Part shown: positions 1-32,000 of the stretch, in pieces
Layout: each line of letters begins with the position of its first letter
Position numbering within the stretch: the stretch's first letter is position 1
DNA from: an uncultured Opitutales bacterium
Lineage (GTDB): Bacteria > Verrucomicrobiota > Verrucomicrobiia > Opitutales > Intestinicryptomonadaceae
Assembly: GCA_934613415.1 (NCBI GenBank)
Contig: CAKTSY010000002.1
Location: 210,001 to 242,000 of the forward strand
Length of the DNA: 32,000 nucleotides
Direction of reading: 5' to 3'
Translations under genes and position numbers: made by a program
Notes under the pieces: generated by a model
What the model was told of the DNA's origin: nothing
Databases searched by the model: none
What the model saw: the letters and a program-made list of their open reading frames with translations, nothing else

Positions 1-1021
1 GCGAACCGTTTGCAAGAACCATTCCGATTTTCCCGAAAGACGGCTCCATATGAAAAATCATATGCTGTAGCCATGCAAAGTTTGCGTTGCCTTCTGGCGG
101 AATGCCAAAACACCAGCGTTTGTCGTTTTTCAACTTATCTCCGCCCCAATCCGACATATTAAACGGCGGATTCGCCATAATGTAGTCGAATTTTTCGGTC
201 GGGAAACGGTCGTTCATGAAGGTGTCTGCGTTATAATCGCCGAGGTTTGCCTCTATGCCGCGAATTGCCAAATTCATCTGCGCCATCTTCCAAGTAGTCG
301 GGTTCGATTCCTGACCGAAAACCGAAATATTATTTATGTTTCCTTTGTGGTCTTCAACAAACCTTGCAGACTGAACAAACATTCCGCCAGAACCGCAAGC
401 AGGGTCGTAAACCCTAATACCGCGAGTTCCGCGCCTTGCGCTGCTTAGCGGTTTTAAGATTTCGACAATCGTTTTCACCACGCACGGAGGTGTATAGAAT
501 TCCCCTGCCTTTTTTCCCTCGTTTTCGGCAAACTGAGCCAAACAATATTCGTAGGCACGCCCCAAAATATCGCGGGAATCACCATGGACACTCATTTTAA
601 CATTGGTAAAGAGGTCTATAACTTCGCCAAGCCTGCGTTTGTCAAGTTCTGGGCGAGCAAATCCCTTTGGAAGAATATTTTTTAGGCGCGGATTTTCCTT
701 TTCGATTAGTTCCATCGCCTTATCGATAACCTTCCCAATTTCGGAGGTATGGGCTGCATACGAAATAGCTTCCCAACGCGCCTGCTGGGGTACAAAGAAG
801 ATTCCTTCGGCATCGTAGGCATCTCTGTCTTCTTCAAAGCCTTCGCCTTCGTTTTTTAGTTCGTTATATTTTTCTTCAAATTTGTCCGAAATGTATTTTA
901 GAAAAATCAGCCCCAAAACAATATTTTTGTATTCCGAAGCGTCCATATTGCCGCGAAGCTTGTCGGCCGCGCTCCAGATTTCCTTTTCAAAACCTACATT
1001 AGCTGTATTTATGTCGTCCAT
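1..1021 (-). CDS. hsdM: Type I R-M N6-adenine DNA methyltransferase HsdM, first ~340 codons; the 3' end runs off the window
   Basis: Absent from the ORF track because it is edge-truncated. Manual reverse-complement translation from the ATG at 1021-1019 stays open to position 1: MDDINTANVGFEKEIWSAADKLRGNMDASEYKNIVLGLIFLKYISDKFEE...GEFYTPPCVV...VYDPACGSGGMFVQS...FDYIMANPPFNMSDWG...NANFAWLQHMIFHMEPSFGKIGMVLANGS. AdoMet motif DPACGSGGMF and catalytic NPPF are present. Confidence 0.85.
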   Translation of the reverse strand, partial: MDDINTANVGFEKEIWSAADKLRGNMDASEYKNIVLGLIFLKYISDKFEEKYNELKNEGEGFEEDRDAYDAEGIFFVPQQARWEAISYAAHTSEIGKVIDKAMELIEKENPRLKNILPKGFARPELDKRRLGEVIDLFTNVKMSVHGDSRDILGRAYEYCLAQFAENEGKKAGEFYTPPCVVKTIVEILKPLSSARRGTRGIRVYDPACGSGGMFVQSARFVEDHKGNINNISVFGQESNPTTWKMAQMNLAIRGIEANLGDYNADTFMNDRFPTEKFDYIMANPPFNMSDWGGDKLKNDKRWCFGIPPEGNANFAWLQHMIFHMEPSFGKIGMVLANGS

Positions 1022-1443
1022 ATTATTTTTACAATCCAGTCTTAAAATAGGCAAAAAATCAGAATTCATCAAGTCCTATTTACGGAACTAGAATGGAAGA
1101 AGTAGAAACAAATCTAGATGAGGCCTATTTAAACGAGTTTTTACGCATTTTATCTAAAATATCGTATTACTCTTGTTTTCCATTTGAAGCGTGGAAAATT
1201 CTATAATCATTAACTTACTAGCTTAAAACTTGATATAAATCTTGTGTGAGCAAAACATGAGTCGTTTCCCAATAATATCTTATTGTATAAATGCCCGAAA
1301 ATGTGCTGCTTTATTGGGGGTTGTTTGTCTGCCATAGTGTGGTTTAAGAAATATATAACTAGACAAAAATCACTAATATATGCCAATATTCTAATTATGA
1401 TTGACTTTATAGCTAAGCTATGGTCTCATTACAGCTTTATCCG

Positions 1444-1481
1444 GCCCCTGTAGTTCAACGGATAGAACGGGCGTTTCCTAA
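1444..1481 (+). pseudogene. 5' half of a tRNA-Arg(CCU) gene, from acceptor stem to anticodon loop, truncated after TTCCTAA; putative attL
   Basis: GCCCCTGTAGTTCAACGGATAGAACGGGCGTTTCCTAA. It has a D-stem GTTC/GAAC and the anticodon-stem 5' strand GGCGT, then the loop TTCCTAA. Unrelated AT-rich DNA follows. It matches the complete copy at 13250-13287 (minus) at 37 of 38 positions. Confidence 0.8.
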
Positions 1482-1570
1482 TTTTGAATATATTCTATCC
1501 ATATTTATTTTTTTCTTTCGTTTTGTATTTTATTTGGTTTTAGCAAGTTGCAAGACCTGAAGCGTAAAAA

Positions 1571-1590
1571 TTCTTGCGTATTCTTGCGTA
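1571..1590. repeat. Perfect tandem 10-mer TTCTTGCGTA x2; further GCGTA copies at 1562-1566 and 1631-1635
   Basis: Read directly: agcgtaaaaaTTCTTGCGTATTCTTGCGTAttttt, about 90 nt inside the left junction. Confidence 0.9.
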
Positions 1591-1698
1591 TTTTTAAGGC
1601 ATTAAACACTATCAAAAACACCGTATTTTTGCGTAATTTTACAGAAAAATCCTTACCAAATTCTGACCATTTATTTTGACAGTATTTTAGGCGAATGT

Positions 1699-2181
1699 TC
1701 ATTCCGCATTCCTCCCATAATTACGCTTCCAATAGCTTAATGCACTTTCAATGGAACTGTATAATTTGCCACCTTCGCGATTAGCCGAAGTGTCGTCAAG
1801 AATGCGTAATATAACCTCATCATGCCCTAAATTTTCTACTACCTTTTGCAGCGCTGGAATCTTCAAAAACTCGTCAATTAAAGACATCACCCATCTGCGC
1901 TTGCGAACGGAAAGTTTTGAAAATTCAAACTTGGCACAACGCTCACCTCCAAACATCTGAACCCAAATTTTGCAGGAAATCTTCTGATGATTGTTGTATT
2001 TGTCGGAAGCAAAATATCCGTCCAGACGAACCTTCCGCAAGCGATAGTAAAAATCGTTTCTCTGAACGATAACCCAAATCCCGACCGCCTTCATCGGCAG
2101 TTCGAAAATCTCCGCCATTTCAGGAGTAATCTTGAATTTCTCAAACCCGTCAGTTGATATCTTTGTCTTGCTTATCATCAT
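1699..2181 (-). CDS. Hypothetical protein, 160 aa, no recognisable motif
   Basis: ORF-track entry in the AT-rich block with a varied amino-acid composition. Its stop overlaps the ATG of the 65-aa ORF 1505..1702 as ATGA. Confidence 0.5.
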   Translation of the reverse strand: MMISKTKISTDGFEKFKITPEMAEIFELPMKAVGIWVIVQRNDFYYRLRKVRLDGYFASDKYNNHQKISCKIWVQMFGGERCAKFEFSKLSVRKRRWVMSLIDEFLKIPALQKVVENLGHDEVILRILDDTSANREGGKLYSSIESALSYWKRNYGRNAE

Positions 2182-2655
2182 ACCTTTGTCCCTATGGCAT
2201 CTATACTACCACACCAGGCAAAAATACGCAACATTTTTATTTATTATTTTTAGACAATATTTCTCGTATAGAATTTTTCCTCCTTAATGTTGTCGATATT
2301 GTAGATAAATTACGAAAATATTACAATTACTACGTTTTTACGAAATTTGAATTAACGTGTAAAATTTGAATATGCAGATAGGAATGTAGCGATAGCCATA
2401 ATAGCTGTTAAAAATATAATTATTCTTGAACTTATGTTTGATGCTTTCGTTTGTTTTTCTATTGTGTTAGTTTTTCTAAGTTTTTAGACAATGTTTCAGA
2501 AGATTCATTTATTATTTTTGCGTGAAATTCTATCTTTTCATTAACTTCTCTTGATGATCTTGTGATGGAATCTCCACAGAATTTTAATCCATTTATTATA
2601 TCAATACTCATATTTTATCTTTATTTAGTGTGTTATTATCAAAACATTTTATCAT

Positions 2656-4326
2656 TTATAATTTTATTCTTTCTGTCGTCTTGTAAAAATATTTTATAGA
2701 TTCATCAAAAATTATATCTATATCTTTTATTGCGTATTTGAGTGTTAAGTCTTCCAATCTTTTTGTTCTGCTCAATCCTACATATGTTTGTCCACTGGCA
2801 AACGGATTGGCTCCATCGTAATAAACTTTGTCTATCGTCTTGCCTTGTGCCTTATGTACAGTTGTCGCAAATGCAAGCTCCAAAGGGATTTGGTATATCG
2901 TATCCTTTATCTTAGATTTTAGTATATTCTTCCCTTCTTCATCCTTTTTTACTTCGTATTCGTATAAATCCCATTTGTAAGGTGTAACTCTTTCTGTTTT
3001 TTTTGTACTTAGCATTTCCACATCTACATAACAATCGGCATCTCCATTTTCTTTTATATCTCTTACAATTCCCATTGTCCCGTTGTATATTCCGTCAGAC
3101 ATATTTATTACAAACATCACCAACGCATCTCTTTTTAATGTTAAACACTGGGAAAACAAAATATCTTTAAAAACAGGATCGCCTTGCTGGCATTTGATTT
3201 TTCCGTTGAGGCTTGTTATTCGATAGGCATGAAAATTATATTCCTTGCTTTTTAAATTACTTAACGCATCCTGATTTACCGCATCTACATCTTTATTTCT
3301 ATGCATGAGTTTTAATGCATTTTTTGGAGCTTGGGCGGATACTCTGTCATTAAAAAATTTTAGAGTTTGCGTCAAATTGTTCCTATCGCGAATGTTATCT
3401 AAAAGAGAACAAAATTCTTTGTCGGCTCTATGTTGGTCTTCTAAGAACAACATTTCTATTTTCATATTTCTAAATACATCTGCCTTAAAAAAATAATCAT
3501 ACTCTCCTTCGTTTTTCTTCCCTTTTAGGTTAAGTATTTTCCCGTATTCTTTTGTTATGACAGGAGGTAGTTGATATAAATCACCAGCTACGACTAATTT
3601 TATTCCTCCAAAAGCCTTGTTTGAATTTTTCGCTTTTCGCAAAATCTCGTCTATACAGTCCATCATATAGGCACTAACCATAGAAATTTCATCTATAAGA
3701 AGGTATTTTGTTATATTTATTTTATCTTTTGCTTTTTCTATGGAATTTTTTATATCTGCCTTGTCTAATAACTTCGGCGGCAATTTAAAGAAACTATGTA
3801 TGGTTGCTCCGTGTATAATACTTGCAGAAACACCCGTTGGAGCTAAAAGTACGCATCCTTTCAATCTTAAAGACAGATGCTCTATAATGTACGATTTACC
3901 GCTTCCGGCATTGCCTGTAATGAAAAGAACTGAGTTGTCTCCTTCATTCTTTTTTAAATATTCTGCAACCTTTTCATATGATGGGTCTTTATTTTCATAA
4001 AGTTGGATATTTCGCCGTAGGTCTTCGTTTTCTTTTTGCAGGGCCTTATAATCTAATTTTAGCACATTGAACTCTTCGGATATTCTTTTTAATTCTTCGG
4101 TGTATTCTATTTTTTCCGCAAGGAGTTTGTTCTTTGTTTCTTCTATTTCCTTGCATTTCAAATCAAATAATTCTTGTGCGCGCAGATTTATTTTTTCTTG
4201 CGAAAGTGTAGAAAAATATACATGCGCAATAAATACAAAGCCTCCTATTAAAACAAAAAGAATGAACATCGCGTCTCCGCTCATGGAGTGTTTTGTCGCA
4301 AAAATTATAAAGAATTGATGCATCAT
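2656..4326 (-). CDS. PIF1/RecD-family (SF1B) DNA helicase with an N-terminal transmembrane helix and coiled coil
   Basis: Helicase motifs: I ITGNAGSGKSY; Ia LLAPTGVSASIIHGATIHSFF; II LLIDEISMV; III VVAGDLYQLPPV; a QHR...LLDNIR signature; V/VI AFATTVHKAQGKTID. The N-terminus has AMFILFVLIGGFVFIAHVYF, then ~90 aa of K/E/L-rich heptad-like sequence. The start could be M1 or M15 (4284). Confidence 0.85.
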   Translation of the reverse strand: MMHQFFIIFATKHSMSGDAMFILFVLIGGFVFIAHVYFSTLSQEKINLRAQELFDLKCKEIEETKNKLLAEKIEYTEELKRISEEFNVLKLDYKALQKENEDLRRNIQLYENKDPSYEKVAEYLKKNEGDNSVLFITGNAGSGKSYIIEHLSLRLKGCVLLAPTGVSASIIHGATIHSFFKLPPKLLDKADIKNSIEKAKDKINITKYLLIDEISMVSAYMMDCIDEILRKAKNSNKAFGGIKLVVAGDLYQLPPVITKEYGKILNLKGKKNEGEYDYFFKADVFRNMKIEMLFLEDQHRADKEFCSLLDNIRDRNNLTQTLKFFNDRVSAQAPKNALKLMHRNKDVDAVNQDALSNLKSKEYNFHAYRITSLNGKIKCQQGDPVFKDILFSQCLTLKRDALVMFVINMSDGIYNGTMGIVRDIKENGDADCYVDVEMLSTKKTERVTPYKWDLYEYEVKKDEEGKNILKSKIKDTIYQIPLELAFATTVHKAQGKTIDKVYYDGANPFASGQTYVGLSRTKRLEDLTLKYAIKDIDIIFDESIKYFYKTTERIKL

Positions 4327-4704
4327 ATTTAGATTTTAATTAAAAAATAGAAGATAGTTACATTCGCATGCATCTGTTTTTTCTATTCATTGTCCCAAAG
4401 TATATGTAAATTTATGTGAAAAAGTCAAAGTAATTAAAAAGAATATGGAATAGTAGAAATTTTCAAAACCTCTTTTTTACAACAAAATCCCATAAACATT
4501 TTTATTCATAGTGACGACTTTTCTATCGTGTAACAAGCTATACCCACTAAGACTCTTCTTGATATATTATAGGTTTAATAATTATTTTATGCTATTTTTA
4601 TAAAAAGAGCAGTTATAAGAAAAGATGTCTTGAACTGGGCATAATAAAGATGCTAACATATATTACACTAAGACGCTTTAAAATGATTAAAAAAAGATGC
4701 TAAT

Positions 4705-6105
4705 ATGCCAAGAATAGGGATTACTGTTTATGATTTACTAATATCTTGTCCGGGAGATGTCTCTGATTATGTGAACATTGTAAACGAGTGTGTAGACGGA
4801 TTTAATCGTACATTAGGAGATATAAATAATGCTAAAATTGAAGCAAAGCATTGGTCAACGGATAGTTTCCCTGAGTCAGGAGATAAACCACAAGAGTTAT
4901 TAAACAAACAAATTGTGCGTGGTTGCGATGCGGCCATTGCAATTTTTTGGACAAAATTTGGGACTCCTACGGATAAATATGGCTCAGGTACTGAAGAAGA
5001 AATTGAAGAAATGTTATCTGCAAAGAAACAGATTTTCCTTTATTTTGTGAATGAGCCTATTAATCCTTCCGAATTGGACCAAAAACAATATAACAAGATA
5101 AAAGAATTCAAAGAGAAATATAAGGACAGGGGAATATATTGTGAAGTAAAAAATAAGGACGATTTTAGAACGCAATTCACTAATCATTTGACGATGTATT
5201 TCTTGCCAATAATAATGGGTAAAAACCAGAAAAATGCAGGAGTGGCAGCTCCCGTATTGCAAATACAAGATTATTATTCCGAAAAGAGAAATACGGCATC
5301 TATTCAAAATATCAAATTATTGGATTGGGAGTTAATAAAAGAAAAACATCAAAGTATTTGCACTCAAATAAAGAAATTAAATAAGGATTATTTACCTCAA
5401 CGTGTGCCAGCAAAAAAAGAAGTTAATGATATTGCAGGAATTTTAAAAATTCAAAATTCATTTTTGCCAACAAGATCAGATGTGTCGATATCTAAATCAA
5501 AGAAGGATACCATTTTAACATTTTGTCATCATAACTCTTTAGAAATCCCTGAACAATTTTGGAATTTGGGCGATTTAAAACAACAAACATCAAAATTGCC
5601 TTTTTCGCCATATTACAATAATAATTCGCTTGAAGGGACAGATGCGGAACAAGAACGTTATGAGGCCATAATAAACTTATATTCTGGCATTCTAAAATAT
5701 AACGAATATTATACATATTTTTCTCAAATAGAGAATCAAAGATTTGTATCATTGGTAATTGCAAATATCGGAGCGAGTTTTGATGAAGACATAGATGTCA
5801 AGTTGATTTTTGAAAAAGGTTGTATATTGGGACATCAAGACATCCCCTGCCCAGGACAACATATAATAGAAGATATATTAGAATCTCAATTCATAGAATC
5901 TATATATGGGATAGATGCGACCGACTCTATTTGTAAATATAGTGCTCATTCTATTATGCATGCTTATCTTGATCCGGATATTAAATATCCTTTCCCCCAA
6001 CTTTCCGAAAGTGAAAGATACGAAAATAGAAAACGTAGCTATAGAGACCATTTGGAAAATGTTTTATGTTATGAAATATACAAAAAAGGGGGAACGATAT
6101 TTTAA
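4705..6105 (+). CDS. Hypothetical protein, 466 aa; N-terminal ~170 aa resemble a TIR/DUF4062/nucleoside-deoxyribosyltransferase-like alpha/beta domain; the rest is unknown
   Basis: It is a long ORF divergent from the helicase. The N-terminal pattern is ITVYDLLISCPGDV ... CDAAIAIFWTKFGTPT..GSGTEEEIEEM..KKQIFLYF (strand, helix, strand, acidic G-[ST]-x-E-E, strand). I recognise no motif in the C-terminal 300 aa. The gene may be frameshifted at its 3' end (see findings). Confidence 0.6.
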   Translation: MPRIGITVYDLLISCPGDVSDYVNIVNECVDGFNRTLGDINNAKIEAKHWSTDSFPESGDKPQELLNKQIVRGCDAAIAIFWTKFGTPTDKYGSGTEEEIEEMLSAKKQIFLYFVNEPINPSELDQKQYNKIKEFKEKYKDRGIYCEVKNKDDFRTQFTNHLTMYFLPIIMGKNQKNAGVAAPVLQIQDYYSEKRNTASIQNIKLLDWELIKEKHQSICTQIKKLNKDYLPQRVPAKKEVNDIAGILKIQNSFLPTRSDVSISKSKKDTILTFCHHNSLEIPEQFWNLGDLKQQTSKLPFSPYYNNNSLEGTDAEQERYEAIINLYSGILKYNEYYTYFSQIENQRFVSLVIANIGASFDEDIDVKLIFEKGCILGHQDIPCPGQHIIEDILESQFIESIYGIDATDSICKYSAHSIMHAYLDPDIKYPFPQLSESERYENRKRSYRDHLENVLCYEIYKKGGTIF

Positions 6106-6371
6106 AATTTCACATACCATATCTAAAGCATAATACAAAAATGGCATTCCCTTCCGTTTTAATTCTAAAAAATCAACCAAAGAAGATAGAGTATGAAATT
6201 ACCTCAAAGCATATTTCTGATGTTATAAAAGGAGAAATCTCTTTTTCGCCTGAAAATCCAGTTTTATTGGAGCAGTGAGACAGAATCCGCAATTTATTTA
6301 GTGGCAAAGAGGGCTTGAAAGTTTTATGAAATGGTTTAAAGTCTATGGGTAGACTTATTAGAATAGGAAAT

Positions 6372-7976
6372 ATGGCAAAAAAGACTTCCGAAAAGGCTTT
6401 GAATATTGATAATATTCTGTTTAATTGCAGAGATATTTTGCGGGCGGCGCGCAATTCCGGATCGTTTTTTGAAAAACGCGATATGATGCTAACGCTCGTA
6501 TTCCTGCGTTTTATAGGCGAAAAATTTGAAGACGGCATTGAGAAACTCCGCCAAACATTAATCGAACAAGGCATTGACCCTGATGATGAAAACAACAAAG
6601 CCGCATTTTTTGACGATCCAAGTTTTGCGGACGGAACATATAATTTGGCGGTTGAAGCGCGTTGGGCAACCATTATAAACACACCTGCGCCCAATCTTAA
6701 TGTTGCGCTTGACACTGCTCTTCACAGCATTGCGACAGATTCAAAACAATTGAAAGGCTGTTTCGTAGAGGGTACTTTTACAACGCGCAATCTTGCTCCT
6801 AATGACATAAAGAAGCTTGTAGACGAGGTTAACAAAATTAGCCACAAAGCTTTTGGAGAGGAAAAAGACCTTATTGGGCGCGTATACGAATATTTTCTTA
6901 AAGAGTTTGCAGTAAATGCCACAAAGGAAGAAGGCGAATTTTATACTCCCCACGATGTTGTGCAGCTCATCGCATCCATGATAGAACCTTATGAAGGCAC
7001 ATTATATGACCCTGCTTGCGGTTCGGGCGGTATGTTTATTCAGAGCGCAGAACTTGTCAAATCGAGGCAAGGCGACATCAATCGAATCAACATATATGGT
7101 CAGGAAAAAGATGCCGCCACTTATCGTCTTGCAAAAATGAACCTTGCGCTTCGCGGGCTTAGCCACGATCTTGGAGAAACAAACGACTCTTCATTTACCC
7201 ACGATCTGCATAAGGGGCTTTATTTTGATTACATAATGGCGAATCCGCCATTCAATCTCAAGGGGTGGTATAACGATAACTTAAAAAATGATGCGCGTTG
7301 GGCTGATTATGCTGTGCCGCCGGAAAGCAATGCAAATTATGCTTGGATTTTACATATACTTTCCCACTTAAAACCTTCTGATGGGGTTGCCGGATTTTTA
7401 CTTGCAAATGGCGCGTTGAACGATAGCGATACCTTGGGAATTCGCCAAAAGCTAATTCAAAAAGACAAAGTTGAGGCAATCGTTGTTCTGCCGAGAGAAT
7501 TGTTTATCACTACAGATATCAGCGTTACGCTTTGGATTTTGAATCAGAATAAAAAAGGCGGCAAATACCACGGACGTAAACTGCGCAACCGCGAACATGA
7601 AATATTATTTATGGATTTACGCCAGTGGACGGAAAATCCCGTTAAAGGTGAAAACAAGAAGAAAGTTCGCTTGATAGCAGCGCAAATTGAAAAAGCGTCT
7701 AAAATTTACCATACTTGGCAAAGCGAAGGAACCAACGGAACAAAGTATGAAGTTCCTGAACTCTATCGCAGCGTGAATAAAACGGAAATAGAGCAAAAAG
7801 GCTGGGCGTTAACTCCAAGTAAATATATCGAATTCATCGACCACGACTTAGACATCGACTACAAAAAGGAAATGTCGCGCATTCAAGCTGAAATGCGTGA
7901 AATCCTAAAGCAAGAAAAGAAATCCCAGCAAATGCTGGAAGACGCATTTAAGGGTATAGGCTATGGCATTGAGTAG
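6372..7976 (+). CDS. hsdM: Type I R-M DNA methyltransferase subunit HsdM
   Basis: Motifs FYTPHDVV, YDPACGSGGMF and FDYIMANPPFN, plus NANYAWILHIL. The preferred start is the ATG at 6372 (MAKKTSEK), preceded by AGGAAA. The track ORF starts at 6345. Confidence 0.93.
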   Translation: MAKKTSEKALNIDNILFNCRDILRAARNSGSFFEKRDMMLTLVFLRFIGEKFEDGIEKLRQTLIEQGIDPDDENNKAAFFDDPSFADGTYNLAVEARWATIINTPAPNLNVALDTALHSIATDSKQLKGCFVEGTFTTRNLAPNDIKKLVDEVNKISHKAFGEEKDLIGRVYEYFLKEFAVNATKEEGEFYTPHDVVQLIASMIEPYEGTLYDPACGSGGMFIQSAELVKSRQGDINRINIYGQEKDAATYRLAKMNLALRGLSHDLGETNDSSFTHDLHKGLYFDYIMANPPFNLKGWYNDNLKNDARWADYAVPPESNANYAWILHILSHLKPSDGVAGFLLANGALNDSDTLGIRQKLIQKDKVEAIVVLPRELFITTDISVTLWILNQNKKGGKYHGRKLRNREHEILFMDLRQWTENPVKGENKKKVRLIAAQIEKASKIYHTWQSEGTNGTKYEVPELYRSVNKTEIEQKGWALTPSKYIEFIDHDLDIDYKKEMSRIQAEMREILKQEKKSQQMLEDAFKGIGYGIE

Positions 7977-9087
7977 GCTCAAACTTGGGGACTTGATTGA
8001 ATTATGCGAATCAAAGAATGAGGATTTGCAGTATAGCATCAATGATGTAAAAGGAATCTCCATCCAAAAAAAATTCATTGAAACAAAAGCTGATATGACA
8101 GATGTGTCTCTAACCCCATATCTCTTGGTAAGACCTGATGACTTTGCTTTCGTTACTGTTACATCTCGCAACGGAGAAAAAATCACTTTAGCACATAATA
8201 CAACAAATAAAACATATATAGTATCCTCATCTTATGTTGTATTCCATGTAAAAGACAAAGAACTCCTCTTATCTGATTTTCTATTTATGTATTTTAATCG
8301 GCCAGAATTTGACCGTTATTCGCGTTTTAATTCTTGGGGATCTGCGAGAGAAACTTTTAGTTGGGAAGATATGTGCGATATTGAAATCGATCTTCCACCG
8401 CTTCCAATTCAGCAGAAGTATGTTGATGTTTATAATGCAATGCTTGCGAATCAAAAAAGTTACGAACGTGGTTTGGACGATTTGAAGCTTGTTTGCGATG
8501 CCTATATTGAAGAGTTAAGGCGTAAAATGCCGTGCGAGACTATTGGAAAATATCTTGAAGAAGTAAGCGAACCAAATACAAACAAAAAATACACTGATGT
8601 ACAAGGTGTTGAATCTACATGTACTTTTATAGATACTCGTGCAAATATGCAGGGAGTTGACATTAGAAAATACACGATCGTGCGAAAAGGGACATTTGTA
8701 TATAATCCATCTCGAATAAATATAGGTTCAATTGCACTTTATCCTAATGAGTCACCTTGTATTGTTTCCCCTATGTATTCTGTATTTAAGATAACTTCTT
8801 TAGAAAAAATATTACCAGAATATTTGATGTTATGGTTTGAGAGAACTGAATTTCAAAGACAAACATGGTATTATGCTGCTGGTTCGGTAAGAGATACTTT
8901 TGACTTTAATTTAATGAAAGAGGTAAAAATTCCATTACCAACAATAGATATACAAAGCGATATAGTAAATATCTTTAACGTGTACAAAAATCGCAAAGCG
9001 ATCAACGAAAAGTTAAAAGTCCAGATAAAAAATATCTGCCCGATACTAATAAAAGGTTCAATCGAAGAAGCAAGGAAGGCTGGATAA
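7963..9087 (+). CDS. hsdS: Type I R-M specificity subunit HsdS with two target-recognition domains
   Basis: It overlaps the hsdM stop by 14 nt and sits between hsdM and hsdR. It has a two-fold repeated architecture with conserved helical spacers (LPPLPIQQKYV... and IPLPTIDIQSDIV...). It is AT-richer than its neighbours, as is typical of TRDs. Confidence 0.88.
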   Translation: MALSRLKLGDLIELCESKNEDLQYSINDVKGISIQKKFIETKADMTDVSLTPYLLVRPDDFAFVTVTSRNGEKITLAHNTTNKTYIVSSSYVVFHVKDKELLLSDFLFMYFNRPEFDRYSRFNSWGSARETFSWEDMCDIEIDLPPLPIQQKYVDVYNAMLANQKSYERGLDDLKLVCDAYIEELRRKMPCETIGKYLEEVSEPNTNKKYTDVQGVESTCTFIDTRANMQGVDIRKYTIVRKGTFVYNPSRINIGSIALYPNESPCIVSPMYSVFKITSLEKILPEYLMLWFERTEFQRQTWYYAAGSVRDTFDFNLMKEVKIPLPTIDIQSDIVNIFNVYKNRKAINEKLKVQIKNICPILIKGSIEEARKAG

Positions 9088-9090
9088 TTC

Positions 9091-12000
9091 ATGGCTAAGC
9101 TAAAAGAATTCAATAGACATTACTGCGAATCGGAATATGAGTATGCCTTTATTGCGTTCTTAGAGTCGGCTGACTGGATCTATTCTTCGGGCAATAAAAT
9201 AGCGCGTACAACAAAAAGAGATGTGTTAATCTCTGATGATTTCAAAAAATTCATAGCCAAGACAAATCCCGATTTAACCGAAGATGAAATCAATAGAATC
9301 TTCGATAATCTTCGTTTGATCGGCAGCGAAAGCGATTTTTCAACCTTGCACAAAGTCTATGGCTGGATGGTAAACGGAATTCAATTCACTCCCCAAAACG
9401 GACTGGCAAGAATGATTCCGTTAATCGATTTTGAAAGTCCTGCCAACAACATCTTCCGCGTAGTAAATCAGTTTGTTGTAGAATACACAAACAATGGGCA
9501 GAAAGAAACCCGTAGGCCGGACATTCTTTTGTTCGTAAACGGTATGCCGCTATGCGTAATTGAGCTGAAAAATCCTGCGGACGCAAACGCAACTATATTT
9601 GATGCTTGGGAGCAAATCAACATACGCTACTGGCGAGACATTCCGCATCTTTTGCATTACTGCCCGTTGGCTTGCATCTCTGACGGTGTAAAAACGAGGC
9701 TGGGAACTGTTCGCACGCCTTATGAGCATTTTTACGCTTGGAGACGCGTAAACGACGGAGATAATGTTTCTACGCTTCCGTTTGAAGAGACTGAAACGAT
9801 GATAAAAGGAGTCTATGCGCCTTCACGTTTCCTTGAAATTTTCAGAGATTACATTTATTTCCAAGATGCCATTTACGACAGCGACGAGAGGGAAATTGTA
9901 TGCCGCTATCCGCAATTTTTCGCGGCAAAACTTTTAAAGCAGAGCATCGTAAAATCAGTTGTAGAAAAAAGCGGCAAAGGCGGAACGTACTTTGGCGCGA
10001 CAGGTTGTGGCAAAACCTACACAATGGCATTCTTGGCACGCCAACTCGCCCTTCGGTGTACCGATATTCCCGAAATAGGCTCTCCGACAATTATTCTAAT
10101 CGTAGACAGAGACGACCTGCAAAAACAAGGCGCAAAGCTCTTTACAAAAAGTAAGGAATTTTTGAATCTTGGCGAAGTATCCATTGTAAAAAATAGAGCC
10201 CATTTAAGACAAGAGCTCGCCGCAAGGCAAAGCGGCGGTTTCTATATCTGCACCATCCAAAAATTCTGCGACCGAAAGGATGATAAAATTGGGCTTATAA
10301 ACGATAGGCGTAATATTATATGCTTTTCAGACGAAGCCCATCGAAGCCAAATCGAGCATTCAAAGAAGATTCAGTTCAGCAAAGACGCTGACGAGAATAT
10401 GAAGGCAATGGTTTCTAAGCCTTACGCAAAGGTCTTAAAAGAAGCCTTCCCTCGGGCTACTTTTGTTGGTTTTACGGGGACGCCCATCGCGGAAACTTAT
10501 CAAACTTTCGGCAATGAAATTGACCGTTATACAATGGACCAGGCTGTTGCGGACGGTTTGACGGTTTCGATAAAGTATCATCCAAGGATAGCAAAAATCT
10601 TGCTTGATAATAAAAAAATACAGGAGATTGAAGCCTATTACAAAAAATGCGCCGACGACGGAGCAACTCTTGAAGATGTAGAGGCAAGCAAAAAAGCAAT
10701 GAGCTCTATGGAGCTTATTCTGGGCGAACCTTTGCGCTTGGAACGGCTTGCCGTAGATATTCACGACCATTATCTTTCCTCTTGCGCAAACGATCCCGAC
10801 AGGATCCAAAAAGCAATGGTCGTTTGCTCAAACAGAAAAATTGCCTATGCCTTATTAAAAGAGTTCAGGGCTAAATATCCGGAATGGTTCGAAGAAAAGA
10901 AATCGCCTGATGGTATTTTCGTAACGGAAGATGAGCTTAAGGAATTAAAGCCGATGCCGTTTATCGCAATGGTATCAAGCGTGGGAAGCAATGATGAGGC
11001 TGAAATGTACAACTATCTTGGCGGCGTTCGCAATGACAAGCGTTCGGAAGAATTGGATGCGGCTTTCAAACAGGAAAAATCGAATTTTCGCATTGTTATT
11101 GTGGTTGATATGTGGATTACCGGTTTCGATGTGCCTTCTCTAACATATTTATATAACGATAAACCTCTAAAAAAGCATCTGTTAATACAAACGATAAGCA
11201 GAGTTAACAGAAAATATCCGGGTAAAGAATATGGCATGATTATAGACTATATAGGCATTCGCGATAATATGCGGGAAGCTATGAAGGTCTATGGCGGCAA
11301 TACTTCTGTTGCTCCGACATCAGACGATGTGGAACAAGCGACGCAAATTTTCAGGGAAGAGCTTGAAATACTAAAAAAACTATTTGTTAATTATGATTTG
11401 ACGCCGTTTTTAGATCCTAATTGCGATCCGATTGAACGCTACAAATTGCTCGCAAAAGCTGCCGAATATGTGTTTTTGTCCACGCAGAGTTTGCGCTTGT
11501 CCGATGGCGATATGGCTCGGAATGTTTCATTTAAAACTTATTTCTTAAAAACCGTAAAAAGAATGAGAGCCGCTTATGACGTTTGCCAGCCTTCGGGAAA
11601 TCTTGGAGAAGAGGAATCCGCGCTGGCACAGTGTTTTATGGCAATAGCGGGTTTTGTCCGCAAAATGAACGGAACAAGCGAAGTTGATGCCGATACAATG
11701 AACCGCACAGTTTCAAAAATGGTGGAAGAAGCCTTAAAATACAATCAAGTGGAAAGTATTCTTGCGGGCGGCGAAGAGGAAGATATCTTCTCTCCCGAAT
11801 ATTTTGAAAAGCTGTCTGACGTTAAAATGCCGGCGACAAAATTAGAGCTTCTGGTTAAAATGCTGCGCAAGGAGATTAAAGAGTACGGAAAAGTAAATCA
11901 GGTTGCCGCCAAGAAATATCAAGAAATGTTGGAAAAAACAATTAAGGAATATCACGAAAGGAGAAAACATCTTGATATTGAAGAAGCGGGCGAAGCCCAA

Positions 12001-12420
12001 GAACGCGCGTCGGAAGACATCCTCCAAAGTGCTACAAAACAAGCTTTAGACATTCTCTCACAAATGAAAGAGAGTAGAGAAAGTTTTAGAAAGATAGGCT
12101 TAACTTTTGAAGAAAAAGCTTTTTACGACATTTTAATCGCATTGCGCGACCAGTATAATTTTGAGTACGGAACAGATAAAAATTTAGGCGGTGTCATTAT
12201 TAACGATAAATGCAAAATACTGGCTAAAAAAATTAAGGAAATAATCGACACAAAATCTTCATTCGCGGATTGGCTTAATAACCAGAATGTCCGCAACCAA
12301 CTAAAACTTGAAATCAAAATTTGTTTAGTCCAAAGCGGATATCCACCGCAATATAGTCCGGAAGTATTCAGCAAAGTTATGGAGCAAGTCGAGAATTTTG
12401 AGGAAAATTCAGCAACTTGA
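9091..12420 (+). CDS. hsdR: Type I restriction endonuclease/translocase subunit HsdR
   Basis: It has a PD-(D/E)xK nuclease motif RRPDILLFVNGMPLCVIELK, Walker A GATGCGKTYT and a DEAH box FSDEAHRSQ. The C-terminal region (EKAFYDIL...) is typical of HsdR. Confidence 0.93.
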   Translation: MAKLKEFNRHYCESEYEYAFIAFLESADWIYSSGNKIARTTKRDVLISDDFKKFIAKTNPDLTEDEINRIFDNLRLIGSESDFSTLHKVYGWMVNGIQFTPQNGLARMIPLIDFESPANNIFRVVNQFVVEYTNNGQKETRRPDILLFVNGMPLCVIELKNPADANATIFDAWEQINIRYWRDIPHLLHYCPLACISDGVKTRLGTVRTPYEHFYAWRRVNDGDNVSTLPFEETETMIKGVYAPSRFLEIFRDYIYFQDAIYDSDEREIVCRYPQFFAAKLLKQSIVKSVVEKSGKGGTYFGATGCGKTYTMAFLARQLALRCTDIPEIGSPTIILIVDRDDLQKQGAKLFTKSKEFLNLGEVSIVKNRAHLRQELAARQSGGFYICTIQKFCDRKDDKIGLINDRRNIICFSDEAHRSQIEHSKKIQFSKDADENMKAMVSKPYAKVLKEAFPRATFVGFTGTPIAETYQTFGNEIDRYTMDQAVADGLTVSIKYHPRIAKILLDNKKIQEIEAYYKKCADDGATLEDVEASKKAMSSMELILGEPLRLERLAVDIHDHYLSSCANDPDRIQKAMVVCSNRKIAYALLKEFRAKYPEWFEEKKSPDGIFVTEDELKELKPMPFIAMVSSVGSNDEAEMYNYLGGVRNDKRSEELDAAFKQEKSNFRIVIVVDMWITGFDVPSLTYLYNDKPLKKHLLIQTISRVNRKYPGKEYGMIIDYIGIRDNMREAMKVYGGNTSVAPTSDDVEQATQIFREELEILKKLFVNYDLTPFLDPNCDPIERYKLLAKAAEYVFLSTQSLRLSDGDMARNVSFKTYFLKTVKRMRAAYDVCQPSGNLGEEESALAQCFMAIAGFVRKMNGTSEVDADTMNRTVSKMVEEALKYNQVESILAGGEEEDIFSPEYFEKLSDVKMPATKLELLVKMLRKEIKEYGKVNQVAAKKYQEMLEKTIKEYHERRKHLDIEEAGEAQERASEDILQSATKQALDILSQMKESRESFRKIGLTFEEKAFYDILIALRDQYNFEYGTDKNLGGVIINDKCKILAKKIKEIIDTKSSFADWLNNQNVRNQLKLEIKICLVQSGYPPQYSPEVFSKVMEQVENFEENSAT

Positions 12421-12636
12421 CATATTTTGCATAAGTAGCACTTTTTAACTGCCAATGTAGGAATTCCCAATCTGTAAATGGCTGGGGAAGCAATGATAAT
12501 GCCGTAAAAGAAGGCTTGAGAATTTTGTCGGAATACAAGCTTCCAGACGGATTGAAAATCTGGATTATCGCCGAGTGGGACAGAAGCGCAACTACGCTAC
12601 TTTTCCCAGAGACTACTAAAAGATTCAGCCTGCTGG

Positions 12637-12879
12637 TTATTCCGCGATTATAAAGTAGCTGGAGTCTTTAAGCTTTTCGGCAATATGTTCAGCGGATAGT
12701 TCCTTACTATTTTCATCGGCCAAATTATCTGAAATACTTGGTGCCGATTCTAACAGAATCAATACATAGGAACTTTTTAAGGCGTAATTCACGTTTTCCG
12801 CGAATGTCCCAACGATTTCCCGATATAAAAAACGCCCGAAATTCGCCATATTACTGGATTCTCGAGCGTCTCGATTCAA
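12637..12879 (-). CDS. Small hypothetical ORF, possibly the remnant of a longer gene
   Basis: ORF-track entry with a TTG start. The same frame stays open upstream to ~12966 with no ATG. No motif recognised. Confidence 0.25.
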   Translation of the reverse strand: MNRDARESSNMANFGRFLYREIVGTFAENVNYALKSSYVLILLESAPSISDNLADENSKELSAEHIAEKLKDSSYFIIAE

Positions 12880-13010
12880 AAAGTATGGGACATTTGAAAA
12901 ATGCCTGTCGTAAGAAGAAAGCGGTCTGCCGAACGCCCCTGCTGTTTTGTTGGGGTTAATAGATTCCTTTTAGCCCCCCGTATCGCTATGTCCGTTTATA
13001 GTTCACCGCA

Positions 13011-13036
13011 GGCAAATAGGAGAAATAGGTAAATAG
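13011..13036. repeat. AAATAGG heptamer array: 2 perfect copies plus 1 copy matching 6 of 7
   Basis: GGCAAATAGGAGAAATAGGTAAATAG. Its reverse complement, CTATTTACCTATTTCTCCTATTTGCC, matches the array at 13368-13430. Confidence 0.85.
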
Positions 13037-13215
13037 TGCATACTCTTAAAATTGATGAGGGCGTTTTTGCGAGTATTTCGCAAGGCAAAAATGGGAAGGG
13101 TTTGGTAAGAATTTTACCGAATTTTCGGTATATTATTAACGACTTACAAAACTTTTCCGATTTCCATAAGAATGAAAGCAAAACGGCAATATACTAAGCA
13201 AGAAAAACTTATCCG

Positions 13216-13287
13216 CGCCCCCACCGTGAATCGAACACGGATTTGGCGTTTAGGAAACGCTCGTTCTATCCGTTGAACTACAGGGGC
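13216..13287 (-). tRNA. tRNA-Arg, anticodon CCU, complete, no encoded CCA
   Basis: Reverse complement: GCCCCTG-TA-GTTC-AACGGATA-GAAC-G-AGCGT-TTCCTAA-ACGCC-AAAT-CCGTG-TTCGATT-CACGG-TGGGGGC-G. This folds as a cloverleaf with a 7-bp acceptor stem (two G-U pairs), 4-bp D stem, 5-bp T stem and T-loop TTCGATT. The anticodon stem has an A27.C43 mismatch. Confidence 0.85.
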
Positions 13288-13367
13288 GGGATAAAGGAAA
13301 TATGAGACCATAGCTTGGCTTGAAAGTCAACCATAATCCCGATATTTGCGTATATAAGTATCTTTTT

Positions 13368-13430
13368 GCCTATTTACCTATTTGCCGAGTTGGTTAGCGT
13401 CAATACCTATTTCTCCTATTTGCCTATTTT
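13368..13430. repeat. CCTATTT heptamer array, 5 perfect copies, inverted relative to 13011-13036
   Basis: Copies lie at 13369-75, 13377-83, 13406-12, 13415-21 and 13423-29. The last copy abuts the stop codon of the DUF3987-like gene. Confidence 0.85.
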
Positions 13431-14893
13431 CAGAACGGCATATCGTCGTCATCATCGACTTCTATTCCAAGCGCCTTTTTAGCCTCGGAGATTCTATCTT
13501 TCAAGACAACGTATCGCCCTTTACCCTTTTTTAGGATTTCATAAAGATTGGGGAACGTATGCACGATAAATTCCACCCTTTCAGTTCGCAAACTGGAATA
13601 TTGGTCAAAAAAGCTAATCTTCTTATAGAAACCGTCGTTTTGGCGAATCATAGCGTCCATTTTTGCTCTGTCGTTTTCGATTTCTGGAAGCATTCCGCTT
13701 GAGAACAAAACCACCGAAACGCAGATTGAATACGACACCACCCTGCATGCGCGTTTTGCGATGTTGGCGGTGATTCGGTCCGCGCCTTCAGCCTGCGCGA
13801 AAATAACCGCAAGCCTGATTGCGTTTTCCCTTGCCTTGCCAAGCAAAGAAGCCTGCGTGCGCAGTTTGCCGTTCATAAGATGCGTGTTGAATGCGTCGAA
13901 GTCCCAGAAATACTCGAAGACGTCTTGGTCGGTGTCAAACCATACTGGCAGGCCTTTCTTGCGGGTTTGGTAGGTTTGAGCAAGAAGGTTTTCCCATTTG
14001 AGAATTACGGCTTCGTCAAGCGGGATAATTTCTTTCGAGTCTGGAATGGCCTTTGGAGCGCCTTTGCAGTAGAGGAATCTTCCAAGAAACCCGCTGCCGA
14101 TAAAGCTGCCTTTGTTCTTTGAAACGATGTTGTCGATGACGTCGTTTTGCACCATCCAAAGCAGGGAAATGCAGGGATTGGGAACGCTTGAAATCCCGTT
14201 TACAATTCGGTTGTGCTTTATGGGCTCGCCGCACCAGCCGCTGTTTAGCGTTTCGGTGTCGTCGCCTTGCTTGCGATAGTTGCCCGCCACAATGTAGATG
14301 CTGTCGCGGGCTTCCTCGCATACCGAAAAAATTTCGCCGCCGCTTGCTTCCATCGCCTTTATCATGGCTTCCGACGTTGAATTTTTCACGATGAAGTCGG
14401 GGTTTCTCGGGGGCTTGGGAGTGTCCGCAATTTCGTCGTCAAGGCCCAATTTGTCCTCGCCGTTAAGCTTGTCCTGCATGAGCTTTGCCTTCGCTTTCTT
14501 GAATTTCTCAAGCTCCTTTTTGTATTCGGAGATTTCGTCCAAAACCCTTCTTTCCAAATTGGAGAAAAGGGCGCGAATGCTTGCGCTTTTGCCAGTGGAG
14601 CTTTCGCCCACGCCTAGGACAAAGATATTCCCTGTTTGCGTGTATCCGCCGCTTACTGCGTTTTTCGCCTTGAACACTCTGCCCATAGCGCCGCTTAAAA
14701 TTCCGCAGGCGCAGAAGCAAAGAAGCTCCATTGGCAGATTTCTGCCAACGGAATACGTTCTTGCGACGTCGCGGATAGGTTTCGGGAAGGCGTCAATGGG
14801 GCATTCGCTTTCGTAAAACTCTTTGTAGGCTTCCGAAAGCGTCTCCATGGTTGCAAAAAATTGCGGAGTTTTTTGTGCCACGAACCTAGACAT
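13430..14893 (-). CDS. DUF3987-like (YfjI-type) putative helicase/replication protein of integrative elements
   Basis: PIDAFPKPIRDVARTYSVGRNLPMELLCFCACGILSGAMG...NIFVLGVGESSTGKSA matches the DUF3987 pattern as I remember it. The preferred start is MSRFVAQK at 14893, which overlaps the upstream stop as ATGTCTAG. The track ORF extends to 15019. Confidence 0.75.
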   Translation of the reverse strand: MSRFVAQKTPQFFATMETLSEAYKEFYESECPIDAFPKPIRDVARTYSVGRNLPMELLCFCACGILSGAMGRVFKAKNAVSGGYTQTGNIFVLGVGESSTGKSASIRALFSNLERRVLDEISEYKKELEKFKKAKAKLMQDKLNGEDKLGLDDEIADTPKPPRNPDFIVKNSTSEAMIKAMEASGGEIFSVCEEARDSIYIVAGNYRKQGDDTETLNSGWCGEPIKHNRIVNGISSVPNPCISLLWMVQNDVIDNIVSKNKGSFIGSGFLGRFLYCKGAPKAIPDSKEIIPLDEAVILKWENLLAQTYQTRKKGLPVWFDTDQDVFEYFWDFDAFNTHLMNGKLRTQASLLGKARENAIRLAVIFAQAEGADRITANIAKRACRVVSYSICVSVVLFSSGMLPEIENDRAKMDAMIRQNDGFYKKISFFDQYSSLRTERVEFIVHTFPNLYEILKKGKGRYVVLKDRISEAKKALGIEVDDDDDMPF

Positions 14894-15674
14894 TTTCCAC
14901 CTCTCCCCAAGCTGTGTTGCCGTTTTGGCATTGTGCGATGAGCGTCTGAGAAATTTCGGAATCCTCAAACGGCTTGTAATGCCTGAACGAGAAAACCGAC
15001 TCCTCTTTCGTCCCCACAAGCACCGACATTATGTTTGCATAAACACCGATAGCCTTTCCGCCCATGCACCATTTTGCGGGGTGAATCCTTTTGCTCCAAA
15101 ACATCGGCTTGTCGAAGTGGTGGATCAAGACCATTGCAAAGTTGTGCTTCGATTTTAGCCCGTTTATTTTGCAAAAGAGGTCGGCAACTGCCGCATGGTC
15201 TGAAAAGTTGCAATGCACAAACGACGACAGCGAATCCACAATTACCACATCGTACTTGCCCGCGCTTAAAGAAGCGTCCAGTTTCGATATGAATTCGTCC
15301 ACCGAATAATATCGGCCTGTTTTGCAGCGGAAGCGGAAATTATTTTCCATAATTTCGCAAAAGTCCGCCTTTTTATCGAGTTCAAATTGCGAAACGATAT
15401 CGTCTAAGTAGATCTTCTCGTCGGCAATCGGGTTTTCGGAATGGAGCAAGAGGGTCTTGGCGGGGCGGACAATATCAAGCCCCAATGTTTTTTCGCCAAG
15501 GGCGAGGCTTGCGGCAAGCTGCATTGCAAGAACGCTTTTGCCGATTCCGCTCGCGCCCGAAATTACCCACGTCTGCCCTTTGCTTAAAAAGTCCTTCTCG
15601 ATTATAACGCCGTCAAAACCGAAAATGGATTCGTTTTCTTCGGCTAAAATTTGGCTTATCGTGCGAATTCTCAT
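14886..15674 (-). CDS. RecA-like AAA ATPase (AAA_25/RepA-like)
   Basis: It has Walker A GASGIGKS and Walker B VVIVDSLSSF, followed by LIHHFDKP. Its start overlaps the upstream HTH gene stop by 1 nt (TAATG). Confidence 0.75.
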   Translation of the reverse strand: MRIRTISQILAEENESIFGFDGVIIEKDFLSKGQTWVISGASGIGKSVLAMQLAASLALGEKTLGLDIVRPAKTLLLHSENPIADEKIYLDDIVSQFELDKKADFCEIMENNFRFRCKTGRYYSVDEFISKLDASLSAGKYDVVIVDSLSSFVHCNFSDHAAVADLFCKINGLKSKHNFAMVLIHHFDKPMFWSKRIHPAKWCMGGKAIGVYANIMSVLVGTKEESVFSFRHYKPFEDSEISQTLIAQCQNGNTAWGEVENV

Positions 15675-15931
15675 TAGATTTCTCCTTTCTTCGCGCTTTT
15701 GGCGGGGCGGACTATAAAGCAGTGGTCAAGCAGGACGTCGCAATCGCTTTTCTTGTAGCGAATGCACTTGCCCGAAAGACGGTAGCTCGGCAGTTTGCCC
15801 TGTCTGCGGAGCTGCTCAATAAAGGTTGTGCCAATATTGAGATACTCCGCCACCTCTGCGCGTGTAAAAAGCCTGTCGCTTGCGTCAGGCTGCGTTAATG
15901 TTTGAGTTTTTGCGGATTTTTTCTTTTCCAT
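15674..15931 (-). CDS. Excisionase/AlpA-type helix-turn-helix DNA-binding protein
   Basis: LFTRAEVAEYLNIGTTFIEQLRRQGKLPSYRLSGKCIRYKKSD is typical of the HTH_17/Xis family. The preferred start is MEKKKSAK at 15931; the track ORF starts at 16057. Confidence 0.7.
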   Translation of the reverse strand: MEKKKSAKTQTLTQPDASDRLFTRAEVAEYLNIGTTFIEQLRRQGKLPSYRLSGKCIRYKKSDCDVLLDHCFIVRPAKSAKKGEI

Positions 15932-16343
15932 GCAGAATGTCCGCGTGTCAAATTTTTCAAAAATTAATAGCCGCAAAATTGCGAAAAAAATCGAATTGGA
16001 AGGCGAAAAAAATAGTTGGGAAAGTGGTTTCCCAAAGAAGGCGGAAAAACGACACAAAAATAAAAGTGTGTCGATTTTGGATTATATGGCGCAAAAATAT
16101 TCGGCAAAAATTGCTTGGTCGGGGGAAATGTTTCACTGGTGATACAAATGGGAATTCCAAGATATAAACTTCCATTTTCCGCAAAATTTACCGCGTGTTC
16201 CGTTTTTTTAGATCATTTATTTATCCTATTGAAAAACGGCCAAATAGAATTTCTTAAATGGTCTATTATCAAATGGTAATAGGATTAAAAATAAATGGAT
16301 TGTTCAGCTTGACTTGAAACGCTTTTTATACATTTTTCGTTTC

Positions 16344-17060
16344 ATGATAAAGCGGACAGTAGAGGAACAAATTCTTAGAACAATCAGTTTTTTGGAAAGC
16401 GGCAGGGTGTTTTCGTCAACAGATTTTGCGGACATCGCAAACCAAAACACAATCAGAACGGCGTTAAGGCGTCTTACTCTGGCAAAGAAAATCGACGCCC
16501 TTGGGCATTCTCTATATTATAAGCGAATCTGCACAAAAGAATTTCCCTATGGATATAGGCCAAAACATCAATCCATTGCCAATGCCATAGCGCGAAGATT
16601 CTCTTGGAAGATTTTTCCGACGCTGTCTTACACGTTTGCGTATTTTTCGTTGCGCAAAGACGGCGACCGCATATTCCCAAGCTCGGGGCCAAATAAAAAA
16701 TTTGAGTTCAATTCTTTCGCATTTCAGGGAATCGTTGAATTTAGGCATATCCCGCTTAAATTGTCCCGAATTGCCGACAAGAAAGCCTTTATGTACGTTC
16801 AAGCCCTTGTAGCCTTTGGCGAAGATTCCGAAGAAATGAAGCGCATATTTGCAAAGACTTCCACAGAGGATTTGAAAACAGTCATCAGAAAAATAACCTA
16901 TGCGCCGCTAAGAATCCAGAATGTGTTTTTAAAAGAGCTTAAATCGAGGGATAACGGCAAGTCGAATTCAGGAGATGCGAATGCTGAAAACATCAACAAC
17001 GCCTTTAATAAAGTGCAAGAAAAGCGAAAGCTTGCCAGAATATTTCGCAGCTTGTCATAG
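16344..17060 (+). CDS. AbiEi-antitoxin-like/DUF6088-like putative transcriptional regulator
   Basis: The N-terminus, IKRTVEEQILRTISFLESGRVFSSTDFADIANQNTIRTALRRLTLAKKIDALGHSLYY, resembles the winged-helix AbiEi_4/DUF6088 pattern. No AbiEii partner gene is seen. The start is either 16314 or 16344. Confidence 0.5.
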   Translation: MIKRTVEEQILRTISFLESGRVFSSTDFADIANQNTIRTALRRLTLAKKIDALGHSLYYKRICTKEFPYGYRPKHQSIANAIARRFSWKIFPTLSYTFAYFSLRKDGDRIFPSSGPNKKFEFNSFAFQGIVEFRHIPLKLSRIADKKAFMYVQALVAFGEDSEEMKRIFAKTSTEDLKTVIRKITYAPLRIQNVFLKELKSRDNGKSNSGDANAENINNAFNKVQEKRKLARIFRSLS

Positions 17061-17134
17061 CTTGTACGTTACTTGTATGTTACTTGTATGTTTTGGAGCG
17101 ATTATTCACGTTTCCCAAATCGACATATTCTCAT

Positions 17135-17154
17135 ATTCCGCACATGTGCGGAAT
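17135..17154. terminator. Perfect 20-nt palindrome ATTCCGCACATGTGCGGAAT between convergent genes; either a hairpin terminator or a protein-binding site
   Basis: Read directly. It lies between the stop of the DUF6088-like gene (17060) and the stop of the integrase gene (17170). No strong T-run follows it. Confidence 0.4.
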
Positions 17155-17169
17155 TTGGAATGCCCGCTG

Positions 17170-18441
17170 TTATTCTTCTGGCAGAATATCAAAATATTTT
17201 ATGGCGTCTTTTTCGCGGGCAAGGCCGTTGTAGTGCTGTTTTAGGACATCTACGGCGTGTCCCATTTGCTCGGCGGTTAGGTATGCGTTCTTTGTCAGCG
17301 CAAGGTAGTATGTCGCCGCTGAATGGCGCAGTCCGTTCTTTATCCAGTTGCCTTTGCCGAGGCTCTCGTGAAGCTTTTTTAGCACTGGAACTTTTCGCCT
17401 TGTAAGGATCTTTTTCTTTGTGCCGAGATCCCAGACGTACGGTTCGAGCCATTTCGCCAAGTTTTCAGGAATCTTTACGATTCTGCGCGATGCCGTTTTT
17501 GTTATTTCGCTGTCGAGTATGATTTCTCGGTCGTCGAGCCTTATTTTGTCCCAAGTCAGCCTTTTTAGCTCGGCGTTGCGTATTCCTGTAAAGGCGGCGA
17601 TGGCCGTAAATGCGCGGATTTCGCTTTGCGGCGGCGTGGAGTTTAGAATTTTTCGCACCTCGTCGGGCGTGAATATTTGGGGCGTTCTGCCCCTTGCTCG
17701 CCAGCTTTCCACTTTCTCAACGGGGTTGACGTCGAGCCAGTCCTGCATCTTGCAAAATTTGAAGAAGGAATAGAGCGTGCGCCTGTATTCGTTTCTCGAG
17801 TAAATCCCCAAGTCTTTCTGCGTTTCCTTGAAAACCTTCATGGGGCGTCCGTCAACTGTCAGCGTGTCGCTGTCGTCGTATTCGCGCTTTTTGAGGTTTA
17901 TGAGCCATTGGAAGATTTCCCTGCCAGTTATGAGCGAGACTATTCTCTCCTTGCCGAAATCGCCCATGAAGCGGGCAAGAGTGCGCTCGACCCCTGTGAC
18001 ATACTCGCTCGACAGCTCCTTTTTCAAGAGCGTATAGCAGTATTTGTCGATGGCGAAGTCCAACCTTGCGGAGCGTTCCTTTAGCTTTGCGAGCGATTTG
18101 TACTCCTCTATGGCTTGGCTTAGGCTGATTCCGAGCGACTGCAAATCATTCGTAAGCTTCACGTAGGTGAGGACGGCGTTTGTAAGCGACACCCGCAAAG
18201 GGGAAAGCAGCATCTTTGCCTCGACCAGTTCGCGCCTGTCGTTTGGCGAAATCCTGTCGGCTTCGACGCCGAGCTTTTCGTCGTAAACATTTTTCTCACG
18301 GAAAAATTCGAGGGCTTCGGCTTCGGTTGAAAACCTGCGCGCCCATCGTTTTTGCTTTTCTGTGTCGAAATAGTAAACGACCCAGCGCTCGCGGTTTTTC
18401 TCTGCAACTTTTTTTGGAAAGGAAGGTGATCTATTCTTCAT
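17170..18441 (-). CDS. int: Tyrosine site-specific recombinase (integrase)
   Basis: The C-terminal catalytic residues are recognisable: GIRNAELKRL (Arg), GLRHSAATYY (His-x-x-Arg) and GHAVDVLKQHY (His...Tyr). The gene is 100 nt from the right junction. Confidence 0.9.
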   Translation of the reverse strand: MKNRSPSFPKKVAEKNRERWVVYYFDTEKQKRWARRFSTEAEALEFFREKNVYDEKLGVEADRISPNDRRELVEAKMLLSPLRVSLTNAVLTYVKLTNDLQSLGISLSQAIEEYKSLAKLKERSARLDFAIDKYCYTLLKKELSSEYVTGVERTLARFMGDFGKERIVSLITGREIFQWLINLKKREYDDSDTLTVDGRPMKVFKETQKDLGIYSRNEYRRTLYSFFKFCKMQDWLDVNPVEKVESWRARGRTPQIFTPDEVRKILNSTPPQSEIRAFTAIAAFTGIRNAELKRLTWDKIRLDDREIILDSEITKTASRRIVKIPENLAKWLEPYVWDLGTKKKILTRRKVPVLKKLHESLGKGNWIKNGLRHSAATYYLALTKNAYLTAEQMGHAVDVLKQHYNGLAREKDAIKYFDILPEE

Positions 18442-18540
18442 GCAAAATCCTTTCCTGTCAAAAATGCGAAATGGTAAGGGATTGCCTTACCGCTGCGAAA
18501 AAATCGCGCAAGTTGCTCGTAATTACATATGTTCTATTAG

Positions 18541-18581
18541 TTCCTAAACGCCAAATCCGTGTTCGATTCACGGTGGGGGCG
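18541..18581 (+). pseudogene. 3' half of the tRNA-Arg(CCU) gene, from anticodon loop to discriminator; putative attR
   Basis: TTCCTAA-ACGCC-AAAT-CCGTG-TTCGATT-CACGG-TGGGGGC-G. Together with the next 17 nt it is identical to the island-borne copy: 18541-18598 equals the reverse complement of 13199-13256. Confidence 0.8.
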
Positions 18582-18603
18582 CGGATAAGTTTTTCTTGTT
18601 ATT

Positions 18604-18981
18604 ATGAAGCGATTTAAAAATATGTCGTCTTCCAAATTATGTGCTTTAATAGAAGAGTCGCCCGAATACGAATCGGTTTTCGATGAGCACAAGATTTGGA
18701 AACATTTTGACGCTATGTCGTGGACAGCTCTTTTGCAATTTAAGCCCGAGCTTTCCGACAGGTGCGACAAATATGACGGATGGAAAGATTTTGACGACGA
18801 AAATTGGGCGGAACTTCTCGCAGATCAACCGCTTTTTGAAGCAAAGTGCACGCAACTAAACGCTTGGAAGAAACTCGACGTATATGATTGGCTTCATCTC
18901 GGGTGTTATCAATCTGAAATATTGGATAGACACAACCCAAATTTTGAAGAGCAATACGAAGCTGAAATGGGAGAAGCGTAG
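18604..18981 (+). CDS. Hypothetical acidic protein with ~27-aa W-x2-LL repeats
   Basis: ORF-track entry. Internal repeats: SWTALLQFKPELSDRCDKYDGWKDFDDE / NWAELLADQPLFEAKCTQLNAWKKLDVY / DWLHLGCYQSEILDRH. Confidence 0.55.
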   Translation: MKRFKNMSSSKLCALIEESPEYESVFDEHKIWKHFDAMSWTALLQFKPELSDRCDKYDGWKDFDDENWAELLADQPLFEAKCTQLNAWKKLDVYDWLHLGCYQSEILDRHNPNFEEQYEAEMGEA

Positions 18982-19147
18982 TTTCGAATTGATATTTCTT
19001 CTTAATGCAAAAATAGTTTTGCAAACTTTAATTTGTTCTGCGTTGATAGAAAGCAATGTTGCTATGCTATGCCGTTGGCTGGTGCTTTTTGCATAAGGTT
19101 AAGTTTTTTTTGATAAAATAGTACTTGATTAATTTTTGTATAATAAA

Positions 19148-20365
19148 ATGGGTATATCGAAATATAGAAATAGAAAATGTATTGACGAACTTTTTACGGT
19201 GGAAGAGTTTAAGCTTGCAAACGAAATTCGCCTTACATACGACTGCGGTTATTGCCCTGTAGCTTTAAAAGACACTACGCAAATAAAAGGGTGGTGTAGT
19301 TGCGGAATAGAAAAAACACGCCATATGACATTGCGTTTTTATTACGCTACCCAAGTGTGGCAGGAAGCATTGCTTGTTTTTGCAAAAGAAGATATATACG
19401 ATTCTTGCTTTGGCAAACCCTACTGGAAAGACGAAGGCTGTGGGTTTAGGTTTGTGGAATTTGAACAAAGCAGCGACTCCCCTTTGGCGGCAAGAATTGC
19501 CAGATTTTGGAAGCTTTTAAAAGAAGTTGCCAATTCCAAAAAAATTTTTGTATACGAACAGACAATTCGCGAAAGCGAGACGTTGGAAGATGATTTTTGC
19601 GACAGAAACGAACAAATAAAGGTGACATATATTTTGGATAAAGATGATCTTTCTTGTTGGGCAGGCTACTCGCCTGATTTGTCGGGTTACAATTATTCCT
19701 CTGTCAGAAAATCGTATTCGTGGGACGAAATAAAAGATTTTTTTGTGGAAATTTCGCCCAGAATTTTGTCGTTGGTGCACTACAACAAAATGAATGTATA
19801 TAACCCAAACGACAGCGCTACAAAGGCTTTGCACAAAGCTTGCGAACAGCTAAACATAAGTGCTGTAAAACAGGCATTGGCCAACGGCGCAGACCCAAAT
19901 GGTTTTGACGAAGGCGGAGATACTCCGCTTGTGGCTTGTGTGGACGATTTTTATAGATACAATAAAGATGACTATAAACTTAAACCACCCGAAGAAATAA
20001 AACGCGATGTAGATTTGCGCATTTCAATTATGAAAGAGCTGCTAGATAACGGAGCAGACATAGATTTTTACGGGGTTGACTGCTTTAATGCCATAACTGA
20101 AACGTGTTATCCCCAAGCTTACGAAATTATGGAATTTTTGTTGGAAAACGGGGCCAACCCAAATCACAACTGCAGCATTATAGACGAGCCATATTCATGG
20201 TATATACAATCGAGCATACTTAGTATGGTTAATACTGATATTTCTTTTGAGGAAATGGAAGGAAACTCGGTTGACAACTTGCTTATAATGCAAAAATTGC
20301 TAATGAAGTACGGCGCAAAGTTTTATATAGACGACTTTGATCCAGACGAATATTTTAAAGACTAA
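19148..20365 (+). CDS. Ankyrin-repeat protein
   Basis: The C-terminal half has ankyrin-like units (ALHKACEQLNISAVKQALANGADPNGFDEGGDTPLVACV; IMKELLDNGADIDF; IMEFLLENGANPNH). The first ATG is at 19148; the track start at 19136 is a TTG. Confidence 0.75.
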   Translation: MGISKYRNRKCIDELFTVEEFKLANEIRLTYDCGYCPVALKDTTQIKGWCSCGIEKTRHMTLRFYYATQVWQEALLVFAKEDIYDSCFGKPYWKDEGCGFRFVEFEQSSDSPLAARIARFWKLLKEVANSKKIFVYEQTIRESETLEDDFCDRNEQIKVTYILDKDDLSCWAGYSPDLSGYNYSSVRKSYSWDEIKDFFVEISPRILSLVHYNKMNVYNPNDSATKALHKACEQLNISAVKQALANGADPNGFDEGGDTPLVACVDDFYRYNKDDYKLKPPEEIKRDVDLRISIMKELLDNGADIDFYGVDCFNAITETCYPQAYEIMEFLLENGANPNHNCSIIDEPYSWYIQSSILSMVNTDISFEEMEGNSVDNLLIMQKLLMKYGAKFYIDDFDPDEYFKD

Positions 20366-20400
20366 GCTACCTCGTATACATCGCAAATGTTGTAAGCAAC

Positions 20401-20436
20401 AAAAAACAGGCGGTTTAGTGTCGCCTGTTTTTTTTG
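20401..20436. terminator. Bidirectional rho-independent terminator
   Basis: aaaaaACAGGCGgtttagtgtCGCCTGTttttttt: a 7-bp GC-rich stem flanked by an A-run and a T-run, between convergent genes. Confidence 0.75.
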
Positions 20437-20439
20437 TCG

Positions 20440-21735
20440 TTAAAAATTCTTTTTTAGCGAAAAGTGTTTTGATTTTTCGGGTTTGGTGCGCGTGCCGCTA
20501 TGGGTGCCGTTTTGCCCAAAGTCGATTGAAGCCGCAGATGAAATATTGTTGTATAACACCATTACCCCCGCGGGCGGGCAAGTGTAGTCGCCTAGCCAAG
20601 CGCGTATTTGCACGGGGCATTTTATCCTTTTGGCTGCAAAAGTAGCATCAAAATACCTTATTTGTGGCGTCCATTGCGGTTTAAATTCGCAAGGCTGGCG
20701 CGCAGAATCGCAGTCGGACGCCCAAAGGTCGGTCATCCACGGAATGTCGGCGCAGCACAAGCTTACGTCTTTGTCGAGCGCCGCGACAAACAGTGCCTGA
20801 AAGCCGCCCATACTGCCTCCTTTAACCGTTAGGTCTTTGCCGTTCCATTCGGCTATATTTTTCTTGGCATATTCCAAAGCCCTAAGGTCGCGCATAACCA
20901 TAAATTTAAAATAGCAGTTTTCGGGATTTTTATTTTCGCTTGCGCTAAGCCCAAAGCCTTTTAGCTCGCCGTTTGCCTTTGCCTTGTAATAGGCGTCGTC
21001 TTTTAAGGCGTCGTACGAGTGGCGCAAAACAGAAAGCGTTATTGCATTTTCGCTAAACGTGGGGTTAATTCGGCTAACGCCATAACCGTGAAACAGTGCA
21101 ATTAAAGGCAAGGATTTTTGCTTTGCATTTTTTGGAATTGTTATAAACGCCTTTGCGGGTTTGCCAAGGCAGTCTATGTTAAGCAGGTAAGCTTCGAAGT
21201 TGCCTTTCGAAAATTCGGGCAATTTTTTTATTGTGTGCTTCGGTTCGATTTTTGACTGGGCTGCAAGTTGGCGCTGCCAAAATGCGTCGAAATCTTCGGG
21301 GGCCTTGCCCGAATTTTCAATCTTTTCTATTTCGGCACCGGCACCGCCTTGAAAGTCTACAGTTGTTGTATTTCCCCATTGCTTTATAAGCTTGCTGTCT
21401 ATTTTTTTGCCGTTGTCGTCTACCGCAAAAACCCTAACCCTTACAAAGCCAGGCTTATTGCATTTTGCGGTAAGCACAAGCGGCTTTTCGCCCGAAATAG
21501 CCGTGCCCGATTGCGGGGCTTGCCCGTCGTCGCCGCTAATATGCCATATAAGTTTTTGCCCTGTTTTAATTTTGTCGCCGTCGAAAAGCGATATGCTAAA
21601 AACCATTTCTTCGCCGCATTTATATGCAAGCGGGTTCTTGTCGGAATTGCCTACAAAATATAGCTGGGCAAAAAGTTGAGCCGAAAGGCAAAGTGCAGCA
21701 AATACTGCGAATATTGTTTTTGTGTTTCTTATCAT
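20440..21735 (-). CDS. Secreted alpha/beta hydrolase, acetyl xylan esterase (AXE1/CE7)-like
   Basis: It has an N-terminal signal-like sequence MIRNTKTIFAVFAALCLSAQLFA and a nucleophile elbow GGSMGG. LIALFHGYGV and the overall length are typical of the AXE1 family. Confidence 0.7.
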   Translation of the reverse strand: MIRNTKTIFAVFAALCLSAQLFAQLYFVGNSDKNPLAYKCGEEMVFSISLFDGDKIKTGQKLIWHISGDDGQAPQSGTAISGEKPLVLTAKCNKPGFVRVRVFAVDDNGKKIDSKLIKQWGNTTTVDFQGGAGAEIEKIENSGKAPEDFDAFWQRQLAAQSKIEPKHTIKKLPEFSKGNFEAYLLNIDCLGKPAKAFITIPKNAKQKSLPLIALFHGYGVSRINPTFSENAITLSVLRHSYDALKDDAYYKAKANGELKGFGLSASENKNPENCYFKFMVMRDLRALEYAKKNIAEWNGKDLTVKGGSMGGFQALFVAALDKDVSLCCADIPWMTDLWASDCDSARQPCEFKPQWTPQIRYFDATFAAKRIKCPVQIRAWLGDYTCPPAGVMVLYNNISSAASIDFGQNGTHSGTRTKPEKSKHFSLKKNF

Positions 21736-21765
21736 ATAATCTTTTTTGTGTTTAAGTTTTTTATT

Positions 21766-23544
21766 TTACAATTTTTTGTTTGCGTAAATTGTAAGGCGAA
21801 TATTTTTGTCGCCTATAATGTTTCGGGCAAATTTTATTGCGCGCGCCGCCGAAAGGGTTGGGTTATCCTCGTCGTTTTCAAAGATATTTTCGGCTCCAAT
21901 AAGCTGCAGGCCGCCCGAATTTTTAAACACGCGCATTGTGTCTTGCCTGGCCTCGCACAAAATAAGCCTGCGGCCAGATTCTTTCATTCGGCTTGCCAGC
22001 TCCTCTATGTCAAGCACGCTGGTTGCGTCTATATTGATTGCGTTGCGCAGCTTTATTATGAGGATTTTAAGGTTAGGGTCGGCGGCAATTCTTCTAAGCT
22101 GGTTTTGCACAACGTCGGAAGCCCCGAAAAACATGTTGCCTTCGACGTGAACTATTGAAATTTCGGGGGTGTTGCTGTCGTTGTGCTGCTTTATTGGGTC
22201 TAGCTCGCCGTTGTCGCCTATGGCATATTCAACAACCTCTGGCGCGCTTGCCTTTTTAAGGAACAGCAAGATGGAGGCGATAATCCCCGCATATATTGAA
22301 ATGTCTAAAGTAAAAATTACGCCCGAAAGAAATGTTATTAAAAACACAATGGCATCGGAATGCGTGCTTTTTAGCGCAACTTTTATTACGGCAGGTTTTA
22401 TTAAAGTTATGCTTGTATATACCACAACCAAGGCCAATGTAGCCTTTGGCACATACGAAATTGCCGAGCCGAACAAAAGCGTTGCAATTATTGTAAAAAT
22501 TGCGGTAAACAAATTGAACACCGTTGTTTTTGCTCCGCTATTTACAGCTAAAGTCGATCGCGTCATCGAGCCCGACGCCAGCGTAGACGAGCTTAGCGCG
22601 CAGGCAGCGTTCGAAATTCCCAAAGCGAACATCTGCTGGTTTGTGTCGAGCCTGTCGGCGCGTTGTGCCGCCAAACTCTTGCCTATCGAAAAGGCCTCGA
22701 TAACAACCAATATTGTTATAGCCAATGCAAAGTTTGCCGATTCTTTAATTCCCAAAACCGAAAAGTCGGGCGTTGTAAGCTGCCAAGACGACACGCTTAT
22801 TTTGCTAAGGCAATCTATTTTAGCTCCAAAATACTCTATTGCCACATACGAAATTACGCCAACTAATATAAGCGAAATTCCTTCGGCCGGCAGCTTTTTT
22901 GCATAGCGTTTAAGGGGTACAAAAATAAATATTGTAAGCAAAAGCATTGCCACCGAAGACGCCTTTGTGCCGCCAAGCGACGCAATGGTTACGTTTACAG
23001 TGTCTATAAGCGTAATAGGGTCGCAGCCTTCTGGGTAGGAAAAGCCGAACATATTGCCCATTTGGTTTGCCACAATAAGCAGTGCCGATGCCGTTACATA
23101 GCCTATAATTACCGTTCTAGATATGTACGAAATTACGAATGTAAGCTTAAATACGCTAATAAGAACCATCATTGCCGCCACCATTAAAAGAATGTTTGGC
23201 AACGCCGCCACTTTTGCGGCTTCGCTTGTAAGCGAGCCTGCCGCGAACGCGCTTAAAAGCATAACCGCCGAAGCGTTGCTAGGCCCGAAAGTAAGGTAAA
23301 CCGAGTTGCAGAAAATAAGCCCTATAATAGAGGCGGCAATGCCGCCGAAAATGCCGTACGAAAGCGGAAGCCCCGCTACCAGCGCATACGCCATATTTAC
23401 GGGGAAAGACAGCACCGCCACATTAAAGCCCGACCGCATATCGCACAAAAACGACTCTTTACTATAGCCCTTTAGCTGCTCTGCCAAAGGAAAGAGGTTT
23501 ACCGAATTCCAGTTGTTTACATACGACTTAAATCTAAATTTCAT
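21766..23544 (-). CDS. SulP-family anion transporter with a C-terminal STAS domain
   Basis: GFNVAVLSFPVNMAYALVAGLPLSYGIFGG and many TM segments. The C-terminal soluble domain (IVHVEGNMFFGASD...LKILIIKLRNAINIDATSV) is STAS-like. Confidence 0.88.
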   Translation of the reverse strand: MKFRFKSYVNNWNSVNLFPLAEQLKGYSKESFLCDMRSGFNVAVLSFPVNMAYALVAGLPLSYGIFGGIAASIIGLIFCNSVYLTFGPSNASAVMLLSAFAAGSLTSEAAKVAALPNILLMVAAMMVLISVFKLTFVISYISRTVIIGYVTASALLIVANQMGNMFGFSYPEGCDPITLIDTVNVTIASLGGTKASSVAMLLLTIFIFVPLKRYAKKLPAEGISLILVGVISYVAIEYFGAKIDCLSKISVSSWQLTTPDFSVLGIKESANFALAITILVVIEAFSIGKSLAAQRADRLDTNQQMFALGISNAACALSSSTLASGSMTRSTLAVNSGAKTTVFNLFTAIFTIIATLLFGSAISYVPKATLALVVVYTSITLIKPAVIKVALKSTHSDAIVFLITFLSGVIFTLDISIYAGIIASILLFLKKASAPEVVEYAIGDNGELDPIKQHNDSNTPEISIVHVEGNMFFGASDVVQNQLRRIAADPNLKILIIKLRNAINIDATSVLDIEELASRMKESGRRLILCEARQDTMRVFKNSGGLQLIGAENIFENDEDNPTLSAARAIKFARNIIGDKNIRLTIYANKKL

Positions 23545-23691
23545 AACGCGCGCGGCAAAAGTGGTTTTGTTCGAAGCTAGCCATTAAGACCGATAGTACA
23601 CATTGCCAGCCTTTGCGGTCAAGCCGTATTTTGAATTTGTGCTGCACTGTAGCGCCGATTGCTTGTGCGCTCACAAGCTGTGCGCAAAAAC

Positions 23692-23727
23692 AAAAAATGC
23701 GTTAAGAAAACTTAACGCATTTTTTTT
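23692..23727. terminator. Hairpin terminator downstream of tRNA-Gly, flanked by an A-run and a T-run
   Basis: aaaaaATGCGTTAAGaaaaCTTAACGCATttttttt: a 10-bp stem. A second hairpin, GCTTGTGcgctCACAAGC, lies at 23661-23678. Confidence 0.6.
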
Positions 23728-23732
23728 GAAAG

Positions 23733-23809
23733 TGGAGCGGGCAATGAGTCTCGAACTCACAACCTCGACCTTGGCAAGGTCGCGCTCTAGCCAATTGAGC
23801 TATGCCCGC
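23733..23809 (-). tRNA. tRNA-Gly, anticodon GCC, CCA encoded
   Basis: Reverse complement: GCGGGCA-TA-GCTC-AATTGGCTA-GAGC-G-CGACC-TTGCCAA-GGTCG-AGGTT-GTGAG-TTCGAGA-CTCAT-TGCCCGC-T-CCA. Confidence 0.9.
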
Positions 23810-23843
23810 AGGTGAAGTAAATTATTCGCCCAATACTGCATAT

Positions 23844-24710
23844 TTATTTTATCGTGTCAAGCTCGAAAATGAAATTTTTTCGGAAATTTTCGGGCACGGG
23901 GTAAAAGCCGTTCCTATCTATCTCTTTTGCAGTGCTATCGTTAAGCAATGCTTTGGCAAATGCCTTAACTTTTTTTGCATTTTTTGGTTTGAATGCAATG
24001 TAAAACGGCAAATTCATAACGTAGTCGTTATTGTGCATGCTTTCGCACGAGGGCAAAACCGAATACAACTTGCCGCCGTCGGCATTTGTTGCAGAAACGG
24101 GAATTGTTTTTGTGCCTTCCATAGGTTTGCCTACAATGGCTATTGTGGAATTGTTGTTTTCGACAAACCTTTTAAGGTCGGATTTGTTGTCGATAATATT
24201 TACCCATTCGCCCAAGTTAAAGCCGGCAAACGCCTTGTTTTTGAAAAGTTCAACAACTAAGTTGTCGTGCAGCCCCGTTGTTGCCGCTTGTATAGAGTGC
24301 ATATTCTTTATGCCCATATTTTGCCACTGGTCGGCCTTTTGTTTGCTGCTTTTGCAGAATATGGATTTTAGCTGTTCCATTGAAATTTCCCTGAGCGAGT
24401 TTACGGGGTTTACAATCACAACCGCGCCCTGATAGCAAAGGGGAATAAGCTTTATGCCGTCTAGCGAGCTTTCGGTGCCGCGTATTACGGCAACAACCGC
24501 CATATCTATTTTGTCGCTTTTAAGCTCTTTAATTGCCGACATGGACCCCATCATATCAATCTTTAGCGATATGTTGTCGGTTTTTGCAACTTCCTGCAAC
24601 GGTGCTTGCACCGAAGCTGCCAGCAAGTCGGAGCCGCCAATGCTAACGCTCTCGGCCGAAAGCGTTAAAGTTGCAAAAAGGTATAAAAATGCGGTTAAAT
24701 AAATTCTCAT
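23844..24710 (-). CDS. PstS-like periplasmic substrate-binding protein (PBP_like_2 type)
   Basis: It has a signal peptide MRIYLTAFLYLFATLTLSA. VSIGGSDLLA...MMGSMSAIKELKSDKIDMAVVA resembles phosphate-binding-protein-like domains. No pstCAB genes are adjacent. Confidence 0.6.
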   Translation of the reverse strand: MRIYLTAFLYLFATLTLSAESVSIGGSDLLAASVQAPLQEVAKTDNISLKIDMMGSMSAIKELKSDKIDMAVVAVIRGTESSLDGIKLIPLCYQGAVVIVNPVNSLREISMEQLKSIFCKSSKQKADQWQNMGIKNMHSIQAATTGLHDNLVVELFKNKAFAGFNLGEWVNIIDNKSDLKRFVENNNSTIAIVGKPMEGTKTIPVSATNADGGKLYSVLPSCESMHNNDYVMNLPFYIAFKPKNAKKVKAFAKALLNDSTAKEIDRNGFYPVPENFRKNFIFELDTIK

Positions 24711-24864
24711 AACCCGAACAATATTCTATATTAAAGCAAAAGTTCAAGTTTTTTATGGCTTTACTGCAATTTGCCAACGGCGGGTTTTATTGCTTGCAAA
24801 ATTGCAAAATTTACCCAAGTATTGGGAATGTATTTACCATACAAAGATTGTTAGACAACAGATT

Positions 24865-25317
24865 ATGAACGATAAAACCCTTGAATTAGTATGCGCGCAA
24901 TTTGCACAAAAGCGCGAATATCTGGTTCCGGCATTGCAAATGGTTCAGGAAAAAGACGGGTATATTTCGTCCGAAGCCGTAGAATGCCTTGCAAAGCATT
25001 TCGGAATCTCCAAAAGCGACATTTATTCGGTGGCGAGTTTTTACGCCCAATTTAAATTTGTAAAACCCGGCAAGCACGTTGTTAAGGTTTGCAGGGGCAC
25101 TGCCTGCCACGTTAAGGGTTCGGCAAATCTATTGGCTGCAATAGAGCAAAGATTGGGCATAAAAGAGGGCGAAACCACACCCGACGGGCTTGTTTCTATA
25201 GAGCGCGTTGCGTGTTTGGGCGCGTGTGCGCTTGCCCCTGCCATTGTTATAGACAACCAAGTTTACGCAAGGGTAACCTTGCCGCAGCTTGAAAAGCTTT
25301 TGGGAGAGTTAAAATAA
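24865..25317 (+). CDS. nuoE: NuoE/HydC-like [2Fe-2S] thioredoxin-fold subunit
   Basis: SVASFYAQF...VCRGTACHVKG...RVACLGACALAP gives the four-Cys NuoE signature. The preferred start is MNDKTLE at 24865. Confidence 0.85.
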   Translation: MNDKTLELVCAQFAQKREYLVPALQMVQEKDGYISSEAVECLAKHFGISKSDIYSVASFYAQFKFVKPGKHVVKVCRGTACHVKGSANLLAAIEQRLGIKEGETTPDGLVSIERVACLGACALAPAIVIDNQVYARVTLPQLEKLLGELK

Positions 25318-27170
25318 TGAAAGTTTTAAGCGATAAGATTGTTGCCGAAAGCAAAAAGGCTTGGGAGGAATTTTCGTCTCCCAAAAAGGCAAGGGTTATG
25401 GTGGGCGCAGCCACCTGCGGAAGAGCGGCGGGCGCGCTCGACATTATTGCCGAGTTTAAAAAGCAGCTGCAAAAGGCGGGCATTGCCGACAAAGTAGAGC
25501 TTGTTGAAACTGGCTGCATAGGCCTTTGCTATGCCGAACCTTTAGTTGAGGTTCGCGCCGAAAATGCAGACCCAATTTTATACGGCAAAGTTGCCGTTGC
25601 CGATGTAGAAAAGCTTGTTTTTGGGCATCTGCAAAAGGGCGAAATTTTAAAGAACAAAGCGTTGGCGGTTATGGGCGAAAATGCCGTAGACGGCATAGTT
25701 CCCTTTAAAGAACACGAAATGATAAAGCTGCAAAAACGCTTTGTGCTTAGAAATACGGGGCTTATAAACCCCGAATCTTTCGAGCACTATGTGGCGCGCG
25801 GAGGCTATCAGGGGCTGCAAAATGCGCTGAACCTAACGCCCGAAGATCTTATCGAGCAAATGAAAAAAAGCGGTTTGCGCGGCCGCGGCGGCGCGGGCTT
25901 TTTAACGGGATTGAAGTGGAGCTTTGCCGCGGCTTCGAAAGCCGACGAAAAATACATAATATGCAATGCCGACGAGGGCGACCCGGGGGCGTTTATGGAC
26001 AGATCCGTTTTAGAGGGCGACCCGCATTCGGTTATAGAAGGCCTTATGATAGGCGCATATGCAATAGGCTCGCATTGCGGCTACATATATGTGCGTTCTG
26101 AATATCCATTGGCAATAGAGCGTTTGCAAATAGCCATAGCCCAAGCCGAAGAGGCGGGCATTTTAAAAAATAAAGACGGCTACTACTTTGAAGTTAGAAT
26201 AAAAAAGGGCGCAGGCGCCTTCGTTTGCGGCGAAGAAACTTCGCTAATGGGTTCTATAGAGGGCGTTAGGGCAATGCCAAGACCAAAGCCGCCTTTCCCC
26301 GCAAACAAGGGGTTGTTCGGCAAGCCCACAAATATAAATAATGTCGAAACTTTGGCTGCGGTATCTTCTATAATGCGCGAGGGTGCCGACTATTATGCCT
26401 CGCTTGGCACCGAAAAAAGCAAGGGTACAAAAACCTTTTCGCTTGCTGGCAAAATTGCCAGAACGGGTTTGATTGAAGTTGAAATGGGCATAAAGCTTGG
26501 CGACATTATCAACAAAATTGGTGGGGGCTGCGCCGACGGCAAAAAGTTTAAGGCGGTTCAAACGGGCGGGCCTTCGGGCGGATGTTTGGTTCCCGAACAT
26601 TTGGATATTTCGGTAGACTACGAAAGCCTGGGTGCTGTCGGCTCTATTATGGGCTCGGGCGGCATGGTTGTAATGAACGAAGACTCCTGCATGGTTGAAG
26701 TTGCAAAGTTCTTCCTTTCGTTTACCGAAAGCGAATCGTGCGGCAAGTGCGTTCCGTGCAGAATGGGCACGCAGCACGCCTTAAGGATTCTCGAAAAAAT
26801 AACGGCGGGCGAGGCGACTATGGAAGATTTGGATACTCTCGAGAAAATCGCCTTTACAATGAAACAGTCGTCGCTATGCGGCTTGGGGCAAACGGCTCCG
26901 AACCCGATTTTAACTACGTTAAGGTATTTTAAAGACGAATATATTGCCCACATTAAAGACAAAAAGTGCCCCGCAAAGGCGTGCAGAAAACTTGTACACT
27001 TTAAGATTAACCCCGAAAAGTGCAAGAGCTGCTCGATGTGTTCTAGGGCGTGTCCCACGGGGGCGGCCCACGGCGAAAAGGGCAAACCCTACAGCATAGA
27101 CGCAACAAAATGTATATCGTGTTCGGCATGTTATCAGGCATGCAAATTCTCGGCGGTGGAAAGGTACTAA
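25317..27170 (+). CDS. nuoF: NuoF/HydB-like NADH-binding FMN/[4Fe-4S] flavoprotein with a C-terminal 2x[4Fe-4S] ferredoxin domain
   Basis: GLRGRGGAGF, ICNADEGDPGAFMDR, SCGKCVPCRMG and SLCGLG, plus the C-terminal CKSCSMCSRACP...CISCSACYQAC. The start overlaps the nuoE stop (TAATG). Confidence 0.9.
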   Translation: MKVLSDKIVAESKKAWEEFSSPKKARVMVGAATCGRAAGALDIIAEFKKQLQKAGIADKVELVETGCIGLCYAEPLVEVRAENADPILYGKVAVADVEKLVFGHLQKGEILKNKALAVMGENAVDGIVPFKEHEMIKLQKRFVLRNTGLINPESFEHYVARGGYQGLQNALNLTPEDLIEQMKKSGLRGRGGAGFLTGLKWSFAAASKADEKYIICNADEGDPGAFMDRSVLEGDPHSVIEGLMIGAYAIGSHCGYIYVRSEYPLAIERLQIAIAQAEEAGILKNKDGYYFEVRIKKGAGAFVCGEETSLMGSIEGVRAMPRPKPPFPANKGLFGKPTNINNVETLAAVSSIMREGADYYASLGTEKSKGTKTFSLAGKIARTGLIEVEMGIKLGDIINKIGGGCADGKKFKAVQTGGPSGGCLVPEHLDISVDYESLGAVGSIMGSGGMVVMNEDSCMVEVAKFFLSFTESESCGKCVPCRMGTQHALRILEKITAGEATMEDLDTLEKIAFTMKQSSLCGLGQTAPNPILTTLRYFKDEYIAHIKDKKCPAKACRKLVHFKINPEKCKSCSMCSRACPTGAAHGEKGKPYSIDATKCISCSACYQACKFSAVERY

Positions 27171-27177
27171 TATTATT

Positions 27178-29559
27178 ATGGCAAAATTTAATTTGACTAT
27201 AGACGGCGTTATTGTTGAAGCCCAAACGGGTATGACCGTTTTGCAGGCCGCCAGAAACGCGGGCTTGTTTATCCCTTCGCTATGCGCGCACGAAGAGCTT
27301 GAGCCCTACGGAGCTTGCAGGCTTTGCGTTGTGGAAATAGAAAAGATGAGGGGAACCCCCACGGCGTGCACAACTCCTGCCGCCGAAGGTATGGTTGTAA
27401 GAACAAATACCGAGCAACTGCAAAAGCAGCGCCAAAGAACGCTGGAGCTTTTGATGAGCGCGCACCCTTCGCCGTGTTTTTCGTGCGATTCGCGTTTGGA
27501 TTGCGAAAGCGTAAAGAAAACCCCCACAAAGGCGGGGGCTTCTACAAGGTGCGGCGCGTGTTCCAACCGTCCGGTTTGCGGGCTAAGGGGCATTGCAATG
27601 GGCTCGTTTACAAGAGAAATGAACTTGCCCGTAAGCTACGATATTTCGAAAATCGACAAGCGCGACCCCTTTATAGACCGCGACTACAACCTTTGCGTAT
27701 TGTGCGGAATTTGCGTTAGAACGTGCGCAAAAATGCACAACGGCAAACCCGCAATTTCAATTTCCAGCCGCGGCAAGTTTGCAAGGGTAACAAGCGCGTT
27801 CGACAACCCGTGGAGCGACGAAGAATGTATGTTCTGCGGAGCGTGCGTAGACGAATGCCCCACGGGCTCGCTTACCGACAGGTGGTCGAAGTGGTACGGA
27901 GCCGCCGAAAGCGAGTGCATTGGCAACTGCGAATTTTGCGGCAAAAAGTGCGAACTTAAATTAAAGATTAAAGAGGGGCGTTTAATAGGCACTTCGGCAA
28001 AGGCGTTAAAGCCCGAAAACGCATTGTGCGTAAACGGCAAATTTGTATACCCGCAAGTTGTAAACGCAAAGCACAGGCTTGGCCTTAGCTCGGTTTTGCG
28101 CGGGCGCGATCTTGTTCCAGCCGAAGAGGCAGAACTTGTTGAATACATTGCCGAAATCCTTAAAAGCTCGCAAAACAAGCTTTTGGTTTTGGCAAGCTCT
28201 ATTGTTTGCGACAATGTAAAATCGCTGCTTAAAGGTTTGGCCGAATTTAAAAACGGGCATGCAGAATTTATAGAATCGGGCTCTAAAGAGTTGCCATGCG
28301 AACTTGCAGAACGCATTAAAAACGGAGAGTTTAAAGATGTATTTTCGGTTGGCGACTATATCCCGGAAAGCTTGGCCGACAACTTCGAAAATATTTTTGT
28401 TGCCGATTTTCTTACTACAAAAATGCAGAAAAAGGCAAAGGCTGTTGTTGCAGCCCGCGTGCTAGACGAACGCAACGGCAAAATAAAGCCCTTCGGCAAA
28501 TCGCTTAATTTCGAGGTTGTGCTAAGCTGCATTTGCTCGGCATTGGGCGTAAAGGGTGCCATTATCGAAAAGAAAGCACCGCCCGCCCACAGCAGGCCCT
28601 ATTCGCATAGCATTTTGCCCAGATATTTCTTCGGGCATAGCCTTGTTGAATTGGTGCCCGACTTGGAGCTTTTGGGCTTCGAAAAAGCCCCCGAAAAAGA
28701 GGAGAATGTAGACAAATTCAACGCCTGCTTGGTGTTGGAAAATATTACGTTGGCTCCCAATTTCCATGCGCTAAAGATAAAGGCTCCCGAAATTGCAAAG
28801 TATGCAAAGGCGGGGCAATTTGCGGTGTTGCTGGCAAACAAGCACAGCGAACGCTCGCCCTTTACAATTATAGACTGGAACGCCCAAGAGGGTTGGATAA
28901 GGTTTATAATAGAGGAAGTTGGCCGCTCTAGCGCGGAATTGGGCGCAAAGAAAGCGGGCGACTATATAGCCCACGTCAGTGGCCCATTGGGAACGCCCAT
29001 AGATCTTAGCGAAGTAAAAAGCACAGATTCTGTTTTGCTTAGCGGCGGCTGCTACGGAATAGGCGCGGTATACCCCATTGCAAGAGAGCTTAAAAAAATT
29101 GGCGCAAAAGTTGCGGTTTCTATAGAGGCTTCAAGCTCGTACCTGCTTTATTTCGAAGACGAATTAAAGTCGGTTTGCGACGAGCTTATTGTTTCTACCC
29201 GAGACGGCACAAAAGGCCTTAAGGGAGGTTGCGCCGATGTTATGAAATCGCGCAAAGACCAGTTTGATATGTTCGTTTCGATTGGCTGCGTGTTTATGAT
29301 GAAACAGGCGTCGAAAGTTGCCGCCGAAATTCAAAAGAAAACACTGTGCGCGCTAAATCCGATTATGGTAGACGGCACGGGTATGTGCGGTGCCTGCCGC
29401 GTAAGCGTTGGCGGCGACGTAAAGTTTGCCTGTGTAGACGGGCCTTTCTTCGACCTAAAGGGCGTAGATTTCGACGAACTGGCAAAGCGCAGAAGCGCAT
29501 ATACTTTGCTTGAAGTAGACGCAATGCCGCGCCATCACAACGGAAAATGCCATCAATAA
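27178..29559 (+). CDS. Fusion protein: a NuoG/HydA-N-terminal-like iron-sulfur module joined to an NfnA/SudB-like (PyrK-type) FAD/[2Fe-2S] subunit
   Basis: N-terminus: 2Fe-2S ferredoxin (SLCAHEELEPYGACRLCVVE), a His/Cys cluster (HPSPCFSCDSRLDC), CVLCGICVRTC and CMFCGACVDECP, and a Fe4S4-like CEFCGKKCELKL..ALCVNGKF. C-terminus from ~28720: NFHALKIKAPEIAKYAKAGQFAVL...GGCYGIGAVYPIAREL...DGTGMCGACRV...FACVDGP. Confidence 0.8.
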   Translation: MAKFNLTIDGVIVEAQTGMTVLQAARNAGLFIPSLCAHEELEPYGACRLCVVEIEKMRGTPTACTTPAAEGMVVRTNTEQLQKQRQRTLELLMSAHPSPCFSCDSRLDCESVKKTPTKAGASTRCGACSNRPVCGLRGIAMGSFTREMNLPVSYDISKIDKRDPFIDRDYNLCVLCGICVRTCAKMHNGKPAISISSRGKFARVTSAFDNPWSDEECMFCGACVDECPTGSLTDRWSKWYGAAESECIGNCEFCGKKCELKLKIKEGRLIGTSAKALKPENALCVNGKFVYPQVVNAKHRLGLSSVLRGRDLVPAEEAELVEYIAEILKSSQNKLLVLASSIVCDNVKSLLKGLAEFKNGHAEFIESGSKELPCELAERIKNGEFKDVFSVGDYIPESLADNFENIFVADFLTTKMQKKAKAVVAARVLDERNGKIKPFGKSLNFEVVLSCICSALGVKGAIIEKKAPPAHSRPYSHSILPRYFFGHSLVELVPDLELLGFEKAPEKEENVDKFNACLVLENITLAPNFHALKIKAPEIAKYAKAGQFAVLLANKHSERSPFTIIDWNAQEGWIRFIIEEVGRSSAELGAKKAGDYIAHVSGPLGTPIDLSEVKSTDSVLLSGGCYGIGAVYPIARELKKIGAKVAVSIEASSSYLLYFEDELKSVCDELIVSTRDGTKGLKGGCADVMKSRKDQFDMFVSIGCVFMMKQASKVAAEIQKKTLCALNPIMVDGTGMCGACRVSVGGDVKFACVDGPFFDLKGVDFDELAKRRSAYTLLEVDAMPRHHNGKCHQ

Positions 29560-29577
29560 CTTTAAACGGAAAAGCAA

Positions 29578-31002
29578 ATGGACAATAACCAAACTCCACA
29601 AAGAAAAATAAAGGCTTCGGGGCTTCCCAGAACGGCTATGCCCGAACAAGATCCCAAGCGCAGAGCCACAAATTTCGAGGAAGTTCCCTACGGGTTTTCG
29701 TTTGAAGATGCCGTAAACGAGGCTACGCGCTGCCTGCAGTGCCCCAAACCAAGGTGTGTTTCGGGGTGTCCGGTAAACATAAATATACCGGCTTTCATAC
29801 ACGAAATTGCGCTTGAAAACCCCAAAGGCGCGGCGGAAAAACTTAAGCTGCAAACGGCGTTGCCGGCAGTATGCGGCAGAGTTTGCCCGCAGGAAAACCA
29901 GTGCGAAGGCCACTGCGTTTTGGGCATAAAGGGCAAGCCCGTTGCAATCGGCTCGCTAGAGCGTTTTGCCGCCGACTATGTGCGCGAAAACAATGTAGAG
30001 GAACTTCCCCAAAAAGCGCCGTCTACGGGCAAGAGGGTTGCGGTTATCGGTTGCGGGCCCGCAGGTATTACGGCGGCGGCAACCCTTGCAATTTCGGGGC
30101 ACGAAGTTGAGGTTTTTGAAGCTTTGCATTTGCCAGGCGGTGTGCTTAGCTACGGCATTCCCCAATTTAGGCTTCCCAAAAGCATTGTAATGTACGAGGT
30201 AGAGCAAATTAAAAAGCTTGGCGTAAAAGTACACCTAGACTATTTAGTAGGCAGAATGAAAACCGTTGAAGAACTTATGAAAGAACTTAAGTTCGACGCC
30301 GTATTTATAGGTTCGGGCGCGGGGTTGCCGCAGTTTATGCACATCGAGGGCGAAAGCAGTGTCGGCGTATTTTCGGCAAACGAATTCCTTACAAGGTTTA
30401 ACCTTATGAAGGCGTATAATTTCCCCGAATTTGGCACAACACCAATAAGGGCAAAGCACATAGTAACCGTAGGCGGCGGCAACGTTGCAATGGATTCGTG
30501 TAGAACGGCTCTTAGAATAGGGGCAAAGTCTACTTTGGTATACAGAAGGGCAAGAGAGCAAATGCCAGCTCGCGCCGAAGAGGTTCACCACGCCGAGCAA
30601 GAAGGCGTAAATTTTAGCCTTTTAACCAATCCCAAAAGGATTATCGCCGACGAACACGGCAGGGTAAAGGCAATAGAGTGCATAAAAATGGAGCTTAGCG
30701 AGCCGGACGCTTCGGGCAGGCAAAAACCGGTAGAAATACCCGGCAGCGAATTCCAGATAGAGTGCGACGCCGTTGTAATTTCTATCGGCAACAAGCCAAA
30801 CCCGCTTATTCCGATGACTTGCAAAAACCTTGCAACAACGCCCAAAGGCACCTTGCAGGTAGATCCGGAAACTTTGCAGACCTCTATGGAGGGCGTATAT
30901 GCGGGAGGCGACGTTGTAAGCGGGGCCGCAACCGTAATTAGCGCAATGGGGCAGGCAAAGAAAGCTTCGGCAAACATAAACGCGTATTTGGCTTCTAAAT
31001 AA
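29578..31002 (+). CDS. NfnB/GltD-like NADPH-dependent oxidoreductase (glutamate synthase small-subunit family)
   Basis: RCLQCPKPRCVSGCPVNINIP...CGRVCPQENQCEGHC, VAVIGCGPAGITAA, VTVGGGNVAMD and VYAGGDVVSGAATVISAMGQAK. Confidence 0.9.
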   Translation: MDNNQTPQRKIKASGLPRTAMPEQDPKRRATNFEEVPYGFSFEDAVNEATRCLQCPKPRCVSGCPVNINIPAFIHEIALENPKGAAEKLKLQTALPAVCGRVCPQENQCEGHCVLGIKGKPVAIGSLERFAADYVRENNVEELPQKAPSTGKRVAVIGCGPAGITAAATLAISGHEVEVFEALHLPGGVLSYGIPQFRLPKSIVMYEVEQIKKLGVKVHLDYLVGRMKTVEELMKELKFDAVFIGSGAGLPQFMHIEGESSVGVFSANEFLTRFNLMKAYNFPEFGTTPIRAKHIVTVGGGNVAMDSCRTALRIGAKSTLVYRRAREQMPARAEEVHHAEQEGVNFSLLTNPKRIIADEHGRVKAIECIKMELSEPDASGRQKPVEIPGSEFQIECDAVVISIGNKPNPLIPMTCKNLATTPKGTLQVDPETLQTSMEGVYAGGDVVSGAATVISAMGQAKKASANINAYLASK

Positions 31003-31776
31003 ATGCGCATACTAATCAGCAACGACGACGGCATTGGTTCGCCGTTTTTAAGAAGCACGGCCGCTGCGCTTTCCGAGTTGGGCGAAGTTAAAATTGTAGT
31101 TCCTTCGAAAGAGCAAAGCTGGATAGGCAGGGCGTTTTCGCGCCATGCCGAACTTAAGCACGAAAAGATAAACGACTTTTACGGCTTCGATTGCCATACA
31201 ATTAGCGGAACGCCCGCCGACTGCGTAAACATTGCAATAAACCATCTATACGAGCCCAACGCCAAGCCCGACTTGGTGTTTTCGGGCATAAATATAGGGC
31301 ATAATATCGCGTTTCCGCTTATACTAAGTTCTGGAACATTTGCCGCGGCAGTTGAGGGCGCGGGGCACTTAATACCGTCGTTTGCGGCGTCTTTCCAGCT
31401 AAGGAGCGAGTTTTACGAAATGTGCAGAATAAGGCACGAAAGCTCGCCCGACTTAGATCGCGAGTTGGGCGTAGTTTGCGAAAATTGCGCCGAGTTTGTC
31501 GGTTCTGTAATGCAGCGCAAAGACGAAATTAAAAAGGGCGACGTTTTCAATATAAACTATCCGTCAGAATACGACGGCTCGCCGGTTTGTATGTGCAAAA
31601 CTGCAAATATAAAGATGGAAAGTTTTTACAAAAAAAATGAAAGCGGCAACTTTGTGTTTAAGTATAAACTTGGCATGAAGCAAAAAAGCGCAAATTTCGA
31701 GCCTACCGATATAGATATGCTTTCGAATTCAAAAGCGTGCTGTTCTAGAATAAATATATTCGAATTTGCAAAATAG
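31003..31776 (+). CDS. surE: SurE-type 5'/3'-nucleotidase
   Basis: MRILISNDDGIGSPFL...VVPSKEQSWIGRAFS...GTPADCV...SGINIGHN. The ATG directly follows the upstream TAA. Confidence 0.85.
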   Translation: MRILISNDDGIGSPFLRSTAAALSELGEVKIVVPSKEQSWIGRAFSRHAELKHEKINDFYGFDCHTISGTPADCVNIAINHLYEPNAKPDLVFSGINIGHNIAFPLILSSGTFAAAVEGAGHLIPSFAASFQLRSEFYEMCRIRHESSPDLDRELGVVCENCAEFVGSVMQRKDEIKKGDVFNINYPSEYDGSPVCMCKTANIKMESFYKKNESGNFVFKYKLGMKQKSANFEPTDIDMLSNSKACCSRINIFEFAK

Positions 31777-31783
31777 TTTTTTT

Positions 31784-32000
31784 GTGAAGGCTTTAATAAA
31801 GGGCTTTTTGGATTTGTTGTTTGCCCGCAGGTGTTTGGCGTGCGGCAAGGTAAACCCGAAAGGCCCTTTTTTGTATCTGTGCAAAGACTGCGCCGAAACG
31901 CTAGATTTAAATTTAAACGCAAGGTGCCTGCGCTGTTGCGAGCCTTTAATAGGTTCAGCCAAAGACAGTACCGACACTTGCGTAAAATGTTTCGGCACAA
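31784..32000 (+). CDS. ComF-family (phosphoribosyltransferase-like) protein, N-terminal zinc-ribbon part; runs off the window
   Basis: Not in the ORF track because it is edge-truncated. Manual translation from GTG 31784: VKALIKGFLDLLFARRCLACGKVNPKGPFLYLCKDCAETLDLNLNARCLRCCEPLIGSAKDSTDTCVKCFGT. The LLFP-x-x-C-x-x-C ... C-x-x-C pattern is typical of ComFC. The start is uncertain; an alternative TTG is at 31766. Confidence 0.5.
   Translation, partial: MKALIKGFLDLLFARRCLACGKVNPKGPFLYLCKDCAETLDLNLNARCLRCCEPLIGSAKDSTDTCVKCFGT

Follow-up and report, generated by a model that had tools for sequence, protein, structure and literature searches.

The way in which integrative elements treat their tRNA targets is known from two types of system. 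In canonical tRNA-gene islands, the attP carries the 3' part of the tRNA, so that the gene is regenerated at one junction and the displaced fragment forms a direct repeat of 40–60 bp (Islander, PMC4383910). In contrast, tRNA-dependent lysogeny, a mechanism shown experimentally in phages, leaves the tRNA gene unrestored and relies on a tRNA brought by the element; it was described for the actinobacteriophages Fionnbharth, LeBron, Gaia and others, and the Lactobacillus johnsonii prophage Lj965 is a suspected case (Guerrero-Bustamante and Hatfull, mBio 2024, PMC10865867). In this work we analyzed a stretch of 32,000 nucleotides, here called the window, in which a tRNA-Arg(CCU) gene is interrupted by about 17 kb of inserted DNA. 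The gene content of the insert points to an integrative island of gut Opitutales (Verrucomicrobiota) that is not a phage. Our analyses make it very probable that this mobile island integrated in the anticodon loop and that the split gene was replaced by the island's own copy. To our knowledge, such a split-and-supply tRNA strategy has hitherto been known only from some temperate phages.

The original prediction had described a tRNA-Arg(CCU) gene split in its anticodon loop, and the sequence reads accordingly. The 5' half at 1444–1481 is GCCCCTGTAGTTCAACGGATAGAACGGGCGTTTCCTAA, and the 3' half at 18541–18581 begins with TTCCTAAACGCC and ends in GGGGGCG. The two halves are 17,059 bp apart; the insert spans 1482–18540, or 17,066 bp when one copy of the core is counted. 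Joined in silico, the halves form a cloverleaf that ARAGORN called as tRNA-Arg(cct) of 73 nt, and the program gave no tRNA call at either junction. As had been proposed, the overlap of the junctions is limited to the 7-bp core TTCCTAA and the target gene is disrupted, and the start of a tyrosine integrase gene lies 100 nt inward of the right junction. The arms of the anticodon stem, GGCGT/ACGCC, lie as an inverted pair on either side of the 7-nt anticodon loop. Compared with a complete tRNA inside the insert, the orphan halves are identical at 37/38 and 41/41 positions, and they match the native tRNA of a relative with an empty site (contig L045) equally well, so that a chance likeness can be excluded. 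The island copy and the orphan half differ at position 27 (A27/G27). The locus thus shares with canonical tRNA-gene islands an integrase at one end, an anticodon-loop crossover, a symmetric anticodon stem and a tRNA locus that is a hot spot for foreign DNA. Unlike these islands, it has a direct repeat of just 7 bp and both junctions are broken. The Islander-type arrangement is not found, as the 3' half is repeated over 58 nt in inverted orientation, 5.3 kb inside the element.

The uninterrupted locus, which the original prediction expected in related genomes, was found by a DNA pattern scan of metagenome contigs. In L045, the equivalent of window positions 1360–1481 (96.7% identity) is fused directly to that of 18541–18606 (100%), with an intact tRNA-Arg(CCT). 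The contig reads U1-tRNA-D3 unbroken, and synteny with the window resumes farther out on both sides. More narrowly, attL at 1365–1481 has 96.7% identity with L045 8059–8178, and the host side of attR has 100% identity with L045 8172–8237. Together with the recurrent layout described below, this empty site supports the interpretation of an insertion into the anticodon loop without rebuilding of the gene. A search for an empty site in the same species via the right-flank genes (a 119-aa protein and an ankyrin protein) found none; either the integrase adjoined these genes or the contig was broken at the repeat. The hsdM of the left flank belongs to a huge, horizontally spread family. The left boundary region also holds a second, unexplained insertion of 8.9 kb, which we count against our best explanation.

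Coordinates of the features of the island and its junctions (positions in the window)
Feature	Position	Strand	Basis or content
attL, host side	1365–1481	+	upstream region U1 1365–1443 and orphan 5' half 1444–1481
Core TTCCTAA in attL	1475–1481	+	sequence
P' arm, conserved far island end	1482–1600	+	GCAAGTTGC at 1543–1551
Two small genes at P' end	1505–2181	-	65 aa 1505–1702; 160 aa 1699–2181
PIF1/Dda-like SF1B helicase	2656–4326	-	PF05970 E=2e-28; phrog_325 Dda-like helicase
466-aa protein, N-terminus similar to a candidate defence protein	4705–6105	+	PADLOC PDC-S60 E=6e-34; weak DUF4062
Type I restriction-modification system	6345–12420	+	Pfam; PADLOC MTase_I, Specificity_I, REase_I
hsdM	6345–7976	+	Pfam, PADLOC
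hsdS	7963–9087	+	Pfam, PADLOC
hsdR	9091–12420	+	Pfam, PADLOC
AAATAGG repeat pair, downstream of island tRNA	13010–13031	+	inverted partner of 13404–13425
Island-borne tRNA-Arg(CCU), replacement copy	13215–13287	-	ARAGORN; Rfam RF00005
Upstream region U2 of island tRNA	13288–13429	-	conserved TTGACTTT...TGGTCTCAT block, alignment
DUF3987 helicase/primase-like, replication module	13430–15019 (gene as called 13430–14893)	-	PF13148 E=1.6e-42
AAA_25 (RepA/DnaB-like) ATPase	14886–15674	-	PF13481 E=2e-21; PHROG primase/helicase families
HTH_17 excisionase-like protein	15674–16057	-	PF12728; phrog_66 excisionase
DUF6088/AbiEi-like protein	16314–17060	+	PF19570; PADLOC AbiEi E=3e-23
Tyrosine integrase, 423 aa	17170–18441	-	PF00589; phrog_1 integrase
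P arm, integrase-proximal island end	18442–18540	+	GCAAGTTGC at 18508–18516; last letters TTCTATTAG beside core
attR, host side	18541–18598	+	core 18541–18547, orphan 3' half to 18581, 17 nt native trailer

The complete tRNA-Arg(CCU) gene inside the insert, 5.3 kb from the right junction, had been missed by the original prediction, as had the precedent in temperate phages (PMC10865867). The gene scored 54.4 bits with Rfam RF00005 (threshold 29 bits) and shares 100% of its sequence with the native tRNA of L045. It is preceded by about 80 nt that resemble a promoter region. A sigma-70 promoter scan of this region scored no consensus promoter, and the alignment displays a conserved block containing TTGACT. 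The upstream region U2 accompanies the integrase module in all family members. Five AAATAGG motifs are found at 13369–13429, 13010–13031 and 13404–13425 form a perfect inverted repeat of 22 nt, and 7 of the 11 AAATAGG sites of the window cluster around the island tRNA; these repeats may be origin iterons or sites bound by the integrase. In host genes, 28% of the Arg codons are AGG, hence loss of tRNA-Arg(CCU) should be costly. Since the insert supplies a complete, native-identical copy, the function most likely is kept, and the replacement tRNA presumably is expressed and needed by the host. Two related contigs, L001 and L034, call for some caution, as their island tRNA is split and no intact copy lies within the stretch reached, so that the tRNA may be dispensable. 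In further genomes, too, the island-borne tRNA is split at the same 7-bp core by other family members. From this it follows that the island tRNA doubles as an attachment site.

These features place the island close to tRNA-dependent lysogeny. Both have a tyrosine integrase at the element end, a site overlapping the host tRNA gene, a short core, a host tRNA gene that is not rebuilt and an element-borne tRNA of matching anticodon. In the phage systems the element tRNA has its own promoter, and the island tRNA has its promoter-like upstream sequence. The host may depend on the island tRNA. In contrast to the actinobacteriophage systems, the host is a member of the Verrucomicrobiota, and the island is without virion, lysis and repressor genes; it looks like a replicative defence island, and the process is not lysogeny. 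Also unlike in the phage system, the spare tRNA matches the native gene at 100% and is preceded by native-like sequence. As an exact native copy it keeps the attachment core, and it is this copy that other family members split.

The module next to the right junction is conserved over 5.3 kb and comprises the tyrosine integrase, an excisionase-like HTH protein, an AAA_25 protein, a DUF3987 helicase/primase and the tRNA. The integrase matched PF00589 with 47.2 bits (gathering score 27.1) over residues 257–407. By eye, its translation contains the motifs GIRNAE (Arg), TKTASRR (Lys) and GHAVDVLKQHY (His, Tyr); in NGLRHS the Arg is present and the first His position is Asn. A PDB sequence search with the integrase returned no relative, and orthologues with 79–100% identity occur in 16 Opitutales genomes. 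The HTH_17 protein matched TIGR01764 (excise) with 33.6 bits against a cutoff of 28.8 bits and is a candidate recombination directionality factor. For the DUF3987 protein, matches to phrog_2373 (DNA helicase) and phrog_3022 (primase) were found. Such profile matches suggest the roles that the individual proteins may have in the island. The order integrase, HTH_17, then AAA_25 and DUF3987 is reminiscent of P4-like and PICI-like satellites and of small integrative replicative elements (int, AlpA/HTH_17, primase/helicase), as are the iteron-like repeats just downstream of the replication genes. In contrast to the satellites, the island shows no sign of helper-phage exploitation, as genes for capsid remodelling, packaging or cos/pac were not recognised, and its cargo consists of defence genes.

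Both ends of the island have conserved arms. The P arm is conserved in all family members as far as the core but not past it, and homologues of the P'1 arm lie beside the core in six further contigs (L027, L020, L028, L034, L047 and L050). The P' arm contains a tandem ATTCTTGCGT (two copies at 1570–1589). The 9-mer GCAAGTTGC, which is conserved in the family as a whole, occurs only twice in the window, once per att arm. Two small genes at the P' end, encoding 65 and 160 aa, were also called in L019 and L039; their products had no Pfam, PHROG or PADLOC match. Among 5.8 billion proteins, only 143 belong to the 160-aa family, whose genes always adjoin the P' arm. Conserved small ORFs of the island have 65, 70 and 160 aa. 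The variable middle is taken up by defence cargo, which in this island includes a type I restriction-modification system. Matches to PHROG and Pfam are confined to integrase, excisionase, helicase/primase and defence genes, and no structural, packaging or lysis genes were found with these profiles in the 17 kb.

A chimeric assembly, in which tRNA-derived repeats joined unrelated contigs, had been considered in the original prediction. The locus does contain repeats of 58–117 nt, and it is exactly within these that many short contigs end (L016, L017, L043, L048 and L051). Nevertheless, the split layout recurs in at least 13–19 independent assemblies and hence is not a chimera. Both junctions and the full arrangement were reproduced in at least 13 independent assemblies on contigs of 0.2–1 Mb, and the same layout is found in other species, isolate genomes included. 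In 16 Opitutales genomes the integrase-proximal homology ends exactly at TTAGGAA, with the inverted 3' half beyond it in most. A compact 8.5-kb copy of the island (L028) has the same three junctions, and in L047 and L050 native junctions of U-5' half and P' arm adjoin housekeeping Pho/Pst genes. We regard an artefact as effectively refuted. Very unlikely, too, is a canonical integration, in which a 58-bp attP copy of the 3' half would have rebuilt the gene at attL, followed by inversion of 1482–13256 through recombination of the host 5' half with the internal 5'-half fragment; the rebuilt gene would thereby have come to lie inside the island, with an orphan half at either end. Indeed, 13199–13256 and 18541–18598 form a perfect inverted repeat of 58 nt that ends exactly at the core, like attL/attR duplicates, and inverted 5' halves were available for recombination (1365–1481 versus 13250–13366, 117 nt, 82%). 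Such a history leaves the extra internal 5' half with its promoter unexplained. Throughout the family, U2 with the 5' half is a constant component of the integrase module. Split ends with an internal tRNA are the norm across species and strains rather than a one-off. In L003, internal and host 3' halves are only 86% identical, so that the family as a whole does not share the 58-bp identity, and L021 has an attP-type junction without the tRNA 3' half.

The inverted orientation of the island tRNA core relative to both att cores could alternatively point to an integrase-driven inversion system, in which the cores of attR, island tRNA and attL invert the 5.3-kb module and the cargo. The window would then be one of four shufflon-like isomers, with at least one intact tRNA always kept. 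Some contigs look like isomers that share only the 7-bp core: in L021, a P-core-P' junction of attP type without tRNA sequence is followed by an intact tRNA, and L001 and L026 read P-core-3' half, then 5' half-core-P'. Furthermore, the sequence to the left of the L025 integrase is found in inverted form to the right of the tRNA in L028. However, about 19–23 contigs of the lineage contain no orientation variant and all have a single orientation. Serial integration of a second family member into the island-borne tRNA or attR explains every variant arrangement equally well, and the cargo blocks of L033 and L001 have the same orientation with the tRNA intact or split, at odds with a simple cargo inversion. 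For these reasons we downgraded the four-isomer model and consider it unlikely.

Under the preferred reading, integration into the anticodon loop with replacement of the split gene, the integrase would catalyze recombination between an island attP, made up of P arm, TTCCTAA and P' arm, and the tRNA-Arg(CCU) gene of the host, and strand exchange would take place inside the 7-nt anticodon loop. The predicted attP junction is ...GTTCTATTAG-TTCCTAA-TTTTGAATATATTC... As attP and gene would share only 7 bp, neither junction rebuilds the gene. Compensation would come from the complete tRNA-Arg(CCU) gene of the island, which lies beside the replication module and is equipped with an upstream region of its own. 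Because the island tRNA is inverted with respect to the att core, recombination between attP and island tRNA would lead only to inversions and never to deletions. A likely candidate for the excision factor is the HTH_17 protein, and the excised circle may be replicated by the AAA_25 and DUF3987 proteins. In viral contigs, the exact pattern of an attP or circular junction with this P' arm type had 0 matches, as had the P'2-type junction pattern; a relaxed 20-mer attP pattern gave 8 matches, each of which lay in a conserved, unrelated coding region of phages. All contigs of the lineage are in the integrated state, and the island in the window may still be mobile.

The island tRNA retains a functional attachment core, and later family members target it. 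We may speculate about a 'tRNA relay', a possible but doubtful extension of the mechanism, in which each integration breaks the working tRNA-Arg(CCU) gene and installs a native-identical copy that is both the only working gene of the cell for a common codon and the next landing pad. If true, imprecise loss of an island would be costly, and defence islands would be able to accumulate at a single locus as a nested array in which the older residents decay. The arrays of L001, L026 and L027 have cargo of more than 10 kb; after the DUF3987-like gene of a second island type (E2), no tRNA remnant was found.

With our analyses, tRNA-dependent integration, described in actinobacteriophages, is extended to gut Verrucomicrobiota and to a defence island that is not a phage; since it is found there too, the strategy may be general among mobile elements. 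Such islands probably are under-detected, as both marks sought by island finders, a regenerated tRNA and a long displaced fragment, are lacking in this layout. The locus also provides a concrete minimal integrase/att pair, with a 7-bp core in a symmetric anticodon stem-loop, for a gut phylum that is hard to work with. Dependence on the island tRNA would be a testable route to island stabilisation, and the spare tRNA, as an exact copy of the target, offers an equally testable route to the nested accretion of defence islands.

The tRNA-Arg(CCU) gene of this locus is genuinely split, and the original prediction interpreted its structure correctly. The 5′ half terminates in TTCCTAA and the 3′ half opens with the same heptamer, 17,059 bp away. 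Fused in silico through a single copy of this core, the halves were called by ARAGORN as a 73-nt tRNA-Arg(CCT) whose anticodon stem is fully paired, in agreement with the predicted cloverleaf, and neither junction yielded a tRNA call, as had also been claimed. Identical or near-identical arrangements occurred on at least 13 independent metagenome contigs, many of 0.2-1 Mb, which we reached via four different window proteins. An assembly chimera is thus ruled out. The window's own lineage showed this single arrangement only, with no empty site among its contigs. We scanned metagenome contigs for a 5′ half that continues into the 3′ half and trailer specific to this host, and found one contig, L045, with an intact tRNA-Arg(CCT). 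Here, window positions 1360-1481 (96.7% identity) are directly fused to 18541-18606 (100%), and outer synteny reaches, on one side, sequence located about 7.6-8.3 kb before the window start and, on the other, the AXE1 gene region (20385-20526). The uninterrupted locus that the original prediction had proposed to look for hence exists in a related genome, and comparison with it shows that the DNA separating the two TTCCTAA copies is an insertion throughout. An excised form of the island was not found.

The claim that the target is disrupted holds for its structure but most likely not for its function, because the island carries a complete tRNA-Arg(CCT) of its own, overlooked in the original prediction, which would compensate for the disruption. 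Altogether, the locus contains two 5′ and two 3′ halves, i.e., one split gene and one intact gene within the insert. The island copy and the native tRNA of L045 are identical, and the orphan 5′ half differs from both by A27G. The flanks of the island copy resemble both orphan halves, forming two long inverted repeats with them, and its upstream block TTGACTTT...TGGTCTCAT is common to native genes too. Leader TTTATCCG and trailer CGGATAAG are complementary and would therefore add about 8 bp to the precursor's acceptor stem, in native and island copies alike; this pairing may be relevant to processing. Of the 11 AAATAGG sites in the window, 7 are grouped to either side of the island tRNA, among them a perfect inverted pair; another three precede the host 5′ half. 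These repeats may serve as origin iterons or as binding sites for a protein.

Features of the split tRNA locus, its island and flanks (window coordinates unless a relative's locus is named)
Feature	Position	Strand	Remarks
tRNA-Arg 5′ half	1444-1481		sequence reading
tRNA-Arg 3′ half	18541-18581		sequence reading
Complete tRNA-Arg(CCT) in insert	13215-13287	minus	ARAGORN and Rfam, 54.4 bits (threshold 29 bits)
117-nt inverted repeat	1365-1481; 13250-13366		82% identity
58-nt inverted repeat	13199-13256; 18541-18598		perfect
Leader and trailer	1435-1443 and 18582-18590; 13206-13214 and 13288-13296
AAATAGG clusters	13014-13029; 13369-13429	plus; minus
22-nt inverted pair	13010-13031; 13404-13425		perfect
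Upstream AAATAGG repeats	1045-1130
Conserved module	13250-18540		minus-strand order: integrase, AbiEi-like (opposite strand), HTH_17, AAA_25, DUF3987, AAATAGG repeats, tRNA upstream region and 5′ half
Integrase	100 nt inside right junction	minus	423-aa tyrosine recombinase, PF00589, 47 bits
HTH_17 protein	module, after AbiEi-like gene		excisionase-like
AAA_25	module, after HTH_17		ATPase
DUF3987	module, after AAA_25		helicase/primase
AAATAGG repeats	between DUF3987 gene and tRNA upstream region		iteron-like
Window cargo	island middle		type I restriction-modification system, PDC-S60-like protein, Dda/PIF1-like helicase
Relatives' cargo			SIR2, HipA, AIPR/Abi_C, RelA_SpoT, Fic, methyltransferases, type I system with hsdS shufflon
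hsdS pair	L062/L063 246-3860
Left block	1-1360 and ~7.6 kb further left; L019 12968-20750; L039 10823-19760		hsdM, hsdS, AAA_15 ATPase, hsdR, 357-aa gene
hsdR match	L027 17989-21066
Inverted hsdM pair	123-409; 7005-7291		stretches 71-90% identical
119-aa and ankyrin-repeat genes	18622-20365
tRNA-Gly(GCC)	23733-23809	minus	Rfam 64.6 bits; ordinary gene, host flank
Integrase module	L001 9880-15205
ISL3-family transposase	L021 8550-9776

The integrase was found where predicted, at the right junction. Orthologues (79-100% identical) occur in 16 species-representative genomes, including Puniceicoccaceae bacterium Marseille-Q1082, 'Coraliomargarita sp. CAG:312', Intestinicryptomonas porci and Candidatus Merdousia; the present host is a gut member of the Opitutales (Verrucomicrobiota). 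Conserved are the right 5.3 kb and the left end. The left end consists of the far (P′) arm plus two small genes encoding 65 and 160 aa; the 160-aa family numbers just 143 among 5.8 billion proteins. Variable cargo fills the middle. In one family member, two hsdS genes flank their own small tyrosine recombinase, likely a phase-variable type I specificity shufflon. Genes for virions, packaging or lysis were not found in the island; the insert is an integrative and replicative defence island rather than a prophage.

We scanned the arms around TTCCTAA in all fetched loci. In the tRNA sense, B denotes the 5′ half with its upstream region and B′ the 3′ half with its trailer, while P and P′ denote the integrase-proximal and far island ends. 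The window and a compact 8.5-kb copy, L028, contain exactly B-core-P′, P-core-B′ and an inverted B-core-B′. Integrase-end homology stops exactly at the core in 16 genomes; in L047 and L050, the native upstream region and 5′ half are joined to P′ beside housekeeping Pho/Pst genes, and L021 contains a P-core-P′ junction without tRNA sequence, an attP-type site. From this it follows that attachment site and target of the family have only the 7-nt anticodon loop in common. Split ends plus an internal tRNA are the family norm and not an accident of the window's genome. The window has just two copies of the nonamer GCAAGTTGC, one per att arm and in the same orientation. Both positions are conserved family-wide, marking the nonamer as a candidate arm-type site for the integrase. 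In L021 (isolate Marseille-Q1082), a transposase gene has inserted next to the P′ arm of a second island type, E2.

As an exact copy of the target, the spare tRNA keeps the attachment core. In five loci (L001, L026, L027, L034, L020), the integrase-module 5′ half continues at TTCCTAA into a P′ arm. Beyond this arm, L027 has the 160-aa gene and defence cargo, both from a second family member; the resident module there is partly deleted. In L025 and L023, the integrase-side core is followed by another island's trailer and cargo start, not by host DNA. The simplest reading would be serial integration, with either the island-borne tRNA as target (nesting) or attR, the integrase-side junction (tandem, as in L021). 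Alternatively, integrase-driven inversion among the three cores might account for these junctions. L001 and L008 carry an integrase module that matches the one in strain L003 at 100% identity, but its chromosomal surroundings differ and include glutamine synthetase and DAP epimerase genes. Of the tRNA 3′ half, no more than 19 nt are found beside it, abutting a truncated ORF, which points to a recent rearrangement or secondary event.

The flanks have also changed. The left flank contains a second type I restriction block, about 8.9 kb long and absent from L045, whose insertion lies 84 nt away from the split tRNA on the upstream side. The hsdR gene of this block shares 98% identity with family-member cargo in another species, and the block is probably a remnant of an earlier island. 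Its hsdM and that of the island cargo form an inverted pair that could support homologous recombination across attL, the left junction. Right of the tRNA, L045 has a DUF4357 gene instead of the 119-aa and ankyrin-repeat genes, L022 shares this DUF4357 gene, and L016 has an extra DUF6119 gene; this side hence is a variable spot as well.

Mechanistically, the integrase would exchange strands inside the 7-bp anticodon loop, flanked by a perfectly symmetric stem (GGCGT/ACGCC), which is classic core-site geometry. Overlaps of tyrosine recombinases typically measure 6-8 bp (PMC10865867). Integration would break the host gene, and the tRNA would then be supplied from the island's copy. Judging by family membership only, the HTH_17 protein may act in excision, and AAA_25 and DUF3987 in replication of the circle. 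As AGG accounts for 28% of Arg codons in the window's host genes, losing tRNA-Arg(CCU) should be costly, although tRNA-Arg(UCU) might meet part of the demand.

Some actinobacteriophages integrate into a tRNA gene via an 8-17 bp core without rebuilding it, and their own same-isotype tRNA is required for viable lysogens; the authors name one likely further case in Lactobacillus (Guerrero-Bustamante and Hatfull, mBio 2024, PMC10865867). The island shares all three sequence-level hallmarks of this tRNA-dependent lysogeny. However, it is not a phage, and the tRNA requirement shown for the phages may or may not extend to it. Canonical tRNA-gene islands regenerate the gene and leave a long displaced fragment (PMC4383910), in contrast to the present island, whose junctions regenerate no gene. 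We found no literature report of such islands in Opitutales. The island represents a recently described kind, now in a new phylum and a new element type, and nesting is a plausible and testable mechanism for its family.

Follow-up and report, generated by a model that had tools for sequence, protein, structure and literature searches.

A frameshifted DUF4062-AUX gene beside a PIF1-family helicase: a probable assembly of independent modules in a defence island of a gut Opitutales chromosome

The AT-rich block at positions 1482-6340 of the window (the whole 32,000-nt stretch of DNA analysed here, from the chromosome of a gut member of the Opitutales, Verrucomicrobiota) is best interpreted, with a probability that we put at roughly three in four, as a horizontally acquired patch of low G+C content in a composite and recombining defence island, where three independent modules lie side by side and do not make up one system. 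The initial annotation had proposed for this block one undescribed cassette, formed by the helicase and the TIR-like gene, a proposal contradicted both by the lack of co-occurrence of the two genes outside this island lineage and by a match to a named system, the two outcomes named in advance as refuting it. The TIR-like gene is a frameshifted representative of the single-gene anti-phage systems, described recently, that degrade NAD, and the block is not a new two-gene system. The features concerned are listed below, with coordinates in the window, strand and the evidence for each.

1-1021, minus: hsdM-A, a second type I methyltransferase gene, present with its 5' part and cut off by the left window edge (N6-MTase motifs)
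1365-1488, plus: att-like junction to the cargo, made up of the tRNA-Arg(CCT) upstream region and the 5' half up to the anticodon loop (TTCCTAA)
1505-1702, minus: 65-aa ORF (81 aa in relatives), with a 4-nt overlap with the stop of the 160-aa ORF
1699-2181, minus: 160-aa protein of a conserved island-end module (143 homologues, 57-96% identity)
2459-2611, minus: 50-aa ORF downstream of the helicase, candidate gene (50 aa in L108, 87 aa in L001-L006)
2656-4326, minus: intact PIF1-family SF1B helicase, 556 aa (Pfam, PDB and PHROG matches; hydropathy)
4327-4704, no strand: divergent intergenic region between the helicase and DUF4062 genes (378 nt, 24.9% G+C)
4705-6278, plus: DUF4062 (TIR-like NADase) plus AUX pseudogene, 524 codons when intact (homologues of ~524 aa; PADLOC and DUF4062 matches)
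6082-6087, plus: A6 run, site of a one-base deletion; A7 in L108 (direct DNA comparison)
6345-12420, plus: type I restriction-modification (R-M) system B, with hsdM (6345-7976), hsdS (7963-9087) and hsdR (9091-12420)
13215-13287, minus: intact tRNA-Arg(CCT) gene (ARAGORN; repeat; alignment and fold)
13430-18441, minus: integrative-element backbone with a DUF3987 protein, an AAA_25 ATPase, HTH_17, DUF6088 (plus strand) and a tyrosine integrase at 17170-18441 (Pfam and NCBIfam matches)
18541-18598, plus: att repeat at the chromosome boundary, the tRNA-Arg 3' half plus 16 nt, 100% complementary to 13199-13256 (alignment)

The general setting proposed for the block, cargo of foreign composition within a defence island and mobile element, is upheld. 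Its AT-richness is borne out by a G+C content of 32.0%, as compared with 42.4% for the window, 46.4% for the integrase module and 45.9% for the right chromosomal flank, and the value stays at or below 36% in all 11 of the 500-nt windows from 1001 to 6500. The spot counts of 23-28% that had been quoted were overstated, since the median 60-nt line of the block has 32% G+C and just 29% of the lines are at or below 28%; likewise, the figure of ~50% given for hsdM, hsdR and the integrase holds for the integrase but not for hsdM (41.8%) or hsdR (41.3%). The description of the block as lying between an attL and a restriction system is correct on the right, where system B matches Pfam N6_Mtase (1e-87), Methylase_S and HSDR_N/SWI2_SNF2/T1RH-like_C, but on the left there is a second hsdM. 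The minus-strand translation of this gene has 340 aa from its start at 1021, it exhibits inverted similarity to the hsdM of system B, and window positions 1-186 match the hsdM of contig L114 at 98% identity; the block therefore lies between two R-M systems. The presumed attL at 1482 is actually the end of the tRNA-Arg(CCT) fragment, which aligns at 82% identity with the opposite strand of 13250-13366. Because the junction of this fragment with the cargo is kept in all of the related contigs (L001-L006 and L108-L114), 1482 is not a recent insertion edge. The 3' half of the intact tRNA-Arg(CCT) gene is identical to the repeat at the chromosome boundary.

As it reads in the window, the TIR-like gene is an uninterrupted ORF of 466 aa (4705-6105, plus strand), divergent from the helicase, that comprises codons 1-463 and then three codons in the wrong frame before a stop at 6105. 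A contig that is 94% identical (L108) has A7 where the window has A6, a -1 frameshift, and the insertion of one A restores an ORF of 524 aa. The displaced tail reads as a 45-aa ORF (6141-6278), which had been taken for a separate coupled gene; that assignment is ruled out, and the remainder of the initial gene list (PIF1-like helicase, divergent TIR-like ORF and 160-aa ORF) stands. A total of 1244 homologues were found, most of them of about 520-530 aa, and one homologue of 524 aa (P0001) is 96% identical to the gene product. The window copy is a broken member of this ~524-aa family, in which a second frameshift allele, differing from that of the window, also exists. The lost tail of ~60 residues holds invariant and near-invariant columns of the family alignment and is placed by the AF2 model (mean pLDDT 79) in strands 457-520. 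Because this tail is so highly conserved and is predicted to form a C-terminal beta-rich subdomain, the window allele is most probably inactive.

Sequence matches and structure prediction together identify the N-terminal core of the protein as DUF4062 and uphold its annotation as TIR-like. Pfam PF13271 (DUF4062) is matched by 58 of 60 family members with E-values up to 0.01, the Pfam match being below the gathering threshold (19.4 vs 24.7 bits); the PADLOC PDC-S60 profile is matched at E 6e-34, exclusively within its N-terminal 176 positions; and BLASTP aligns 163 aa at 30% identity (E 2e-19) with a "DUF4062 domain-containing protein" (NCBI annotation) found on Enterococcus plasmids. In this last alignment, made against the annotated Enterococcus protein only and not against KpSwz or Eva01, the putative catalytic Glu lies where SGTEEEIE meets SGTIAEID. 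Residues E98, E99, E102 and W50 are invariant in the family, and the AF2 model predicts five beta-alpha repeats across residues 7-170, although Foldseek searches of the PDB and BFVD did not specifically retrieve TIR domains. The AUX region that follows (~350 aa, residues ~180-524) is essentially confined to proteins of ~500-550 aa and of one architecture (313 clusters at 50% identity); no relatives of it were detected outside its own family, the hosts of which are mostly Bacillota.

The initial annotation had matched the gene pair to no named system, a statement that has since been overtaken, as DUF4062 proteins have been named and tested singly as Swarozyc (KpSwz; Osinski et al., 2026 preprint, bioRxiv 10.64898/2026.05.01.722283) and Evangelion (Eva01, with lineages Eva02-04; Ibarra-Chavez et al., 2026 preprint, bioRxiv 10.64898/2026.06.25.731849). 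They are single-gene abortive-infection NADases that require both the catalytic Glu and AUX (bioRxiv 10.64898/2026.05.01.722283; bioRxiv 10.64898/2026.06.25.731849), and by analogy the DUF4062-AUX protein might have the same activity and role. With Swarozyc, which is triggered by the phage portal in the case of KpSwz (bioRxiv 10.64898/2026.05.01.722283), it shares a single polypeptide in which an N-terminal core (DUF4062) is followed by an auxiliary domain at the C-terminus, the five-fold beta-alpha topology of that core, its S-x-T motif with a conserved Glu behind it, and a defence-island location with horizontal spread. It differs in that its AUX, of the length given above, has detectable relatives in its own family only, in that the tested Swz proteins come from Enterobacterales, Acinetobacter and Yersinia whereas the present family is mostly from Bacillota, and in that the window allele is frameshifted.

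The likeness to Evangelion likewise extends to a DUF4062 core and a required AUX in a single gene that is carried on mobile elements, to the resemblance of the core to the Enterococcus plasmid protein (among the hosts of Evangelion-positive plasmids, Enterococcus ranks second; bioRxiv 10.64898/2026.06.25.731849) and to the conserved Trp of the Q/W/E region, which is W50 here. The AUX of Eva01 is short, unlike the present one; it contains F212 and is lost in the truncation L177*, which no longer gives defence (bioRxiv 10.64898/2026.06.25.731849). Where the Enterococcus protein has its N-terminal aromatic residue, the present family has an aligned, invariant Leu (L12), three residues after an invariant Tyr (Y9). 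PDC-S60, itself only a candidate, is matched over ~176 N-terminal profile positions, the same part that the Enterococcus protein matches; as 176 of 906 positions are covered, the remainder of the PDC-S60 protein is unrelated.

The helicase is, by its sequence, a genuine member of the PIF1 family of SF1B helicases (Pfam PIF1, 2e-28; PHROG Dda-like helicase, 4e-64; PDB Pif1 structures 8bnv, 7e-59, and 5fhd, 2e-46), as initially annotated. It resembles bacterial Pif1 (BaPif1 5FHD; 8BNV/8BNS) and the phage Dda-like enzymes in a full SF1B core (residues ~122-548) with all motifs intact and in invariant alignment columns, and differs from the solved, phage, plasmid and metagenomic relatives examined in an extra N-terminus of ~120 residues. 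This unusual extension has a predicted transmembrane (TM) helix at residues ~20-38 (Kyte-Doolittle 19-residue peak of 2.4), followed by a heptad-rich, probable coiled coil at about residues 45-110, and was found in only three other protein clusters. The membrane anchor suggested for the helicase is accordingly retained as probable. No full-length PADLOC model matches the protein, which gives only partial P-loop matches. Downstream, the 50-aa ORF has no significant family match and may not be a real gene.

The 160-aa ORF and its small partner are a conserved pair that is also present in the absence of the helicase and DUF4062 genes: in L109-L114, the genes that precede the 160-aa ORF are hipBA and those of another type I R-M system. 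No family match was found for the 65-aa partner, and the AF2 model of the 160-aa protein (pLDDT 89) found no fold match in the PDB.

That the helicase and the TIR-like protein might be a new two-gene system, with the former as sensor or motor and the latter as effector, is suggested by their divergent arrangement, 378 nt apart and both of low G+C content, and by the retention of this adjacency in every close relative (87-98% identity); a promoter scan of the intergenic region gave scores not above those of shuffled sequence. Outside this one island lineage, however, no helicase relative was found near the DUF4062-AUX family at any of 80 genome loci (within 10 kb to either side, as far as the contig extended), and reciprocally the family was found at none of 80 loci of PIF1 relatives. 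The second of these counts was based mainly on distant PIF1 relatives (<=38% identity), since the sole independent relative known of the TM-bearing clade (P0122) is on a contig of 2.8 kb that ends short of the upstream neighbourhood. The PIF1 gene was also not found in six independent neighbourhoods of the family (46-72% identity), which carry BREX, McrBC with type I R-M, a DEAD/MZB helicase, or phage-like or housekeeping genes. In one of the orthologous loci (L016, 72% identical), the same type I R-M system is kept, but McrBC and two unrelated small ORFs replace the helicase. Furthermore, the two genes decay independently: six contigs (L001-L006) have a helicase with an internal deletion of ~190 aa and an intact DUF4062 gene, the helicase cluster at 90% identity includes fragments of 176-286 aa, the window has an intact helicase and a broken DUF4062 gene, and in L108 both are intact. 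The immediate neighbours of the family are heterogeneous and the DUF4062-AUX gene has no conserved partner. As the tested DUF4062 systems also act as single genes, we consider a two-gene system very improbable.

The DUF4062-AUX gene might alternatively be tied to the adjacent type I R-M system, as a backup or guard that responds to R-M inhibition in the manner of PrrC with EcoprrI. In both cases a type I R-M operon has a gene of the abortive-infection type joined to it, though the present gene lies upstream of hsdM rather than between hsd genes and would have another effector chemistry. It immediately precedes hsdM and has the same orientation (gap of 66 nt here, about 93-97 nt in relatives), a placement that holds in lineages at 72%, 87% and 96% identity; relatives of the R-M system (79-85% aa identity) adjoin DUF4062-AUX genes that are 32-33% identical in Planctomycetaceae and Butyricicoccus MAGs; L016 has a second, short DUF4062 gene after hsdR; and the PADLOC PDC candidates were collected by guilt-by-embedding, as genes located inside BREX, DISARM and type I R-M systems (Payne et al., bioRxiv 10.1101/2024.01.29.577857). 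On the other hand, an hsdM relative occurs within 10 kb at only 5 of 80 family loci and an hsdR relative at 4 of 80, so that evidence of functional coupling was not found; most family members adjoin unrelated genes, the position relative to R-M varies (upstream, downstream or convergent), and the tested systems need no partner, which makes such a guard improbable. Somewhat less doubtful, though still unlikely, is that the helicase by itself is a defence or exclusion gene of an undescribed kind, a membrane-tethered PIF1 motor acting on entering or replicating foreign DNA. Its location between two R-M systems, its intact motifs and the conservation of the TM and coiled-coil extension in P0122 (63% identity), when this is missing from 482 phage, 25 plasmid and 80 metagenomic homologues, are all consistent with that role. 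The PADLOC matches are only partial, however, the clade is tiny (three close clusters), the gene is often fragmented or deleted, and PIF1/Dda-like helicases are common as replication genes of phages and mobile elements; it is no less likely to be a mobile-element gene in decay.

According to the preferred reading of three independent modules, an intact AUX of the first, DUF4062-AUX, would recognise a phage component or a replication intermediate, and such recognition would relieve the autoinhibition of oligomerised DUF4062 cores, which might then hydrolyse NAD+ and abort the infection. The one-base deletion in the A7 run would have cost the window allele its last ~60 residues. The helicase, as the second module, would have no conserved link to the first, and the 160-aa ORF with its small partner would be an island-end module that occurs beside varied cargo. 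The adjacency of the first two modules might thus represent the clustering of genes in a defence island or genomic sink within one island lineage. The DUF4062-AUX lineage itself was probably under-sampled in the Evangelion survey, because most of its members score too low for the Pfam PF13271 threshold applied there.

The helicase and the TIR-like gene that lie side by side in the AT-rich block at 1482-6340 of the window are not a defence system, although the initial annotation had proposed the pair as a candidate undescribed cassette beside a type I restriction-modification (R-M) system. The ORFs that it named are all present, and type I R-M systems flank the block on both sides; the arrangement is as follows:

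1-1021 (-), hsdM-A, reading leftward from 1021
1365-1488 (+), tRNA-Arg(CCT) gene fragment (5' half with the sequence upstream of it), ending in the anticodon loop
1505-1702 (-), 65-aa ORF (81 aa in relatives)
1699-2181 (-), 160-aa ORF
2656-4326 (-), PIF1 helicase, 556 aa
4705-6278 (+), DUF4062-AUX gene (the TIR-like gene; AUX, C-terminal auxiliary region), comprising a 466-aa ORF at 4705-6105 and a 45-aa ORF at 6141-6278
6345-12420 (+), hsdMSR of R-M system B
within 13199-13366 (-), intact tRNA-Arg(CCT) gene
16314-17060 (+), DUF6088 gene
18541-18598 (+), copy of the tRNA-Arg(CCT) 3' half
18599-32000, chromosomal flank

Co-occurrence of the two genes across unrelated genomes was not found in either direction (0 of 80 and 0 of 80 loci). 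The DUF4062-AUX loci were drawn from GTDB species representatives, almost all of them Bacillota, and were searched by tblastn for 10 kb on either side of the gene, or as far as the contig allowed, with the full-length helicase, the core alone and the N-terminal part alone as queries; none yielded a helicase match, while hsdM occurs in five of the 80 and hsdR in four. Reciprocally, no member of the DUF4062-AUX family lies in the 783 kb of JGI metagenome sequence that carries the 80 PIF1 relatives nearest to the helicase. The whole arrangement is common to all of the close relatives (87-98% identity), which represent the same island. In contig L016 a 72% identical orthologue immediately precedes the same type I R-M system, but the place of the helicase is taken by McrBC and two unrelated ORFs. 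More distant homologues, all without PIF1, are found after a tRNA methyltransferase gene (P0006, 54% identical), after the gene for a 1748-aa DEAD/MZB helicase (P0008, 52%), alone beside an integrase (P0032, 47%), and in one context after BREX genes and another among phage-like genes (P0074, 46%). Immediate neighbours are accordingly heterogeneous (integrases 7, tRNA U5-methyltransferase 7, ResIII 5, DEAD 4, methyltransferases, HamA 2), and no recurrent partner gene was seen across DUF4062-AUX lineages in the neighbourhoods compared. The two genes also decay independently of each other: in six related island contigs (L001-L006) the helicase has an internal deletion of ~190 residues and the 523-aa DUF4062 gene is intact, whereas in the window the helicase is intact and the DUF4062-AUX gene is broken. 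The DUF4062-AUX gene is thus without a conserved partner, and what had resembled a two-gene system was adjacency inside one island lineage, a false lead that can now be set aside.

Nor does the 160-aa ORF, with the small ORF next to it, belong to a cassette with these two genes. Elsewhere in the host clade, contigs carry the 160-aa ORF and the 81-aa form of its partner after hipBA, T5orf172 and another type I R-M system, with neither the helicase nor a DUF4062 gene beside them, and we therefore regard the pair as a conserved module of the island end. The 160-aa family has 143 members (57-96% identity); the protein matched nothing in Pfam, NCBIfam, PADLOC or PHROGs, and its confident structural model (pLDDT 89) found no fold match in the PDB.

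The 466-aa ORF proved to be most of a longer gene. As a query it retrieved homologues at 99% query coverage that are nevertheless ~520-530 aa long, the closest of which (P0001) has 524 aa and 96% identity, and the 45-aa ORF that the initial annotation had counted as a separate, coupled gene is the displaced C-terminus of the same frameshifted gene, reproducing the last 45 residues of P0001 except for the final two positions. At the break the window reads ACAAAAAAGGGGG, with A6 at 6082-6087, against ACAAAAAAAGGGGG, with A7, in the 94% identical island contig L108; adding one A restores a 524-aa frame that ends at 6278. Sequencing error was considered as the cause and rejected: the exact 466-aa product is recorded from 18 contigs (NCBI, ENA, Logan), so that the allele is genuine. 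A second broken allele (P0443/P0448) carries a different frameshift ~35 codons upstream of the window's, where one base has been lost in a CCCTTTTCCC-like tract whose equivalent in the window is at about 5995-6005. In this host clade the gene circulates in at least two frameshifted forms of independent origin, which could be products of pseudogenisation under the cost of carrying an abortive-infection gene, or of crude on/off switching. Programmed phase variation was considered as well and may be at work; the tracts are short (A7 and T4/C-rich) and the documented independent events number only two.

Several lines of sequence comparison place the protein among those with a DUF4062 domain. Its N-terminal ~175 residues match the PADLOC model PDC-S60 (E 6e-34), but the match covers only positions 4-176 of the 906 in the profile, which falls short of membership over the whole profile; PADLOC candidates of the PDC kind originate from Payne et al. 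(bioRxiv 10.1101/2024.01.29.577857), and a literature search for the name PDC-S60 itself found nothing. The Pfam model for DUF4062 (PF13271) gives the window protein 19.4 bits, below its cut-off of 24.7 bits, and matches 58 of 60 family members with E-values up to 0.01. These sub-threshold scores are explained by a model that covers only about half of the domain (Osinski et al., bioRxiv 10.64898/2026.05.01.722283). A tblastn search found 160 plasmid records and, among those listed, most are annotated as "DUF4062 domain-containing protein". One Enterococcus faecium plasmid protein (WP_048602885) is 30% identical in BLASTP over 163 aa (E 2e-19), and in that alignment SGTEEEIE of the window protein is paired with SGTIAEID, E99 with the Glu of the latter motif and W50 with a Trp. 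The S-x-T motif and Glu are thus present (S94-G95-T96-E97-E98-E99), with E98, E99 and W50 invariant among 60 sequences. From this alignment, made only to the Enterococcus DUF4062 protein, we infer that the Glu would be the equivalent of E97 in the Swarozyc protein KpSwz and E87 in the Evangelion protein Eva01. At the aromatic position (F11 in Eva01) the Phe of the Enterococcus VFIAS sequence aligns with an invariant Leu, L12, and an invariant Tyr, Y9, lies three residues before it. The AlphaFold model has five beta-alpha units in residues 7-170.

The remainder of the protein is a conserved AUX region of ~350 aa in the family. With the AUX region alone as query (window residues 180-460) we obtained 313 clusters at 50% identity, nearly all of 490-550 aa with AUX at ~180-470, and this likeness in length and position indicates one cohesive architecture. 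No relative was found in the PDB by sequence and profile searches with the family profile or with the N-terminal domain alone, and Foldseek returned nothing specific for the DUF4062-AUX model. Thoeris or another named TIR system, in which a ThsB-type TIR protein is joined by a ThsA partner with SIR2 or Macro-SLOG, was also considered and rejected: among all of the block proteins PADLOC matched no Ths model and no model of any other named system.

Two preprints of 2026 show DUF4062 to be a TIR-like NADase, and bacterial proteins that combine it with AUX to be single-gene abortive-infection systems in which the catalytic Glu and AUX are both needed (Osinski et al., bioRxiv 10.64898/2026.05.01.722283; Ibarra-Chavez et al., bioRxiv 10.64898/2026.06.25.731849). 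The trigger of Swarozyc is the phage portal (bioRxiv 10.64898/2026.05.01.722283), and Evangelion is linked to phage recombination and replication functions (bioRxiv 10.64898/2026.06.25.731849). We regard the TIR-like gene as a new member, possibly with a new AUX lineage, of the kind so described. By analogy with the two preprints, an intact allele might sense a phage cue through AUX, upon which oligomeric DUF4062 cores would become active and hydrolyse NAD+, so that the infected cell would die or stall. The allele in the window is without the last ~60 residues owing to the frameshift in the A-run. The missing tail is rich in invariant and near-invariant residues in the 60-sequence family alignment and corresponds in the AlphaFold model (mean pLDDT 79) to the last beta-strands (residues 457-520). 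While the family does possess the AUX region, the window copy is probably inactive, because truncation of AUX abolishes Eva01 defence and KpSwz requires AUX.

The block is AT-rich, as had been claimed, at 32.0% G+C against 45.9% in the chromosomal flank (window 42.4%, integrase module 46.4%), but the particulars need revision: the 23-28% reported for single 60-nt lines was overstated, the median line being 32%, and hsdM and hsdR measure 41-42% rather than ~50%. A scan of the block for promoters and terminators did no better than in shuffled sequence (28 sites versus 24 +/- 4.5). Housekeeping proteins of the right flank cluster at >=90% with proteins from "Opitutales bacterium" MAGs, and the chromosome of the host, a gut bacterium of the Opitutales (Verrucomicrobiota), has ~46% G+C. 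The carriers among GTDB representatives (L026-L105) are almost all Bacillota (Streptococcus mitis group, Anaerococcus, Clostridia, Bacilli), and their distribution, taken together with the low G+C of the block in such a chromosome, points to cross-phylum transfer. In the mitis-group streptococci (L039-L054, L104) the family member occupies one conserved chromosomal position in at least 12 species, flanked each time by the same genes (687/262 aa and 520 aa), in contrast to the mobile contexts seen elsewhere.

Of the marks of a tRNA-integrated island, a tyrosine integrase, a tRNA-Arg gene and a perfect 58-nt repeat are present, but the repeats are inverted rather than direct. There are three tRNA-Arg(CCT) pieces, and rightward of R-M B the order is the intact gene, a DUF3987/AAA_25/HTH_17/integrase module and the 58-nt perfect copy of the 3' half. 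When the left 5' half is joined to the right 3' half, the resulting tRNA would be the better one, folding at -29.5 kcal/mol compared with -25.8 for the present intact one, and would have one more anticodon-stem pair and perfect pairing where the intact tRNA is mismatched at the first anticodon-stem pair. Six related contigs (L001, L002, L003, L109-L111) connect the integrase module to the 81/160-aa ORF end of the cargo by way of the upstream region with the 5' half; the window has the intact tRNA between this module and the hsdR end. By comparison with at least eight related contigs, the 11.8-kb cargo at 1489-13249 appears inverted relative to the integrase module. The simplest reading is an inversion whose exchange point lies in the 5' half of the tRNA or its anticodon loop, and it may have been mediated by the integrase between inverted att-like sites. 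The "attL" placed at 1482 in the initial annotation is thus an att-like junction but not the edge of a recent insertion, since it is shared by the related contigs and predates the window strain. The DUF6088 gene inside the integrase module, related to AbiEi-type antitoxins, has no recognisable AbiEii partner there; the next ORFs on its own strand overlap the integrase gene, which is encoded on the other.

Two MAGs, one of Planctomycetaceae and one of Butyricicoccus, have relatives of R-M B (79-85% aa identity), and these adjoin DUF4062-AUX genes only 32-33% identical to that of the window. From the loci compared (window 6345-12420; L092 3732-11473; L099 10001-16689; L016 5710-14169), DUF4062 genes may be recurrent companions of this R-M lineage. 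In L016, hsdR is followed by a second DUF4062 gene, which is short and canonical. The other methyltransferase gene, hsdM-A, is a second one of type I that runs off the left edge of the window, and is 98% identical over 186 nt to hsdM of L114, an island of different layout (hsdM, hsdS, an embedded RelA_SpoT gene, hsdR, T5orf172, hipBA and a 159-aa ORF).

By its sequence the helicase is a true member of the PIF1 family, with an N-terminus that is rarely seen. Residues ~122-548 form a complete PIF1-family SF1B core (Pfam PIF1 2e-28, 100 bits against a cut-off of 25.9), with matches in the PDB to 8bnv (7e-59), BaPif1 5fhd (2e-46) and human PIF1 (1e-33) and to the PHROG "Dda-like helicase" (4e-64), and Walker A, Walker B and the SF1B motifs are all conserved, the invariant alignment columns falling in GNAGSGKS, DEISM, GDLYQLPPV, HKAQGKT and YVGLSR. 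The first ~120 residues comprise a hydrophobic segment (KD 2.4, residues 20-38) and a heptad-rich stretch, a predicted TM helix and coiled-coil extension seen only in three homologues (P0121, P0122, P0123) and absent from the phage, plasmid and metagenomic homologues examined. No close relatives were found in JGI metagenomes, where a profile scan recovered PIF1 relatives only at <=38% identity, all without the extension. Nothing connects the helicase with any named defence system, its PADLOC hits being partial matches to P-loops. Its 90%-identity cluster contains many fragments (176-286 aa), indicating frequent breakage of the gene among related strains.

It is conceivable that the membrane-anchored PIF1 protein is an independent, undescribed defence or exclusion factor, a DNA motor at the inner membrane that would work on foreign DNA as it enters or replicates, and that the DUF4062-AUX gene separately represents a Swarozyc-like class of sensor with a large AUX, mostly in Bacillota, sub-threshold in Pfam and recurrently switched off by frameshifts in short homopolymers; we consider this joint reading unlikely, with a probability of roughly 0.15. 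The residual interest of the region lies in the AUX lineage, the rare membrane-anchored helicase and the tRNA-linked inversion, and a more general lesson is that a frameshift can make one gene look like a gene with a coupled small ORF. The DUF4062-AUX lineage is large (1244 proteins after clustering at 90%, 313 clusters at 50%). Most of its members score under the Pfam threshold, and it may be under-represented in the surveys that led to Swarozyc and Evangelion. The lineage is suited to asking how the diversity of AUX sets the specificity for different triggers.

Follow-up and report, generated by a model that had tools for sequence, protein, structure and literature searches.

A frameshifted gene in an Opitutales island joins a DUF4062-type head to a widely shared C-terminal module and probably belongs to a single-protein anti-phage family

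Recognition of DUF4062 as an immune effector with TIR-like NADase activity dates only from 2026, and two unreviewed preprints place such domains in the single-gene abortive-infection systems Swarozyc (10.64898/2026.05.01.722283) and Evangelion (10.64898/2026.06.25.731849). The Swarozyc protein KpSwz needs residue E97 for defence, lowers NAD+ and requires its auxiliary region (Osinski et al., 10.64898/2026.05.01.722283); the same has been reported for the Evangelion protein Eva01, in which the essential residue is E87 (Ibarra-Chavez et al., 10.64898/2026.06.25.731849). KpSwz and TEP1 are the only DUF4062 domains assayed in vitro, and both convert NAD(P)+ to ADPR and nicotinamide with no other products. 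Our literature search found no further papers on Swarozyc and none mentioning PDC-S60 (PDLC05050), a computational candidate system in PADLOC that shares a related head.

Here we analyzed a gene in a 32,000-nucleotide stretch (the window) of an Opitutales (Verrucomicrobiota) genome. The initial annotation, made from the letters of the window, described a 466-aa protein with a TIR/DUF4062-like N-terminal domain and a remainder that might be a sensor, a reading that proved essentially right. We propose that the locus is probably a frameshifted member of a single-protein anti-phage (abortive-infection) family, in which a TIR-like NADase head is coupled to a trigger-sensing tail. The features of the gene are as follows.

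4705..6105, plus strand: 466-aa ORF with ATG start and stop, as initially annotated
4705..6278, plus strand: whole gene if intact (~524 aa), comprising a DUF4062-type head, a stalk and a C-terminal module, with a 1-nt deletion inside
4723..5214, plus strand: DUF4062-type, TIR-like domain, residues ~7–170, five β/α units (profiles, AlphaFold2 model)
4849..4893, plus strand: highly conserved loop H49-W-S-T-D-S-x-P-x-S-G-D-K-P-Q63 between strand B and helix B, at the "BB-loop" position
4984..5010, plus strand: candidate active-site motif S94-G-T-E97-E98-E99-I-E101-E102 (conservation, alignments, model)
5245..5409, plus strand: β-hairpin and long helix ("stalk"), residues ~181–235 (model, alignment)
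5470..6086, plus strand: in-frame part of the C-terminal module, residues ~256–461
6082..6087, plus strand: frameshift site, an A6 run followed by G5 at 6088–6092 (DNA alignment with two relatives, L023 and L001; frame analysis)
6087..6278, plus strand: C-terminal 63 codons in the +1 frame (RGNDILKFHIPYLKHNTKMAFPSVL...IEYEITSKH...) (frame analysis, alignment)

DUF4062 (PF13271) was the sole consistent Pfam family for the head. The window protein scored 19.4 bits (P0001, 19.2 bits), under the gathering cut-off of 24.7 bits, and 31 of 32 relatives also matched below threshold at E ≤ 0.01; the Pfam model spans only about half of the true domain. A sister-branch protein of the same architecture with 53% head identity (P0257) reached 27.3 bits, above the cut-off, and PF13271 is precomputed on several close relatives. 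Homology to accepted DUF4062 proteins extended over the whole ~160-residue domain: tblastn with residues 6–165 returned plasmid genes annotated as DUF4062 with E values of 1e-11 to 1e-24, and an N-domain HMM scored 132.9 bits for a protein of Synechococcus, 127.5 for Priestia, 73.8 for Enterococcus and 23.7 for Eva01. Moreover, positions 4–176 of the PADLOC PDC-S60 profile matched the head (E = 6e-34). These sequence comparisons collectively support assignment of the head to the DUF4062 superfamily, as had been suggested at the outset. Canonical TIR families (Pfam TIR, TIR_2) gave no match to the window protein at E ≤ 0.1; NCBIfam gave none, and sequence and profile searches of the PDB returned only noise. 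The nearest Salmonella match is an IS-truncated head alone. The head is also found fused to a response-regulator receiver domain in proteins of ~298 aa.

All four motifs quoted in the initial annotation are present in the head, namely ISCPGDV (residues 13–19), CDAAIAIFWTKFGTPT (74–89), GSGTEEEIEEM (93–103) and KKQIFLYF (107–114), and the alternation of strands and helices that it had described appears in the AlphaFold2 model as five β/α units over residues 7–170. The Foldseek comparison proposed there did not recover TIR specifically: no PDB match of the model reached E ≤ 1e-3, and TIR–STING ranked below Ras-like folds. In the model, a cluster of Glu residues lies at the start of helix C, with E99 (codon 4999–5001) at the helix N-terminus. 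Across 114 sequences, S94, G95, E97, E98, E99 and E102 are invariant, while T96 and E101 are nearly so. BLASTP, hhalign and HMM alignments all pair T96, E97 and E99 with T84, E85 and E87 of Eva01, so that the S-x-T-E-x-E ("acidic-SYT") motif S94-G-T-E97-E98-E99 stands opposite S82-Y-T-E85-M-E87. The "GTEEE" highlighted earlier contains the Glu that aligns with the one experimentally required in Eva01. The H49–Q63 loop has low pLDDT in the model, and Q63 aligns with the Gln of the Eva01 Q/W/E motif. Other core motifs of Eva01 are not kept: its F11 lies opposite an invariant Leu12, and Q/W/E is reduced to Q63 (Q63-E64-L65), without W51/E52. Overall, the protein resembles Eva01 weakly (BLASTP E = 0.13; hhalign probability 14%).

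The stalk that follows the head is basic (pI 9.2) and is common to nuclease-headed relatives. Beyond it, the part of the C-terminal module encoded by 5470..6086 comprises an α/β subdomain, a 30-residue helix and the beginning of a β-sandwich, and the module carries the motifs FWNxGNLK and NxGxTFDEDIDVK. The remaining ~300 aa had been described as matching nothing, and residues ~181–524 indeed found no counterpart in Pfam, NCBIfam, PADLOC or PDB sequences; Foldseek searches with a dedicated tail model (pLDDT 83.9) gave insignificant β-sandwich matches in the PDB and none in BFVD. The region is nonetheless a conserved and widespread module, with 778 representative clusters (50% identity) at E ≤ 1e-3. 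Most module-bearing proteins examined (267 of 321) have a DUF4062-like head. Ten others carry a Cap4-like endonuclease head (PADLOC CBASS "Effector Endonuclease", E ~ 4e-39), four a Schlafen AlbA_2 head, one an LmuA-like head and one, near threshold, a CAP12/Pycsar TIR head.

This exchange of effector heads on the same module suggests that the tail is a shared sensor or regulator. The idea of a sensor, raised in the initial annotation, gains indirect support from head swapping and from the defence and mobile genes around family members, but not from the tail fold, which matched nothing informative. By the logic of the architecture, the tail is probably an infection sensor. A broader reading, to which we give slightly less than an even chance, is that the ~345-residue module is a new, widespread infection-sensing domain around which a separate family of single-protein defence systems has formed, with effector heads of four or more classes (DUF4062/TIR-like, Cap4/LmuA-type nuclease, Schlafen and Pycsar-type TIR). 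The module would then differ from the auxiliary domains of both Swarozyc and Evangelion and presumably respond to another phage trigger. In hundreds of Bacillota lineages, the newly recognized effector type is joined to a different, undescribed module, one that also occurs with nucleases and Schlafen domains. If the module is a sensor, it would offer a compact one-gene system for finding a new phage trigger and a route to understanding how one scaffold activates chemically unrelated effectors.

Like KpSwz, the window protein is one polypeptide chain that starts with a DUF4062 TIR-like domain and its candidate catalytic Glu (E97 in KpSwz). In KpSwz, a small β element and a helical stalk lead into a C-terminal auxiliary sensing domain, and our model likewise places a β-hairpin and a long helix straight after the head. 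Swarozyc genes also lie in defence islands and spread by horizontal transfer. The tails, compared by description, are different: the KpSwz auxiliary domain is reported to be a compact winged-helix/HTH that binds the phage portal, whereas that of the window protein is ~345 aa long and rich in β-sandwich. The tested Swarozyc proteins are from Gammaproteobacteria, whereas the present family belongs to Bacillota. Similarly, Eva01 (pMW2, WP_000072390.1) is encoded by a single gene on mobile elements and combines a DUF4062 core with a required, diversified AUX region. However, Eva01 is only 324 aa long, its AUX has no similarity to residues 181–524 by BLASTP or hhalign, its core is remote from the window head, and it does not match PDC-S60. 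An Enterococcus plasmid DUF4062 protein matches the same PDC-S60 region as the window head, but none of the 906 profile positions past 176 match the window protein, which indicates a different architecture with the head alone in common. Finally, heads of the Cap4-type CBASS endonucleases, Lamassu LmuA and the Schlafen-like PDC-S50 occur elsewhere on the module of the window gene, a pattern of "same sensor, different weapon". In CBASS and Lamassu such heads are coupled to SAVED domains or LmuB/C; the proteins described here combine them instead with an undescribed module and have no partner gene.

By analogy with KpSwz and Eva01, from which NADase chemistry, trigger sensing and abortive infection are all inferred, we propose a plausible mechanism for the intact protein. 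The stalk and module (~181–524) would hold the head inactive until a phage-derived trigger is recognized. Recognition by the tail might then cause oligomerization or rearrangement and thereby switch on the head (~7–170), which would hydrolyze NAD+ via the invariant E99 in S-G-T-E-E-E. The resulting depletion of NAD+ would abort the infection.

The gene lies in an integrative island of 31% GC, together with the following genes.

2656..4326, minus strand: Pif1/RecD-like SF1 helicase, divergent neighbour
6345..12420, plus strand: type I restriction-modification operon, directly downstream
6345–7976, plus strand: hsdM
7963–9087, plus strand: hsdS
9091–12420, plus strand: hsdR
13430..18441, minus strand: mobility and replication genes of the same island
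13430–15019, minus strand: DUF3987
14886–15674, minus strand: AAA_25
15674–16057, minus strand: HTH_17
16314–17060, plus strand: DUF6088
17170–18441, minus strand: tyrosine integrase

No convincing att-site direct repeats were found around the island. Elsewhere the gene family occurs in Bacillota, among them mitis-group streptococci and S. pneumoniae, so its presence in an Opitutales island implies horizontal transfer. It has a patchy distribution (167 of 185,579 species genomes), and no homologue was found in the collection of phage genomes searched, indicating that the gene is not phage-borne in that collection. The 405 neighbours of family members fall into 296 clusters in a survey without a matched control, and the family therefore has no conserved partner gene. 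We considered, and rejected, a system of several genes that would include the Pif1-like helicase or the type I restriction-modification operon, as that synteny is limited to one element lineage.

The 466-aa ORF is a real gene, given 1244 homologues of the window protein at E ≤ 1e-3, the best at 96% identity, but its end was misplaced at 6105 in the initial annotation, which had missed a frameshift; the gene reaches 6278. Homologues are 516–535 aa long and align end to end after frame correction, whereas the closing five residues of the 466-aa product (GGTIF) are out of frame. In the DNA alignment, TAC-AAAAAA-GGGGG is one A short of the A7 tract in the 96%-identical relative (L023), so the stop at 6105 stems from a one-base deletion in a tract that is A7 in intact relatives. 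The +1 frame from 6087 carries the conserved C-terminus of the family and closes at the TGA at 6276–6278. The segment absent from the 466-aa product encodes the most conserved strands of the C-terminal module, in which Y473, P483, Y497 and S501 are invariant and L474, K475, H476 and N477 nearly so. The exact 466-aa product is present on 18 contigs, the same count as for the hsdM and hsdR of the island, and for this reason the mutation is probably real; the repaired (A7) sequence was absent. Judged from the sequence, the window copy is most likely inactive, as the loss of one A deprives the protein of its ~60 conserved C-terminal residues. Neither programmed frameshifting nor phase variation, which were also considered, is supported: the DNA alignment shows no homopolymer at this position in an 87%-identical relative (L001). 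In this AT-rich region, scanning for promoters and terminators yielded no useful information.

It is thus more likely than not that the locus in this genome is a decaying pseudogene with no present function, irrespective of the role of the intact family. In addition to the deletion, its recurrence across contigs and the loss of invariant residues and several β-strands, this reading is supported by the finding that truncation of the auxiliary region abolishes defence by both Eva01 and KpSwz. On the other hand, the ORF is otherwise free of lesions and shares 96% identity with intact relatives, so any inactivation would be recent. The missing A could also be a homopolymer miscall repeated through re-assemblies of the same reads, and a −1 slip on A6 would restore the exact ...YKKRGND... 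reading, which makes low-level full-length product conceivable. Taken together, the window is probably a snapshot of defence-gene turnover, with transfer from Bacillota to Verrucomicrobiota on a small integrative element followed by recent inactivation through homopolymer slippage.

For the family as a whole, three other explanations were weighed against a single-protein NADase system. The head might use a different nucleotide substrate, as a nucleoside 2-deoxyribosyltransferase or nucleotide hydrolase would, or synthesize a signalling nucleotide. In sequence space, DUF4062 is intermediate between the TIR and NDT clans, a relative (P0172) bears the name "nucleoside 2-deoxyribosyltransferase" in one source, the Q/W/E and aromatic motifs are unlike those of Eva01, and Eva01, whose NADase activity was assayed indirectly, perturbs several adenine metabolites. 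We nonetheless consider a non-NADase head unlikely, because KpSwz and TEP1 yield only ADPR and nicotinamide, and a signal would have no separate downstream effector gene to read it. Less probable still is a role for the protein as accessory subunit of the neighbouring type I restriction-modification system or Pif1-like helicase. The order of Pif1-like helicase, gene and hsdM-S-R is kept in the window and five related contigs, with a gap of only ~66–92 nt ahead of hsdM. However, this arrangement, like the pairing with the helicase, is confined to closely related islands of one mobile element lineage (at least 72% identity); distant members (33–57% identity) have unrelated neighbours, and an N6_Mtase domain occurs in only 3 of 144 non-redundant neighbours.

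A non-defence role, such as NAD-linked signalling or regulation, with an incidental location on mobile elements, is also quite improbable. It would fit the receiver-domain fusions of the same head, and some loci adjoin housekeeping genes (a tRNA methyltransferase; guaA in streptococci), although such neighbours are compatible with insertion hotspots. By contrast, each of the alternative heads on the module (Cap4-like and LmuA-like nucleases, Schlafen, Pycsar-type TIR) belongs to a hallmark class of defence effector, and the distribution is of the patchy kind left by horizontal transfer. A single-protein anti-phage family also agrees with the gene neighbourhoods, whose analysis the initial annotation had proposed and in which defence and mobile genes recur, albeit without a matched control. 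Together with the patchy distribution and the effector exchange, this context corresponds to that of defence systems in general. The 144 non-redundant neighbours include seven integrases, four resolvases, three MkoA proteins, four PD-T4-6-like kinases and three Schlafen proteins, and two of the three N6_Mtase methyltransferases carry HsdM_N. Restriction-modification, Mokosh, SIR2-HerA, recombinase and ICE genes are frequent near family members. One locus adjoins nSTAND, two SIR2 genes, HerA and ThsA-Macro; others have a PLD-helicase with NUDIX, a type IIG restriction-modification gene with T5orf172, or DUF262 with T4SS genes nearby, and at another the family member adjoins ICE genes.

The ATG-initiated ORF at 4705–6105 (+) encodes the 466-aa protein described in the initial annotation, with all of the motifs quoted there. 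It is a genuine gene, as indicated by 1244 relatives at E ≤ 1e-3 in a search of 5.8 billion proteins, with top identities of 96%, 87% and 72%. The annotation's interpretation was essentially correct overall but overlooked a frameshift, of which the end of this ORF is an artefact. Nearly all relatives are 516–535 aa long, versus 466 aa for the window ORF. Past ...YEIYKKGGTIF*, the +1 frame reads on as RGNDILKFHIPYLKHNTKMAFPSVL...IEYEITSKH... to a TGA at 6276–6278, exactly matching how the 524-aa homologue P0001 continues. DNA alignment showed TAC-AAAAAA-GGGGG in the window, with A6 at 6082–6087, versus A7 in a 96%-identical contig (L023); in an 87%-identical contig (L001), the homopolymer is absent at this position. 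Thus, loss of 1 nt in the A-tract of an A7G5 homopolymer (6082–6092) creates the stop at 6105, and the real gene spans 4705–6278 (+).

The exact 466-aa product is recorded on 18 contigs in NCBI, ENA and Logan, a count equal to that of the island's hsdM and hsdR, whereas no record of the repaired, full-frame sequence was found in these databases. Most members of the 90% cluster of the window protein are 524 aa long. These results collectively favor a real, recent, lineage-specific mutation over an isolated assembly error, although a miscall repeated through assembly of identical reads may also underlie the shared records. Slippage by −1 within the A6 run would bring back the intact ...YKKRGND... 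frame, and no sign of programmed frameshifting was seen at this run. Under the favored reading of a real mutation, the lost segment includes the invariant or nearly invariant residues Tyr473, Leu474, Lys475, His476, Asn477, Pro483, Tyr497 and Ser501, together with several strands of the C-terminal fold in the AlphaFold2 model. Truncating the auxiliary region abolishes function in both Swarozyc (Osinski et al., 10.64898/2026.05.01.722283, 2026 preprint) and Evangelion (Ibarra-Chavez et al., 10.64898/2026.06.25.731849, 2026 preprint); by analogy, the window copy, which is without its last ~60 residues, is probably inactive.

For the TIR/DUF4062-like N-terminal domain proposed from the sequence, several sequence searches supported the DUF4062 assignment. 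Pfam gave a single weak match for the window protein, to DUF4062 (19.4 bits versus a cut-off of 24.7; residues 46–101). This match is not due to chance, because DUF4062, the sole recurrent family, was matched at E ≤ 0.01 in all but one of 32 diverse relatives, and P0257, a ~542-aa homologue from a sister branch that shares the architecture, passes the cut-off with 27.3 bits. The low scores of the family arise because, according to the supplement of Osinski et al., the Pfam model leaves out roughly half of the ~164 residues of the domain, which these authors demonstrate to be a TIR-like NADase. NCBIfam and PDB sequence searches returned nothing useful. In PADLOC, residues 8–175 match the first 176 of 906 positions of PDC-S60, a computational candidate defence system (E = 6e-34); the head alone matches, and the window protein is not a member of PDC-S60. 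Moreover, tblastn of P0001 against 72,556 plasmids matched genes annotated as "DUF4062 domain-containing protein" over residues 6–165 in Priestia, Synechococcus pANL, Enterococcus (131 records) and others (29–36% identity, E 1e-11 to 1e-24). The head profile scored 132.9 bits for the Synechococcus protein, 127.5 for Priestia, 73.8 for Enterococcus and 23.7 for the DUF4062 protein encoded on S. aureus pMW2.

Consistent with the alternating strands and helices noted earlier, AlphaFold2 modelling of P0001 from an alignment of 114 sequences (mean pLDDT 80.2) placed five beta/alpha units within residues 7–170. Foldseek of this model against PDB gave no matches at E ≤ 1e-3; Ras-like folds ranked top, and TIR-STING ranked 12, 17 and 20. 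For comparison with Evangelion, the 324-aa DUF4062 protein adjoining cadD and bla on pMW2 was identified as Eva01 (Pfam DUF4062, 91.8 bits). Eva01 consists of a DUF4062 core and a required AUX region; its residues F11, E87 and W162 are needed, and infection lowers NAD+ (Ibarra-Chavez et al.). BLASTP, hhalign and HMM concordantly pair S82-Y-T84-E85-M-E87 of Eva01 with S94-G-T96-E97-E98-E99 of our family, whereas in the MAFFT alignment Eva01 is displaced by two residues. Judging from the S-x-T register and from where Pfam places the domain, we favor Glu99 as the equivalent of Eva01 E87. Glu97, Glu98, Glu99 and Glu102 are invariant in 114 family members, and in the model this cluster starts helix C, behind a low-confidence loop. 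In the alignments, Eva01 F11 pairs with an invariant Leu12, and of the Eva01 Q/W/E residues only Q63 is kept. As Eva01 F11 and most of Q/W/E are not retained, we assign the head by sequence as a divergent DUF4062 domain, closer to the PDC-S60/Enterococcus/Synechococcus group than to Eva01.

The statement that the remaining ~300 aa match nothing held for residues ~181–524 in Pfam, NCBIfam, PADLOC and PDB sequences, but the region is a conserved module: a tail-only profile (alignment A4) retrieved 778 proteins at E ≤ 1e-3 and 267 at E ≤ 1e-30 among 1.84 billion cluster representatives. One plasmid match was limited to residues 281–512 and lay in a 562-aa Priestia ORF. The last ~340 residues of this ORF are homologous to the window tail (BLASTP E = 2e-18), and its first 200 match the PADLOC CBASS "Effector - Endonuclease" model (E = 3.5e-39). 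Heads were classified for 321 proteins carrying the tail.

Heads joined to the tail module (n = 321)
DUF4062-like: 267
Cap4-like endonuclease: 10
Schlafen AlbA_2, also matching the PDC-S50 head: 4
LmuA-like: 1
CAP12/Pycsar-type TIR (23.8 bits, slightly below cut-off): 1
Unrecognised: 2
P0283, a 353-aa partial match counted among nine "other heads", outside the head scan: 1
Headless or fragments: 35

The joining of one conserved tail to several unrelated heads typical of defence is a pattern that usually marks sensing or regulatory modules, and we read the tail as a probable module of this kind. In a separate tail model (25 sequences, pLDDT 83.9, pTM 0.80), a beta-hairpin and long helix are followed by a disordered linker; next come an alpha/beta subdomain, which includes a helix of 30 residues, and a C-terminal part rich in beta structure. 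Foldseek with this model gave an insignificant beta-sandwich likeness in PDB (alpha-2-macroglobulin receptor-binding domain, E = 3.5e-3) and no match in BFVD. The pI is 5.6 (acidic) for the module and 9.2 (basic) for the stalk (residues ~181–235). No catalytic-looking invariant motif of the tail is kept across the nuclease-headed relatives.

By analogy with Swarozyc and Evangelion, the DUF4062 head of window-type proteins would work together with an auxiliary sensor. The window protein does not belong to the Eva01 type of Evangelion, as its tail, when tested, differs from that of Eva01. Unlike the window protein head, Eva01 has no PDC-S60 match. The beta-hairpin and helix following the head resemble the intertwined sheet and stalk of the Swarozyc protein KpSwz, by description only. 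We found no description in the literature of the tail module or its pairing with several effectors, and regard these as the new elements, with Evangelion compared through Eva01 and Swarozyc by description only. Extrapolating from KpSwz and Eva01, we propose a mechanism in which the intact protein would be kept inactive until the tail senses a trigger derived from the phage. The heads would then re-associate into an active arrangement, Glu99 would hydrolyse NAD+, and the infected cell would die or arrest before phage maturation.

The heads also occur in other architectures. P0211 and ~25 similar ~298-aa Lachnospiraceae proteins combine the DUF4062-like head with a response-regulator receiver domain (PF00072), which suggests phosphorylation-controlled effector versions. 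On Priestia plasmids (L011, 5029–10823; L013, 10001–15681), a Cap4-like endonuclease head sits on the same tail beside a large DUF4942 methyltransferase; the gene adjoins a SMEK-domain protein matching the PADLOC Aga_REase-PNTD model in L011 and a 629-aa PAPS_reduct protein in L013. These loci look like a plasmid defence cluster. In Salmonella Senftenberg (L021, 7986–9712), a DUF4062-like head (190-aa ORF) interrupted by an IS3 transposase is found at the end of a capsid-portal-terminase block, where prophages or satellites typically carry their cargo. An Enterococcus faecium plasmid (L012, 4992–7585) carries a 333-aa DUF4062 protein, probably of an Evangelion-type Enterococcus lineage, between a RelE/ParE toxin–antitoxin pair and a canonical TIR-domain protein, with a type I HsdR gene and several IS elements close by.

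In the window, the gene lies in an island (~1385–18583) with 77–94% DNA identity to metagenomic contigs bearing the same element (L001–L004, L023), between a divergent helicase and a restriction–modification (RM) operon.

2656–4326 (−), Pif1/RecD-like helicase (Pfam/PADLOC)
6345–12420, complete type I RM operon
13215–13287, tRNA-Arg(CCT), between hsdR and the DUF3987 gene
Further island genes: DUF3987, AAA_25, HTH_17, DUF6088 and a tyrosine integrase

A search for direct repeats (att sites) on either side of the island found none. GC content is 31% around the gene and 31–42% across the island, versus 45–50% in the flanks, whose core proteins share ≥90% clusters with proteins of an Opitutales (Verrucomicrobiota) MAG. 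Relatives are encoded in 167 of 185,579 species genomes. The 80 carriers listed and identified by name all belong to Bacillota (among them many mitis-group streptococci and S. pneumoniae, Lachnospiraceae, Oscillospiraceae, Bacillaceae and Peptoniphilaceae), and the matches listed reach at most 57% identity to the gene in the window. The island therefore appears to have entered its Verrucomicrobiota host by horizontal transfer.

Related islands carry a Fic gene downstream of hsdR that is absent from the window island, and in L002 and L004 the 13250–14119 segment is repeated at both ends, which may reflect a circular form of ~13–14 kb. The helicase may be a defence candidate in its own right because it matches the PADLOC PDC-S68, PDC-M16A and type IV CRISPR RecD models; its ~100-residue N-terminal extension contains a hydrophobic stretch and a coiled-coil-like segment. 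A 160-aa ORF (1699–2181, −) with no family match is kept beside it in every related island. No long ORF is present in the first ~1.4 kb of the window (1–1380, GC 46%).

Defence and mobile genes recur near homologues (a qualitative result). Across 75 loci, the 405 neighbouring ORFs fall into 296 clusters; thus, there is no conserved partner gene, and the organisation is single-gene. The families seen most often in the 144 non-redundant nearest neighbours, read qualitatively, are Phage_integrase (7), tRNA_U5-meth_tr (6), Resolvase (4), PD-T4-6-type protein kinases (4), SF1 helicases (4), N6_Mtase (3), Schlafen (3) and Mokosh MkoA (3; best E = 2.4e-180).

Neighbourhoods of distant relatives
Tissierella: nSTAND, two SIR2 genes, HerA and ThsA-Macro
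Distant member: NUDIX and PLD-helicase
Distant member: type IIG RM and T5orf172
Distant member: PemK and recombinase
Aerococcus: DUF262 and T4SS genes
Distant member: ICE with TraG, relaxase and serine recombinases
Distant member: insertion adjoining a tRNA-U5 methyltransferase gene

In ~15 mitis-group streptococci including S. pneumoniae (L045–L060 and other loci), the gene occupies one syntenic site adjoining guaA (GMP synthase), and in other lineages it lies directly 3′ of the tRNA-U5 methyltransferase gene (6 of the 144 neighbours); both sites look like insertion hotspots.

Follow-up and report, generated by a model that had tools for sequence, protein, structure and literature searches.

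Results

A tRNA-Arg(CCU) gene split by an integrative element

The window, by which we mean the whole 32,000-nt stretch that was analysed (uncultured Opitutales bacterium, GCA_934613415.1 CAKTSY010000002.1:210001-242000), holds a tRNA-Arg(CCU) gene in two separated halves, the integrative element of 17,059 bp (1482-18540) that lies between them and, within that element, a complete tRNA-Arg(CCU) gene. The features to which we refer below are the following.

1349-1443, plus strand: U1, the region upstream of the split 5′ half, of element type, with TTGACTTT at 1401-1408 and TGGTCTCAT at 1421-1429
1444-1481, plus strand: displaced tRNA-Arg(CCU) 5′ half, the bacterial side of attL, ending in the core TTCCTAA (1475-1481)
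1482-1698, plus strand: p arm, the element side of attL; homologous arms follow split 5′ halves in relatives
1699-2181, minus strand: orf160, conserved and always beside the p arm
2656-12420: variable cargo of low GC (Pfam, PHROGs), comprising the next three entries
2656-4326, minus strand: PIF1/Dda-like SF1 helicase
4705-6105, plus strand: orf466, an open reading frame of 466 aa
6345-12420, plus strand: hsdM/S/R, a type I restriction-modification system
13015-13037, plus strand: AAATAGG iteron-like repeats downstream of S2
13199-13214, minus strand: sequence just downstream of S2, identical to the sequence after the attR 3′ half
13215-13287, minus strand: S2, the complete element-borne tRNA-Arg(CCU) (ARAGORN, Rfam, cloverleaf)
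13288-13366, minus strand: U2, the region upstream of S2, with a promoter-like block
13369-13429, minus strand: AAATAGG iteron-like cluster between the DUF3987 gene and U2, conserved in L008, L010, L013, L025 and L045
13430-15019, minus strand: DUF3987 helicase/primase-like replication protein (Pfam PF13148, E=1.6e-42; PHROG DNA helicase/primase)
14886-15674, minus strand: AAA_25 (RepA/DnaB-like) ATPase (Pfam PF13481, E=2.1e-21; PHROG primase/helicase families)
15674-16057, minus strand: HTH_17 excisionase-like protein (Pfam PF12728, PHROG excisionase, NCBIfam)
16314-17060, plus strand: DUF6088 protein (Pfam PF19570)
17170-18441, minus strand: tyrosine integrase, 423 aa (Pfam PF00589, PHROG integrase)
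18442-18540, plus strand: q arm, the element side of attR, conserved between the integrase start and the core
18541-18598, plus strand: bacterial side of attR, consisting of the core TTCCTAA (18541-18547), the displaced 3′ half and 17 nt downstream

The ends of the element are marked by TTCCTAA, the sequence of the anticodon loop, which occurs three times in the window, once per tRNA site. Past 1481 unrelated AT-rich DNA directly follows the TTCCTAA of the 5′ half, and the DNA before 18541, where the 3′ half opens with TTCCTAA, is likewise unrelated. Because the same heptamer ends one half and starts the other, with unrelated DNA inward of both, we conclude that 1482-18540 is an insertion with a shared core of 7 bp; the bases flanking this core differ between the reconstructed attP and attB. 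Neither ARAGORN nor Rfam called a tRNA at 1444-1481 or at 18541-18598, and shuffled sequence gave zero chance matches to either half. Joining 1444-1481 to 18548-18581 in silico produces an attB that ARAGORN reads as an intact tRNA-Arg(cct), and the attP formed by joining the ends of the element contains no tRNA according to the same program. The canonical arrangement, in which an island restores the gene that it enters, is not what is found here: the sequence beyond both element-side junctions is unrelated to tRNA.

Each att arm contains one copy of GCAAGTTGC, 62 nt to the right of the core in the p arm (1543-1551) and 25 nt to the left of it in the q arm (18508-18516), and this motif is conserved in the att arms of relatives. 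A tandem pair of ATTCTTGCGT also lies in the p arm (1570-1589). Both GCAAGTTGC and the ATTCTTGCGT pair are candidate protein-binding sites of attP.

On the right, the flank beyond attR is homologous to the attR flank of L025; a 125-aa open reading frame in it, for which the gene callers choose a shorter start, had no match on look-up, and the tRNA-Gly(GCC) at 23733-23809 (minus strand) is ordinary and bears no sign of insertion. The left flank (2-1021, minus strand, and 1022-1318) encodes the N-terminal part of a second type I restriction-modification methylase (hsdM), which shares 33-35% identity with the one on the island. Nearly the same hsdM recurs in L024, close to tRNA-Arg(CCU) sites and an integrase of the 46% type, as well as in L017 and L031, and for that reason the left flank is probably another island rather than core chromosome. 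An empty attB for the window's host site was not found among about 23 contigs, including by a search via the neighbouring AXE1 gene.

The carried tRNA gene

The earlier note on this DNA had described a full-length, oppositely oriented tRNA-Arg(CCU) on the island, and its measurements of that gene stand. ARAGORN predicts a 73-nt tRNA-Arg(cct) with a full cloverleaf at 13215-13287 (minus strand), and the Rfam tRNA model RF00005 scores 54.4 bits at 13216-13287, against a gathering score of 29; with these two programs S2 is the only intact tRNA-Arg(CCU) found in the window. It is placed between the replication genes and the cargo, 5.2 kb from attR and in the opposite orientation. S2 matches the split 5′ half at 37 of 38 positions, the lone difference being A27 in place of G27, and the inverted segment 13199-13256, comprising the anticodon loop, the 3′ half and 17 nt downstream, is identical to 18541-18598 over its entire length (58/58). 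Upstream, where the note had judged about 80 nt to be roughly three-quarters identical, 59 of 79 nt (75%) agree between the two copies, and TTGACTTT and AAGCTATGGTCTCAT are common to both.

A promoter-like block within U2 consists of TTGACT (13325-13330), a 17-nt spacer and TGG+TCTCAT (13302-13310), and ends 14 nt before the mature 5′ end. In an alignment of 29 upstream regions the block is conserved in at least 90%. A generic sigma-70 scan flagged no promoter upstream of S2, so it is this conservation that identifies the block as the putative promoter of S2. On the other side, beyond 13199, the DNA (cttagtatattgcc...) is element sequence homologous to that of L013, L025 and L045. L010, L013, L016, L025, L045, L058, L059 and L063 have an equivalent of S2 in this position, after the DUF3987 gene.

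The AAATAGG clusters stand inverted on either side of the carried tRNA, and have counterparts in L013 at 6640-6740 and about 7070-7115. They may be replication iterons for the DUF3987 and AAA_25 proteins, or else arm-type sites of the integrase; the repeats are absent from both att arms of the element.

Genes and cargo of the element

The gene order inward from attR is integrase, DUF6088, HTH_17, AAA_25 and DUF3987, followed by the tRNA, the cargo and orf160. Gene callers start the DUF3987 gene at 14893, which gives a protein of 487 aa. The HTH_17 protein scores 33.6 bits against the NCBIfam model TIGR01764 ('excise', cut-off 28.8) and is a candidate recombination directionality factor. Searches with PHROGs, Pfam and NCBIfam returned no capsid, tail, terminase or lysis genes in the element; judged by its gene content it is a non-phage element, and one that probably replicates itself. 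Neither orf160 nor orf466 has a match in these three collections. The attL side, made up of a split 5′ half, a p arm and an orf160 homologue, recurs in L018, L021, L022, L034, L037, L038, L040, L043 and L046, at all of which tblastn finds orf160 adjoining the p arm at 61-92% identity; this fixed position beside attL suggests a role in recombination or regulation.

The same integrase module is accompanied by other cargo in L008, L010, L013 and L063, and the genes found between the conserved ends in relatives include type I restriction-modification systems, Fic, DUF4268, methyltransferases and BrxL. Defence-type genes dominate the cargo of the sister elements (L063, 18268-21272; L059, 17636-21269; L010, 15537-21272), with BrxL, DUF4268, a SWI2/SNF2 restriction enzyme, methyltransferases, Fic and HipA among them, which suggests that the tRNA-Arg elements are exchangeable defence islands.

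The design recurs in gut Opitutales

The same design is found across gut Opitutales, in dozens of genomes and metagenome contigs whose integrases are 46-100% identical. A scan of reference genomes with the 5′ half gave 33 loci, all from gut or rumen Opitutales (Verrucomicrobiota) and including the cultured Intestinicryptomonas porci and Puniceicoccaceae bacterium Marseille-Q1082, and an integrase identical to the window's is encoded on at least 23 human-gut metagenome contigs. Identical integrases occur at other host sites and with other cargo (L008, L010 and L013); the design is retained with integrases of 79-91% identity (L025, L058, L063 and L064) and with diverged ones (56% in L059, 52% in L060 and about 46% in L024 and L035). 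In the 52% and 46% groups the tRNA directly follows the integrase gene. The conserved order, seen in the window, L010, L013, L025, L058 and L063, runs from an inverted attR (q arm, core, 3′ half) through the integrase, the replication genes and the full tRNA-Arg(CCU) to the cargo. The q arm between the integrase start and the core is conserved in L008, L010, L013, L021, L057, L058, L063 and L064, and wherever both sites are visible (nine loci) the carried tRNA is inverted relative to attR. L034 contains both ends in a single 8-kb locus, with attL and the carried tRNA 2.7 kb apart. Whole elements could not be rebuilt in isolate genomes, as 8-kb loci from the same contigs did not overlap. A relative in Verrucomicrobiae, 30% identical, is of the canonical kind and lies beside a complete tmRNA gene.

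In L021 (1-3100, a sheep-rumen MAG contig) the integrase, identical to the window's at 420 of 423 residues, reads away from a p arm and orf160 about 900 nt off, and the q arm is joined to a barely recognisable 3′-half-like sequence; this may be a variant with a flipped, or deleted, integrase module.

Related genomes contain one to three intact tRNA-Arg(CCU) genes. Since two or three are present in some of them (BRZ_A bin45, HGM23545 and Marseille-Q1082), the carried copy is not always the sole one, and tRNA-Arg(UCU) might serve as an alternative reader of AGG.

Alleles and origin of the tRNA halves

Positions 27 and 43 of S2 correspond to 13261 and 13245 in the window. The earlier note had contrasted A27 opposite C43 with the G27:C43 of the split gene. 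In the clade, among 26 intact copies (L010-L063), which represent only seven distinct sequences and hence are not independent counts, A:C occurs 14 times, G:T 10 times, A:T twice and G:C never. A27 opposite C43 is the commonest natural state in the clade and no defect. The A:C and G:T combinations are two isosteric wobble-type pairs and not Watson-Crick pairs. Because the G27:C43 of the displaced halves is never seen in intact genes, these halves may not have been an original pair.

The disrupted gene was probably not a pristine host gene. U1 is 81-83% identical to the upstream regions of element-borne tRNAs (L001, L008, L010, L025 and L032) and aligns with such regions back to a degenerate copy of the iteron region. 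Being of element type, U1 indicates that the disrupted gene itself probably came from an earlier element. L044 has an intact tRNA with an element-type promoter beside a native-type downstream flank.

Comparison with L010, which occupies the same host site as the window and is 96% identical in nucleotide sequence over the flank and module, separates the history of the carried gene from that of its site. In L010 the internal tRNA combines G27 and T43 with a CGTGG/CCACG T-stem, and the attR 3′ half is of the window's type, with C43 and CCGTG/CACGG. Because the carried 3′ half can thus differ from that of the host, the tRNA gene travels with the element; the sequence downstream of the internal tRNA is also homologous among elements in different hosts. 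In the window and L025 the host lineage's 3′ half agrees with the carried allele, for which reason we ascribe the 58-nt identity to shared descent or conversion; the agreement would also fit an origin of the gene by capture from such a host. Capture from a previous host, which the note had offered as its alternative, is supported by the several host-like alleles in which carried copies occur and by the carried 3′ half of L010, foreign to its host site. Such a capture is compatible with replacement of the split gene by the carried one.

Decay of displaced halves and reuse of carried copies

In the attR 3′ halves of L058 (6693-6760), L064 (about 9830-9900) and L017 (6806-6870) the T-loop and acceptor arm have been altered by substitutions and indels, and excision at these loci could therefore no longer restore the gene; the attR 3′ half of L008 is truncated. 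The carried copies of L058 and L017 are intact, and the L064 contig ends short of that position. Carried copies are intact wherever no other element has hit them.

Where another element has done so, the result is recognisable. In L008, L014, L019 and L020 the arm of a second family and a 37-40% identical orf160 homologue come after the DUF3987 gene and a 5′ half of element type. The half-gene after DUF3987 in L008 could have been taken for a rearrangement, and it proved to be such a nested second element. L039 has the second-family arm and orf160 homologue after a different upstream region that is not of element type. In L021, L043 and L046 it is a p arm with orf160 that comes after the element-type 5′ half, and L035 has a q arm of the 46% type attached to a 3′ half whose downstream sequence is of element type. 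Carried copies evidently serve as attB for other elements, which leads to nested arrays.

In L045 and L057 a q arm meets a p-type arm; such junctions represent either tandem arrays or the excised form. A scan of metagenome contigs for the specific q-core-p pattern gave one true junction, that of L057 (1.2 kb of sequence); a scan of viral contigs with a less specific q-core-p pattern gave eight matches, all of which we rejected as chance occurrences inside an unrelated viral coding gene without element proteins. A stretch of about 35 nt, gggtcaacaccaaaggttgtggaataggttgatt, abuts the att-site flanks in two genomes (L035, about 500-560; L045, about 780-800) and may be the end of a small inserted element.

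Discussion

Proposed mechanism

We propose that a non-phage element splits tRNA-Arg(CCU) at its anticodon loop and compensates for the damage with a full tRNA gene of its own, and we consider this account probable. The tyrosine integrase would recombine a tRNA-free attP, composed of the q arm, TTCCTAA and the p arm, with the anticodon loop of tRNA-Arg(CCU). Because only the 7-nt loop is shared, the cut leaves the 5′ half of the target at attL and its 3′ half at attR, with no tRNA at either junction. Compensation would then come from the complete tRNA-Arg(CCU) at 13215-13287, driven by its own promoter-like block, and this gene would have to be expressed, charged and needed. A demand for it is suggested by the flanking host genes, in which 28% of the Arg codons are AGG. 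Direct repeats would lead to loss of the integrase module or the cargo, which may be why the carried gene is maintained in inverted orientation. The proposal draws together the anatomy of the locus, the 7-bp core, the tRNA-free junctions and the recurrence of the design across the integrase clade, along with the movement of alleles with the element, the decay of displaced halves beside a conserved carried copy and the reuse of that copy as attB. The earlier note had already read the island copy as a replacement for the gene disrupted by integration, and the split in the anticodon loop, the tRNA-free junctions and the family-wide design uphold the greater part of that reading; its suggestion of an addiction-like arrangement fares less well, as set out below.

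Comparison with known systems

The logic resembles that of tRNA-dependent lysogeny, here in an island with defence genes. In actinobacteriophages of subcluster K4, such as Fionnbharth, and of cluster L, integration through an attP-attB core of about 10 bp disrupts tRNA-Lys(TTT), and lysogens are viable only if the phage provides a tRNA of that isotype (Guerrero-Bustamante and Hatfull, mBio 2024, PMC10865867). The prophage Lj965 of Lactobacillus johnsonii has been proposed as a further case (PMC10865867), and the strategy has so far been demonstrated experimentally only in some temperate phages. As in the phages, the attB of a tyrosine integrase overlaps a tRNA gene, in the window that of a PF00589 integrase and the anticodon loop of tRNA-Arg(CCU); a short core and tRNA-free junctions are combined with a complete internal tRNA, in the window and in its relatives; and the tRNA of the element has the same anticodon as the target and its own promoter, which in the window is putative. 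Both systems also have related integrases at gene-restoring sites, namely Boilgate among the phages and the 30%-identical, tmRNA-adjacent relative here. Going by the sequence, the window shares the three sequence-level criteria of the phage system and departs from it in that the element is not a temperate phage.

The differences are no less instructive. The window's element is non-phage, with replication genes and defence cargo, and resides in a gut member of the Verrucomicrobiota. Whereas the tRNA of Fionnbharth is not closely related to that of its host, the carried tRNA here is nearly identical to the target (37/38 and 58/58), and because of this near-identity it is a bona fide attB that further elements hit. 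The position and inverted orientation of the carried gene are, moreover, conserved here.

Canonical islands and prophages that target tRNA and tmRNA genes regenerate the gene from a contiguous 3′ segment, rarely a 5′ one (PMC4383910; PMC6563490), with that segment located at attP and a long direct repeat flanking the element (Williams, 2002, as cited in PMC6563490; Islander, PMC4383910). The window resembles the islands so described in its tyrosine integrase, in an anticodon-loop crossover, in the position of the integrase beside one att site and in a displaced fragment at the far end. It differs from them in that its direct repeat is only 7 bp and its compensating gene is separate, complete, 5.2 kb from attR and oppositely oriented. 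Other elements, for which PMC6563490 cites Zhao and Williams (2002), recombine with the 5′-distal part of a tRNA gene; like them, the window's element supplies a promoter and the 5′ portion of a tRNA gene. In the cases outlined there, however, the 5′ part joins the 3′ part of the host gene at an att junction, whereas both flanks of the window's carried tRNA are element DNA conserved across hosts. A limited literature search found no published account of a split tRNA together with a carried, attB-renewing copy in islands or in Verrucomicrobiota.

Alternative explanations

The addiction module raised by the earlier note would have the island inactivate a host gene and supply its only copy, so that its own loss would be lethal or costly. 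The target is indeed split, the island holds the window's sole intact copy, AGG is used often, and at L058, L064 and L017 decay of the 3′ half means that excision could not restore the gene. In the window, however, both halves are intact and their precise joining in silico regenerates the tRNA gene, so that excision as such would impose no inherent cost; an excisionase-like protein is among the element's products, and several relatives have extra intact copies. Dependence would arise only where the displaced halves have decayed, as at those three loci, or after an imprecise deletion, which looks like a slow evolutionary ratchet and not a post-segregational penalty, and we regard an addiction module as unlikely. 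A related idea is that the carried gene is mainly a fresh attB for the stacking of related elements, its function as a tRNA being secondary. That carried copies have been split by other elements (L008, L014, L019 and L020; L021, L043 and L046; L035), and that the window's own target has an element-type upstream region, would both be expected if this were so. It is nonetheless hard to see what a resident element gains from being hit by a competitor, and an attB needs only the anticodon stem-loop, yet the full cloverleaf and the promoter block have been kept; as nesting follows naturally from any faithful copy of the target, we give a landing-pad role little credence.

The window might alternatively have begun as a canonical element with the gene restored at attL, in which a later inversion between the 5′ halves (1365-1481 and 13250-13366) moved the 3′ half inside. 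A 117-nt inverted repeat does flank the cargo and a 58-nt perfect inverted repeat the integrase module, a single inversion at the core would give an intact gene at attL, and L021 resembles a variant with a flipped integrase module. The same arrangement is, however, found far beyond the window: the p arm and orf160 lie at attL in ten independent genomes, the internal tRNA follows the replication genes in more than ten, and the integrase with the q arm at attR is a conserved end in many. With conserved element DNA downstream of the internal tRNA across hosts, no orientation polymorphism among about 23 contigs that have the window's integrase, and a nested second element accounting for every 5′ half that lacks a 3′ half beside replication genes, an origin by rearrangement is very improbable; inversion or a shufflon was discarded as the main explanation on the conserved ends, the element DNA downstream of the tRNA and the single orientation. 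Finally, the carried tRNA could boost AGG decoding, or replace tRNA cleaved by anticodon nucleases, independently of the integration site, a thought encouraged by the proposal that phage tRNAs act against tRNA-targeting defences (PMC10865867). The comparison of island and host codon usage that the earlier note had suggested bears on this directly. In the integrase/replication module 24% of Arg codons are AGG, but the share is at least as high in the flanking host genes (28%) and lower in the cargo (11%), and we dismissed codon supply because the element uses AGG no more than host genes do. Furthermore, the carried tRNA has the anticodon of the split gene and is nearly identical to it in every family member examined. 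Because it always matches the gene that the integrase splits, compensation is a better description than general supply, for which we see scant likelihood.

Implications

Returning to the compensation that we propose, a broader and more tentative reading, which we hold to be possible but do not favour, is that tRNA-Arg(CCU) has been taken over by mobile DNA in gut Opitutales. Each arriving element would split the resident copy and install its own, which becomes the next landing site, so that nested arrays of defence islands build up, the displaced halves decay into irreversible host dependence and alleles are moved between lineages. The target in the window would then represent one turn of this cycle.

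Island finders that seek a regenerated tRNA and a long direct repeat would misplace or miss such elements, and the integrase-attP-tRNA cassette is a possible integration tool for Verrucomicrobiota. If our proposal is correct, the strategy of splitting a tRNA gene and carrying one's own would extend from some actinobacteriophages to non-phage islands of a little-studied gut phylum, with a consequence that is undescribed for the phages, namely that a faithful copy renews the attachment site. Defence islands would thereby be captured serially, one nested in another, and a gene of essential type would gradually shift from the chromosome to mobile DNA.
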